DNA from: Mobula hypostoma
Lineage: Eukaryota
Assembly: GCF_963921235.1 (NCBI RefSeq)
Contig: NC_086097.1
Location: 57,724,001 to 57,788,000 of the forward strand
DNA: 64,000 nt
Direction: 5' to 3'
Numbering within the stretch: position 1 is the first letter of the stretch; every line of letters starts with the position of its first letter. The notes under the pieces were generated by a model. The model ran no database searches. It saw nothing but the letters and a program-made list of their open reading frames with translations, and was not told the origin of the DNA. A program made the translations under genes and the position numbers. Below, piece by piece: positions 1 to 64,000 of the stretch.

Positions 1-137
1 GTTTCTTGTCACGAAGTGAAAATAAATAATAGAAATTATTTCTTCGCTTTTGTGGCGTGACACATCTTAACCATCGCACAGACAATGACATTGTGAGATG
101 TCGTGATTTCTGTCTGTGGCAACTGAGAAAATATACC

Positions 138-540
138 ATTGAATTGAATTGAATTGACTTTATTACTTACATCCTTCACATACATGAAGAGTAAAAATCT
201 TTACGTCACGTCTCCATCTAAATGTGCAATCCGCAATTTATTGTAATTTATAATAAATAGTATGTACAACAAGATAGTCAATATAACATAGAAATACAGT
301 TGTTTCAACATGAGTTAAGCAGTCTGATGGCCAGGTGGAAGAAGCTGTCCCGGAGTCTATGGTCCTGGCTTTTATGCTGCGGTACCGTTTCCTGGAGGTA
401 GCAGAACAGTTTGTGCTTGGGGTGACTCAGTTCCCCAATGATCCTTCGGGCCCTTTTTACACACCTGTCTTTGTAAATGTCCTGAATAGTGGGAAGTTCA
501 CATCTACAGATGCGCTGGACTGTCAGCACCACTCTCTGCA
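138..540 (-). mobile_element. Rex1/Babar-like LINE 3' fragment
   Basis: ORF 305..592(-) LPTIQDIYKDRCVKRARRII...RLRDSFFHLAIRLLN; (attga)n tail at 138-157. Confidence 0.8.
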
Positions 541-1369
541 TTACGACTTTAAAGATTTGTGACAGGCTTGGCTGGGAAAAAGGTAATTGCACTTATAAGG
601 GGCCCTGCATGATCCCATTGGCTTTGTTATCCAGCGAAATGTCCATTACTGGGATTGTTGCATATAGTCGAAATGAACATTTCGGCAACGGGTACTCGGT
701 AGAACAACTGGAGTTGTCCCAAATACCACAATTGCTGGGTTTTATTGTAAATTATAACGGAACAGTAAACAGAAAATAAATTTGGAGGGGATGGGGCTTG
801 GTTGTAGCCTCACTTTGGAAAGGAACCTCTCACAAGCTTTCAACGCGTTCATTATTTAACTTCACTTCATTGTCAAAACTTTCCCGCATTCCATCGATTA
901 TTACTTTGGATAAGATTGTCAATTGGTGAATCTACTGTACATTTCCCCAGTATCTGGGGTTGGGTGGATGTTATCTCTCTTAATCTTCATGTCAACTTCA
1001 AACCGCTTGAAGTTTGGAAGGAATTGACATCACAGTTTGACATCGAGTTCTCAGCTTCTTTATCGCGAATAGTCTGCTGTGAACATCCTGCCCGGCTGAT
1101 TACCTTCCCTTTCGTATTGCCGATGTGTTTTCTTAAAGAGATGACATGTTATTTATCAAAATTGCTGCAATATCACCTAAAGTCAAACTCGGGCGTCAGT
1201 TGTTGGTTGTAGTCAGGAAGCTGTGATGCACACTTGGCGATTGGGAGAGAAACTGCTCATATTAACATTGATTAGGCCAAATTACAGGATGATCCAACAA
1301 AGGGATTGCAACGCAAAGAAATACTGTGTAGTTTGAACTATAGGGCCCATGGTTACTTATCGTTCAAAA

Positions 1370-2030
1370 ACTAAAATACTGCACGTGCTGGAGACCTGAT
1401 AGGAAACGGAAGAGCTTGAAATACTCGACAGGCCAGTAGGCTGTTTCTGTTCATAGATTGGGAGCTAACTTAGGGAAAGATGTGACAAGTATTAAGATGC
1501 AGAGGAAGCGGTGTGGGGGAGGAAAGAAGAAAAAGTGATGTTTGGGATAGATTGAAGGACAGATAGGAACCTTCTCGCCCATGAGATTTATCTTGTTCAG
1601 TGAAAGCGAACAAGATAAACCGCGTGAGGGAGAAGAGTAGACCTTCTCCTAGAACAGAGGTGCCAATGCTGTTAAGATTATCCAGAAGCACAAGTTCCGC
1701 TATAATGTAAAAAAGATGCCCCATTCTTATTTGAAACAAGAGAAAATCTGCAGCTGCTCGAAATCCAAACAACATACACAAAATGCTGGAGGAACTCAGC
1801 AGCCAGGCAGCATCTAATGAAAAGAGTCAACAGTCGACGTTTCGGGCCGAGACCCTTCATCATCCCTATCGTTTCTTTCACCTTCTCTTTGAGTCCCTTT
1901 CTTGCGCCTGCCATGTTTGACCCTTAACATTTCCCATTTCTGATTAAAGGTCATTTCCCTGAAACTTTAATTCCAACCCTCTCTCCACAGATGCTGCCCG
2001 CCCTGCCGAGTATTTTTTTTGTGCTTTGTA
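1370..2030. mobile_element. Old fold-back Penelope-derived element (minus arm ~1370-1450, plus arm ~1935-2030)
   Basis: Degenerate copies of the ctga..gaaac...gatgctgcc..cctgctgagt tail in opposite orientations. Confidence 0.45.
1738..1863 (-). mobile_element. Short Penelope-derived element with hammerhead-like motif
   Basis: Reverse complement tgatgaagggtctcggcccgaaacgtcgactg...gatgctgcctggctgctgagttcctccagcattttgtgt matches the 3' end of the GIY-YIG element at 17964-18815. Confidence 0.8.
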
Positions 2031-2039
2031 CCTGACATT

Positions 2040-2820
2040 TACCAGAATGAGATGCCGATCCGGAACCGGCGAAAATCACCGCGACTCTGCCTATAGACTC
2101 ACGCCGTTATGCGTCGTCAGCTAATCCACTGAGTTTAAGCAATACAGTTTCTACTTTATCATGCACTTTTAGTATTATTTACCCGAGCTTCCGTCTAAAT
2201 GCGCAAATGCATTTCCCAATCTGTTATAATCGAATAACACAAGTCTGATTTTGAAAATCATCAGTTATCGAAAATGGATTTTAAAAGTGTCCACCCCCTG
2301 GGTCTCATATGTTTTTTTTTAAAAATTATGATGATAAGAACATTCTTATTTAAACGAAGAGTGGCTGTTTATTCAATGTTCTGTTTTTAAGTGTTGAATA
2401 CCGATCCTCCCCGCCCCCCACACTCCAAACAGGAGGTTCCCCTTTAACAAAGGTGGTGTCCCGGTGCTGTTTGATGTGGCCGCTCTGTTCTGCTATAGTT
2501 GATCACAGTTTGATTAGGATTAGAGCGGTGCTTGTGCCGGGGCGGCAGGACGTAAATTGCGGGCTCACGTACAAGACGCGCCTGGGTGCTTCTGTATTTG
2601 AGTCAAGGGGAGAGGGACAGTGGAGCTGTCAACGGTCGAGGCTGCCGCAACGTTTTGAGGAAGGAGTGTAGTTTGTGGTCTTCATCTCATTAACCCCGAT
2701 CTGTCATCCCGGGAAAACACCCCGGCGGAGGGGATTAAAAATAGCTCTTCCAATATCTGAACAAAAGGACAAGACTGCGGGAAGCCAGCGTTAGCAACTG
2801 AAGCAGAGCCTTTTTTATTA
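2040..2820 (+). promoter_or_regulatory. CpG-rich promoter / 5'UTR of DACT1
   Basis: High CpG retention relative to the rest of the window; GC-box-like ccccgccccc at ~2409-2418; directly upstream of exon 1. TSS not determinable. Confidence 0.6.
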
Positions 2821-3161
2821 TGCTAAAACAGACGTCCGCTCTTTTAACGATGCCTGTTAACGGGATTCGGCACCCGATAAAACTGGAAGGGGAGACCCGA
2901 AACCGGGAGAAAGCAGAAGCTGAGAGCGATCGGTGCCGGACCCGAGACAGGTTCGAGGCTACCTTGGCTGGACTAGGAGAGCTGGATTTGCTGAAACACA
3001 GACAGGAGTACTTGGTTCGGGGTGCAATGGAATTACTGAAAGCTTCAGAGAACACTGCAGCTCTCAAAGGCGAAAGGAGAAAGGGATCTCAAGGGGAACT
3101 TTATTTGACCCCTGAGGAAAAGCAATTAGAAGATAACATTATCATGTTAAGGAAACAATTG
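2820..3161 (+). CDS. DACT1: DACT1 coding exon 1
   Basis: ORF 2820..; ends ...AAA CAA TTG|gtgaga, phase-0 donor at 3162. Confidence 0.9.
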
Positions 3162-6100
3162 GTGAGACATTAAAACGAACTGCTTCTAAAATAAAGATGT
3201 ATTATTAGCGTGATACTCTTGATAATTGCAGCGGTATAGTGACATTAACTGTAAATCTCCCCAAATATCATCCTACATTTTAATTAGTCAATTCAGCGTC
3301 ATACTTTGCAACGTGGCTTGTAAAATAATACTAGAGTCCATTATAGCAAAACAGAATCGAAGATTCTGGGAGACGCGTCCATTCAAAAAATGTAATTCTC
3401 TGGCATAGGTCTTTAATGATTTCCGCGTTTGCTTTGAGTGACCTTCGTGCCATATTAATTACTGGATTTACGTACTGCTGAATTTCTTGATCTTGCTGAT
3501 CAAGCTAACGAAAAAGTGAAGGGTTTATTGGGAGCATAAACTTTTTTTTTGGCCCCTTGACTCTTCCGGCTCGGGATTGCAGCTGTGCGTTTGTATGTCT
3601 GTTTAAAAAGAAGTGGGGCGAAGTAGATCAGTTTCCATTTGCACAGAGTAACAATCAGACTGTACAATATTGCTGTAGAAGACGTGTGATAGAGGGAGCT
3701 GGTCGTTAATGGCAAATGCAGCTGGGGCATTTACAACGAGTTCGATTAGTCTTTTGAGATGGCAGAGAAGGAGTCGTGGCTATTTGTAAAAAAATGCAAT
3801 AAATTGACTTCCTACTAATGAAATAACAGCATAATACTAATCTCCTCGGAGGAGGAGGAGGTCCGGCTGTACGTTTTAAACCCCTTTGGCCGCTTATAAT
3901 AGACATAGTGACTTAAATGAACTTTACAAGCAGACCGCGGCTCTCCTGCAGAGCGAGGGGCTGGAATCTGCTTATGTTACCGATCAGCTGACCGAGATGA
4001 AGCAGACCTTGCCTCTTTCTGTGCAGTGTTGCTGCATCATTTAATGGAACAATAGAACGGACCGTAGCTTGACAAAATTGTACATTTGGTTATACTCCTG
4101 CCCCCAGATTACTCTGACAGTTGACTGACTGGAAATTGTACTGGACGTAACTGGGTTAGCTCTTCTCGAATTATTAAGCCCTAAATTTGTATATCTATAT
4201 ATACACAGAGGTGTGTGTGTCTGTGTGTGGTGGTGGTGGTGGGGGGGGGGGGGGAATGACCCGCTCTCTGTGGAGCTCTAGTTCCAGGGTATATTCTACA
4301 CCATTCGGGAGGCATTTGGATAAGGTGTTCTGTCAACGCCTATTTTATTTAAAGGCATTAATTCGGCCATGCTTGACAATGGAGGAAAAGGCTAAGAAAC
4401 TGTGTGTCAATTGCTAATATTTCACGGGTTTATCAATGACATTGAACTTTCTGCCACGCCGGATCTACAGACGATCGAATCCACTGCGGGCATTGGCGTT
4501 GCTCGTTTCTTTAAGATAGCTTTTTGAAAATAAAAGTCCACATTGTAATCGTGTGAGTGTGTGTAGATGGCAAGTTGCCAATAATGAAGTCTGTTCCCCC
4601 TTTCAGGAATTTCATCTTCTGCTTTTGAACCGAGGAGCTAACAGTATTTTCATTTTACTTCGTGGCTGTAATATTCTATGAATAACTGACTGCATTCAAT
4701 AATTCTCTGGAGGGATCCGGGATATTTAACCAATTTTCTACATTTTAGCAACTTGTATTCATGTATTCCAGAATTTTAAAGACACAATACATGCTGCAAA
4801 TATAATTTCATTGATTTAACTGAGGAGTGAAATAATTCACAATTAACTCCTTTTATAAATCAGCAATGTATGCTGCTATTTGCAGGAAACACACCTGAGG
4901 TTTCATGATGTGACTGGGATAGTGGAATGTTAAACATCAGTTAAAGGGCAGAATTAATAGCTTTCTTAGCATTCACTGAAGCCTGAATTAGTTATTTCTG
5001 CGATTGATTAAAATGTGTTGCTGCTTGATCTTTACAGAACTGTTTGAGGAGGAGAGATGCTGGCCTCATAAATCAGCTCCAGGAGCTGGATCGACAGATC
5101 AGTGACCTTCAGTTGGATGTGGAAAAGGGTCCAAATGACAACCTAGAAACAGACAGCAGACCCAGTTCAGGTCAGTCTGCTTATGGTAGACATCTGGATA
5201 TGCACATCAAAGGATGATTCATATGAGTAGGAACACTTCCACACTGTTGGAATACCAAATATCCTCTGCAGTTCTTAAATCCTTCTCCATTTGATCATGT
5301 TGTTTTAAAACCTTGACGTTTAGAATCTGATTACAAACTGCAGTAGTTTGAGAAATTTTGTACTGTCGCTTTTTTCCTCTGTGCTCATGGACTTCAAAAT
5401 GAAAAACTTCAGTTAATATCCTGCATTTCACCAAGTTGTGAGGATGCAAATATAGGTGATAATCCTACAATTACCGTAGCAAAATAGTTTGTGTTAAACA
5501 ATTAATAAAATTGAGCAATACAAACTATTTGACTGCCAACTATTTTCTAAGAACATTACTGACATCCTTCACATACCAGAATATCCCAGAAAGAATTACA
5601 TCTGATGTTTATTCTCTGTTGCTGTATACACAAATGTAACAAAGCTATATCCCACCAAGCAGTCAAGAGATAACGACAACTAGTTGATCTGTTTTGGCAT
5701 TAAGTGCTCAGGACACCAGGAAAATGCTTTGTTTATCAAATTGTCTTCCATTACAATGCACCATGAAATCACTGACAAATGTCTGGAAGAAGGGTCTTGG
5801 CCCAAAACGTTGACTGTTCATTTCCATGGATGCTGACTGACCTGCTGAGTTCCTCCAGCATTTTGTGTGTTTTGCTATCTCATCTAAAAGGCCACTTCCA
5901 AAACTGCAGTACTGACGTATTGCAGATTCACCATTCTACATTATGTGCTCAAGTCTGGGACAGAGCTTGAACTCATGACCTTCTGATTTGGAGACCACCC
6001 TAAATTACATTTTTTTTCCTTTGTCCCTCTAGTTTTGGCAGGGTATTCCACTTTTTTAAAAAAGCTGTGCTGCTTTGGGTTTCCCAATGGCTTAGTAGGT

Positions 6101-9100
6101 AAGTGTATCATCCTTTGTGTCAGTAACCCACCTAGCGATTATGCATCTGAAAGGTGCATTTAACCCTTGGTCTGTGCTCATTAAATATGTCCAATAAGTG
6201 ACAGAAAATTTAGAGTTTCAAGCAGCTCTGATAATCCTAATCACTATCACTCATATATATGTATTGATGTCAAGCAAGAACCCTATTGGAAATAGCTTAT
6301 AATTGACACATGTACCAAGGTGCAGTGAAAAGGTCATCTTCCATACTATTCATATAGATCAAACCATTACATGGTGCATTGAAGTAGAATAAGGCATAGT
6401 GCATTGAAGTAGAACCATAGAACACTACAGCACAGAAAACAGGCCATTCGGACCTTCTAGTCTGTGCTGAAACATTATTCCGCTAGTCCCATTGACCTGC
6501 ATCCAGCCCATAGCCCTCCAGACCTCTCCCATCCATGTACCTATCCAATTTATTCTTAAAACTTAAGAGTGAGCCCGCATTTACCATGTCAGATGGCAGC
6601 TCATTCCACACTCCCACCACTCTCTGAGTGAAGAAGTTCCCCCTAATGTTCCCCCTAAACCTTTCCCCTTTCACCCTAAAGCCGTGTCCTCTCATATTTA
6701 TCTCTCCTAATCTAAGTGGAAAGAGCCTGTTCACATTTACTCTGTCTATACCCCTCATAATTTTGTAAACCTCTATCAAATCTCCCCTCATTCTTCTACA
6801 CTCCAAGGAATAAAGTCCTAACCTGTTCAATCTTTCCCTGTAACTCAACTCCTGAAGATCCGGCAACATCCTAGTAAGTCTTCTCTGCACTCTTTCAATC
6901 TTACTGATATCCTTCCTATAGTTAAGTGACCAGAACTGTACACAATACTCCAAATTTGGCCTCACCAATGCCTTATACAACCTCCCCATAACATCCCAAC
7001 TCCTATACTCAATACTTGGATTTATGAATGCCAGGATGCCAAAAAGCCTTCTTTACAACCCTGTCTACCTGTGACGCCACTTTCAGGGAATTATGTATCT
7101 GAGCTCCCAGATCTCTTTGTTCCTCTGCACTCCTCAGTGCCCTACCATTTACTGTGTATGTCCTACCTTGATTTGTCCTTCCAAAATGTAACACCTCACA
7201 CTTGTCTGCGTTAAATTCCATCTGCTATTTTCTAGCCCATTTCCCCAGTTGGTCCAAATCCCTCTGCAAGCTTGAAGCCTTCCTCGCTTTCAATGCAATC
7301 TTAGTGTCATCTTAGAACAAGGTTAAATAATAACAGACTGCAGAATGAAGTACAACAGCTTAAGAGAAAGTACATGATCATAACACGATAGATTATGAGG
7401 TAAAGAGTCTGTCTTAATGAACTAGGGACCCATTCAATGTTCTTATAGAAGTGGGGTAGAAGATGTCCTTGAGCCCAGTGATATGTGCTTTCAGGCTTTT
7501 GTATATTTTGCCTGATGGGGTGGTGGGGGGGGGCGGGGGGGAAGAAGAGAGGATGTGCAGGGTGGGTGGACTCTTTGATTATACAAGCTGCTGAAGTAAG
7601 GAGCAGTATAGACAGTCCATGGAGGGGTTATTGATTTCCATGATGTCCTGAGATGTGTTCATGACCTTCTGAAGTTTCTTGTGGTCGCAGGCATACCAAG
7701 CATCTGGATTAGGTGCTTTCTATGGTGCATTGATACAATTGGTAAGGGCTGATGAGGGCATGCCAGATTTCTTTAGTCTTCCAAGGAAGCAGAGCCGTTG
7801 GTGAGCTTCCTTGGCTGTGGCATATTTGATACTTAAATATTGGAAGTCAATATTTGAGCTCCTAAAAAAAATTTAAAAAACCATTAGCTTTGTTTGTCAC
7901 ATGTACATTGAAACATACAGTGAAATATGTCAAATCAAATCAGCTGGGGGCTCCCACAAGTGTTGCCATGCTTCGGGTGCCAACATAGCATGCCCACAAT
8001 TTACTAACCCTAACTGTACGTTGCTGGAATGTGGGAGGAAACCAGAGCACCCAGAGGAAACACGCGGTCACAGGGAGAACAGACAAACTCCTGACACCAG
8101 TGGGAATTGAACCCTGATATTGGCTGTCACTGGTACTATAAAGTAATTGCACTAATGCTATGCTACTGTGCCGCTGTGCTAAATGGCTTCTGCGCTAATA
8201 ACTTGGGGATAGCCAATTAAATTCTAAATTGGGTGGGGGGGAATAGAAAAATTAAGAAAATGTAATAATACCAAAAATACTAAGCACATATAAATAATTT
8301 TAAATATTGCTGACCATCTTTGGTTTGCTTTAATGTTAAATCTTAAGCAATCAACTATTTTGTTTGAAATACTGCAAAGTAAGTAATATATGGTTTCCTT
8401 TAAGGAAGGTAGATGTTTGAAACTCTCAAAATATATGGAATGTATACTAAATACCATTAAGGTATTTGATTGATAAGAAGACCTTTAACTAATGCACATA
8501 TCGACTCTACCACTTTTTTGTTTTACCATATTTGAATTATACTTTTTTCATTTATAGGAAAGAACCCAATTTGCTTACCTGATGTTAGCCAAAATAATAC
8601 AAAAGTAAAATCTTTAACATGCTTTCACCACTACTGCCCTATACTTCAGAATTTCTAATTGCCTTAAAAGGTGATTGTTCTTCCCTGTGCCAATAAAACG
8701 CTGTTTCAGATACTTCTAATTTTCTCCTTTCTTTATTAATGTATTTTTATAATAATGTTCATTTGCTGCTGATGTCTTCAACCATATTGTAAAGCCTTTA
8801 CATTTTTGCTTGCCTTTTAAGTACATGTTTATTAGAAATCTATTTTTTTGTCATGAAACTTCTGGTAGAAATTATCCAAACATTTTGATGTTACACCCAA
8901 AATAGAGTTCAACTTATTGCAGCTTTAACTGAAACAAATGATTTAAAAAAAAGAATGCTATTTTGTCACTTAACTAAATTTTCTTTTTAAGTATTTCGGT
9001 ATCCTAATCAAATGTGATGATCTAATATTCTCTTACACTACACCATATACTGTGTTTATATTTTTGCAATATCTAGTTTATTGAAAGATTGAGTAGCTTC

Positions 9101-12100
9101 TCTAACAAATTTATGTGAACTTGGTATATAGAAAATTCATTTTGCTCTTTGATTTTGACAGGTTTTTACGAAATGAGTGATGGAGCATCTGGGTCACTTT
9201 CAAACTCCTCTAATTCTGTTTTCAGTGAGTGTTTATCCAGTTGTCATTCCAGCACCTGTTTCTGTAGTCCACTGGATGCACCACTGAACATTACAGATGG
9301 CCGCCCTAAGTCAACAGGTAAGAGACATGTAAATGGATTGTTATGACTGAAATTCCTCTATAATCTGGTGATCTGACTTGCAGTTAATATGGAGTTGGGT
9401 ACCTTCTTGCTAATGCGGTGATGTTTGCATCAAATGTTGACCAGCAAAAAATGCCAAATTTAACTTTTTAGTTCATAACATTACAGTTGTGGTGGGAAGA
9501 ACAGAGATGATTTCTTAGCATTTTTTCCCCTAAAATGCATCATCCGATTGCATATTTGCAACTAAAATACAGAGATGCCACACCTTGAGGTCTTTATTGA
9601 TTGCTGAATACTTTATCAAGGAAGATGGGTAGTTGGGTTTATCTTGTCCATCTCTTGAATTGGGGACGATTTATGAAGAAGCTTACAAATTGGGATTTTG
9701 ATATAACGTGGATGTACATGATTAAGCCAATCCCCTCTGTGCTAGTTTGTGATTTTAAAAAAACACATATTTTATATATGTATTGTGGATTCCAGTTAAT
9801 TGGGACACATTGGAACCAGTACATTTTGACCCAATTAAATGGTTGCTCCAATTAGCCAAGGTTTCATGGTGTAAAAAAGACAAACTACCGTTTAACTGAG
9901 TAACAAATCAAGCATTTAAGCCAAATACAGAATAAATTAGAACACTACCAAAACTACTACAGTACTTTAATACAATGTATTAGTTCCTAATAGTTACCAA
10001 TGGGGGAAATTCATTCAGTGTACGCTGCGGTCTATGGGATGTCCAGGGAGGGGTAACACCTCTGGTGAAGGGGGTTTGTCATGTCCATCCTGGGGCAGCT
10101 CACTTACTTTTGGTCCCTACTGGACACACAGCTCTCACCTGTGGCACCAAGTAACTGTTAGCAGCCACACTCCAGTACACTGCTTCGACAGGCGGGCTAA
10201 ACCAGGTGAAGGTAGGTGGTGGGCCTCGTACCCTGGTGAAACATGGACATGTCTGTCCTAGCATGTGAATCCAGCTCCAGCGGACTAAGCAGATAAGATC
10301 AACAGTGAGATCCAACTGCCAGGAAGGTGGTTCCGCAACACTTCTTGGGGAGCGAAGGACGTGGAAAGGCACAGAGAATTCATGGTCACCCACTACGATC
10401 AAGGAAGATTGCAGTCTATAATGACTACTCATACCACTAGAGCTGGATTAGAACTCTCCTAGTGCAATGGCTTTTCCACTTTAAAAATATGTAGTTGCTC
10501 CAGTTCCAATGCAGCACAAAAAAACGTAATAATACATAGAATGCAATAATAACAAAAAATCCATGATAAATGTAAATACATAAGATAGCATATGTACATA
10601 GATTGTATGTCCATAAAGTGACACTGAGCACAAGAGTGTCTATACATAACGTGACTCTGACAGGAAATGATAAAGTAGTGGTGGTTTGGGATGTGGAGGG
10701 GTGGATTAGTGGGTGGAGGTGTTGATCAGCCTTACTGCTTGGAGAAAGTAACTGTTTTTAAGTCTGGTGCTCCTGGCATGGATGCTATATAGCCTCCTCC
10801 CTGATGGGTCTGGGACAAACAGTTCATGAGCAGGGTGGGTGAGATCCTTTATGATGTTATTGGCCCTTTTCTGGCACCTTTCTCTATACATGTCCTTGAT
10901 GGTGGGTTGCCTGGTGCCGGTGATTCAGTGGGCAGTTTTGACGACCCTATTGTAGAACCCTCCGGTCCACTACGGTGCACTTTCTATACCAAGCAGTGAC
11001 TCAGCTTTTTAGGATGCTGTCTAATGCACACCTGTAGAATGACATGAGAAGACATATGCCTAGACAAGTAGATGTTAAAATTGTGCTTTGTAATTTGTTT
11101 TTTTTAATGGTGTAAAAACGTAACATTCTAACAATTACACTTTAGGAAGCAAAAGGATATAATTTCAGTGTTGCTTCAGGGTTTGGTTTGAAGTCTTTGA
11201 ACTGGAGTATTTCAATGGTCCAGACACTGCTATTCTGATTAACAATGTACATTTTTGCAATATGAAGACATAATTCAGCATTCATTTGTATATTTCACAC
11301 TGTTACATGGTAACAGTGGATCATGATTTAGTTGATCAAACTCAGATAAAATTCTCTTATTTCTATATTGTTTGCTGTGACTCTACAGCCATAGCTGTAC
11401 CACCTTTGATTCCATTAGTAATGGCCATGGTTCTGAGTTAAACAATTTGAATGTTCCTAGTCCCATACCAGAGAAATGAATATAAAACTGTAGGCTGGTG
11501 CTTTGGTTTAGAACCAAGGCTATGCTACAATATAGGTGGTACCGTTTCTCAAATGAGGTGAGTTGATCTATTTACCATTTGGAGATGGATATAAATATAA
11601 TTTTTGAATAACAGAATTTATCTCCAGTGTCATGCCAATGATTTATTCTTCAGTGTTACTTGGAGAAATAGTTGTCCTTTTGCTAACACATTTTCCTAGC
11701 CATTTTCAATACCTAAGCTTCAGCAACTGCAAATGCTTCTGAGCAGAATGTTCACTTCTAAACAACCAGCTTGTAAAAGAAAATTGGAAGTCAACAAGAA
11801 ATACAATTTATAAACTACCCTTTCAATATAATAAAAAAACCCAAAAGTGTTGCGTAAAAGCATCAAACACAATTCATAAACATGAGAAAGTGTGCAGGTG
11901 CTGGAAATCCAAATCGACAGACACAAAATGGTGGAGGAACTCAACAGGCCAGGCAGCATCTCTGGAAATGAATAAGCAGTTGATGTTTGTGTCTGAGACA
12001 CTTCTTCAGGACTGAAAAGGGGAAGATTCCACTCAAGCCTCTCACTTCATCTAACCTGTCTATCTCTTCCTCTGGGGTGCCCTCCTCCTTCCCTTTCTCC

Positions 12101-14451
12101 TATGGTCCACTCTCCTCTCCTAACAGGTTCTTTTTCTCCAGCCTACCTGGCCTCACCTATCACCTAGCTATCATGTTTCTCCCCCCTCCCCCCACCTTTT
12201 TATTCTGACATCTTTCCTTTTTCTTCTTAGTCCTGAAGAAGTATCTCTGCCCAATATGTCAACTGTTTATTCATTTCCTGACCTGCTGAGTTCCTCCAAC
12301 ATTTTGTGTGTGTGGTTCAACTATAATTTGATGGTTGCATATTATGCTGACTGACTTCAAACTTTATCAGGGAGCTAAGTGTTGAGGGACCTCTTAAAGC
12401 AAGGTATAGCAAATGAGATTCTGGTATTTCCAAATGTTATGGAAAACCAAATTTCCCTCGGGATTAATAAAGTATATCTATCTATCTATCAGGTGAAAGG
12501 CATGGCTATAAATACTACAAGACTGAAATACTGATGTAAATAAAGTGAGACCTTTTAATGGCTGTTTTTTTTATTTGCAGAGGATTTCATTGGCTGGAGA
12601 GATTATGGAGAGGAGCTTTTTGAGTGCCAATATACTGGTGTTGTTCGACGTTCATTCTCTGCACCCTATTCTAGTTCCCTTGATGTGGTTACTGATATTC
12701 ATCCCAAGTATCAATGTGACTTGGTTTCCAAAAACGGTAATGATGTGTATCGATATCCAAGCCCTCTACATGCAGTTGCCGTACAGAGTCCAATATTTTT
12801 TCTCCCTGCAACAGGGAGTGTTAAAGAGGAAGAGGAGAAACCTCAGTGTGGTGCAGGCACTTCATCAGTAGCATCAGAATGTGAACCCGTAAAAACCGAC
12901 TCTGCTGTTCCAGCCTCCCAGAACAGTTCTTGCCCAGTGGTTCACCCTTCAACAATGAAAAGACTGGATAATTATATACTTGGCCTTGTTCAGAAGAAAA
13001 TCCAACCTCTTAGACCAAATAAGCCAAGGACCAGCCTAAATACAGATCCGTTGAAGGGAATCTTGAGGCAAGGTAGTATCTGTGTCAAACAGACGATTGT
13101 ACCCAATAACTCTGATTTGAAAATGCCCAAAAATGTTCACACCCATCCTCCTGCAACTAATGGGTCTGACTGCAGTGTAGTGTCCCCACAAAGGCAATTT
13201 CCAGGCAATGAAAATAAACAGAGCCAGAAAAACATGCAAGAATCTAAAATAGAATCTATAAATACCCAAATAACTGTTGTTCAAACTACTGTTAATGAAT
13301 TTCAGCTGAGTAGCCTGCCTAAAAAAAAGGCCAATGTATTGACCAATGGGCTAACTAAATGTCCTGTGACTGTAGATTACCAAGAAGGGACTGGTGAATG
13401 TGGCTCTTGCACACCGAAAGATAATGCACATCAGCACTTCTCAGGACATGAAGACAAGGTCATGCAGCCTCTTAAGGTGGCGATTCCCAAAAGGCCGCAA
13501 AGACCACCAGTGGCTTCCTTTCCCGTGGAAGAAAGAGCACCACTAGATGCCAGGAGTGAAGCATCCTCTGTACAGAGTTTAGAAGATGATGGGCAATTAG
13601 TGAATAACCAATTCATTTCAGCTGAGCAACAAGTGATAAAATCTCACAAAGGTTCCAAAAATGTAAAGGTCAGCAAATTTAAGAGCTCCACATTGAAGTC
13701 CAGGCCCCACTGTGACAGAACTCTTCAATCAAATGTTCAGACCTTGAAACAAAAAACGAAAGTTACTCCAAAAAGATGTCACTTTTCTGATGACATTGAT
13801 CATGTGAAACGAAACGTGAGGAGGCCCACATCCAGAACAAAGAAGTCCTTCCATACCATATCTGAGAACAGCGTTCTTGGAAGACAGACTGGGACCAAAT
13901 CTACTAGGTGTAGTGGGCTTGGAAGGGAAGCTGTCCTGGTGAAGCCCAGGTACAAACAAAGGATTGATTACCGGAAATGGAGGTCCTCAGCTGAGGTTTC
14001 TCGTGAAGAAGCAATGAAACGCTTCAGAAGGCACAACAGAAAGGAGGTGCTCTGTCGTGTGCCTGGTGTGTACAGGCAGAACAATGGTGTTTATGCTCTA
14101 CGGGGAAGTGATTCGGAGTATTCTGCTGAGTGTGAGTCTTTGTTTCACTCCACTGTGGCAGACACTAGTGAGGACGAGCACAGCAATTACACCACCAATT
14201 GCTTTGGAGATAGTGAGTCCAGTTTGAGCGATGTCGATATCGTAGGAGAAACTACTTCATCCAGTGACTCAGATGAAAATGGTGCACTAGTCTGGTCACA
14301 ATTTACCCAGTCTCGGCCTGCACAAAAATCAGCTGCAGAGTTAAAGAAGTCTCCATCAAAGGCCTTTGTCAAAATCAAAGCATCGCACAATCTAAAGAAA
14401 AAGATTCTACGTTTCAGATCAGGTTCACTAAAATTAATGACAACTGTATAA
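2820..14451 (+). CDS. DACT1: Dapper homolog (Dishevelled-binding antagonist of beta-catenin), 4 coding exons, 833 aa; most likely DACT1
   Basis: Exons of 342+133+156+1871 nt sum to 2502 nt and splice in frame with GT-AG introns. Dapper motifs: [84 protein letters not shown], and C-terminal [18 protein letters not shown] (PDZ-binding; LMTTV is the DACT1-type ending). The in-frame ATG at 2850 is an alternative start. Confidence 0.92.
5038..5170 (+). CDS. DACT1: DACT1 coding exon 2 (coiled coil / leucine zipper)
   Basis: tttacag|AAC TGT TTG AGG... encodes [44 protein letters not shown]; donor CAG|gtcagt. Absent from the ORF track. Confidence 0.95.
5782..5876 (+). mobile_element. Short Penelope-derived element (degenerate hammerhead motif), DACT1 intron 2
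   Basis: ctggaagaagggtcttggcccaaaacgttgactg...cctgctgagttcctccagcattttgtgtg. Confidence 0.75.
6411..7312 (-). mobile_element. CR1/HER1-like LINE 3' fragment inserted into an older Rex-like LINE (~6300-6410 and ~7313-7822)
   Basis: ORFs 6483..6989 ([19 protein letters not shown]...[17 protein letters not shown]) and 7009..7221 ([14 protein letters not shown]). Confidence 0.9.
7880..8175 (-). mobile_element. tRNA-derived SINE (HE1/V-SINE-like)
   Basis: Pol III B box (reverse complement gggttcaattccc, ~8102-8114); central ggaatgtgggaggaaaccagagcacccagaggaaac motif shared with other copies. Confidence 0.75.
9162..9317 (+). CDS. DACT1: DACT1 coding exon 3 (serine-rich)
   Basis: ttttgacag|GT TTT TAC GAA... 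encodes [39 protein letters not shown]; donor CAG|gtaaga; phase 1-1. Confidence 0.95.
9783..10020. mobile_element. Possible Tigger/pogo-like DNA transposon end
   Basis: ta-ttgtggattccagttaattgggaca...cccaattaa resembles Tigger-type termini; second TIR not found. Confidence 0.35.
10495..11050 (-). mobile_element. Rex1/Babar-like LINE 3' fragment
   Basis: ORF 10706..10891 [30 protein letters not shown]...[15 protein letters not shown]. Confidence 0.85.
11878..12315. mobile_element. Fold-back Penelope-derived element in DACT1 intron 3
   Basis: Minus-strand tail 11878-12025, then plus-strand pyrimidine-rich PLE 3' region and tail 12030-12315 (agtcctgaagaag...cctgctgagttcctccaacattttgtgtg). Confidence 0.75.
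12581..14451 (+). CDS. DACT1: DACT1 terminal coding exon 4
   Basis: ttttttttatttgcag acceptor, in frame with ORF 12685..14451; ends LMTTV-TAA. Confidence 0.95.
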
Positions 14452-14668
14452 GGGAATCTGACATTTATATTGAACTCCATGTGACGGGGCAGGATCTTAC
14501 TTTGAATTGTACACTTATGGATTTAAAGAACCATTTCTCAGAACTAAGCATGTAGGTTTTAAACTATCAGTATTCTGTGCATGATATTATTGTTCAATAT
14601 TGGCTCTAAATTGTACACTGCTGTTTGTATATAGTACCTGTACATTAATACAAGTTGTTTCATGCTTT

Positions 14669-14674
14669 AATAAA
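14669..14674 (+). terminator. Candidate polyadenylation signal of DACT1
   Basis: AATAAA ~220 nt after the stop codon, with several upstream TGTA motifs and a T/GT-rich downstream tract. Confidence 0.6.
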
Positions 14675-15684
14675 TTGTTTTATCTTGAATCTTTAACTGT
14701 TTTGAAATTTGCTTCACTTTGTTCTTTTACATTGTGCAATATAGGTCTTCCCCAGGTTACAGTAGGATATTTTTTCCCTGAGAACTGTTCATAACCTGGA
14801 CTGTTTGCAAGTTAGAAAAGAGGTTACAAAGTGAGTTTCCACACTGCAAAAGATGCCTGCAGCTCTAATGTCAGCTTTTATGTAAATACCTTACTTAAAA
14901 TGGGTTTACGTGAATGGGGGAAGACCTGTAATATGAGATGGCTGGTTTTAATTAAAATGCATCCTTACACTTTAAGTATTGTTTGAGGAAAAACAGTTTA
15001 TGTAAAAGGGTAGAAAAGATGACCAAAATTTGTCTCTGCTGCCAATGCAACATTCCTGAGATTGAAGCAATCAGTGAGTAAGTAATTAAAAGAGCTATAG
15101 AACAAAACTGGGGAATCTAAATGTCAATGTTTACACATGCCAGCTTGGCTCACCCTGCTGTTCTGACAATGAACCGTAGAATATTTCAGTGTTGGATAGA
15201 AGTACCTACATTCAGGAGGGGCATACACACCGGTTTGCTGCATTTAGTTTGCATGCCTGATCTTTCATTACATTATATAACTTAGTCATTTTCTGTAAGG
15301 TTGTGTTTCATTTGTGTGTTCTAAATTGCCTTTGGTATTTGCACCATAACTGTGGTGTTGTATTAATGGCTTTAGCTGGGCTGATGCATCAGAGAAACTT
15401 AACCTGTTGGCAAATAGTTTTAAAACTCCAGTGTGCTAGGATACACTTGGATCCCCCCTTCTGATCAGTGTTTTTTTCTCCCCCTTCTGATTGTGAAGCT
15501 GGTTTGAGGAAACTAAGCTTGGCCAACTTTTATTTATTAAGCTGGAATGAAGAAGTATTTTCAAGAGGTGAGGGGAAACATCTGGACACTTTAAGAATTT
15601 GATTCAATTCCTTTTTAATTTGATTTAGTGAAATATTTTACGGGTGTATTTAAAAAAAATCTTCTGGAGGTACCGTGCTTATTT

Positions 15685-15860
15685 TTTTAATTACGTAGAG
15701 AAGACAATAGGAACAGTCCTTCCAGCCCAATGAGACAACAACACCCAATTACATTTTCTGACCAATTAACCTACTAACCCACACGTGGGAGGAAAGCAGA
15801 GAACTCAGACTAGCAGAATTGAGCCCGGATTACATTAACTGCTGCACTACCATACTGCCC
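15685..15860 (-). mobile_element. tRNA-derived SINE relic
   Basis: ccaattaacctactaaccc...gggaggaaagcagag...gaattgagccc; same family as 27160-27405. Confidence 0.6.
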
Positions 15861-16989
15861 AACAAACTCTCTCATTAACACGGGAATAGAGAAAGTCATA
15901 TAATCCCACGAGTCTGTTCTGTCATTTAAATAAAATTGTTCTGTCTCATCTTCACGTTTCTGTGCTTTTCCCATGTTCCCTGTTGCTCTGTCAATCACAT
16001 TGGTTATTTTTTTTCTGCCTGTCTTTAGAGAGAACTATAATTTTTATCATTGGATTACTTATATGTGTTCTGATTCCATTTGCTTTATATTAAATACGTA
16101 CTAATACTAGCAATTATCACCTTAATCACATGTAATATTGCAAAGGGGCTGGATTATCCTCTTTAGTCCTGTCCTGAAATAAAATTGAACAATAGGAGAG
16201 AATAAGTCAAAATGGGGATAGTGAAACTAATGCAACACACAGCATCTGCATCTGCAGAATTCCTGTTATATAGTGAAACTAATTCTACTTTACTACTTCT
16301 GCTTCCCTTTCCTCTGTTCCTGCCAAGGTTTCTGCTGGTAATGTTTTCACCTTGGGACAAGTGCAATTACAGGCAGGGAGACATGGAAAATAGAGGGAGC
16401 AGGTTGGAGCAGAACCTAAGCATGGTTACACCCACTCACCCTTGATTATTTACCTCCAGTATTCTTGTTGCCACCGATTTTTTTTTTAGCTATCAATAGT
16501 AAGTGGCAGAATCTTTTAAGTAGTTCCTGTAATGGACCAAATCTGTACTTGCACCTTGATCTGACTCCTCTCTTGTGTCCTTATCCTTGAGAACCAGACT
16601 CTGCTCATTAAAACAACCACCCAACATTTCTTCCTTCAAACCAGCTGCAATCACAAATAGTTCCACCACCTTTGGATCTACTGTCATCACTGTTATACCG
16701 CAGATAACAGGTGGGAATTGGGAATGTAAGAAAGCACACACATTTTATGACAACCTTAATTCCAAAAATACCATACGTTATCTGGTTGAAATATTTTGCT
16801 ATCTAGACATTTTTAATAAAGCACAGAATAATTTTATATTGTTGAAGATAAATTCAAATACTTAGTCTATTCTATTCACTGACGCCACCCTTATCCTTGG
16901 TAATTATCTGGACTTTAATAAGAACATGCAGAGCCTGTGTTTTGTTTCTGAAATAATGTCATTGGTTAAGCTCTCCTTTACAACATTAT

Positions 16990-17154
16990 GAAGATGAGAT
17001 TCTGTAGATGGTGGAAATCCAGAGCAACACACACAAAATGCTGGAGGAACTCAGCAGTTCTGATGTGGTGTTTCAGCCCAAAATGTTGATTGTTTATTCC
17101 CATCCAGAGACGCTGCCTGACCTGCTGAGCTCCTCCAGCATTTCATGTTGTGGC
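16990..17154. mobile_element. 165-bp fold-back Penelope-derived element with 15-bp TSD
   Basis: Inverted arms atgctggaggaactcagcag / ctgctgagctcctccagcat; flanked by cctttacaacattat (16975-16989) and cctttataacattat (17155-17169). Confidence 0.8.
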
Positions 17155-17963
17155 CCTTTATAACATTATCTGGTTGTGTTCCTATCTCAGCTGATTTGCA
17201 GTTGAATTCATCACCTTTGTTACCTTTTGATTAAATTATACAAAGCACTCCTGGGTCACCTCCTTTCTACTTTCCGGAATTGTAAGACCATTCAAAAAAT
17301 GCTTCCTGAGTCCTTGCCTCAAATTCCAATCATCCATTGTACTAGAGCTAGATGATACATTACCAAATGTTACCATACACTATGATTTAAATGTCAATTT
17401 TAAATCTTCAACTTAAGTAGATCTTCCATTGCCTTTTTCTCCATTTCTCTATAATATCCAACTCTGTAACACTCTTAAAAATACTCTGCAATTCCAGTCC
17501 CTTGAAAATTACTGCTTTAGTCCTCCATTAGTCACTAGACCTTCAAATACCTACGCTGAGTTAACAGTATAAGCTTCCCTGGATCTGTACCTCTTTATTC
17601 ATCCTTTAGGATTTTCCTTAGAATTCGATGTTGGTCATGAGTCTCAATATCACTAATGTGGCACCATAGGTTTTGTTCTTTTATAATGTTCTTGTAAATT
17701 ATCTTAATTTTTTTGCAGTTTGAAGGTACTACACAAAGGAAGATGTTATCCTTCGGTTTGTTTTCTACACTTTACGGCTGATAAATATTTCGAAACATTT
17801 TTATTAGGTGATTGGGCCAGTTGTGAAAGTATAATAATGATTAGATAACATACTCATTTTTTTATTCCAGTAAGGAATTAAAATCCAAGGGAACCTGTGG
17901 CCATAGTCTAATCAATTTGGCCTATTGTATTTGCTAGGTTTAAAAAGTCGTGATTAAAAATGA

Positions 17964-18815
17964 ACAACACACATCAAAGTTGCTGGTGAACGCAGCAGGC
18001 CAGGCAGCATCTCTAGGAAGAGGTACAGTTGACGTTTCAGGCCGAGACCCTTCGTCAGGACTAACTGAAAGAAGAGCTAGTAAGAGATTTGAAAGTTGGA
18101 GGGGGAGGGGGAGATCCAAAATGATAGGAGAAGACAGGAGGGGGAGGGATGGAGCCAAGAGCTGGACTGTTGATTCACAAAAGGGATATGAGAGGATCAT
18201 GGGACAGGAGGCCTAGGGGAAAGAAAAGTGGAGGGGGGGGGAGGAACCCAGAGGATGAGCAAGTGGTATAGTGAGAGGGACAGAGAAAGAAAAAGGAGAG
18301 AGAGAAAAAGAATGTGTGTATATAAATAAATAACGGATGGGGTACGAGGGGGAGGTGGGGCATTAGCGGAAGTTAGAGAAGTCAATGTTCATGCCATCAG
18401 GTTGGAGGCTACCCAGATGGAATATAAGGTGTTGTTCCTCCAACCTGAGTGTGGCTTCATCTTTACAGTAGAGGAGGCTGTGGATAGACATATCAGAATG
18501 GGAATGGGACGTGGAACTAAAATGTGTGGCCACTGGGAGATCCTGCTTTCTCTGGTGGACAGAGCGTAGGTGTTCAGCAAAGTGGTCTCCCAGTCTGTGT
18601 CGGGTCTCGCCAATATATAGAAGGCCACATCGGGAGCACCGGACGCAGTATATCACCCCAGCCGACTCACAGGTGAAGTGTCGCCTCACCTGGAAGGACT
18701 GTCTGGGGCCCTGAATGGTGGTGAGGGAGGAAGTGTAAGGGCATGTGTAGCACTTGTTCCGCTTACACGGATAAGTGCCAGGAGGGAGATCCGTGGGGAG
18801 GGATGGGGGAAACTC
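17964..18815 (-). mobile_element. 5'-truncated Penelope-like element: GIY-YIG endonuclease, 3' region and hammerhead motif
   Basis: ORF 18363..18689 VIYCVRCSRCGLLYIGET..RL..HFAEH..VATHF..LRLEEQHLIF.LGSLQP.GMN; perfect 11-bp TSD attaaaaatga (17953-17963, 18816-18826). Confidence 0.92.
18026..18063 (-). ncRNA. Minimal type-I hammerhead ribozyme motif
   Basis: Minus strand uaguc-CUGACGA-a-gggu(cucg)gccu-GAAA-cg-UC-aacug. Core intact, stem II present, palindromic ACGU stem III. Stem I has one mismatch next to the core (aacug versus gacug in other copies). Confidence 0.7.
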
Positions 18816-19394
18816 ATTAAAAATGAGTTTGTTCCGAAGGGAACTACCAGTGTGGAGCTGCTCCTAGTAGAGTAAGCCCCAGACTTGTGCATTTGTTTCT
18901 CCACTTGGTCATTAGACTTCAAGAGGAGTACGGAGCTGGGATTTGTTGTTGTTGACATTCCTGCCCAGCCTAAATGGGAAAAGGTCAGCAGAAGTAATTT
19001 AACTTTATTAATGTTTCTTTAGTGTTAAAAATGCTTGTTTCTGTTTGCCTTTATCTATTGTTTTTTTTAAAGCAATCATCGTGATAGTTAAATATCTGAA
19101 TACTAGAGATGCTTAAAGCTGTAGGAAATACATTCAGATGTGACATTTTTGTTTTTTTGTCAAAGGATGTCTAGCATACAGGGGTTGGGTCCTCTGCCTG
19201 TCTGAGGTGCAGGCACCAGTGAGGCTTCACTGGACTGTCTCCAGGGGCTAGAGGATTAGCTTATATTTGTGCTTAAAATCCTGCCTAAGTAATGCAAGGA
19301 AGGTAACCATAAGCCAAAATCAAACTGTTGCCTAATGAGTGCTGGTATGTTGTTTGTTAATAGGCAACTCTGCCAAACCTAATTGTGTCTTTGT

Positions 19395-19620
19395 GTTTTG
19401 TGCATTCAGTCCGTTGAATCTATCCTGGCTTTCACAGCCTTCCCATTTCCCTATTTATTTCCCATTTCCCTTTCTCTCTCACATGCTCGTCAGATCCCTC
19501 TGAATTTTCCTGCTATCCACCTACACAAAGAGCAACTTACAGTGGCCAATTCACTTACCAAGTGGCAATGCTTTGGGATGTAGGAGGAAAGCAGTGAATC
19601 CGATGAAGCCTATGTGGCTG
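19395..19620 (-). mobile_element. Degenerate SINE
   Basis: caacttacagtggccaattcacttacc...tttgggatgtaggaggaaagcag resembles the central SINE motif seen elsewhere in the window. Confidence 0.5.
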
Positions 19621-19944
19621 TGTAAGGAAATGTAGTGGGAACTTGCAGGTTGTAGTGTTCTTGTATAGTTGCTGCCTTTGTCCTTTTTCATGTTAGAGGT
19701 CATGGGTTTGTAGGGTACTGTTGGACTAAGTGCATTTTATGAAAGATGCGCGCACAGTCACTATACTCCTACGGTAGTAGGGGTGAGTGTTTGTGATGGA
19801 TGGGGTACTAATGAAGCGAATTGTTTTGCTGATCATTGAGAATTGTTAGTAATCATCCAGGGAGGTGAGATAGTAGACATGACTCCAGACTTGTGCTTTG
19901 CAGGAAATGGAAATCCCTTGAGGTGTCAGAAAGTGAGTCAGTAC

Positions 19945-20063
19945 ATAAAACCATAAAATCATAAGACATAAGAGCAGAATTAGGCCACTCAACCCATCAA
20001 TTCTGCTCTGCCATTCCATCATGTTTAATTCATTATCCCTCTCAACCCTATTCTCCTACCTTC
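19945..20063 (-). mobile_element. CR1-like LINE 3' end
   Basis: cataagacataagagcagaattaggccact... matches the 3' end at 51411. Confidence 0.7.
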
Positions 20064-21166
20064 AGAATCAGAATCAGGTTTAATATCGCTGGCACGTGTT
20101 GTGAGATTTGTTTATTTTGCAGTACAATGCAATATATGATAAAATAGGGAAATAAATAAATAAATTGCAGTAAGTATATATGTATATTAAACAGTTAAAT
20201 TAAAAATAGTACAAAAACAGAAATCATAGCAGTGAGGTAGTATTCAAGTGTTCAATTTCCATTTAGGAATCGGATGGCAGAGGGGAAGAAGCTGTTCCTG
20301 AATCTCTGAGTGTGTGCCTTCAGGCTTCTGTACCTCCTACCTGGTAGTAACAATGAGAAGAGGGCATGTCTTGGGTGATGGGGGTCCTTAATAATGGATG
20401 CTGTCTTTCTGAGACACTGCTCCTTGGATACTACAGAGTCTAGTACCAAAAACTGGAGCTGACTATTTTACAACTTTCTGTAGCTTCTTTCGATCCTGTG
20501 AAATAGCCATCTTCCCTCCCACCCCCATACCAGACAGTGATGCAGTCTGTCAGAATGCTCTCCATGGTACATCTGTAGAAGTTTTCAAGTGTTTTAGGTG
20601 ACAAACCAAATCTCCTCAAACTCCTACTGAAATATAGCCACTGTCTTGCCTTCTCTATAGCTGCATTGATATGTTGGGACCAGGTTATATCCTCAGAGAT
20701 CTTGACACCCAGGAACATGAAATTGCTCACTTTCTCCGCTTCTGATCCCTCTATGAGGATTGGTTTGTGATCCCTTGTCCTACCCTCTCTGAAGTCCACA
20801 ATCAGCTCTTTGGTCTTACTGACATTGAGTGCAAGGTTGTTGCTGCGATACCACTCAAGTAGCTGGTTTATCTTGCTCCTGTACGCCCTCTCCTCTCCAT
20901 CTGAGATTCTGCCAGCAATGGTTGTATCATCAGCAAGTTTATAGATGGCATTTAACCTACTACACTGTCATGGGTATAGAGAGCATAGAGCATTGGGCTA
21001 AGCACACATCCCTGAGGTGCACCAGTATTGATCGTCAGTGAGGAAGAATTATTAATACCAATCTGCACAGATTGTAGTCTTCTGGTTAGGAAGTCGAGGA
21101 TCCAATTGCAGAAGGAGGTACAGAGACCCAGGCTCCGTAACTTATCGATCAGGACTGTAGGAATGA
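20064..21166 (-). mobile_element. Rex1/Babar-like LINE (RT C-terminus and 3'UTR)
   Basis: ORFs 20252..20449, 20440..20799, 20952..21332 (TGAPQGCVLSPMLYALYTHD); (agaatc)n tail. Confidence 0.9.
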
Positions 21167-21482
21167 TAGGCGGGGTGCGGTCAGGTAGTGTTGAGGAAAC
21201 AAAGAGTCTGCAGAAGTATTTAGAGAGATTGGGAGAATGAGCAAAGAAGTGGCAAATACTGTAGATATAGCATATAGAAGTATATGGCCAGGCACTTTGA
21301 CAGAAGGAATAAAGGTGTAGACTATTTTCCAAATGGGGAGAAAATTCAATAATCAGAGCTTGGAAGTCCTTGTGCGGGATTCCCTAAAGGTTAACTTGCA
21401 GGTTGAGTTCATACTAGGGAAGGCAAATGCAATGTTAGCATTCATTTTGAGAGGGTTAGAATATAAGGGCAAGGATGTAATG
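21167..21482 (+). mobile_element. CR1-like RT fragment
   Basis: Translates to ..VEETKSLQKYLERLGEW.. and KANAMLAFILRGLEYKGKDVM. Confidence 0.75.
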
Positions 21483-21590
21483 CCTTTGTTATTCCCTTTA
21501 CTCTACTGTAATACTGATACATCTTCTTTTCAAATTGCAGAGTGCATTCTATAATATTATGATCACTGGCTCCCAAGAGTTCCTTACCTT

Positions 21591-22697
21591 TGTCACAGTC
21601 CGGTCTGTGAAGTCCGCATTCCAGTTCACGGTCCGGTCCATCGATCCTTATTCCAGGTTTTCTGGTTTTCCCTTGTCCTGTTGTGTGCCTTGATTGAGGT
21701 ACATGATTCTCATTTTGGGCTGGCTACATAAACAGTTCCTAGGTTCAGCTTCAGTTGCTGGACTGTTCCGTCCCCTTCCCCTTCCTTCTGAAGCCTCGCC
21801 TGCTACCTTCGCCTGAAGCCTCGCCTGTTACCTTTACCTGAAGCCTCGCCTGTTACCCTCACCTGAAGCTTCGCCCGCTACCTTCGCCTGAAGCCTCGTC
21901 TGCTACCTTCACCTGTGTCCTCGCCTGTAACACCGTCAGATTCAACCGCCAGGGCAAGATTGGGGCCTTGCTGTGTCTAGATAAGGAACTGTCTTTCGTT
22001 GTTTGGAACTGTCTCTTTGTGTCCTCGCCTTCGCTAGGTATGTCCGGCTGTTTGCTGCTACCTTGAGTTGGAACTGTCTCTGTGTCCACGCCTTTGCTAG
22101 GTAGGTCCGGCCGTTTGCCGCTACCTTGTGTGGAGATCTGTCTCTCAGTGTTCTGTGTATGAGTCCCGGCCCTACGTCCTGCTCCCTAGGAGGGGTCCTG
22201 ACCCTGTTGAGCCCCGTCCCCAAGTCCTGTTCCCAAGGAGGGGTCCCGGCTCTGTGTTCCATGTTCCTGTTCTCCCTAGACCAAGGCTCTGCGTTCCTGT
22301 TTACTTTTGACCCAAGTCAAGGCTTCGTGTTCTTGTCCTGTCCATGTACCTCGATCAGTCCTGTGCTGGGGTTCCCTCATCCTGTCCAGGAGTCTCACGT
22401 CCAGTCCTGTTGCCACACCACGTCTTGTCCTCGCCTGGATCTGGAGTCCAAGCCCGAGTCAAGACCCAGGTTCTGGGTCCCTGTCCAGTCTCTGGCTCAG
22501 AGTCCTTGTCCAGGTTCTTCTTTCCAAGCCTAGTCCTAGCCCAGGCCCTGTATCCTAGTCTCCTCCAGGGCCTGCGTCTTGTCCAGCGTCATTTCTTCCT
22601 TGCTTCCCTTGCTTTCCTGACACTCCTAGTCCCGTTCCTAGTACTTCAGTGTCTGTGTCTTGCATTTGGGTCTGCTCCCAGCGCCCCTGTTATGACA
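21591..22697 (+). mobile_element. Solo LTR (Gypsy-like) with internal tandem repeats
   Basis: TGTCA...TGACA termini; perfect 5-bp TSD acctt (21586-21590, 22698-22702); ~5 copies of a 25-bp unit ctgaagcctcgcctgctaccttcgc at ~21789-21915; homologous to 40474-42027. Confidence 0.85.
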
Positions 22698-22702
22698 ACC
22701 TT

Positions 22703-24500
22703 GAGCTCCCTTATCAAATCCAGTCCATTACTCAACCCTCAGTCCAGAATTGCCTTTCCTCGATTGGGCTCAACCACAAGCTGCCCTAAAAAGTCATCTT
22801 ATAGCATTATCCTTAAAACACGCCTTTTCTATTTCCTGTTGAAATCTATATTCCAGATCCTTGCTACTGTTCGAGGCTCCTATCAGGGTATTTTTACCTT
22901 TGCAGTTTCTTAACTCTAACCACAAGGATTCCTCATATTCCTATTCTATGTCACCTCTTTCTAATGGTTTGATTTCATTTTTTATCAACAGAGCCATCAC
23001 ACCTCCTCTGCCTAGCTGCCTGTCCTTTTAAAACAAGGTGTATCCTTGATGCTCTTCCCAACTATGATCTTCTTCAAGCCATGGCTCAGGTTTAAATAAT
23101 GCCATACCTGCCAATCTCTAACTGCTCTACAAGATCATCTAGGTTATTGTGTATACTGCGTGTATTCAAATATAACTCCATCTTTCCTGTATTCACCACC
23201 CCTTTCAATTTTGCCCCTATGTTGCACTTCACCTCATCCCACTGACTCCAATTTTGCCCTACCAGCTGCCTGTCTATCCTTACAGTCTCAACACACATTC
23301 CATCAACTTGTGTACCAACTGTCCCATCCTTAGCCCTATCACTCTGGTTCCCATCCCCCTACAACTTAGTTTAAACTCTCCCCAACACATCTAGGAAACC
23401 TGTCCACAAGGATAATGGTCCTTCTTGTGTCCTGGTGTAACCCGTCCATTTTGTACAGGTCATACCTCCTCCAAAAGAGATCCCAATGATCCAGAAATCT
23501 GAAATCTGAAATCTGAAATCTGAAATCAAGAAATCATTCACCTGTATCATCATCTCATTGCTGTCCTGACTAGCATGTGGTACTGGGAGTAATCCGGAGA
23601 TTACTACCTTGGATGCCCTATTCTTCAACCTTTCCTAATTCCCTTATTCACTGCACAGTACTTCTTCACCGTCTCTACCCTTGTCATTGATGCCAATGTG
23701 CACCACAACCTCTGACTGCTCACCATCCCTCTTAAGAATCTATTGCAGCCGCTCTGAGGCATCCTGGACCCTAGAACCTGGGAGGAAACTCACCATCCTT
23801 ACTTCCCTTTCGTGCCACAGAATCTCCTGTGCGTTTCCATAACTGTCAAGTGTCCTATCCCTACCACCCTGCCTGACTTTACTCCTGCTGCTGAGCCCCA
23901 GAACTGGCCTGGCTGCTGCTGCTGTGGTCTGATAGGTCAACCTTCCCCTCCCACCCATCAGTATGCAAAGGGGTGTACTTGTTTATGAGGGGAACCCTGC
24001 ACTCACTGTTTACTCCTCTTGCTTCTCCTGATTGTCAGACATCTGCTATCCGAAGCCTGCACTCTTCGTGTGAGCACTCATCTATGACGTTTTCAGCCTC
24101 CCGACGGTCCTGAGGGCATCCAGCTCCAGCTCCACTTCCTTGACCTTGTTAGTCAGGAACTGAAGTTGGGTGCACTTCCTGCAGATATAGTCATCAGGGT
24201 ACCCTGAAATCCTACATCTCACAAGAGGAGCATTCCACTACCTGAACTAACATGCTGCCTACACTTGTTATGCCTCCAACTTCTCAAATGTACTTCAAGT
24301 TCTAGCCTGTGTCTATTCTTGCCCAAGCTTGCTGACCCAAAGCCTGACCATTCTGACACTATCCACTCACACAATAGCTGCTCTGTTCAAACCCCACTTC
24401 TTTTTATTGCCACTTGCTAAGTAAACCTAGTTACCATTAACCCAAGCAGTCTCCTGCTCTGCAGACAAGTCCCCACAGGCCCGGTTTGATTTTTAAAACT
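22703..24500 (-). mobile_element. CR1 LINE 5' portion (ORF1 zinc finger/leucine zipper and esterase, start of ORF2 endonuclease), decayed
   Basis: DDYICRKCTQLQFLTNKVKEVELELDAL (~24100-24195); VSFLPGSRVQDASERLQ; KVVISGLLPVP; LYLNTRSIHN..DDL. Continues at ~21483-21590 across the solo LTR. Confidence 0.85.
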
Positions 24501-26403
24501 GATATGTAAAGTCCACAAGGAACGGTCTTCAACTTACTCCATGATCTCCTTCTCTGCAGACAAGTCTACAGACAGTCATCATAGAATTGCCTCTGAACTT
24601 CCCTTGTAGGCTTGACTGGTCCAGTTGGGTTTCTGGTCTGACTCCAGGATGCAGGAGATTCTGTGATGAGTATGCCATCTTGCTGGAGAACCTCATTGAC
24701 TGGAACATTTTTGTGGCATAGAAGCTGCTTGCCATGTTTCTAACATAGTAGTTTATTGTCCACGTCTTTTTTCATGCAATTACAGGATATTTTGGAGGCT
24801 CAGAAGTTGTGAATTGCTTTTAGATTTTTGCAGTTATTGATGAAAATTTCCATGTATAACCTATAAAATGGAAAAAAAGGTCATTTCTGAAGGAGGTGAA
24901 CGTGGCTGGGTCTGTGTCATTGCTGTGAGGAACTCCTGCAGTGTTACGAGGCCAAATATGACTGATCGCCAACACTCACTACTGCTTTGTGTGATGTGTT
25001 GTTGGTGCTCTGTGACGCCAGACTGAGGGAAAAGCTGCCTTGGTATCACTGGCATCCATCCCTTTGAATTCGGCTCTTTGTTTGTGATGGGTCTGGAGAA
25101 GTGGCAAAACCCAGAAGGGACATTAATGAGAAGGTGTTGCTAGATGGCAGAGACAAAGATACTTTCCATCACATCTGTCGACGGAAAGGAGACTGATTAG
25201 GTGGTAACTGGCCAGATTAGATTTGCCCTGCTGTTGCAGACAGGACAGAACTGGGTGTATTTTCACATTATTGGGTAATTACCAGTGATGTACCGAAATA
25301 GCTTGGTTGGAGATGGAGCCGTTTCTAGAGCACAGGTCTTCAGTATTGCAAATTGGAACATTTTGTCCCATAACCTTTCCTGCAGCCCGTACTGTAGTTT
25401 CTTGAAATCATGTGGAATGAACTGAATTGGCAGCAGACATCTGTGATAATGGGACTCTCAGGAGGAAGCTAAGATAGATCATCTGTTCAACAATTTTTAC
25501 TAATTATTGGCTGAATAATCCAGTCTGTATTTAGAGCTCACAAAACACAAACCAACTTGTATGTGCTTTTCATTCACCACTAGATGCAGATCCCTGATCT
25601 GATGCGCTGGTTTTCATGTTGTTTGGCTTGATCTGTTGCATGTTGTTTTGCATGCATTCATTTCTGTCATGCAGTTTCACCAGGTTAGTACCTTTCCATT
25701 CAAAGTATGCCTGGCGCTGCCTCCGGCATTCCCTTCTTAATAATATAAAGTTGATTACCCGCTTTGATAGTAATTGTGGTGCAAGGAGGTTATAAATTGG
25801 TAGCTTTATATACTAATGGCACCTTGCGGATCCTTAATTTTGAGCTGCCTCATCTGTTCTGCATCTAACTAATTTAGTACAGTTGGGGCACCACCCAATG
25901 GGATGAAATGTGTCCTTGATATGAAGATCGTATAAGAATAAACAGTGATTGCTTCTACAAACGTTATTGTAAACACATGCATCTGTTTCATACAGGATGG
26001 TGTGGATGAGCTCAAGTAGAGTTATCCCTCATTGATTCCCATGCTAGCTTTCAAAATGGTGGGCTGCTTATTTATCAACTGAAAGAGGGCAGTAGTAAAT
26101 AATCATTTGTTCCCTTTGCCTGATTGAAATTATGTCAATAGTGACTTGAGGACTTAAAGGACAGTTGAGATGGAAGAGTCTGGCACATCTTAAGTACAAA
26201 TGTAGGGCTGTTACTTGACCCATTTAAGGAATTGCTCTCCCAATTTATACACCGTCATTGGAATGTGCTGGGAATGAGTTTGCCTTTTCTGCATATAGTT
26301 CCTAAAGGATGCCAGGTGGTCCACCTGGTTTTTTACTTTCTCTGATGATTGCATTAATGGCAAACTGAGTAACTTGTTCTACCTTTTCTGAGAGCAATTC
26401 AGA

Positions 26404-27104
26404 TGAAACCCTTTTCCTGGGCATCTCTAGAAATGGCTCTTTAGCCCCTTGCTAAGAGCCAATGGATTCAGCGCCCAGAAAACCCACCTTTCTCTGGCTT
26501 CGTACGTCTAGGGTTTGTTTATACAACTTTTGTTCCGTGAGATTTGGATGTCTCGCTTACCCAAACCCCAGTGTGTGTGAATGTCGTGTGATTTACTGCC
26601 CTGCAATAGCCTGTCAGCATGAAATAAGAGATTGCACACTGCATAGAATTATAAAGAAGTATATTTGTGAATATTAACTTAACCAAAGAGTTAGTAAAGA
26701 AAGGAAAGGAAAAAAAATAAAAACGGCCGATTATAATTAAACAGTCAAATGTACACAGTTTAGAGCTCAAATCTTCTAAAAGCCATATTCACTGATCCTC
26801 AGTAGACCTCCGTGCCTGGGCTCCATCGAATTGCATTTTTCCACCGGATTGAATCCTACAGCTGGTTCTCTCCAGCATCTTCTCTCTTCATCTCCTGCCA
26901 AACAAAAACAAACTTTGTGTCAGTCACAAAACCACTCCCCCAGCCTTCTCCAGAACCTTCTCCACTTTCCACTCTCCTGTTTGGATGGCCCACATTGCTA
27001 AGCATCCCTTATCTCTAACAGTAACCTAAGCACTGCTTCTACAGAAAGACCATTTCATGAAATACTGCTAATGTTATAGGGTAAAACCTTTACCAGGGAT
27101 TACA
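26404..27104 (-). mobile_element. Solo LTR related to the LTRs of the Gypsy element at 31411-34782
   Basis: Reverse complement begins tgtaatccctggtaaaggtttt...ctgtagaagcagtg and ends ...atttctagagatgcccaggaaaagggtttca, matching both ends of LTR 34032-34782; flanks caga/caaa (4-bp TSD, 1 mismatch). Confidence 0.8.
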
Positions 27105-27159
27105 CAAAGTTAACCAGAGTAAAAGATCATTTGTAGAAGTAACAGAATTTAAAAAAAAA

Positions 27160-27405
27160 TTTATTTAGAGATACAGCAAGTAACAGCTCCTTCTGGCTCA
27201 ATGAACCCATTTTGCCCAATTACACCCACGTGACCAATTGCCTTCTGACCCATATGTCTTTGGAATGTGGGAGGAAACCAGAACACCTGGAGAAAACCCA
27301 AGTGGTCACAGAAAGAACATACAAACTCCTTAAAGACAGCGCCAGGATTTGAACCAAGGTTGCTGGCACTGTTAAAGCATTATGCTAGTTGCTGCTACCA
27401 TGCTA
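27160..27405 (-). mobile_element. tRNA-derived SINE (HE1/V-SINE-like)
   Basis: ggatttgaacc (B box, reverse complement); tctttggaatgtgggaggaaaccagaacacctggagaaaaccca. Confidence 0.75.
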
Positions 27406-27497
27406 TCTCTAATTTTTTTTAATAATGACAGGAGAAAAAAATTTTTAAAGCATTTATTTTGGTTTTTGAACTTTCTGGATCGCATAAAATTAGGATT

Positions 27498-28000
27498 AAC
27501 ATATAAAACCATATAACAATTACAGCACGGAAACAGGTTATCTCGGCCCTTCTAGTCCGTGCCGAACTCTTACTCTCACCTGGTCCCACCGACCTGCACT
27601 CAGCCCATAACCCTCCATTCCTTTCCTGTCCATATAGCTATCCAATTTAACTTTAAACGACAACATTGAACCTGCCTCAACCACTTCTGCTGGAAGCTCG
27701 TTCCACACAGCTATCACTCTCTGACTAAAGAAGTTCCCCCTCATGTTACCCCTAAACTTTTGCCCTTTAACTCTCAACTCATGTCCTCTTGTTTAAATCT
27801 CCCCCACTCTCAATGGAAAAAGCCTATCCATGTCAACTTATCTATTCCCCTCATAATTTTAAATACCTCTATCAAGTCCCCCCTCAACCTTCTACGCTCC
27901 AAAGAATAAAGACCTAACTTGTTCAACCTTTCTCTGTAACTTAGGAGATGAAACCCAGGCAACATTTTAGTAAATCTCCTCTGTACTCTCTCAATTTTAT
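27498..28000 (-). mobile_element. CR1/HER1-like LINE 3' fragment
   Basis: ORF 27538..27777 MRGNFFSQRVIAVWNELP...KVKLDSYMD. Confidence 0.9.
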
Positions 28001-29519
28001 TTTTGGGGGCAGATAAAATATAAGAAGTTAAAAATCTTTGATATGTAAGTAATAAACTGAGGAATTGTGGGACCTGGAGCCATGGAACTCAACGTTCCTC
28101 TGTGTCTGGAGAAATTGCGCCTGCCACTCCAGGTGGACAGACTCTCAATCCTCACTGGTGTTTGTTGGCTAACTCGCCCTCCCTCCTGTTTACTATGGAT
28201 GACTACCTTTTAAGTGACCTAGGGCTTGTATGGTAGCAGGTTGTTTTGCCACATGGAACCACTGACCGATCAGCTCATCCACTCTCAGGGAGACTGCATT
28301 ACTGTGAAATCCAGACGACAGTGTACTAATCTACTTGAGCTGTTTGCTACATTTCAAAGGATTTGTCTGATTTGGGTCTTTGTGTCCATTTTGATTATTA
28401 TCAATGGAAGTAATATCTTATTTATCCATGAACGTAAAGTGAAATTGACAATTACCAGTAATAAATTCTCTCACGTAAGCTAATTATTAAAGAACTGGCA
28501 GGGGGAAAAACATATAAAATCTCTTAGATCTGGTATCAAAATACGGACAGTCAGCACTTTCTTCCTTTGTGTGAACAGTCACCCCGGGTAATTCTTTTCA
28601 ATGTTTTCTCATTGAGAGAGCAATTGTTCTTCAGTGTCAAGTTACCTGATGCAAACGGAGGTTTTCAATTTTGTTTTAAACTTACCACAGACTCCTTTTT
28701 TTTCAATTATATAATTAGTAGACCAAGCGCATAAGGCAGCCCTCATCTTCTTTCACAATAATGGGGGAATGAAAGATTGAAGTTAACTGACTGACCTGAA
28801 AGCAGGTCAGCTGTCTTGATTTTAAGTGATTCTGTGAGTGCATCCGCAGAAGGCTGACCCAAAAGGTCAATGATGTGGTCAGCTTGTGGCCAGGTGGACA
28901 AACTTAATACCTGAACAACTGCTCTGGAGCTGTGCTAAGCTGTTGCTGATTCCCTAAAGGAAAATGATGTCAAGGGATTTGATTAGGAAAGATTTACAGT
29001 AAAAACATTATCCAGATTACCATCAACATGCCTGTGAGACAAAGTAAATCTAAGGGTTTTATGAGTAAGGTGTTGGTTGTTGCCGGATGTCTATTAAAAA
29101 TTACTTACCATTAAATGTCCATCTTTAAGTGCTCTGAATGCTACATTTCTCATTGCAATGTGGATCTTTGGAATCTCTTTGTCCACAATGTTGAGAGTTA
29201 TTTCAACAGAATAGTGCTATTAAATTGCTTTGTTCTGATGTACTGATGAGCCCATTTTACTTCAAGATTTTATTTTATTGTATTAAATTGATATCAAATA
29301 AACAGACTCCTTCCCCATGTAAAGAGAATTTTTCTGAGAGTCTTTGAGTGAGGACATTGTTTGAAATGCTTACCTGGTTATGGCGTCATTGTGTTTTTTC
29401 TCTGCCAATGCAGGGACGTGCCTAGAGATATAACTTCAAGCCTTTGCAGTTGGTGAATTCTTGATTTGTTTAATAAATCTGGAATTTTAGCAAAAAATCA
29501 ATTTCATTAAAAGGGTGAA

Positions 29520-29710
29520 AATTTGCCCTGCTGGGGTGGTAGTAGAGGCAGATACATTGGAAACATTTAAGAAACTCTTAGATAAGCATATGGGTGAAAT
29601 AAAAAATTGGGGGGGGCGCTATGTAGGAGGAAAGGGTTAGATTGATCTTAGAATAGGTTGAAAAGTCAGCACAACATTGTGGGCTGTACTGTAGTGTTGC
29701 ATATTCAATG
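29520..29710 (+). mobile_element. CR1-like LINE 3' end
   Basis: gtggtagtagaggcagatacattggaaacatttaagaaactcttagataagcatatgg. Confidence 0.7.
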
Positions 29711-30414
29711 AAAGTGCTCATGAAATATTTCAATTATCATTAAAAATTCCACTAACTTAATGTATTACTTTACAAAAAGAGTTTGCTGCCTTTACCTGAC
29801 CTAGCAGTGTGGTTTATCCTTAATGGACCCTTACGAGCTGGCTTAGTTAATCACTGGGTTGGATTATCCCTCTGCAGGTTACAGACCATGTACTACTCTT
29901 CCTTTGCCTTTGCTGGATTGAAATCCACGAACTCCCTGCCTAGCAGAACTAGAGTTATCATTGCCACAAAGACTATGGTGGTTCAAGAGCTAGACGGAAC
30001 CAGGAATAAATCAGATTTTTTTCAGCAGTGCCTGCTTTCTGTGATTGAATTTAAACAAAAGTTTTGTAGGATGAAATGTGGATATCTGTGCCAGGTTACA
30101 TGTAACAAAAAAATGTCTAGTATTTTGTTCTCAGGCCAGCCAGCATCCGTGGAGAGAAAAACAGGGTTAGCTGACCAGAGGTAGAGTAATAATTGAGAAT
30201 CAATTTGGTATGATGGTGAAAAAAATGATGAGGAGAACTAATTGGTAGAATCTCTTGAAAGAGCAAACATTGAGGGAATTCTTGCTCAGACTTGCTTGTG
30301 ATAATCCTTGTTATTAATGAAAATACTGAGTTTCATTGTCTTGCCTCTACCATTTGGATTATGATTAATTTAGAGTTGAATCCAGGGACAGTCAGTACAT
30401 TCTTAGAATAGTTG

Positions 30415-31340
30415 GAAGATTCAAGATTGTTTAATACCATTTCCTGCACACAATCGTAAAGGAGAACAAAATAATTGTTACTGCAGAATCTGATGCAGCA
30501 CAAAAAAACAGAAAAGATAAAAGACACAATAGATATCAATACATAAGATAGCTTCTACACATGTCCATAAGGTGACATTGGGCAGAGGAGTACCTGTACA
30601 TGAGGTGACTGACAGGAAACAAAGTAGTAGTGGTTGGGCATGTTGAGGGGTGAGTTACTAGGTGGAGGTGTTGATCAGCTTCACTACTTGAGGAAAGTAT
30701 CTAATTTTGAGTCTGGTGGTCCTGGCATGAATGCAATGTAGCCTCCTCCCAGATGGGAGTGAGACAAACAGTCTATGACCAGGGTGGTTGGGATCCTTCA
30801 TGATGCTACTGTCCCTTTCTGTCGTCTTTTTTCATATACGTCCTTGATGGCAGTTTGGCTGGTGCCAGTGATGTGTTGGGCAGTTTTGACTACCCATTGT
30901 AAAGTCTTCCTGCTTGCTGCGGCGCAGTTTCTGTACCATGCAGTGATGCAGCTTGGCAGGATGCTCTCTACTGTGCATCTATAGAATGATGTGAGCATAG
31001 ATGTGCATGGTCCAGCTCGCTTCAGCCTCCTCAGAAAGTAGAGGTTTTGGCCAGCTTTGCTGATTGTGTAGGATGTTTTCTGGGACCAAGAGAGGTTGTG
31101 TGAAATGTGCACTCCCAGAGTTTGAAACTGCTTGCAGTTTTCACTGCTATACTGCCGTTGTAAAAGGGTTCAGGGTGGGGGGTGGGGCAGGTTGTGAGTA
31201 GTGCAAGGCCTCCTGAAGTCGATAATAATTTCCTTTTGTCTTTTTGACATTGAGGAAGAGGTTTTTTGCCTGGCACCAGGCCGCAAACCTTCCTTCTTTC
31301 TGTAGGCTGTCTCATCATTGTTGGAGATGGGCCTCACTGA
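30415..31340 (-). mobile_element. Rex1/Babar-like LINE fragment
   Basis: ORF 30798..31112 LYFLRRLK...FYRCTVESILPSCITAWY. Confidence 0.85.
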
Positions 31341-31410
31341 AAAATTTCCTGCTCATTTTACTTCAAGAACGAAGAATATAAATCATTAAATTAGTATTTT
31401 TATTTATCAT

Positions 31411-34400
31411 TCTAATGCCCTGGTTAAGTTTTTACTGCTAATGCTGTAGAGTATTTCATTTAATGGTTTTCTGTAGAAGCAGTGTGCTCTGCTGGTTGTG
31501 TTTGGGTTACCGTTGTAGACGAGGGGTTGTGGTGTTCAGCTTCGGAATGTCGAGTCAGCCAATCAGGATGGTGGAATTGGGAGAAGGTTCCTGAAAAAAC
31601 TGGGTGGAACGGTTTTTGTCATGGACACTACAGGGGCCAAGGTCCTTTTTTCCCGGCGGGAGATGGAGAGAGAAGAAGATCGAGAGAACTGGCAGTAGGA
31701 TTTGATCCAACCAGAATGCACAATTCGATGGAATCCAAGATGAAAGTTCTATCAGTGATCAGTGAATAGGAGTTGGTGCTGTGAATACAAGAACACCTCC
31801 AGCTTTTGAAAGATTTGAGCTTCAACTTTGTACATGCAGTTTGACCAAATGGCAGGCAAAGACGTCGTTTTAGTTCAGACCAGCATTGATGTGACAGTAG
31901 TGGATCTGCCTGTTATGATTGGGGCATCTGGGGAGGCGAGGCCATGGGCTGTCCATGCTTTTAGAGAAGAGTGGAGTGTAGGTGAGGGTTGCAGAACTGG
32001 AAGTCGAGTTTCCCTTAGCTGAGGGAGGAGTCTTTAAAGACAAGTTGCCATGGGGAAATCAGAGGCAAGGCTATGGCTGAATAGAGCTATGGATCATTTG
32101 GAGGCTTCTGGTTATGCTATTCCACATGCTCACTGGACACTTGACTGCTCTGAATACGAAGCAGTTGCCTACCTTGAATCATGGGGAAGCGGTGGAAGCT
32201 CAGCAAGATGACCCTTGTAGAGGTACCGTTTGGTCAGCTGTTGCAGAAGGGGATATGGTCCAAGCTGGGAAGGCAAAACACCCTGCCATACCCCTATTGA
32301 GAAAATGGAACACTGGAGTTGAGGAACCAGGTTCTATACAGGGTCACGTCTCCTCCAGATAGGCCTCGGAGTTCCCAGTTGGTTTTGCCTGAAAAGCATC
32401 GGAGGATTGTGAAGAAGTCACTTCATGATGAGTCAGGTCATTTGGGGTTTGACAAGACCTATGGATTGCTCAGAGATCGCTTCTACTGACCCTGAATGAA
32501 GTCTGAGGTTGTAAGTCGTGCATTCAGTGTCTATGAGGGTCATTCCCTTATCCCATTTACAGAGTGCGGGACCACTTGGTTTAGTATGTATGGTTTTCCT
32601 CTCCAAAAAGCCTGATTCCAGCAACACTGCAGATGCCTTGGTTATTACTGATCACTACATCAGACAGGCTCAGACCTTCCCTAAAAAGGATCAGAGGGCA
32701 TCCACCATGGCCAAAATGTTATGGGAACAGTATTTCGTTCATTATGGCCTTCTAAGATGGATACACAGTGATCAGAGAAGCGATTTTGAGAGTAGGCTCA
32801 TTGATGAGTTACTGGGCATGCTTGGAGTTGAGAAGTTGAGGACCGTGCCTTATCACCTCCCAGGGGATCCCCAGCCTGAGAGGTTAAACTGGACATTACT
32901 AGACATGCAGGGAGCCCTGGATATCAGCAAGTGGAGCAAATCGAGCCAGCATATTGGGTATTCGGTCCACTGCTACAACTATACACAGAATGACTGGGTA
33001 CTCACCATACGATTCGATGTCAGGCACGAAGCGAGATTGCATATAGACCTCTGTTTTGGGACTGGCAGGGACGACTTATCCCAGAAGATCTACCTTAAGT
33101 ATGTGTCTGACATGAGGAAGGAACTGCAAAAGGCTTATGAACTAGCAGAGGTCTCTGCTACCAAGCAGAGTCAAGGAACCAAGAGGGGATATAATCAAAA
33201 GGTTAGGTTCTCCCAACTGACGCCTGGAGACAGAGTTCTAAAGAGGAATTTGGGGTTACCGCTGACCGCTGGGTGGCTATGCCGTGCGAGGTGGGGAGTC
33301 AGCTGATAAATGTGCCAGTTTTCCGGGTGAAGCCACAAGATGGAAATGGGTCTGCCAAAATTCTCCATCGGAATCACCTTTTACCTCGAGGGCAGGAGGT
33401 ACGTATTGACCTAGAGCCTGACATAGACGCTAAACCTAGTAGGAGAACTCTGTGTAGAAGTGGGAGAGCAGAGAGGCAATCAGTGGAGAGACCCAAAAGG
33501 GACTCAGCCACTGAATGCTGTATAGACTCAGAGGACAAGGAAATGGGAGTGTGGTATATATTATCTTTTTGCAAACTCGCCAATAATTGATGAAGAAATT
33601 CCTGAACCTCCCCATGCTGACTCAGATGTAGTGGGGGTGGAGGAACTAGCAGTGGACAGGCAGGCTCGATGCCAGATAATGAAAGGAAGCTGTGCTCCAA
33701 TGTAATTGGGGATGTAGCTGAACGCAGTCAAATGACAGGGAAACTTGAGTTGCCGGAAGGCATGAGTAATGGACAGGGGAATGCATCCCCAAGTAGACAG
33801 GAAAAAAACCAAGGAGTGCTTGGGGCTAAAGAAGCTGAAGATGGGATAAGGAGGTCTCAAAGAGTCAGGAAACCCCTGGAAAGGCTGGCCTATGAACAGA
33901 GTGTTGTGTCTAACCCCTTATTGATATGTCACTACCATTTACAAATGGATTGAATGTTCTTTGAAAACTGTGTTATTAACGATGGGTCGGTAAACTTCAT
34001 GAGAGCATGACTATTTTTGGTGGGGGGAGTGCGTAATGCCCTGGTTAAGCTTTTACTGCTAGTGCTGTAGGGTATTTCATTTAACAGTTTTCTGTAGAAG
34101 CAGTGTGTTCTACTGGTAATGTTTGGATTACCATTAAAGATAAAGGTTGTGATGTTCAGCTTAGCAATTTTGGGTCAGCCAATCAGGATGGTGGAATTGT
34201 GAGAAGGTTCTCGAGAAAGCTGGGCAGAGAGGTTTTTGTGAAGGACACTAACGGAGTCAAAGTCCTTTTTTTCGGTGGGAGATGGAGAGGGAAGATTGAG
34301 AGAACCAGATTGCGTGATTCGATGGAGACCATGATGGAAAGTTGTATTGGTGATCAATGAATGGGAGCTGGCACCATGAGGACAAGAACACCTCCAGCTT

Positions 34401-34782
34401 TTGGAAGATTAGAGCTCCAACTTTGTGCATATTTGACTGTTTTAATTATAATGTGCTCTTTTATTTTCTTTCTTTCTTCTTTAATAACTGATTAAGTTGA
34501 TATTCATAAATACACCTTTCTTATAATTATATGCCGTGTACAGTCTGTTATTTCTTGCTGATGAGTAATTGCAAGCTGGCAGCATTTACGTGTTACTCGT
34601 TCAGATTGGGGAGCGGGTGGTTGAAACATTCTGGCTCTCCTGGTCTAGTGGGACCCAAGTCATATTGACCCTAGACATGTGGAGTTCAAGAAAGGTGGTT
34701 TTCCCACCACTGAGTCCATTGACTTATTAGCGAGGAGCTAACCAGCCAGGTTTCTAGAGGCGCCTGGTGAAAAGGGGCTTCA
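31411..34782 (+). mobile_element. Internally deleted Gypsy LTR retrotransposon: partial 5' LTR, integrase, PPT, full 3' LTR
   Basis: LTRs 31411-~31850 and 34032-34782; PPT ggtggggggag at 34019-34029; TSD tcat (31407-31410, 34783-34786). Confidence 0.9.
32300..33400 (+). pseudogene. Gypsy integrase relic
   Basis: ORF 32518..33306 LVITDHY...IHSDQRSDFES...TVPYHLPGDPQPERLN (DDE core); frameshifted flanks. Confidence 0.85.
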
Positions 34783-36254
34783 TCATTTAGCACAATTCAA
34801 TCATGCTAATAAAAACAGAGGAACTTGGCATAAATATCTGTATTGTCAGATAAATTGGAACCTATTTTTAACCTGCAGTGGTACAGATGTAATTTAAGTT
34901 CGGACTATGGCAAAATAACAGACATTTTATTAATCAAAGCTTCAGTGTGTTTTTGAACAATTGCAAGACAAGGAATCACATGTCTCCAGTTCTAAATGGG
35001 AGCTAGATGACATGATCTTGCAGAACACATGTTTTGCGAAGTACAGTACTGTATATGGAAATGGAGTACTCAATGACTGCGTTAAAGCTTATAACTTTCA
35101 ATGTCATTGCAGTGAGGGCAGATTAAGTTGGAGCAATACAGTATCTTCAAAGAGTATTAAGATAGCAATACATGTTCAGAAAAATGAACAGTAGTTTCTG
35201 CATATTGATTCATGTCTCCCTTGTTCCTGGCATTGATGCACTCTCAAGAACAACTTAATGACATTTTTGAACACAAATTAACAAAACATCCAGGTGGCTT
35301 TGACTGGTATTGTGCAAAAAGGGATTTGATTGTGAATCCATAAATCTGAAAGATTTTAGATTGCGAATACAAATTCTGGAGACAGCATAAGGCTTAATGT
35401 GGAAATTGGAAAGCAGTTGTCCAAGATGTCTGGCTCCACCAGATGATCTGATAGAATATCTTAAGTCTTAATCAGTACTCCAATTTCTTTAGCAGCATTG
35501 AATTCATGTACTTGGCTCAAAGTTACAAACTGAAATTTTCCACTTCATCACTCCCTTAATGGTGTGGAGTCTTAAATTTTAGTCAAGTAACATCCCCAGC
35601 ATTAAACTTACTATTTGCAGGGTCACACTCTCATTGCTCTGGATCTTAATAATAAAGCATAAATCTAACTTCATGTTTGGTTCTTTTAATATCATTTCTC
35701 ATGCTATGGTGTTCATATTCTGGTTCTCAGCCTGCCTGCCTCTCCTTTTATTTCACTCCTTTTGACTTGCTTTTCATGGCTTAACTTTGAGTGTAATATT
35801 CTGCTCTGAATCCCAGCACCTGCAGTCTCTCGTGTCTCCATTCAACTGACACTTCCTGGTTCTGACTCTGCACAGCTAATTAATCATTCTTAACTCTGAC
35901 TGGCTACAGAGACGTGCTATTGCTTTTGTTGTTCAGAGAACCACGAATGCCCGCAGATGCTGTTTCAGGCTTTGGCTTTTTCTGACTGAAGGTACCAACG
36001 TGAAACTGCAGAAAGTCTATGAACATATTAATGGCAAACTTCCTATGATTCTATTTCAATGAATTTCCCCTCAATTGTCTCACTAGTTCTACGGTTGATT
36101 TGTATCTATAGGCAACTATGAAGTCATACATTCCTAGAGAGTGAATGCTCTGATTAGAAGATGTAAATGCTTATGACAACAAATTTGTTGCCAAATTCTA
36201 ACATGGTTGGCTGTAAATTAAAGTACTGCTGCATTGTCTTTCAGAATATACTGT

Positions 36255-37940
36255 TCAAAGCTCAAAGTAAATTTATTATCAAAGTACCGTATACAAGCCT
36301 GAGATTCACTTTCTTGTGGGCATACACAGCAAATCTGAAAAACACAATAGAATCAATGAAAGACCGCACCCAACAGGCGGACAAACGACCAATGTACAAA
36401 AGACAACACACTGTGCAAATGCAAAAGAAAAAATAATACTAATAATATATAAAAAATTAATAAATATCAAGAACATGAGATGAAGAGTCCCTGAAAGTGA
36501 GTCCATGGGTCATGAGAATAGTTCAGCATTGGGGCAAGTGAAGTTGAGTGAAGTTATCCCCTCTAGTTCAAGAGACTGATGGTTGAGGGGTAATAACTTT
36601 TCTGAACCTGGTGGTGTGGGTCCTGTACTACTATCCTGATGACAACAGTGAGGAGAGAGCATGACCTGGGTGGCGGGGGTCCTTGATGATAGATGTGAGA
36701 GCACTCCACATAGATGTGTTCAATGGTAGGGAGGGCATTACCCATGATGGACTGGGCCGTATTCACTACTTTTGTAGGATTTTCCATTCAATGGCATTCA
36801 TGCTTCCATACCAGGCCAATATCTATAGAGGATTGTCAACGTTTTAGAAATAATGCCAAATCTTTACAAACCTCGAAGGAAGTAGATGTGCTGCCATGTT
36901 TTCTTCATAATGGCATTTATGTGCTAGACCCAGGGCAGATCCTCTGAAGTGATAACTCTGAGGAACTTAAAGTTGCGGATCCTTTCCACCTTTGATCCCC
37001 TGAGGAAGACTGGTTCATGGACTTCTGGCTTCCTGTTCCTGAGGACAACAATCAGCTCCTTGGTCTTGCTGATATTGAGTGAGAGGCTGTTGTTGTGGTA
37101 CCACTCAACCGCGCATTCAATCTCCCTCCTATATGCTGATTCATCACCACCTTTGACAGTGTCACTGATGCAGCCAATGATAGTGGTGTCATCAGCAAAC
37201 TTAAAATGGAATTGGAGCTGTGCTAAGTTCACAGTCATAAGTATAAAATGAGTCAAGCAAGGGGCTAAGCATGGGCTTCTGATGCACCTAAGCTGATAGA
37301 GATTGTGGAGGAGATGTTTATGTCAATCCAAATTGACTGGGGTCTTCAGATGAGGAAACTGAGAATCCAATTGCATAAGGAAGGATTGAGACTTGTGCCT
37401 TGAAGCTTATTGATTAGTTTTGAGGGGGTGATGGTATTGAATGCCGAATGGAGTCAGTAAAGAGCATCCACATATTCGCTGTCCAGATGTTCCAGGGTTG
37501 AGTGAACAGTCAATGAAATGGCATCTACTGTGGACCTGTTGTAACAGTAGGCAAGGCAAATTGGAGCAGGTCCAGGTCACTTCTCAGGCAGAAGCTGCTA
37601 CGTTTCATCAGCAACCTCTCCAATCACTTCATCACAGCGGATGTAAATGCTACTGGACAATAATCACTGAGGCAGGTTATTATGTTCTTCTTTTGGCATT
37701 AATATAGTTGAAGCCTGCTTGAAGCAGGTGGGTACCTCAGACTACTGAAGTGAGAGGTTAAAGATATTGGTGAACTCTCCAGCCAGTTGATCAGCACAGG
37801 TCTTTAGTACCCAGCCAGGTACCCCCTTTGGACCCAATAGTTTCTGTGGGTTCACCCTCCTGACAGAGCTCTCACGTCGGCCTCAGAGACTGAAATCACA
37901 GGGTCATCAGGGCTGCCAGAGTTCATGAAAGTTCCTCCAT
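36255..37940 (-). mobile_element. Rex1/Babar-like LINE, decayed
   Basis: ORF 36924..37256 FKFADDTTIIG..DESAYRREI...LSLNISKTKELIV. Confidence 0.85.
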
Positions 37941-38967
37941 GTGACATGTCAAATATATTTGCAAGACATGACTCTGTCTAAGCTACCTGATAGGGTGGCC
38001 ACCAATACATCATATAGAGAAGACATCACATTCATTGCTTACATTCATAATCAACTGGGTTTTAAAAAGGAATATCTTATTCTAGAAAAGATCTTCTTTT
38101 ATGATTTTCCTCTTTTATTATTTTTGCTGTATCTGAAATGTATTTTCAAATATTATATTTTGGCTGTGGAGGACTCAAGCCTTTCAATTGAAAGTTAATA
38201 TAAACAAATATGTATCATTGTGCTGGGAACTATATTGCATTGAAATTTTGTTATGCTCTGGACCCACTACTTGAACTTGTGTGGATATACTGGATTGAGC
38301 TGCTGTAAAGTGGGGCTAATTCATAAGTGGACAACTCTAAAATACAAACATTTGTGGATTTCTATTGTGCTGCATGTGTCTATATCAATAATTTCCTTCC
38401 TGGGAGACAAAATAATGAGAAAATAACACTGATGCAGCACTTTATTCTCAGGTCTACAGGGAGAGAATGGTCCATTTTTGTCACAATGACATTGTACATA
38501 GATGTTCTCTGAAGAGATTTAGGTAATTAAGTATTTGTCAGCAAATCTTTTCTTGACAATTTTGAATAACAAAAACAATGGATATTAGCGGATATTAGCT
38601 AGCACTTTTTGGAAGGGGGTGGGGGTGTTGTGGAATTAAGCATGGTTTGATGATTGTGGTGTGGTGGAATGTTAATCTATTAGTAATAAGGTGAATGTAG
38701 GACAGTGAATAGTTGATCTGCGTTTGGGTAGCCATTTGACCAACAAAGCAGTCTGGAAAAGAAAGAATAAGGATGAATCCAGAACATTCTTCATGATTTG
38801 TGTCTACACCAAATCACTTTAACATGGTCGAACTTGTAAAATTTGTAGCATGTTCACATCCTTGGTGTTTCAATGCATGATGTAATTCTCTGAAATGGAA
38901 GCCATTAGAGGATGAAGAATTAGTGGATCTTCAGTGAGTGGAAAGGAAAGCAGCTGCTGAAGTGAAA

Positions 38968-39105
38968 CACACACAAAGTGCTGGAGGAACTCAGCAGGCC
39001 AGGCAGCATCTATGGAAATAAGTACACTGTCTGGCCTGCTGAGTTCCTCCAGCATTTTGTGTGTGCTGCTCGGATTTCTAACATCTGCAGATTTTGTCTT
39101 CTTTA
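38968..39105. mobile_element. 138-bp fold-back Penelope-derived element with 13-bp TSD
   Basis: Arms cacacaaagtgctggaggaactcagcaggccag / ctggcctgctgagttcctccagcattttgtgtg; flanks tgctgaagtgaaa (38955-38967) and tgctgcagtgaaa (39106-39118). Confidence 0.85.
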
Positions 39106-40473
39106 TGCTGCAGTGAAAGGGTATTTCTTCATCTCACAAAATGAGTGAAGCATTAATTTATTGCTTAAAATTCTGGAGAAGTCTGGAAAATTCTAGAAAA
39201 TTCTAGGACCTATACGAAGGAGATTGTTTGGAGATCTAGAAATTGCATTGAATTCACCTTTCATGTTCATGTGCTCAACTGATGGAAACTTCTTAAAAGA
39301 GTAGCAAGTCACCGTACCAACAAGATGTTTCCCTGGTGAAAGGCTGATACTGCTCACACTAGGATATCTGTGCCTGATGGTAGATGGGAGCTTGAAACTG
39401 TGAACAGTAAGTTGTGTTTGTTTACATATTCACATTTGTGTATTTGGATTTCCCAGTCATTCTAGGAACTTCATTGTGCTATGTTTGGCCCTTTCAGAGT
39501 TTCATAGTGTGTGGGGAATAAATTGGAACATTTAAGTTCTTCAGATTTTTTCCTCCACTCTCTATAATCCCAATCCACAACTTCAAATCATCTACCCTTT
39601 AGACATACTAAGTCTGCTGTCATACAGGAACTTTAAAATTGATTCAATTAGCAGCATGATGTTGTTTTCTTGTCAACTCTCTGAAGAGCAATCCTATGCC
39701 CTTTTCTCACTGCTACCATCGGGCAGGAGGTACAGAAGCCTGAAGGCACACACTCAGCGATTCAGGAACAGCTTCTTCCCCTCTATCATCCAATTCCTAA
39801 ATGGACATTGAGTCCATGAACACTACCTCACTTTTTTAATATATAGCATTTCTGTTTCTTGCACAATTTTTAATCTATTTGATATAAGTATTCTGTAATT
39901 GATTTACTTATTTATAATTATTATTGTTATTTTATGTTTTCTTCTTCTATATTTCTTCTTCTAGCATTCTTCTAGCGTGTATCACAACCTGGTATGGAAG
40001 TTGTCTTGTCCAAGACCGAAAGAAGCTGCAGAAGATCGTGAACACAGCGCAGCACATCACACAAACCAATCTTCCGTCCATGGACTCACTTTACACCGCA
40101 CGCTGTCGGAGCAGTGCTGCCAGGATAACCAAGGTCACGACTCACCCAGCCAACACACTTTTTGTCCCTCTTCCCTCCGGGAGAAGGTTCAGGAGCTTGA
40201 AGACTCGTGCGGCCAGATTTGGGAACAGCTTCTTTCCAACTGTGATAAGTCTGCTGAACGGATCCTGACCCGGATCTGGGGCGTACCCTCCAAATATCCG
40301 GATCTGCCACTCGGTTTTTTTGCACTACCTTACTTCCCATTTTTCTATTTTCTATTTATGATTTATAATTTAAACATTTAATATGTACTTAACTATTTTT
40401 TAATATTTAATATTTGTAATCCAGGAGTATGAAGCACGGAATCAAATGTCGCGGTGATGATTGTACATTCTAG

Positions 40474-42027
40474 TGTCATGGTCTGGATCGGGGTCCCTTT
40501 AAATTTAGCTTGTTTATGTTACGATCCGGACCATTGATTCCCTGTTTTCCCGTGTTCCTCGACTTTGGTGATTAGAGGCAATTAACACTCGGCTGAACCG
40601 GTAGTTTATAGTCTCCAGCTTTCAGCCGTTCGGTGCAGGAGCGTCTGCAAAGTCACGGCGTGCCAATGTCATCCGGCTGGAGCAACCCTTGTCTCCGCCC
40701 GAAGCGAGTGCTGGTAATTCTCCCTTCCTCACCGGAGCAACCCTGTCCAGTTACCTCACCGAAGTGAGCCTGCAAAGTTTCCTCTTCAAGGTGGGTCCGT
40801 CAGTTAACCCGCCGGAGAGAATCAAGAGCCGCTGTCTACTGTTCGCGGGCCGAGTCAAGAGCTCGTCCTGGCTCCGGCGGCATCCAAGTACCGTGTCCAA
40901 GGCCTGGCCCTGGCGGCATCCAAGTACCACATCCAAGTTCTGTCCCTGGCAGCATTCAAGTACCACGTCCAAGTCCTGTCCCTGGCGGCATTCAAGTACC
41001 ATGTCAAGTCCTGACCCTGGCGGCATCCAAGTACCATGTCCAAGTCCTGGCCCTGGCGGCATCCAAGTACCATGTCCAAGTCCTGGCCCTGGCGGCATCC
41101 AAGTACCACGTCCAAGCCCTGGCCCTGGCGGTATTCAAGTACCATGTCCAAATCCTGGCCCTGGTGGCATTCAAGTACCATGTCAAGTCCTGACCCTGGC
41201 GGCTTCCCAGTTCTGAGTCAAGTCCTGGCCCTGGCGGTCTGTGATTCCTGTCCTACCCCTCTTGTCTGAAACCCTTCTCTGCCCCTCTAGCCTCTAGCCC
41301 TCGTCTGCAGCCCCCACCTGCACTTCTGTCTAGTTCCATCACTGGAGCTAGATAGGTACTGTCTGGTGTCCATTCGTGTTGGTCTTGTCTTGTCTTGTCC
41401 TTGCCTCCGTGGGGTAGGTCAGGCCGTCTTGCTGTTGCTCCGCGGGGAGTCATGTCTTGTCTTGTCCTGTCCTCGCCTCCGTGGGGTAAGTCAGGCCGTC
41501 TTGCCGTTGCCCCGTGGAGGGTCATGAGTCCCGGCCCTATGTCCTGTACCCAAGGAGGGGTCCCAGCTCTCTGTTCTGTGTGTGAGTCCCGGCCCTATGT
41601 CCTGTACCCAAGGAGGGGTCCCGGCTCTCTGTTCTGTGTATGTGTCCATGGTTCTACGTACCTGCTCCCTGAGACCGAGGCTCTGTGTTCCCATGTTCCT
41701 CCTCTCCCTAGCCCATGTCATGTCCATGCCTGGTTCTGGGGTCCGAGCCCTAGGCAAGACCCAGGTACTGGGTCCTTGCCCAGTCTCTGGCTCGGAGTCC
41801 ATACCCTAGCCTCTTCGTGTCTCCTCTAGTTCTGGGAGCCGATTCCGTGTCCAAGCCCAGACCCTTGGTCCCAGCCTAGTCATAGTCCTCAGTCCTTGTC
41901 CAGTTCGCTACTCCTGCTCCTGCCTTGCTCTCCTAATAGCAAACAATAAACTAAATTTAACTAACATCACAAGATGTGTCTTGCATTTGGGTCCACCCTT
42001 GCTCCCTATGCCCCCGCCATTGTGACA
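40474..42027 (+). mobile_element. Solo LTR (Gypsy-like) with internal minisatellite
   Basis: TGTCA...TGACA termini; perfect 5-bp TSD tctag (40469-40473, 42028-42032); AATAAA near 41945. Confidence 0.9.
40860..41240 (+). repeat. ~10 copies of a 35-36 bp minisatellite within the solo LTR
   Basis: Unit caagtcctggccctggcggcatccaagtaccatgtc. Confidence 0.9.
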
Positions 42028-42194
42028 TCTAGTACCAATTGTTTGGCGACAATAAAGTATAAAGTATTTCATTGAACTGCTGCTACTAAGTTGACAAATT
42101 TTACGATACATGCCAATGATAATAAACCTGATTCTGATTCCGCTATTCCCTCTTTCCAACGACATAATTTAATTCCCTGCTTTATCATTTATTC

Positions 42195-45100
42195 TTTCAG
42201 GGAAGTTGAATACTGTTTATTTCAGAGTAGAGATTAAGAATAGTAAAGGGAAAAAATCAGTGGTGGGAGTTGTCTATCAGCCATCGAATAATAACATTAC
42301 ACTGGCACAGGCAACAAACAGAGAAATATTTGAGGCATGTAAGAATGGAACAGCAGTTATTACAGGGGAGTTTAACTTGCGCACAGATTGGGTGAATCAA
42401 ATTGGTCGAGGCAGTCTTGAGGAGGACTTCACAGAATGCATCCATGATGGCTTTCTTGAACAGCATGTTACTGAACCTACAAGGGAACGAGCTATCTTAA
42501 ATCTGGTCCTGTGCAATGAGACAGGTAAAATTAGTGATCTTGCAGTTAGAGATCACAGTATGATTGAGTTTCTCTTAAAAATGGAGATTGCAATAGTTCA
42601 ATTGAAAACCAGTGTATTATGCCTAAACAATGGAGACTGCAATGGGATGTGGGAGGAGTTGGCTGGTGTTGACTGGGAACACAGGCAATATGGTGGGATG
42701 GTTGAGGAACAGTGGAAGACTTTCAGAGAGATTCTTCACCATGCTCAACAAAAGTATATTCCAGTTAAAAGCAAGGACAGTAAGGGTGGGGAAAGCCAGC
42801 CTTGGATAGCTAAGGAATATAGAAGAAGGCCTCAAACTAAAAGCTCGTGCATAAAAAGTCACCAAGAGTAGTAGGAAGCTGGAAAATTGGGAAAACTTTA
42901 AAGCACAACAAAGAACCACAAAGTGAGTAACAAAGAAAGGGAAGATGGATTATGAAAATAAACTTGCACAAAATAGGAAAATGGACAGTAAAAGTTTTTA
43001 TAATTATATAAAGCAGAAAGAGGTGGCTAAAGTGAACGTAAGTCCCTGGGGGGACGAAGAGGGGGAATTGATATTGGGTAATGAGGAAATGGCAGAGGCT
43101 TTGAATGACTATTTTGTGTCAGTCTTCATTGTGGAGGACATGTCTAACATGCCAAAGAGAGATGTTATGGGTGAGATGGGAGGTGAGGGCCTCAATACAA
43201 TAGCTATCACTAAAGAGGTAGTGCTGTGAAAACTTGTGGGCCTGAAGATAGACAAGTCCCCTGGTCCTGATGGAATGCATCCAGGATACTGAAAGAAATG
43301 ACAGAAGTTATAGTAGAGGCTTTGGTGATAATTTACTAAAATTCTCTGAACTCTGGGCAGGACCCAGCGGATTGGAAGATGGTGAATGTCACGCTACTGT
43401 TCAAAAAAGGATGTAGGCAAAAGGCAGGTAACTATAGGCCAGTGAGTTCAACATCTGTAGTTGGGAAAATGCTTGAAGCTATCATTGAAGAAGAAATAGT
43501 GAGGCATCTGTAAAGAAATGGATCCATCAGGCAGACGCAGCATGGAATCAGCAAAGGCATGTCTATTTGAAAAACTTACTGGAGCTCTTTAGTTCATAGT
43601 CATAGTCATAATCATACTTTATTGACCCCGGGGGAAATTGGTTTTCATTACAGTTGCACCATAAATAATTAAATAGTAATAAAACTATAAATAATTAAAT
43701 AGTAATATGTAAATTATGCCAGGAAGTAAGTCCAGGACCAACCTATTGGCTCAGGGTGTCTGACCCTCCAAGGGAGGAGTTGTAAAGTTTGATGGCCACA
43801 GGCAGGAATGACTTCCTATGACGCTCTGTGTTGCATCTCGATGAAATGAATCTCTGGCTGAATGTACTCCTGTGCCCACCCAGTACATTATGTAGTGGAT
43901 GGGAGACATTGTCCAAGATGGCATGCAACTTAGACAGCATCCTCTTTTCAGACACCACCGTGAGAGAGTCCAGTTCCATCCCCACAACATCACTGGCCTC
44001 AGGTATAGGAGGAAGCTTGAGTGGACACTCCAGCAGAACAACATGAGAGAGGTCTGGAGTGGGATGAGGACCTTGCTGATCTTTGGAGGTATAATGAGAG
44101 CAGTGGATAGAGAGGAACAGATGGATGTTATTTACTTGGATTTCTATAAAAGACTTATCCATAAGATAAGGATGCATAGAGTTAGGGGTGATGTATTAGC
44201 ATGGATGAGAATTGGTTTAACTACCAGAAAGCAGGGAGTTGGGATACATGCATGTTACTCTGGTTGGCAATGAGTGGTGAGCAGTGTTCCGCAGGGTTTG
44301 GTGCTGAGCCCGTAACTGTTCACAATATACGTTAACGATTTGGTAGGCGGGACCAAATGTAGTGTATCTAAGTTTGCTGATGATACTGAATTGAGTGGAA
44401 AAGCAAATTGTGAAGAAAATATGGAGAGTCTGCAGAGAGATATAGATAGGTTAAGTGAGTGGGCAAGGATCTGGCAAATGGAATACAGTGTTGGTAAATG
44501 TGTGGTCATCCACTTTGGAAGGAAAAGTGGAAGAGCAGACTATGATTTAAATGGTAAAAAATTGCAGCGTTCTGCTGTGCAGAGGGACTTGGGAGTGCTT
44601 GTGTGCATGAATCACCAAAGGTTGCTTTGCAGGTGCAGCAGGCTATCAAGAAGGCAAGCGGAATGCTGGCCTTCATTGCTAGAGGGATTGAATTTAACAG
44701 TAGGGAGGTTATGCTGCAACTGTACAGGGTACTGGTGAGGCCGCACCTGGAGTACTGGAGTACTGAGTGCAGTTATGGTCTCCTTACTTGAGGAAGGATA
44801 TACTGGCTTTGGAGGTGGTGCAGAGGAGGTTCACCAGGTTGATTCCAGAGGTGAGGGTGTTAGACTAGGAGGAGAGATTGAGTTGCCTAGGACAGTTCTC
44901 ACTGGAATTCAAAAGAGTGACAGGAGGTCTTATAGAAACATATAAAATTATGAAAGGGATAGATAAGATAGAGGCAGTAAAGTTGTTTCCGCTGGTAGGT
45001 GAGATTAGCTGTAGGAGACAAGATTCAGGGGAGTAGATTTAGGATGGAGATGAGGAGGAACTGCTTTTCCCAGAGGGTGGTGAATCTGTGGAATTCTCTG

Positions 45101-45250
45101 CCCAATGAAGCAGTGGGAGCTATCTCAGTAAATATATTGAGGACAAGGTTGGATAGATTTTTGGATAGTAGGGGAATTAAGGGTTATGGGGAAAAGGCAG
45201 GCTCGAGGGGCCTGATGACCTACTCCTGCTCCTATTTTTTATGTTCTTAT
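42195..45250 (+). mobile_element. CR1-like LINE ORF2 (endonuclease to RT to 3' end), decayed
   Basis: ORFs 42206..42871, 42945..43229, 44340..44738 (SKFADDTEL), 44603..44791, 44999..45289. Confidence 0.92.
43591..44078 (-). mobile_element. Rex/Babar-like LINE 3' fragment with inverted 5' segment, inserted in CR1
   Basis: Minus 43591-43998 (LHAILDNVSHPLH...RHRKSFLPVAIKLYN; catagt-repeat tail); plus ~43999-44075 YRRKLEWTLQQNNMREVWSGMRT. Confidence 0.75.
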
Positions 45251-45289
45251 GAGTGCAGTTGGTCTAGTCACAAACTATACTTGCTGTAG

Positions 45290-45512
45290 GTAAGGTTGTT
45301 GCTCTTCTCAGTGCCATGTGGTGCACAGGTGGCAACCCTGCTGTTCCTTTAGCGTTTGTCTTTTATTTAGTGTTGGTATTTTTATGAGGCTGAGTTGCTA
45401 GCTCGATGCTCAACCCAGCTTGGATGGAATGTGCTCAAAGAGCTGGCTGGATTCGAAACCATAACCACTTGCCTCAAAGTCTGGTGCGGATACCACTGCA
45501 CCACCAGGCCGC
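45290..45512 (-). mobile_element. tRNA-derived SINE
   Basis: Reverse complement ggcctggtggtgcagtggtatccgcaccagactttgaggc...ggtttcgaatccagcc: tRNA-like A and B boxes with a non-tRNA tail. Confidence 0.65.
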
Positions 45513-46604
45513 TATTGGTAAAGAGGTAGTTTGTTTTGTTTCATCTTTTACAGGATCTGGACATCATTGGCAAATTGGCAAGTTTTGTTCACTGATAATT
45601 TGGCATTTATTGTCTATTTCTAATCAAAGGAAATCCCTATTGATATTATTACTGTTAGTACTTCCAGATTTATTGAACAATTAAATCTAAATTCTCCAGC
45701 CGCCATGACCGGATCAGAGCTCATGTCTGTTTATCAATTGCCCAGGCCTCTGATTACTAATCCAACAAATGAACCACCATGTTTATGTACCTTTCTGGGA
45801 CACAAATTGTATGTTCTGCATCAATGACCTGAACACTATATCTAATTTCTGCCTTCTCCTAGTAATCTTTCATTCCCCTACCTATCAAGAAACAAGAGTT
45901 ACAGAGCTTGTGGAGTGTATTCCAGCATTTATAGCCTTGAAGATCAATGCACAGCTGTACATTGCGGAAGAAAGACCTTACTTCCTTATCCTGAAGCCAG
46001 AATTAACAGGTGAACTGAGGTCTTGAAGGATTGCTGGTTTGTTGGAAATCACTGATAAACAAACATTAATCACTGACGTACCTGAAATATGCTTTCAGAA
46101 TTGAAACATAATCACAAACTCTAAAAAGCTGTGCAAAGAATTTTGAAATTTGTCAAAGATTTTTCTTGGTATAACTATGCAGTTATAATAAGACACTGAT
46201 TCTTGCAATTTGAATACTTTCCATTCTACAATTAAACTTTCACAATTTTTTTAGTTCAACTGCACTCCGTAATACCCATTTTGGAAAAATGAGAGTGTGT
46301 CTGGGATTTGAGGGGCTCTGAAACAATTCATTTTTCTTATACAATTGTGCTCTTGTAGTACTCAAAAAGTAACTCCAGAATTTGGTTTCTGAATAACAAT
46401 GTATAGCAAGCCTTCTCAACAGCTTAACATATGGTACAAGTGGTAGACATACTGAGTTAGCAACCTGATTTTTCATGCACAATTGTGCATCATAAGGTCA
46501 AAAACTTGGACAGCACAGACTTGGATGTTGACAGCTTGGGGACCCCAGGTAGTGCTTGTCCCTAAATAGGATGAATCTGTAGATTGAGTATGGTACGGCT
46601 TCAG

Positions 46605-47915
46605 AAACAGAATCAAAATCAAGTTTATTATCACCTGCACGTGTCGTGAAATCTGTTAACTTAGAAGCAGCAGTTCAATGCAATATATGGTAATAAAGAA
46701 AGAAAACAAATAAATAAATTAAATTAAATTAAGTGTATACATGTATATTGAAAAGATTAAAATAGTACAAAAACAGGAAACTGTAATATATATAAAAAAA
46801 AAGTGAGGTAGTGTTCATGGATTCAATGTCCATTTAGGAATTATACGGCAGAGGGGAAGAAACTATTCCTGAATTGCTGGATTTGTTCCTTCAGGCTTCT
46901 GTACCTCCTTTCTGATGGCAACAATAAGAAGAGGGCATGTCCTGAGTGATGGTGGTCCTTAATAATGGACGTTGCCTTTCTGAGGCACCACTCCTTGAAG
47001 ATGTTTTGGGTACTACTGAGGCTAGTGCCCAAGATGGAGCTGACTAATTGTACAAATTTCTGAGGCTCCTTTCAGTCCTGTGCAATAGCACTCTCCTCCA
47101 CCCACCGCCCCATCAGACAGTTAGGCAGCCTGTCAGAATGCTCGACATGGTATATCTGTAGAAGTTTTTGAGTGTTTTAGTTGACAAACCAAAACTCTTC
47201 AAATGCCGAATGAAATATAGGCCCTCAGAGATCTTGACACCAAGGAACTTGAAATTGCTCACTCTCTCCACTCCCAATCCCTCAATGAGAATTAGTTCAT
47301 ATGCGTATCCCGTGTCTTAGTCTTCTGAAGTCCACAATTGACAAGTCCTTCGTCTTACTGACACTGAGTGCGAGGTTGTTGTTGCAATGCCACTCAGCTA
47401 GCTGGTATATCTCACTCCTGTACGCCCTCTCCTCTCCATCTGACATTCTAACAACAATGGTTGTATCATCAGCAAATTTATAGATGGTATTTGAGCTATA
47501 CCTAGCCATACAGTTACAGGTATTGTGAGAGTAGAGCAGTGGGCTAAGCCCACACCACTGAGTGCACCAGTGTTGATCATCAGTGAGGAGGAGATGTTAT
47601 CACCAATTCACACAGATGGTGGTGCTCCAGTTTGGATGCTGAGGATCGAATTGCAGAGGGGAGTACAGAGGCCCAAGTTCTGTAACTTATCAATCAGGAT
47701 TTTGGGAATGACGGTGATAAATGTTGAGCTATAGTCAACAAACAGCATCCTGACATACGTGTTTGTATTGTCCAGGTGATCTAAGGCCATGTGAAGAGCC
47801 ATTGAGATTGTGTCTGATGTAGACCTATTGTGGTGATAGGCAAATTGCATTGGGTCCAGGTCCTTCCTGTGGCAGGAGTTCATTCTAATCATGACCAACC
47901 TCTCAAAGCATTTCA
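46605..47915 (-). mobile_element. Rex1/Babar-like LINE (RT to 3'UTR)
   Basis: ORFs 47608..47916 (MKCFERLV..DPMQFAY..YVRMLFVDYSSTF), 47297..47509 (YKFADDTT), 46841..47032. Confidence 0.9.
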
Positions 47916-50900
47916 AAGGTGCTGATGTTGTTGGTAAAGAAAAAAATAATTGTAACTCTTTGATTCTCCTCTTGGATTAATGTTTATTGCACAGTATGAT
48001 AAATGTACTCATCATACTTGGTTTCTCTGTGTACGTGTACAGTGCATCTTTAAATCTACAGTAGTTCTTGCACAGATTTACACCTACAAGTGCCCTTATT
48101 TCTTACCTTTTTTTGCTATTCCTCTCTAGTTTTAGTAAGCTATTCAACACCAACTAGAGTGCATAATATGTTCATAAATCATCAACAATCAACAGCTTGA
48201 TAATAAATTATTCCAAGAACATAATCATGAGAATGTCTTTACTGAAGCAAATGACTTTCACATAAAGATACTGAAAAATATTTAAATGGATTTAAAAAAA
48301 ACCTTGAGTTCTAATGCACATTGGTCATTAAGTGCGTTAGATGGTTGGCCTCGGAGGATCAGTTCATTTAATGATATACCTGGGATAAAATTACCTTCAG
48401 TGTGTGGGACATGGAATCGTTTTATAAGTGTCCAGCATTTAACTGTAGGAGATTTCACAGGGCAAAGGTTTGTACAAGGTACCACCTGATTGATTGACAT
48501 CACAGACAACATTTTAGTTGCTTCTAGTTATCTTCATTCTCAAGAATATAAGTCTCAATTTGATGGGGTAGTAATTTGACCATTTTCTGATCTACCAATT
48601 CCCATTACTCTGGGCTCCTTTTGAAAACTTCGACCCAATTTTCTTAAATTAATGTAAGATATTTTGTATGAGTAAAAAGATTGAACTTGACCACAATTTT
48701 AGAACTTGGCAGGAAGCTGCCATGAACATATTCTTGGGGGAATCTAGTAATCTAATGAATAGAATAATAAGGGGTCAATGTTTTTGCTCTTTATATTGAA
48801 AAGTTTTCCATTGGGATTGAGATGATGAAGAAAATGATGGCACTAATGATAAGCTATCAGCAGGGTATAAAGGATGCAGTTCATAGTTGTGATGTATTGG
48901 ATGACAGCTTCATAGGGTTTCAAATCCTGAGAGGTCCCTTGAGAATTCAGTCACCTCTTGAGGTTTTATGTTGTGTTTGGGAATAGTGATTAGATATCTT
49001 GCTAAGCAAAGAGATAAATTAATTAGTGCTTGCAGCATTAGCTCAGTTGGATACCTTATTACTCTATGGATAGACTTTAGACTGGAAAAGATAACAATGG
49101 ATAATTTCTTAACATCAAGTTTTCAGGGGATAAAGGTATGCTCGCTTGCATTTGCTTTTGCAAGTGGTCAGTGATCCTTTTCTCAGTGGGCATTCTTCAT
49201 CCTGTAACATGCTGTCAAGATTGCATGGCCTGCAAATGGGGAAGAAATGGTAACACATTAACAATTTACAGCAATAAGCTATATACCTTGTCAGGATTTC
49301 TTTTGTTCGTCCACCTTAATTTTTTTTAGCAGGCGGCTTTAGTATTTTTAAGCAACACATTGGCCTTTACCATCATTGTAGCTTATTTAAGTAGATGAAT
49401 GAGCACACAGATTTGAAACCATTTACACTTTCAAGTACTCTTCATCTTATGTTCTTGATACTTATTGCTTATTTATAGTTATTATTTCTTTATTTTTGTA
49501 TTTACACAGTTGGTTGTCTTTTGCGCACTGGTTGAAGTTGTTGCGGTCTTTTGTTGTGTTATGGTTATTATTCTACTGTGGATTTATTGAGTCTGTCCGC
49601 AAGGGGTGTATATGATGACGTGTATGTACTTTGATAATAAATTCACTTTAAACTTTGAACTTTTTGCTGTGTTGCTGTAGCCAAATAGAAAAGATTGCTT
49701 CTCTATTAACTCAGAGGGTTGAAAGAGTTGGGCAAGGTGGATTACTTCTGTCATAATATCCCGCGAATCCCAGATTTTAGATTTTAAGTGGTGATTTTAG
49801 ACTTTGATAAGAGCAACCAAAATGTGGGTGGGAGATGGGAGAGGCTTAATTTCTGTAGAGGTGATCAGAAAAATTTGGAGGTGTTGGGCTTTGATTAACT
49901 GAGGGGGGGTGATTGGTGTGGAGGGATAGATAGCAGTGTTTGCTGGTTAACTGATTAGGTTTGTTCAATAGATCTCCGGCCATAAAATTTAGACATTAAG
50001 TATACATATTTATGACATTATTTCTCTGTGTTGATGCATTTGCTGTGAGTGCATCGATGCTTAATGTGTTAAAATTCCACAAGAGCCATTCTTATCTATT
50101 TGAAGGTTAAAATTTTGCCAACAGGGTTTTGTCATTTGTGCAATAATTTGTTCTTGTTCCACCTGAATCAACTTCAAACCACTGCACCATTTAAATGCCT
50201 CTAATGACATTTTCCATCTTTCAAAAGAGCAATTGAAACAACCTCCTTGACCATGGGTACTCACTTTGTGTTTTGAAATCCCAATAGGCATCTGTGAGTT
50301 CAACTCCCCTCCCCTGTTAACATCAATTATTTATAGAAAAATGACAATTGTACTAATTCTAAACCAGCATGGAACTGAAGTAGAAATACAAATGGAATTT
50401 TATTGGAATCATTTCAATGAATCATATTTATTTTTCTATAATGCTAAAGCTTTCAATAGATTATGCATCTTTTCAATGTCCAATAGGTTTTGGATTTTGT
50501 TTCACTGCTGGCTCTCTTTACTAACCTTTTACTGTCAATTGATGACAAGTCTATTGTGTGGGGTCCAGCTGGTCTCAACAATATCCTATGCTTTTGTGTA
50601 CAAGAATGTTTTTAAATGAACGAATAAAAGATTAAATCTGTGACACAATCTGACTCTATCTCCTTGGAGACATGAGTGGACACTCTATATATGACAATTA
50701 ATTGTCGGTGATTTTGCGTGGTACTCGTTGCATGCAGTGAGGGCAAATCTTTGGCGTCATTCAGTAATTGCAGCAGAGCCGAAGTTACACCGAGTCAGCC
50801 CATGCTGAGCTTGTCAGAACTCCTAAACAGATGGCAGCACAAATGAGGGCTGCACATTGTGACAAGATGCCCTGATTCCAAATACCTCCTGGACTATTAG

Positions 50901-51410
50901 TCCCTTTCCTTCCACACTGACTAGATATTTTTAAATCCATGCTTTTCAGCCTGATGCATATTGTATTTTCGCAAGATGTCATTTCTGACAAAACATATTT
51001 AGGAAAATAAATGTGAAGCTTTCAAATAAAGTCATTGCAGCCATCGATGCTGTTAAGTGTTTGACAGAACACTTGACTCTCAATCAGAAGATGCATACAC
51101 AACAATAAAAAAAAATTGGCAGTTGAGAATAAGAGATTTGGGAGAATTACACAGATAGACTCTGTTGCAAAAATAAATAAAATACTTTAAGGATTGAGGA
51201 ATGTGGAAGGAAAGTATCTGATTCTGTGAAGAAGCATAGCAAAAACAAGACCATAACTCACTAAATGAGAAAAAATGAATGTTTAAAGTTGAATTTGTTG
51301 TCACATGCACAGGTGCAATAAAAATCTTGCTTGCAGCAACAAACAAGATTTTCATTGCACATGGTATCATACAAGCAGCATTCACAAGAAAATAACACAT
51401 TCAGTAAATT

Positions 51411-51776
51411 ATAAGACCATAAGACAAAGGAGCAGAAGTCGGCCACTCGGCCCATCAAGTCTGCTCTGCCATTTTATCATGAGCTGATCCATTCTCCCAT
51501 TTAGTCCCACTCCCCCGCCTTCTCACCATAACCTTTGATGCCCTGGCTACCCAGATACCTATCAATCTCTGCCTTAAATACACCCAATGACTTGGCCTCC
51601 ACTGCTGCCTGTGGCAATGAATTCCACAGGTTCACCACCCTCTGGTAAAAAAAATTTCTTCGTGTCTCTGTTCTGAATGGGCACTCTTCAATCTTTAAGT
51701 CATGCCCTCTCGTACTAGACTCCCCCACCATGGGAAACAACTTTGCCACATCCACTCTGTCCATGCCTTTCAACAT
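51411..51776 (-). mobile_element. CR1-like LINE 3' fragment
   Basis: ORF 51501..51776 RRNFFYQRVVNLWNSLP. Confidence 0.9.
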
Positions 51777-51781
51777 TATTT

Positions 51782-51875
51782 ATGAGGAACGGTCTCAGCC
51801 CGAAACGTCGACTGTACTTCTTCCTATAGATGCTGCCTGGACTGCTGCGTTCCACCAGCATTTTGTGTGGGTTGG
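51782..51875 (+). mobile_element. Short Penelope-derived element with hammerhead-like motif
   Basis: tgaggaacggtctcagcccgaaacgtcgactgtacttcttcctatagatgctgcctgg...ccagcattttgtgtg. Confidence 0.8.
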
Positions 51876-52121
51876 TTTACTAACTGAATAGTTTAAGGGA
51901 AGAAACTATTTTTGAACCCGTTAGTGTGGGACTTCAGTATTCTGTAGCACCTGCCTGATGATAGCTGCAAAAAATGCTGTGCCTTGGATGGTGGGGATGA
52001 TTGGGTGTTGCTTCCTTGAGGCAACATCCTCAGTAGAGAGAACAATTTAACGGGGAAAACTGTCTCCATGATGTATTGGGCTGGGCCCACTTCGCTCAGC
52101 AGTTTCTCGTGTTTCTGTACA

Positions 52122-52630
52122 TCCTCACTACAGGAAGGATGTGGAAATCAGAGAAAGGGTGCAGAGGAGATTTACAAGAATGGTGCCTGGATTGGGGAGA
52201 ATTCCTTATGAGAATAGGTTGAGTAAACTCGGCCTTTTCTCCTTGGAATGACGGAGGATGAGAGGTGACCTGATGGAAGTATGGTATATAAGATATTGAG
52301 AGGCATTGATCATGTGGATAGTCAGAGGCTTTTCCCCAGGGCTGAAATGGCTAGCACAAGAGGGAACAATTTTAGGGTACTTGGAAGTAGGTATAGAAGA
52401 GATGTCAGGGGTAAGTTTTTTATGCAGAGAGTGGTGAGTGCGTGGAATGGGCTGTCGGCGATGATGATAGCGGTGAATACGATAGAGTCTTTTAAGAGAC
52501 TCCTGGATAGGTACATAGAGCTTAGACAAATAGAGGGCTATGGGTAACCCTAGTTAATTTCTAAGGTAAGGACATGTTTGGCACAGCTTTGTGGGCCGAA
52601 GGGCCTGTATTGCGCTGTAAGTTTTCTATG
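52122..52630 (+). mobile_element. CR1-like LINE 3' fragment
   Basis: ORF 52281..52547 YKILRGIDHVD...RGKFFMQRVVSAWNGL. Confidence 0.88.
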
Positions 52631-55600
52631 TAATTGCTGTACCAGACTATGAGAGTAAGGATACTTTCAACAGGTCATTTGTAGAAGTTTGTTACAGTGT
52701 TTGGTGATGAGTCTAACTTCCTAAGAAAGTAAAGACACTGGCGTGCCTTTCTTGTGTTTACATCTATGGGCTGGGGCCAGGACTGGTTATCTGATATGTT
52801 AACGCCCAGGAATTTAAAGCAGCTGACTCTCAAAATATTTGTGAAATATGAAGACATTAGAAAAAGTAGCAGCAATAGAGATATAGATTCTAGTGTTCAG
52901 TGGGGTGAGTTTAGAGATGGATGTAGGACTGAATGAATCTTTATATCCACTCACTGAAGGCATTGATTGTTTTGTCAGTCTTTGTCTGTTAATATATAGA
53001 TTTGCATAAAATTTTCTTTTATTTCTTTTTTCCTCTAAATGTTTGCAACAAAATGAAGCTCAAGGTGGTATATGGTAATATATTCTTACTTTGATAATAA
53101 ATTTACCTTGAGCTTCAGAAGCACAAGGGAAAACGTAAAGCAGTTATCTTTTTCAAATTGTTTGGCGATTGGAGACTGTTTAAAACAATGAAATAATTTG
53201 TAAATGCAAGTATTCTTAATTCTGTGTCAGGTATTTTATTAAATAATTTAGGCAATCAATCAAAAATATGCCAGTAAATATAACAGTGTTAATGGTTAAG
53301 TGGATTGAAGTCAACACCTTAAGTGTTATTTCCTCTTTTTTCTCCATGTTGTCAGCAACTTATGACTTTCTTCTTTGCAGTTTATTAACTTCAACTAGTT
53401 CAGTCAGAAATGGAGTTGCTACAGTAATCAGAAACTAAATGACTCAGAGACCTCCAGTTTTTCTTGCTTTTATTTAATTCTGTGACCTTTTTGCATTTCC
53501 AGTAGAAAATAGAAGTTGAAAATAACCTTGCATCATAAAGTGCACAAAAGACAAAGGGCTGCATTTTAATAGTTCCTAACTTCGCCTAACCTGATCCTCT
53601 ATGATAGGATTTGCATTTCTATCACCTTAGGTTTTCAAAAAGGAATACAAGTCACTTTCATTACAGTTTCATTTATGTGTTTTATTTATGTTCTCCAGTG
53701 AAAAGGAGATGTGTATTTGTGAACTTTACTAAAGGTTCAAATTTATTTGCTAAACTCTGTTCCTACACCACAGATGAAGCAATATTTGAAAGAACTAATT
53801 AAGTTTTGGAGATAACTCATGAATTCCATTAGGGATCTGTACAGATAAAAGGCCTTTGCTTAATTTCATACTTACAGCAAGAAATGAATTATCATATGTG
53901 AATTTAAAAACATCGACCAAATAGAAAGCAGTTGTACATCAATGTTTCTATTAATGGTCTTTTTACTGCTTGTGGATAATTTGATTTTAATCCAGTCTCT
54001 AACTACCTATTTAATTAATAAGAGAACGACCATTTATGCCCATCTGTATTATTATGTTGCACTTTGCTGGAAATTGCCATTTTGAACTACTGTACAGTGA
54101 AGTATTAGTATCATTGAATTCAGCATTTCCCACACAAATGTGATAGCCCCGAACTTGCTGTTCTTTGCTAAAGGTATGTCACTGCTCTGACACAGTCTCT
54201 TTGACTCCACAATGTCTTGTGGAGTCAAACTTGCGATATCTTCAGGCTGGAGAACAGGCTATGCTTGGGTGTGTGATTTAGCTGCCAGTCAGCAGGTTTT
54301 CTTCAGCTGCTTAGGGATTAAGTTTGTTCTCGAGTCCCCATTGTGATAATATTTCATGTGGGAATCGAGCTTCACCATTCAGGAGCTGGTAGTCCAAGAA
54401 GTAGAAGTTAATAATAGTGGATGGGTAAGTGATGTATTTACTACCTAGACTGGCAGACTGTATGCCAGAAACACATGCCAAATAGCTGACATTTTAGTCT
54501 TTTGGGTAGATATGTTATTAATCTTATGTTTTCTGAGTGACGGAGGAGCCGATGTTTAATAAGGTCAAATTCTACACTGATGGGAGAAATTACCAGGTTG
54601 TAGTCTGGATTGAGAATAATTTCCATTCCTTCCACCCTCCCTGAACAACAACACATGCAAAACCAGGCAGCCCTTCCTAGCGAGAGATTGAATTCCTTGT
54701 TTAAATCTTATCCAACCTGGGTGGCTTAGAGCCTTTTGGCAACAGAAGACATTTTTAGAAAGTAAGTGGGAATACAAAAACTGAATTGCATAGTTGATTT
54801 TCATCTGAAGTATTAACTTGGACAAAAATCTTAACACACAGTCTGTTTTACCCTTTTTTCTTTAAAGAGATTTTATTTGAAGCATTTCCAAACTGGAACA
54901 CTTGGTAAAATTCACTTCCATTCTTGTTTTGCACAATTGTAATTAAATGACTTGCTTTTTCATTAAAGTCACCACTTTCCTCACATGAGATGGTGGTGGC
55001 CTTGTGGAAATAAATTTGTTTGCTTAAAGATCATCTGACAAAACAAAAGCTGTTCATGCAGAATCTGGGAGTCCAGTCGAGAACAGTCTAGTGTTCCAGC
55101 TGCTCTGATAGACAGCCTCCCAGTAAGCAGAGGATGTCTCTTACTGTGTATGGGGGAGGGATTGTTTGCTCTGGCCATATGACAGGGAAGAAAATAAGAG
55201 GTAACAGATGTCTCTTTCAAGAACAACCGCTTAGAAAGTGTGAAAATACTTTGAACTGATGGCACCCACCCATGTCTTTTTGTCAAAACAATCAGCAATC
55301 AGAATCTAAACATTTCAAAATTGGAAGTTTCTATTAATGAGAGAATTCTACATTTTGTCTTTCACTTAATTGCTTTGCTCTTCCTTTTGAAATGCTGAAT
55401 ACAAATGAATGTCAACGGACCTTTTTTTAAAGAATCCATTTAAAGCAGCACTGGTCAGCTTGCTTCCTCTGTAAAAGATAAATTCTGGTGAGACAGCAGG
55501 TGTATGGGCCAGTGAGGTAGCTTTATCACAGGACTCCTTGGTCCACCCCCTCAAATACTTTCACAGGTCAATGTTGATTTTCAGAGCCTGGCTGTGCTGA

Positions 55601-55991
55601 GCCATTACCTTATATGCAGTTTGTCAGGAGTCCGCACCAGAGCACGGAAGCTCTTAGAAGAGGGCAACCCCTACTTAGAAGGATGATAATAAAGGTCAGT
55701 GTTATGTTTTACCACTCCAAAGCATAGAACAAATTGCAAGGAAAAGACGGGAGCCCAGGAGAACATGTCTGAGTTTCGTTTTCTCATTAAGCGAGGCATG
55801 CTCTTATGATACTGTGGCATGATGACATAAGCTATTCATGCACATATAACTGGTAGTGAATTATTTAAGCAAAAAGAATGCTTACACAAACAGTGTATTT
55901 ACAATATTACTCAACTCTTACACAATACTCCTCCCTGCTTAACTATAAACTCCAACTCAATATAGAATGCATCTCAACTATATACAGTACA

Positions 55992-55994
<3 letters not shown>

Positions 55995-56046
<52 letters not shown>
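55995..56046. repeat. (CA)n microsatellite
   Basis: ~26 uninterrupted CA units. Confidence 0.98.
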
Positions 56047-56050
<4 letters not shown>

Positions 56051-58022
56051 TATACTACTATACTATATAATTTAGCTACTACATAGACATCCACAGCACA
56101 GTAAATTTGTCCCATTCAGGTTTAAAGATTTAATTGTGGAGGATTTCTTACTACTGTGGGATAATGTCTTTCCTGACAAGGGGGTCACTCTGCTTGGTAA
56201 GAGAGGCTTGTGGCTGTGAAACAATCTCAGGTCCTGGGGCCTCCTTGGTGGCGATTGTCGGAGTTGACTGTGACTGTAGGAAGTGGTTCTGACAGTTCTG
56301 AACAGCTTTCTTCTGAATGTGTTGGCTTCCTGAGCTGTGCATGGGAAGCTTCACTGGACGATGTGGATCATAATGTGTGAGTACAATTTCCTTTGCATTT
56401 TGGAAAGTCAACTCACACTGTTTTGTCCATTGCCGTTTCTTCCCGATCTGTAGTAATGAGTTCAAGGGGTGGAGCAGAGTAGCCAGATTTGGCAGAAACC
56501 AATTTTAGTAAGTGACAAATCCTAAAAAAAGAACCACAACTGTGACACATCTTTTGGCCACTGCTTGAACTTTCTCAGCAAACTTGTGTAATTTTTGTGC
56601 GTCAATAGTGTGACCACAGTAAATGATGCTTAGTTTAAAGAATCCACACTTGTCATGTTGTGCTCTGAGTCTATAGTCTTGTAATATTTTTAACACTGTC
56701 TTGAGATTTTGGAGATGTCCCTATCAGAAACAATGATGTCATCCAGGTAAGACAGAGTGCCTGGACAGCGTTGTAGCACCTGATTCATGGATTTCTATAG
56801 GTGTGCAAGTGCAGATGCTACTCCAAAGATAGTCCCATTATAGTGATAAAGCCTTTTGTGAGCACTTACAGTGCGAAACGCATTGAACTTTTTTCCATTT
56901 CCATCTGCAGGTAGGCCTAAGTCTACTTTGCTGAAGTGCTTTCCTCTCGAAAGGTTTGCAAAGATATCCCCTATCCTGGGCAGAGGGTATTGATCTTCTT
57001 TCAGTACTGGGTTGGTAGTGACCTTAAAATCACCACAGATAATGACAGACCCATTCTTCTTGCCCATTGGGACCACTGGCATTGCCCATGGGCTCTACTC
57101 AATCTTGGAAAGAATTCCTACAGCCTCCATGTGATCCAGCTCTCTGGCTACTTTATCACAGATAGTATAAGGAACCAGAAGGGCTTTGCAAAACTTGGGT
57201 ATGGCATTTTAATTTAACACTATTTTACCCTTGACACGTTTGAGCTTTCCAATGCATCCTTGAATACTGCTGTGGTATCATCTATACCTTTTGTAATTTG
57301 CTTTAAATTGACTGTATTACAGGGGATTGACTTGCAAATGGTGGATGGATCTCCAATTAAGTTGTAGTTGTCTCATCCAATCATGGCCCCACTTTGCTGG
57401 ACCTCCTGATTTTACCACATACGAGCCCAATGTGTTCTGTTGGTTATTGTATTTCATTGTAAACAATATCATTCCCACAGGAGTCATCTTTTCTTCTGTA
57501 TATGTTCTTAACTGCATACCTGCAGGCTTGAGATTAGTGTCTTTGACATACTGTTCAAACTCATTTTGTAGAATGACAGAAACAGCCGAGCCAGTGTCCA
57601 ATTCTACTTTAATTAATGTGCTGTTCATTCATGGTTTATGCCATATTGCTCATTTCATGTTGGTTTTCACATTGTAATTCTCAAGGCTACTCAGTTCTGT
57701 GTCACTCTCATCACTATCAGATTTTTCTTCAACAGTGTGCAGATTAGTGTTCTGTTTGAAACTCCCACTTGACTTTTCATCATTTTTGCTTCCCTGTGCA
57801 GTCTATTTATTTTTGTCTGCCCAACATGCTCTTTGTATGTGTCCTACATTTTTGCGTTTTCTTCGGGTAGTGCCTTTAAACCTGTATTGGTTTGGTGTAT
57901 ATAAGGCCCTGCCACGATAGTAGCACAATTTGTTCAGCCTGTTTACCCTCACTTCTATTCCTGACTGCTGCTCATTTGTGTTTCTGTCTTCCGTTTCCAT
58001 TGGTACAGCTATTTCAACTGTT

Positions 58023-59055
58023 AGACTCATTTCGGGTTTCCAGCTAGGTACAGGTATCGATTTTAACTGGTGTTTGAATGACGAACTCCACCATCTTCAT
58101 CAGGGATGATGCCTGTGCATGTCTAGTCTGGTGGTCCGTCTGTCATCCATCCCTCCTGATTGGTTATCCTCAACCAATCAGGTTTCCACTGCCCCACCTT
58201 GTTTGCAATCGAATTTCAGTTCTTACTGAGAGCGAGACTTTCATCTTTGTTAAAATTCTTATTCTCTACTCTAAATTTTTACCAATGGTCACCAAAGTCA
58301 ATCCTATGGATGTTGTGAATGCAATGTCCTGCTACTGCCAAGTATGGTATTTCTTCAGGATGCTGCCAATCTTTCCAGAAACCGTGGAACTATAGGGAAG
58401 ACAGGTGATAATGATGGGTTCCTCTTCATTGTTAGATTTCCTGTTTTTTCTGTCAGTCCTCTTAGGGAGCTGATTGATTTCCTTTGTCTTGTGGGAACAT
58501 CATCTTATTTTCTTGTGGAGACTCTCCGGGTCCAAAATACTTTTTGCATGGTTAATCGAAGTAGAAAGAACCCCAGATGGGGTGCACAGTGGAAACCCAC
58601 ATCAAGGAGTGTAGGAGGTGTATCCATCTGGATTACCCGGAGAAATCAATGGTAGCAGAACATTGTATTTACAATGGCCATGGAATTGACTTTGATGGCA
58701 CAAAACTACTGTGCCATGCCAATGGGTTTTAGGACCGCCTGGTGAAGGAAGCCATTGAAGTAAGACTAGAGAATAATTATTTTAACCAAGATGAAGGTCT
58801 TGCTCTAAGTAAGAACTCAAATTTGATTGTAAACAAGGTGGGAGAGTGGAAACCCGATTGGTTGAGGACTATCCAATCAGGAGGGATGGACAGTGGGGTA
58901 TAAACACCACCAGACTAAATGTGCCTGGGCAGCATCCCTGATGAAGATGGTGGAGTTTGTCATTGAACTGTCAGTTAAAATTGATACCTGTGCCTGGCTG
59001 GAAGCACGAGAAGAGTTTATTCGTCATATATGTCAGGAAAGCTCTAGATCCTTTT
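58023..59055. mobile_element. Second Penelope-like family, inverted-arm structure, inserted into Gypsy gag
   Basis: Perfect 13-bp TSD tatttcaactgtt (58010-58022, 59056-59068); inverted arms ~58030-58330(-) and ~58660-59015(+); GIY-YIG C-terminal-like DRLVKEAIEVRLENNYFNQDEGLALSK; ctgatgaagatgg motif in both arms. Confidence 0.8.
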
Positions 59056-62037
59056 TATTTCAACTGTTCTTTTAAATGTAAGTCATCAGTGAGGAATGCT
59101 CTTTGAATTCTTTCTTCTGAGATACTACAAGATAAATGATCTCTCAGTGCATCATTAAGCCAACTACCAAACTGACAAAGCTCAGAAAGTGTCTTCAATT
59201 CAGCCACATATGCTGAAATAGACTCCTCTTCCTTTTGATCCCACCTATGAAACTTAAAGGGGTCTACATCAACAATGGTTTTGATTCTAAATGTTCCTGC
59301 ATTACTTTCACGATATCAGCAAAGCTTATTTCAGATGGTTTGGTTGTAGCCATCAAACCTCTAAGCAAACTATATTCCCTTAAACCCAAAGCACTCATCT
59401 TTCATTTGCTATTTCACTTGATTTTAAATACTGCACAATTCACTCATTACACATATCCAATTGTCTCTTGTGCTATTGAATGTGTTTATCTTTCTGATAG
59501 CCTACAATTTCTGCATTTAAAAAAATTATTATTATTATCATGTCACTGTTAATGTTTCACTGTTTATGAACCCGTGAATTTGTCTGTTTTTTACCTTTTT
59601 TTAATTCAGCCATATCTTCCCTTCCAAAGAACATGAGCTGTGATTTTTTTCTTAAGTTGAACATTTCACTGCATTTCATCAGGTAGGTAGTTGTCTTGGG
59701 TTTGTTTTAAAACTTCCTCATCACCACTGTTCTGTTTTGTAATTCCGGAACATAAAACTAATTGCAAGAAAAAGACAGGAGCCCAGGAGAACAGGTTTCA
59801 GCTTCATTTTTACTTTAAATGAGGCATGCTTGTATGACATGGTGGTGCGATGACCTATGTCATTCATGTACTTTTACATATAACCCATAATGAATTATTT
59901 AAACAAACAAGAATGCTTAATCAAACAACATATTTACAATATTACTTAAATGTTACTGTATTATTAAAGACAACAGTCAACAAAGGCCTGCTTATGACTC
60001 CCAGTCCTCATATGGCACCTGGAATTATTCAAATAAGTCAGGGAAATATCACCCACCATATGATTAAATTCCTCCCATTTGTCATCCCTCCCAACATGTG
60101 TAACTTCTCTCCCTGTCACACCTACAACCTGCCCATTCCCACTCTTAAACTCTGACTCCAGCAACTTATGCTGCCACCCACTTCTTTCACCTGTCAGTCT
60201 CAACCAGTGGTTTCTGATGGCTTGTTATCTGTATCATAGGGTATTTAAAAAAATCTGGTTTCTCTCGCCTAACGTTTGAACTCCCACCTCTTCTATATCT
60301 ATTTTAGGCTTGTGCTGTTGAAGCTCTTTGGGATGTCTTTCCCCTGTTAGAAGATGCTGTATAATTCCATTTAATTTACTTGTTTGCCAACTTGTCACCT
60401 GTTTATTAGTTGAGGCCCTAATGCACCCTATAGTGGTGTATTTACGTTGGTTCTTACTGAAGCTGGTCCAAATGCAGGGTGGATTTATTTGTTCCTTTTA
60501 GTCTATATTTTTTGGTAAACAAGTTAAAGTATAAAAAGCGAAGTCCCTTTCTAAGGTGCATAAAATACATTTCCCAAAATCTGCTGGCATAGTTATTTTA
60601 TTAAATTGAAAGTTGATTATTATAACTGTAGAAATTAATGGCTAGAGGGCAAAGGAAGATTGGCAGAAATATTCTAACTACAATTGTGTAAGTAAGAGCA
60701 TCAAACTAATGCACTTCCTGTGAATAGGGGGAAGATGTTGGAAATAAATACTGTAGTATGATCACAGTATTGAAAACAGCAGGCTACTGATTATAATTAC
60801 ATGGCAGGTCATGTTCCTTCTGATTTTGTTCGACTGTTCCTGCAGACTGTGAAGATCAATAATGTACCAACCTATTCAAAAATCTTGGAAGTGAAAGTCT
60901 AGATTGGATTTGGGATAGTAGTATGTTTGAGCTAAAAATTTCAAAGGTTAGCCAATAGGTCAGCCTTCTCATCATTGTTATTCCCATATTCAAACAAGGT
61001 GACTCAAAATAGAGCTACAGTTAATGAACAAATAGGGTAGACAACAAAACTATTTATAAATGACTGGCTGAAAAAGCAGCATTGAATCCGTAAATAAATG
61101 AGTTCAATGTGATCTGGGTCACATAAACACCATTCATTAAACTCTTTAGCTTTCTTCTCTTCAGTGATAATGTAATATACAACAGTAATTCTTGAGAACT
61201 AGGTCAGGCCAAAGACGTCCAGAAATACATACGGCTAAAATGAACATGATTCAAATTAGCCCTTTTCACGTAGATGGCATCTATTCTAACAGTGATCAAC
61301 CTATTTGGATGCAAAATATAAAGAAAAGCATCTGTGCACTCCTGCTTCCCTGGTGTAAATTGATTTGCAACAAAATGTAATGGGGAAAAAATCAATATAT
61401 TTTATTCACACAATGAGTGATTTAACCTTTTTGAGAGGTATTTCAGAAGCTAAAGGTATCTTGCCCAGCCTAGAGTGTTCCAAAGTAGGAGATAGTTGGA
61501 GCAAGGCAGAAGGTCAGGTTGGCAAGGAATAGACGGACCAATGGGCTGGTTTCTATGCTGAGCTACTTTATGATTCCATAAGTTATTGATGAAATGTTTC
61601 AACAACTCCATGGCTTTTAGTTATTGTAGGACTTTCAGCTGAGTAGTACAACAGTAATGATAAAATACTCTTGAGTATAAGCTACTTAAGACATAATTTA
61701 TGCTGATGAAGACAATTAGAAAGAAGCTTCTGTGGACCATAAACCGTTGTTTACCAGTGGCTTGTTCCTTTCTTATAAATTGGATTCTAATGATGTAATT
61801 CAGCTTGATGAAAACAGTCTCAGACTGGAGATCCCTCTGTGATATATTTGTTGGTGATATTATAAATAGGCTTATATTATAATTATGAAATTTTTGATTT
61901 CGCTGTAAGTTGCTGGTATCTGCTTACCCTCATGGAAATTGAACTTACTTTAATAAATTAATCAGAATCAGGTTTATTATCACCAGCATGTGACGTGAAA
62001 TTTGTCAACTTAGCAACAGCAGTTCAATGCAATACAT

Positions 62038-62625
62038 TTGAAGGTATGAGACGTGAATTAGCTAAGATAGACTGGCAAATGACACTTCAATGATTGACGG
62101 TGGATATGCAATGGCAGGCATTTAAAGGTTGCATGGATGAACTACAACAATTGTTCATCCCAGTTTGGCAAAAGAATAAATCAAGGAAGGTAGTGCACCC
62201 GTGGCTGACAAGAGAAATTAGGGATAGTATCAATTCCAAAGAAGTAGCATACAAATTAGCCAGAGAAAGTGGCTCACCTGAGGACTGGGAGAAATTCAGA
62301 GTTCAGCAGAGGAGGACAAAGGGCTTAATTAGGAAGGGGAAAAAAGATTATGAGAGAAAACTGGCAGAGAACATAAAAACGGACTGTAAAAGCTTTTATA
62401 GATATGTAAAAAGGAAAAGACTGATAAAGACAAATGTAGGTCCCCTGCAAACAGAAACAGGTGAATTGATTATGGGGAGCAAGGACATGGCAGACCAATT
62501 GAATAATTACTTTGGTTCTGTCTTCACTAAGGAGGACATAAATAATCTTCCAGAAATAGTAAGGGACAGAGGGTCCAGTGAGATGGAGGAACTGAGCGAA
62601 ATACATGTTAGTAGGGAAGTGGTGT
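62038..62625 (+). mobile_element. CR1-like ORF2 fragment, relatively young, abutting a minus-strand Rex-type tail (~61958-62037)
   Basis: ORF 62094..62639 PWLTREI...KDYERKLAENIKTDCKSFYRYVKRK..VGPL..LNNYFGSVFT. Confidence 0.9.
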
Positions 62626-64000
62626 TCTTTTCTTTTTAAATCTTTTTATTGAGTAAGTATACAAAAAAGGTAAGCCATATAAACATTAATACAATGTTAA
62701 AGTATAATAAAATTCCAAAAGATAACAATACCAAAAAGAAAATACTACAAACAATGTAATTTAAGCATAAGAAACCAAGATAACATAATAGTATACTAGA
62801 TTTTATATATATCAATGGAAAAAAAAAGAAAAAAAACCCCCCAAAAAAAAACCCACCGTGCAACTAACTAAAAGCAAAGCAAAGCAATGGGCTAACTTGA
62901 AACCAAACAGAGTTAAACTTAAAATCACGTCCTCAATCCCGACCTCCATTAAAACAGTGAAGAAAAAACAAGAAGGGTAAATATTACATTAAATGAAAAT
63001 ATCGAATAAAAGGTCCCCAAATCTGTTCAAATTTAAATGAAGAATCATAAAGGTTACTTCTAATTTTCTCCAGATTCAAACATAAAATCGTCTGAGAAAA
63101 CCAAAAAAAGGTAGTTGGAGCATTAAGCTCTTTCCAATGTTGTAAAATACATCTTTTCGCCATTAAAGTAAGAAATGCAATCATTCTACGGGCTGAAGGG
63201 GAAAGATTACTAGAAATTTTAGGTAGTCCAAAGATAGCAGTAATAGGGTGAGGAGAGATATCTATATTTAATACCTTAGAAATAATATTGAAAATATCTC
63301 TCCAAAAAGTTTCCAAAGTAGGGCAAGACCAAAACATATGAGTTAAAGAGGCTATCTGCCCCGAACATCTATCACAGAAAGGATTAATATGCGAGTAAAA
63401 ACGCGCTAACTTATCTTTGGACATATGTGCTCTATGAACCACTTTAAATTGAATTAGGGAATGTTTAGCACAAATAGAGGAAGTATTAACTAATTGTAAA
63501 ATCTGCCCCCAATCATCCACAGAAATGGTAAGCCCCAATTCCTGTTCCCAGTCTACCCTAATCTTATCAAATGGAGCTTTCCTAAGTTTCATAATAATAT
63601 TATAAATCATAGCCGATGCACCTTTCTGACATGGATTAAGGTTAATTATCGAATCTAAAATATATATAGGAGGAAGCATTGGAAAGGAAGAAAGTATAGT
63701 ACTTAGGAAATTTCTAACTTGTAAATATCTAAAAAAATGTATTCTTGATAAGTTATATTTATTAGATAATTGTTCAAAAGACATAAGGGAACCATCTAAA
63801 AATAAATCCAAAAACCGTAAAATACCCTTAGTCTTCCAAGTTTGAAAAGCGCGATCCGTAAAAGAGGGAGGAAAAAATATGTTACCTAAAATAGGAATCG
63901 CTAACCCGAATTGATTAAGATCAAAAAATTTTCTGAATTGAAACCAAATGCGCAAAGCATATTTAACTATCGGGTTAGAGACCTGCTTAAGACGTTTCGA
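62626..64000 (-). mobile_element. L1/Tx1-clade LINE 3' end (ORF2 C-terminus with zinc knuckle, 3'UTR, A-rich tail); continues beyond the window
   Basis: Open ORF 62984..63955 with QFKVVHR...CDRC...ASLTHMFWSCP...W; minus-strand tail aataaaaagatttaaaaagaaaagaa. Confidence 0.9.

Follow-up and report, generated by a model that had tools for sequence, protein, structure and literature searches.

The window analysed here, a 64,000-nt stretch of NC_086097.1 from Mobula hypostoma, holds a 5'-truncated young Neptune-type Penelope-like element (PLE) and a scatter of much shorter relatives. The PLE lies on the minus strand at 17964..18815 and comprises a zinc-finger linker, a GIY-YIG frame (18363-18812), a 3' UTR and a hammerhead module with a mismatch in stem I, the whole flanked by a perfect 11-bp target-site duplication (TSD) at 17953 and 18816. 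A preliminary description of this DNA had listed short copies that have a 3' module in common with the GIY-YIG element, and self-BLAST and alignment show that every one of them is real and has that module. The copies at 11878, 16990 and 38968 had been taken as single; each is instead a head-to-head inverted pair. We number 5' ends from the C of CUGA as position 0, which puts the cut position of the ribozyme at +28.

The solo short arm at 1734..1862 (the 1738 copy; minus strand, old subfamily, tailed) has its 5' end at +1, inside the catalytic core, and no TSD above control. It appears to have inserted into an older, decayed and probable inverted pair at 1365..2020, for which a TSD was searched and none found. 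One arm of that pair (about 1365-1480, minus strand) was missed by the profile and is visible, at 1370, by alignment only; the other (1931-2013, plus strand) is a weak profile match (E 5.8e-5). Untailed solo arms lie on the plus strand at 5781..5876 (the 5782 copy; old subfamily, 5' end -3, core mutated) and 51783..51878 (the 51782 copy; intermediate subfamily, 5' end +1), the latter adjoining a LINE-like fragment. The pair at 11878..12317 joins a tailed minus-strand arm (11878-12023, 5' end -14) to an untailed plus-strand arm (12035-12317) that begins at -264 and includes 3' UTR; the middle of this copy, 12035-12227, is ordinary PLE 3' UTR, the GAAA box is missing from both arms and a TSD candidate is present, not above control. 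At 16990..17153 a tailed minus-strand arm (5' end +58) meets an untailed plus-strand arm (-5) within a 15-bp TSD, one mismatch, at 16975 and 17155. At 38966..39105 (the 38968 copy) an untailed minus-strand arm starting at +28, the cut position, meets a tailed plus-strand arm (+52) within a 13-bp TSD, again with one mismatch, at 38955 and 39106; the ribozyme core is absent from this pair, as had been noted. Three of eight window elements have TSDs that beat the control and five do not. Identity to the young unit is 73-82% for the old window copies.

What the short copies have in common, some 100-135 nt, is the terminal repeat (pLTR), with its hammerhead, of 3.5-kb elements. The full-length unit is 3,516 nt, and its 1,043-aa RT/GIY-YIG frame is open in five copies (L193-L197); the PLE in the window shares 92% identity with L193, an intact unit. 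This single frame gives matches to RVT_1 and, at its C terminus, to GIY-YIG, both below curated cut-offs, and contains DKG, YIDD and YIG motifs with a linker, CKRNKCYTC, at residue 910. A CX2-5CxxC linker before the endonuclease is a trait common to Neptune and Nematis and is present in the window copy too. The element carries its pLTR in partial tandem, with an inverted 5' copy and a one-sided tail, and the module ends 3' at two sites some 35 nt apart. Judged by sequence, the parent family is probably an EN+ PLE of Neptune type. A first look at the genome gave 25,972 RT candidates; a Pfam search of four broken frames of L036 gave no match. In the old (28 arms) and young (63 arms) subfamilies alike, the module mostly follows a GIY-YIG frame at a distance of 200-360 nt. 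The Penelope origin proposed for the short copies was right, and we accept their mobilisation by a PLE protein. That they lack coding capacity nearly holds: the optional 30-nt tail of the young subfamily consists of the opening ~11 codons of the element's ORF.

A profile search of 1.2 Mb of sampled genome found 275 module matches, against none in the reversed control, and these merge into 203 loci. At one locus per 5.9 kb, the density is the same as or higher than the one copy per 8 kb first estimated from the window, and by extrapolation the genome holds about 590,000 loci. Within the sample, 62,381 of 1.2 million bases, or about 5%, match the family. Most arms are only 60-150 nt long, the 256 sampled arms dividing into 162 short, 41 intermediate and 53 long.

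The hammerhead consensus given for the family, CAGUC-CUGAnGA-A-GGGU-CUCG-GCCC-GAAA-CG-UC/GACUG (the slash marking the cut), is correct, and CUGAnGA, GAAA, NUH, stems I and II and the palindromic stem III are all present in the family consensus and in young copies. The proposed minimal type-I fold also stands, the prediction for an intact natural copy containing stems I and II at pair probabilities of 0.79-0.99. One intact hammerhead 39-mer has 28,864 exact copies in the genome (control, 0). Individual copies are another matter. A type-I descriptor passed 37 of the 275 sampled modules and matched nothing in the window, the long copy included. The 1738 and 51782 copies are cut within the core and have neither C3 nor the 5' arm of stem I; in those at 5782, 11878 and 16990 the core boxes carry mutations. 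An Rfam scan of the window returned six matches, none reaching the gathering score and none a hammerhead; five of them were the 38968 hairpin aligning with unrelated hairpin models. The minimum-energy fold of the monomer pairs up the core boxes (-11.7 vs -7.7 kcal/mol for the hammerhead form), a 165-nt context breaks stem I in the predicted fold, and the active core is absent from the predicted folds. Module copies are close relatives of one another, and their decay is neutral. The hammerhead in the stubs is probably a passenger, copied uncleaved and decaying afterwards.

The short copies have TSDs of their own, as had been foreseen: among young short arms, 36 of 38 have one against 3 of 38 controls, with a mode of 13-15 bp. 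The duplications flank the solo arm or inverted pair directly, in 19 of 21 pairs and in six of nine solos ending at -4. Tails follow a simple rule. In 44 pairs, one arm was tailed in 39, both in none and neither in five; in young pairs exactly one arm was tailed in 21 of 21.

The 5' ends are enriched 9-16-fold at the 5' edge of the ribozyme, not at its cut site, and they gather there for either of the two 3' sites. In 78 young arms, copying stopped at a rate of 2.1% per base between -25 and +5, compared with 0.13% upstream. The corresponding rates in the genome sample were 1.2% vs 0.10% for the young subfamily and 2.1% vs 0.25% for the old, the old-subfamily rate being possibly inflated by a search profile that lacks their 3' UTR. 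Near the cut site the rate is 0.2-0.3% per base. Exact genome-wide counts of ends are 1,780 at -3, 1,727 at -4 and 352 at -6, and ends spread over about 45 nt and beyond, with a stop zone that is alike in young and old subfamilies. Stubs defined by ribozyme cleavage can be set aside, with only 6 of 256 ends falling at +25..+34, though the left arm of the 38968 pair does begin at +28. Early abort limited by length can be set aside too: tailed and untailed arms end at the identical position (median stop +1 vs +2, p=0.87). We give roughly an even chance to a transcript starting in the pLTR, with the stop zone as its 5' end. Counting against a pure transcript start are the breadth of the zone (-25..+20), the full-length copies with an upstream pLTR, 6 of 11 of which reach 114-795 nt past it while 1 of 11 ends at -4, and the base preceding -4, where a cap-type G is not overrepresented (7 of 30). 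It is also plausible, if a lesser prospect, that structure or a protein blocks copying at the ribozyme. In the main texts of the openly readable literature we found no description of the stop zone or of this element family.

The preliminary description had offered two origins for the short copies, a family of their own or deletion remnants of long elements. The data favour something else: primary insertions that are truncated or inverted. Very probably, the short copies are dead-end insertions, 5'-truncated or head-to-head, of the terminal repeat of an autonomous Neptune-type PLE.

An independent SINE- or retrozyme-like family would have its own master copies, self-cleaving as dimers, possibly circularising, and moved in trans by PLE proteins. 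Very high copy number, a preferred 5' boundary, own TSDs and a retrozyme-type hammerhead consensus all speak for it, as does the report of PLE-derived retrozymes in vertebrates, one of them chondrichthyan (bioRxiv 10.64898/2026.07.22.740005). Own TSDs are, however, equally expected of truncated primary insertions. Of the 223 TRF arrays in 1.26 Mb, none with a period of at least 40 overlapped the module, and with 43 distinct junctions among 44 inverted pairs there are no fixed ends shared from a master. The 5' ends avoid the cut site, and intact ribozymes are rarer in short arms (11 of 162) than in long ones (20 of 53). An inverted pair has its two ribozymes on opposite strands, so a single transcript holds only one sense copy. 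Nor is there a short-only clade: on a tree of 138 modules short and long copies are intermixed, with 39 changes between them, at least 11 of which are forced by starred branches, on a poorly resolved tree (114 columns, 13 of 134 branches starred). Clustering is mild (5-11 of 500 shuffles were as low), which leaves room for small short-only sublineages. The independent-family reading is thus largely refuted for the bulk of copies, and we consider it improbable.

Splicing is less probable still. The stubs would then be copies of spliced RNA, their 5' boundary corresponding to a 3' splice site, with a branch-point-like motif, a pyrimidine tract and an AG before stem I. Long copies of all subfamilies do have a pyrimidine tract and CAG or TAG ahead of the module, and the intron of Drosophila virilis Penelope ends at helix I, according to PMC4209133 and PMC2377424. 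The tract is weak evidence, since the entire 3' UTR is pyrimidine-rich, and no common sequence was seen upstream of the module. Four contig sets presumed to derive from RNA, when aligned to one unit, showed neither ends nor a usable splice joint among the matches listed, and they weigh neither for nor against splicing. The upstream exon that splicing predicts is ruled out as a captured sequence by the TSDs that abut the module in those six of nine solos ending at -4. That short copies are leftovers of long insertions after deletion or decay is scarcely credible: the divergence of the old window copies and the five window elements without a detectable TSD agree with it, yet in young short copies the TSDs are intact and adjoin the copy at either end, and young and old subfamilies share one stop zone.

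How might truncated and head-to-head insertions arise? The element protein would cut target DNA with a stagger of ~14 nt, and only the first 100-135 nt of the RNA template would be copied. Reverse transcription may begin internally at two sites, as for PAc (Poseidon of Anolis carolinensis) in vitro; both 3' ends of the cut could be primed, one per site, and the two cDNAs joined via short microhomologies. The pile-up of ends at the ribozyme 5' edge and the lack of doubly tailed pairs fit such two-strand priming of one staggered cut, with copying to a likely transcript start. In its fullest form, which we offer tentatively and at somewhat short of an even chance, the stubs would be a genomic record of Penelope insertion: one cut with a 14-nt stagger is primed at both of its ends by a protein dimer, each end invariably from a different internal initiation site, on uncleaved RNA starting at the first hammerhead base. 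Stand-alone copies would yield stubs only, and it would take tandem or circular RNA to mobilise the element at full length.

Much of this has precedent. PMC8557442 and PMC3846280 describe inverted pLTRs, one-sided tails and 5' truncation in PLEs, and 5'-truncated and head-to-head architecture is already published. As portrayed there, EN+ Neptune elements with a one-sided 30-40-bp tail resemble ours in having an RT followed by GIY-YIG at the C terminus, a CX4CxxC linker, partial tandems, an inverted arm, a tail made of the first ORF codons, frequent 5' truncation and TSDs. The Mobula family differs from those portrayals in its ~590,000 extrapolated loci, mostly arms of 60-150 nt, and its measurable stop zone. 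According to PMC4209133, metazoan PLEs, among them fish Neptune, Poseidon and Xena, have minimal hammerheads in their pLTRs. These hammerheads share with ours the type-I topology, an extra nucleotide before stem II, a palindromic minimal stem III, and mostly single genome-wide copies tied to truncated PLEs, with opposite-strand pairs noted too; unlike them, the Mobula stem II has only 4 bp, with a G-U closing pair in the young subfamily. In PAc, initiation is internal at two adjacent sites, both target strands are cut and extended, and uncleaved RNA is used (PMC11167929). The two adjacent initiation sites explain its tail, and these features together fit the two 3' ends and the lack of ends at the cut site in Mobula, although PAc belongs to another clade and its ORF starts inside stem II, whereas the Mobula ORF begins ~60 nt past the cut site. 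Metazoan non-LTR retrozymes are likewise non-coding, pLTR-related, dispersed monomers with a type-I hammerhead (PMC7229834; bioRxiv 10.64898/2026.07.22.740005), and the latter work tabulates chondrichthyan families that are possibly related. Retrozymes form head-to-tail tandems with a ribozyme per unit and circular RNA; our stubs are solo or head-to-head, mostly without an intact ribozyme.

The family itself is ordinary, a Neptune-type PLE with a known minimal hammerhead. Its stubs are easily mistaken for SINEs, MITEs, retrozymes or miRNA hairpins, which is a risk for annotation. As a large body of natural data, they also bear on a PLE mechanism that is poorly understood. One tail per pair, a TSD of 13-15 bp and a stop zone make sharp predictions for work in vitro, and the element still has open frames.

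The copies named in the preliminary description, and the module they have in common, are present in the window (G000:C1:57724001-57788000, from a genome of 3.48 Gb), as self-BLAST and alignment confirmed. Its hammerhead consensus was also correct, judged by the module profile of our sample, 120 segments of large contigs, each of 10 kb and placed at a round coordinate, evenly spaced and not strictly random. The profile made 275 matches there and none in a reversed-sequence control. Merged, these are 203 loci, one per 5.9 kb, which extrapolates to about 590,000 module loci in the genome (bootstrap 516,000-669,000). A single intact hammerhead 39-mer has 28,864 exact genome occurrences (control 0). 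An intact copy has stems I and II in its predicted fold, and a type-I descriptor found 38 matches in the sample, 37 of them within modules, with none in the reversed control. Over the window the same descriptor matched nothing, so the window copies are ribozyme remnants: the description held for copies, module and consensus, but no window copy passes as a hammerhead. In the young subfamily, for example at 18030-18060 (minus strand) of the window, the pair closing stem II is mostly G-U, where older subfamilies have G-C; this may make the ribozyme of the most recently active lineage weaker. Fish Penelope-like elements (PLEs) have minimal hammerheads, chiefly single and with little activity in vitro, according to PMC4209133.

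At 17964-18815, on the minus strand, a frame for a zinc-finger linker and GIY-YIG domain is followed by a 3' UTR and then by the module; all three lie on that strand, which puts the hammerhead in sense orientation. The element at locus L036 is complete, though broken, and has two pLTRs, the hammerhead-bearing terminal repeats. A genome search for reverse transcriptase gave 25,972 first-look candidates, 150 of which were scored. The full unit is 3,516 nt, and its 1,043-aa frame is open in five of the 20 candidates fetched, mostly selected for a long open frame. The frame matches RVT_1 and GIY-YIG, both below cut-off, and has a linker of the Neptune/Nematis type; the optional 3' tail of the module codes for its first residues. 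We searched 404 arms, or single module copies, from the sample, the window and similarity-selected loci, and found a GIY-YIG frame no more than 700 nt upstream in 98. Arms 190-360 nt from such a frame comprise 63 of young type and 28 of old type. Old-type arms, too, lie downstream of GIY-YIG frames; what the window's short copies share is thus the pLTR of older autonomous subfamilies. The 29 sequences most closely related to the 1738 copy vary upstream, with more than 170 nt of 3' UTR, a few tens of bases, an inverted arm or nothing. At L202, a 5'-truncated young element has inserted in frame after another element's frame, leaving an open chimeric frame of 1,130 aa.

The short copies had tentatively been interpreted as a SINE-like or retrozyme-like family in its own right, moved by PLE proteins. 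Penelope parentage survives from that interpretation; an independent family is not supported. We built a tree from 75 short and 63 long modules, 138 in all, omitting arms that were partial, low-scoring or intermediate. Short and long labels changed 39 times against a shuffled mean of 45.9, on a weak tree where at least 11 changes are forced and a few labels are wrong, a young stub lying within an old element. Such mild clustering fits subfamily age and the presence of sister arms from a single insertion. Of the 223 arrays that TRF called in 1.26 Mb, none with a period of at least 40 covers a module, whereas retrozymes are by definition tandem repeats (PMC7229834; bioRxiv 10.64898/2026.07.22.740005). 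Intact ribozymes, too, are rarer in the sample's short arms than in its long ones: 9 of 37 against 16 of 26 (young), 2 of 125 against 4 of 27 (old).

Removing 11 arms without an extended-profile match and eight too close to a stretch edge from the 275 leaves 256: 162 short, 41 intermediate and 53 long. Counting from 0 at the C of the CUGA box, with the hammerhead cut before +28, 3' ends fall at two sites, near +93 or +129. Tight head-to-head pairs include 89 arms. Among the 44 pairs, 43 different junctions occur; the sole repeat is in L170, where two identical inverted stubs 4.1 kb apart (L170:3683 and L170:7781) probably reflect a local duplication. Exactly one arm is tailed in 39 pairs, neither in five and both in none. 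A set of 78 young arms came from an exact 28-mer search whose matches were taken in the order of the genome; one arm was passed over, and the design admits none cut beyond +5. Exact end duplications of at least nine bases, mode 13-15 bp, flank 36 of 38 young short arms against 3 of 38 controls, and one tail is seen in 37 of 37 arm-views of young pairs, some pairs being counted from both arms. Thirty copies chosen for a 5' end at -4 comprise 21 pairs (TSD in 19, one tail in all) and nine solos, six with an abutting TSD. In the window, the TSDs of 16990, 17964 and 38968 beat 24 shifted controls; none of the five other elements has one that does.

Around the 5' half of the ribozyme, the stop rate per base is 9-16 times the upstream rate. 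At the cut site it is not elevated, and ends show no excess. Exact genome-wide end counts are 1,780 at -3, 1,727 at -4 and 352 at -6. Arms with and without a tail stop at one and the same position despite differing by about 35 nt in length, so what matters is the place on the template and not how long the cDNA is. Eleven full-length copies have an upstream pLTR; five of them likewise end between -4 and +47, and six reach further upstream. This zone may mark the start of the transcript, with an RNA 5' end near -4, where bases in both subfamily types match the initiator consensus, YYANWYY. An internal promoter is known in D. virilis Penelope (PMC2377424). The zone is broad, however, and a cap-type G is not enriched (7 of 30 copies ending at -4); a ribozyme that blocks copying through its fold or a bound protein would leave much the same pattern. 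The abutting TSDs speak against a splice-site origin of stub 5' ends. In the intact unit L193 (5790-5812) and its relatives, in all subfamilies, a branch-point-like motif, a pyrimidine tract and an AG stand immediately 5' of stem I; together they could form a genuine 3' splice site, though stubs look unspliced.

Insertion would begin with a staggered cut of about 14 nt and priming on one strand or both. Copying would run as far as the RNA start or a block, after which microhomology would unite the cDNA ends. For PAc, PMC11167929 reports two internal initiation sites, the extension of both strands and uncleaved RNA as substrate. Inverted pLTRs and a one-sided tail are standard PLE features (PMC8557442, PMC3846280); PMC3846280 proposes a further possible route to head-to-head structures, self-priming on an antisense template.

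A Dapper (DACT) gene has its final coding exon in the window as well (12559-14451, plus strand; ending MTTV; 443 bits for Pfam Dapper), which makes the host a vertebrate, presumably a cartilaginous fish. To judge by an exon-like stretch made out by eye near 5036-5170, copies 5782 and 11878 would lie in introns. Repeated fragments with LINE-like frames, which we take to be CR1/L2-like, lie at 6410-7052, 20063-21166, 42173-42871, 44500-45230, 46608-47711, 51411-51784 and 62094-62639, the second and fifth being 74% identical. By eye, a 263-aa frame at 32515-33306 (plus strand) resembles a decayed LTR-retroelement integrase region. C-rich, GC-richer segments contain an array of about 36 nt period (40865-41237) and a second repeat common to 22142-22505 and 41524-41800.

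Literature searches, with Repbase, Dfam and supplements outside their scope, found no paper describing the family or its stop zone. The family belongs to an already known kind of element, the PLE. At L208 (1690-9613), two complete 3.5-kb units lie head-to-tail downstream of a partial unit, a tandem that shows the existence of a template exceeding one unit.
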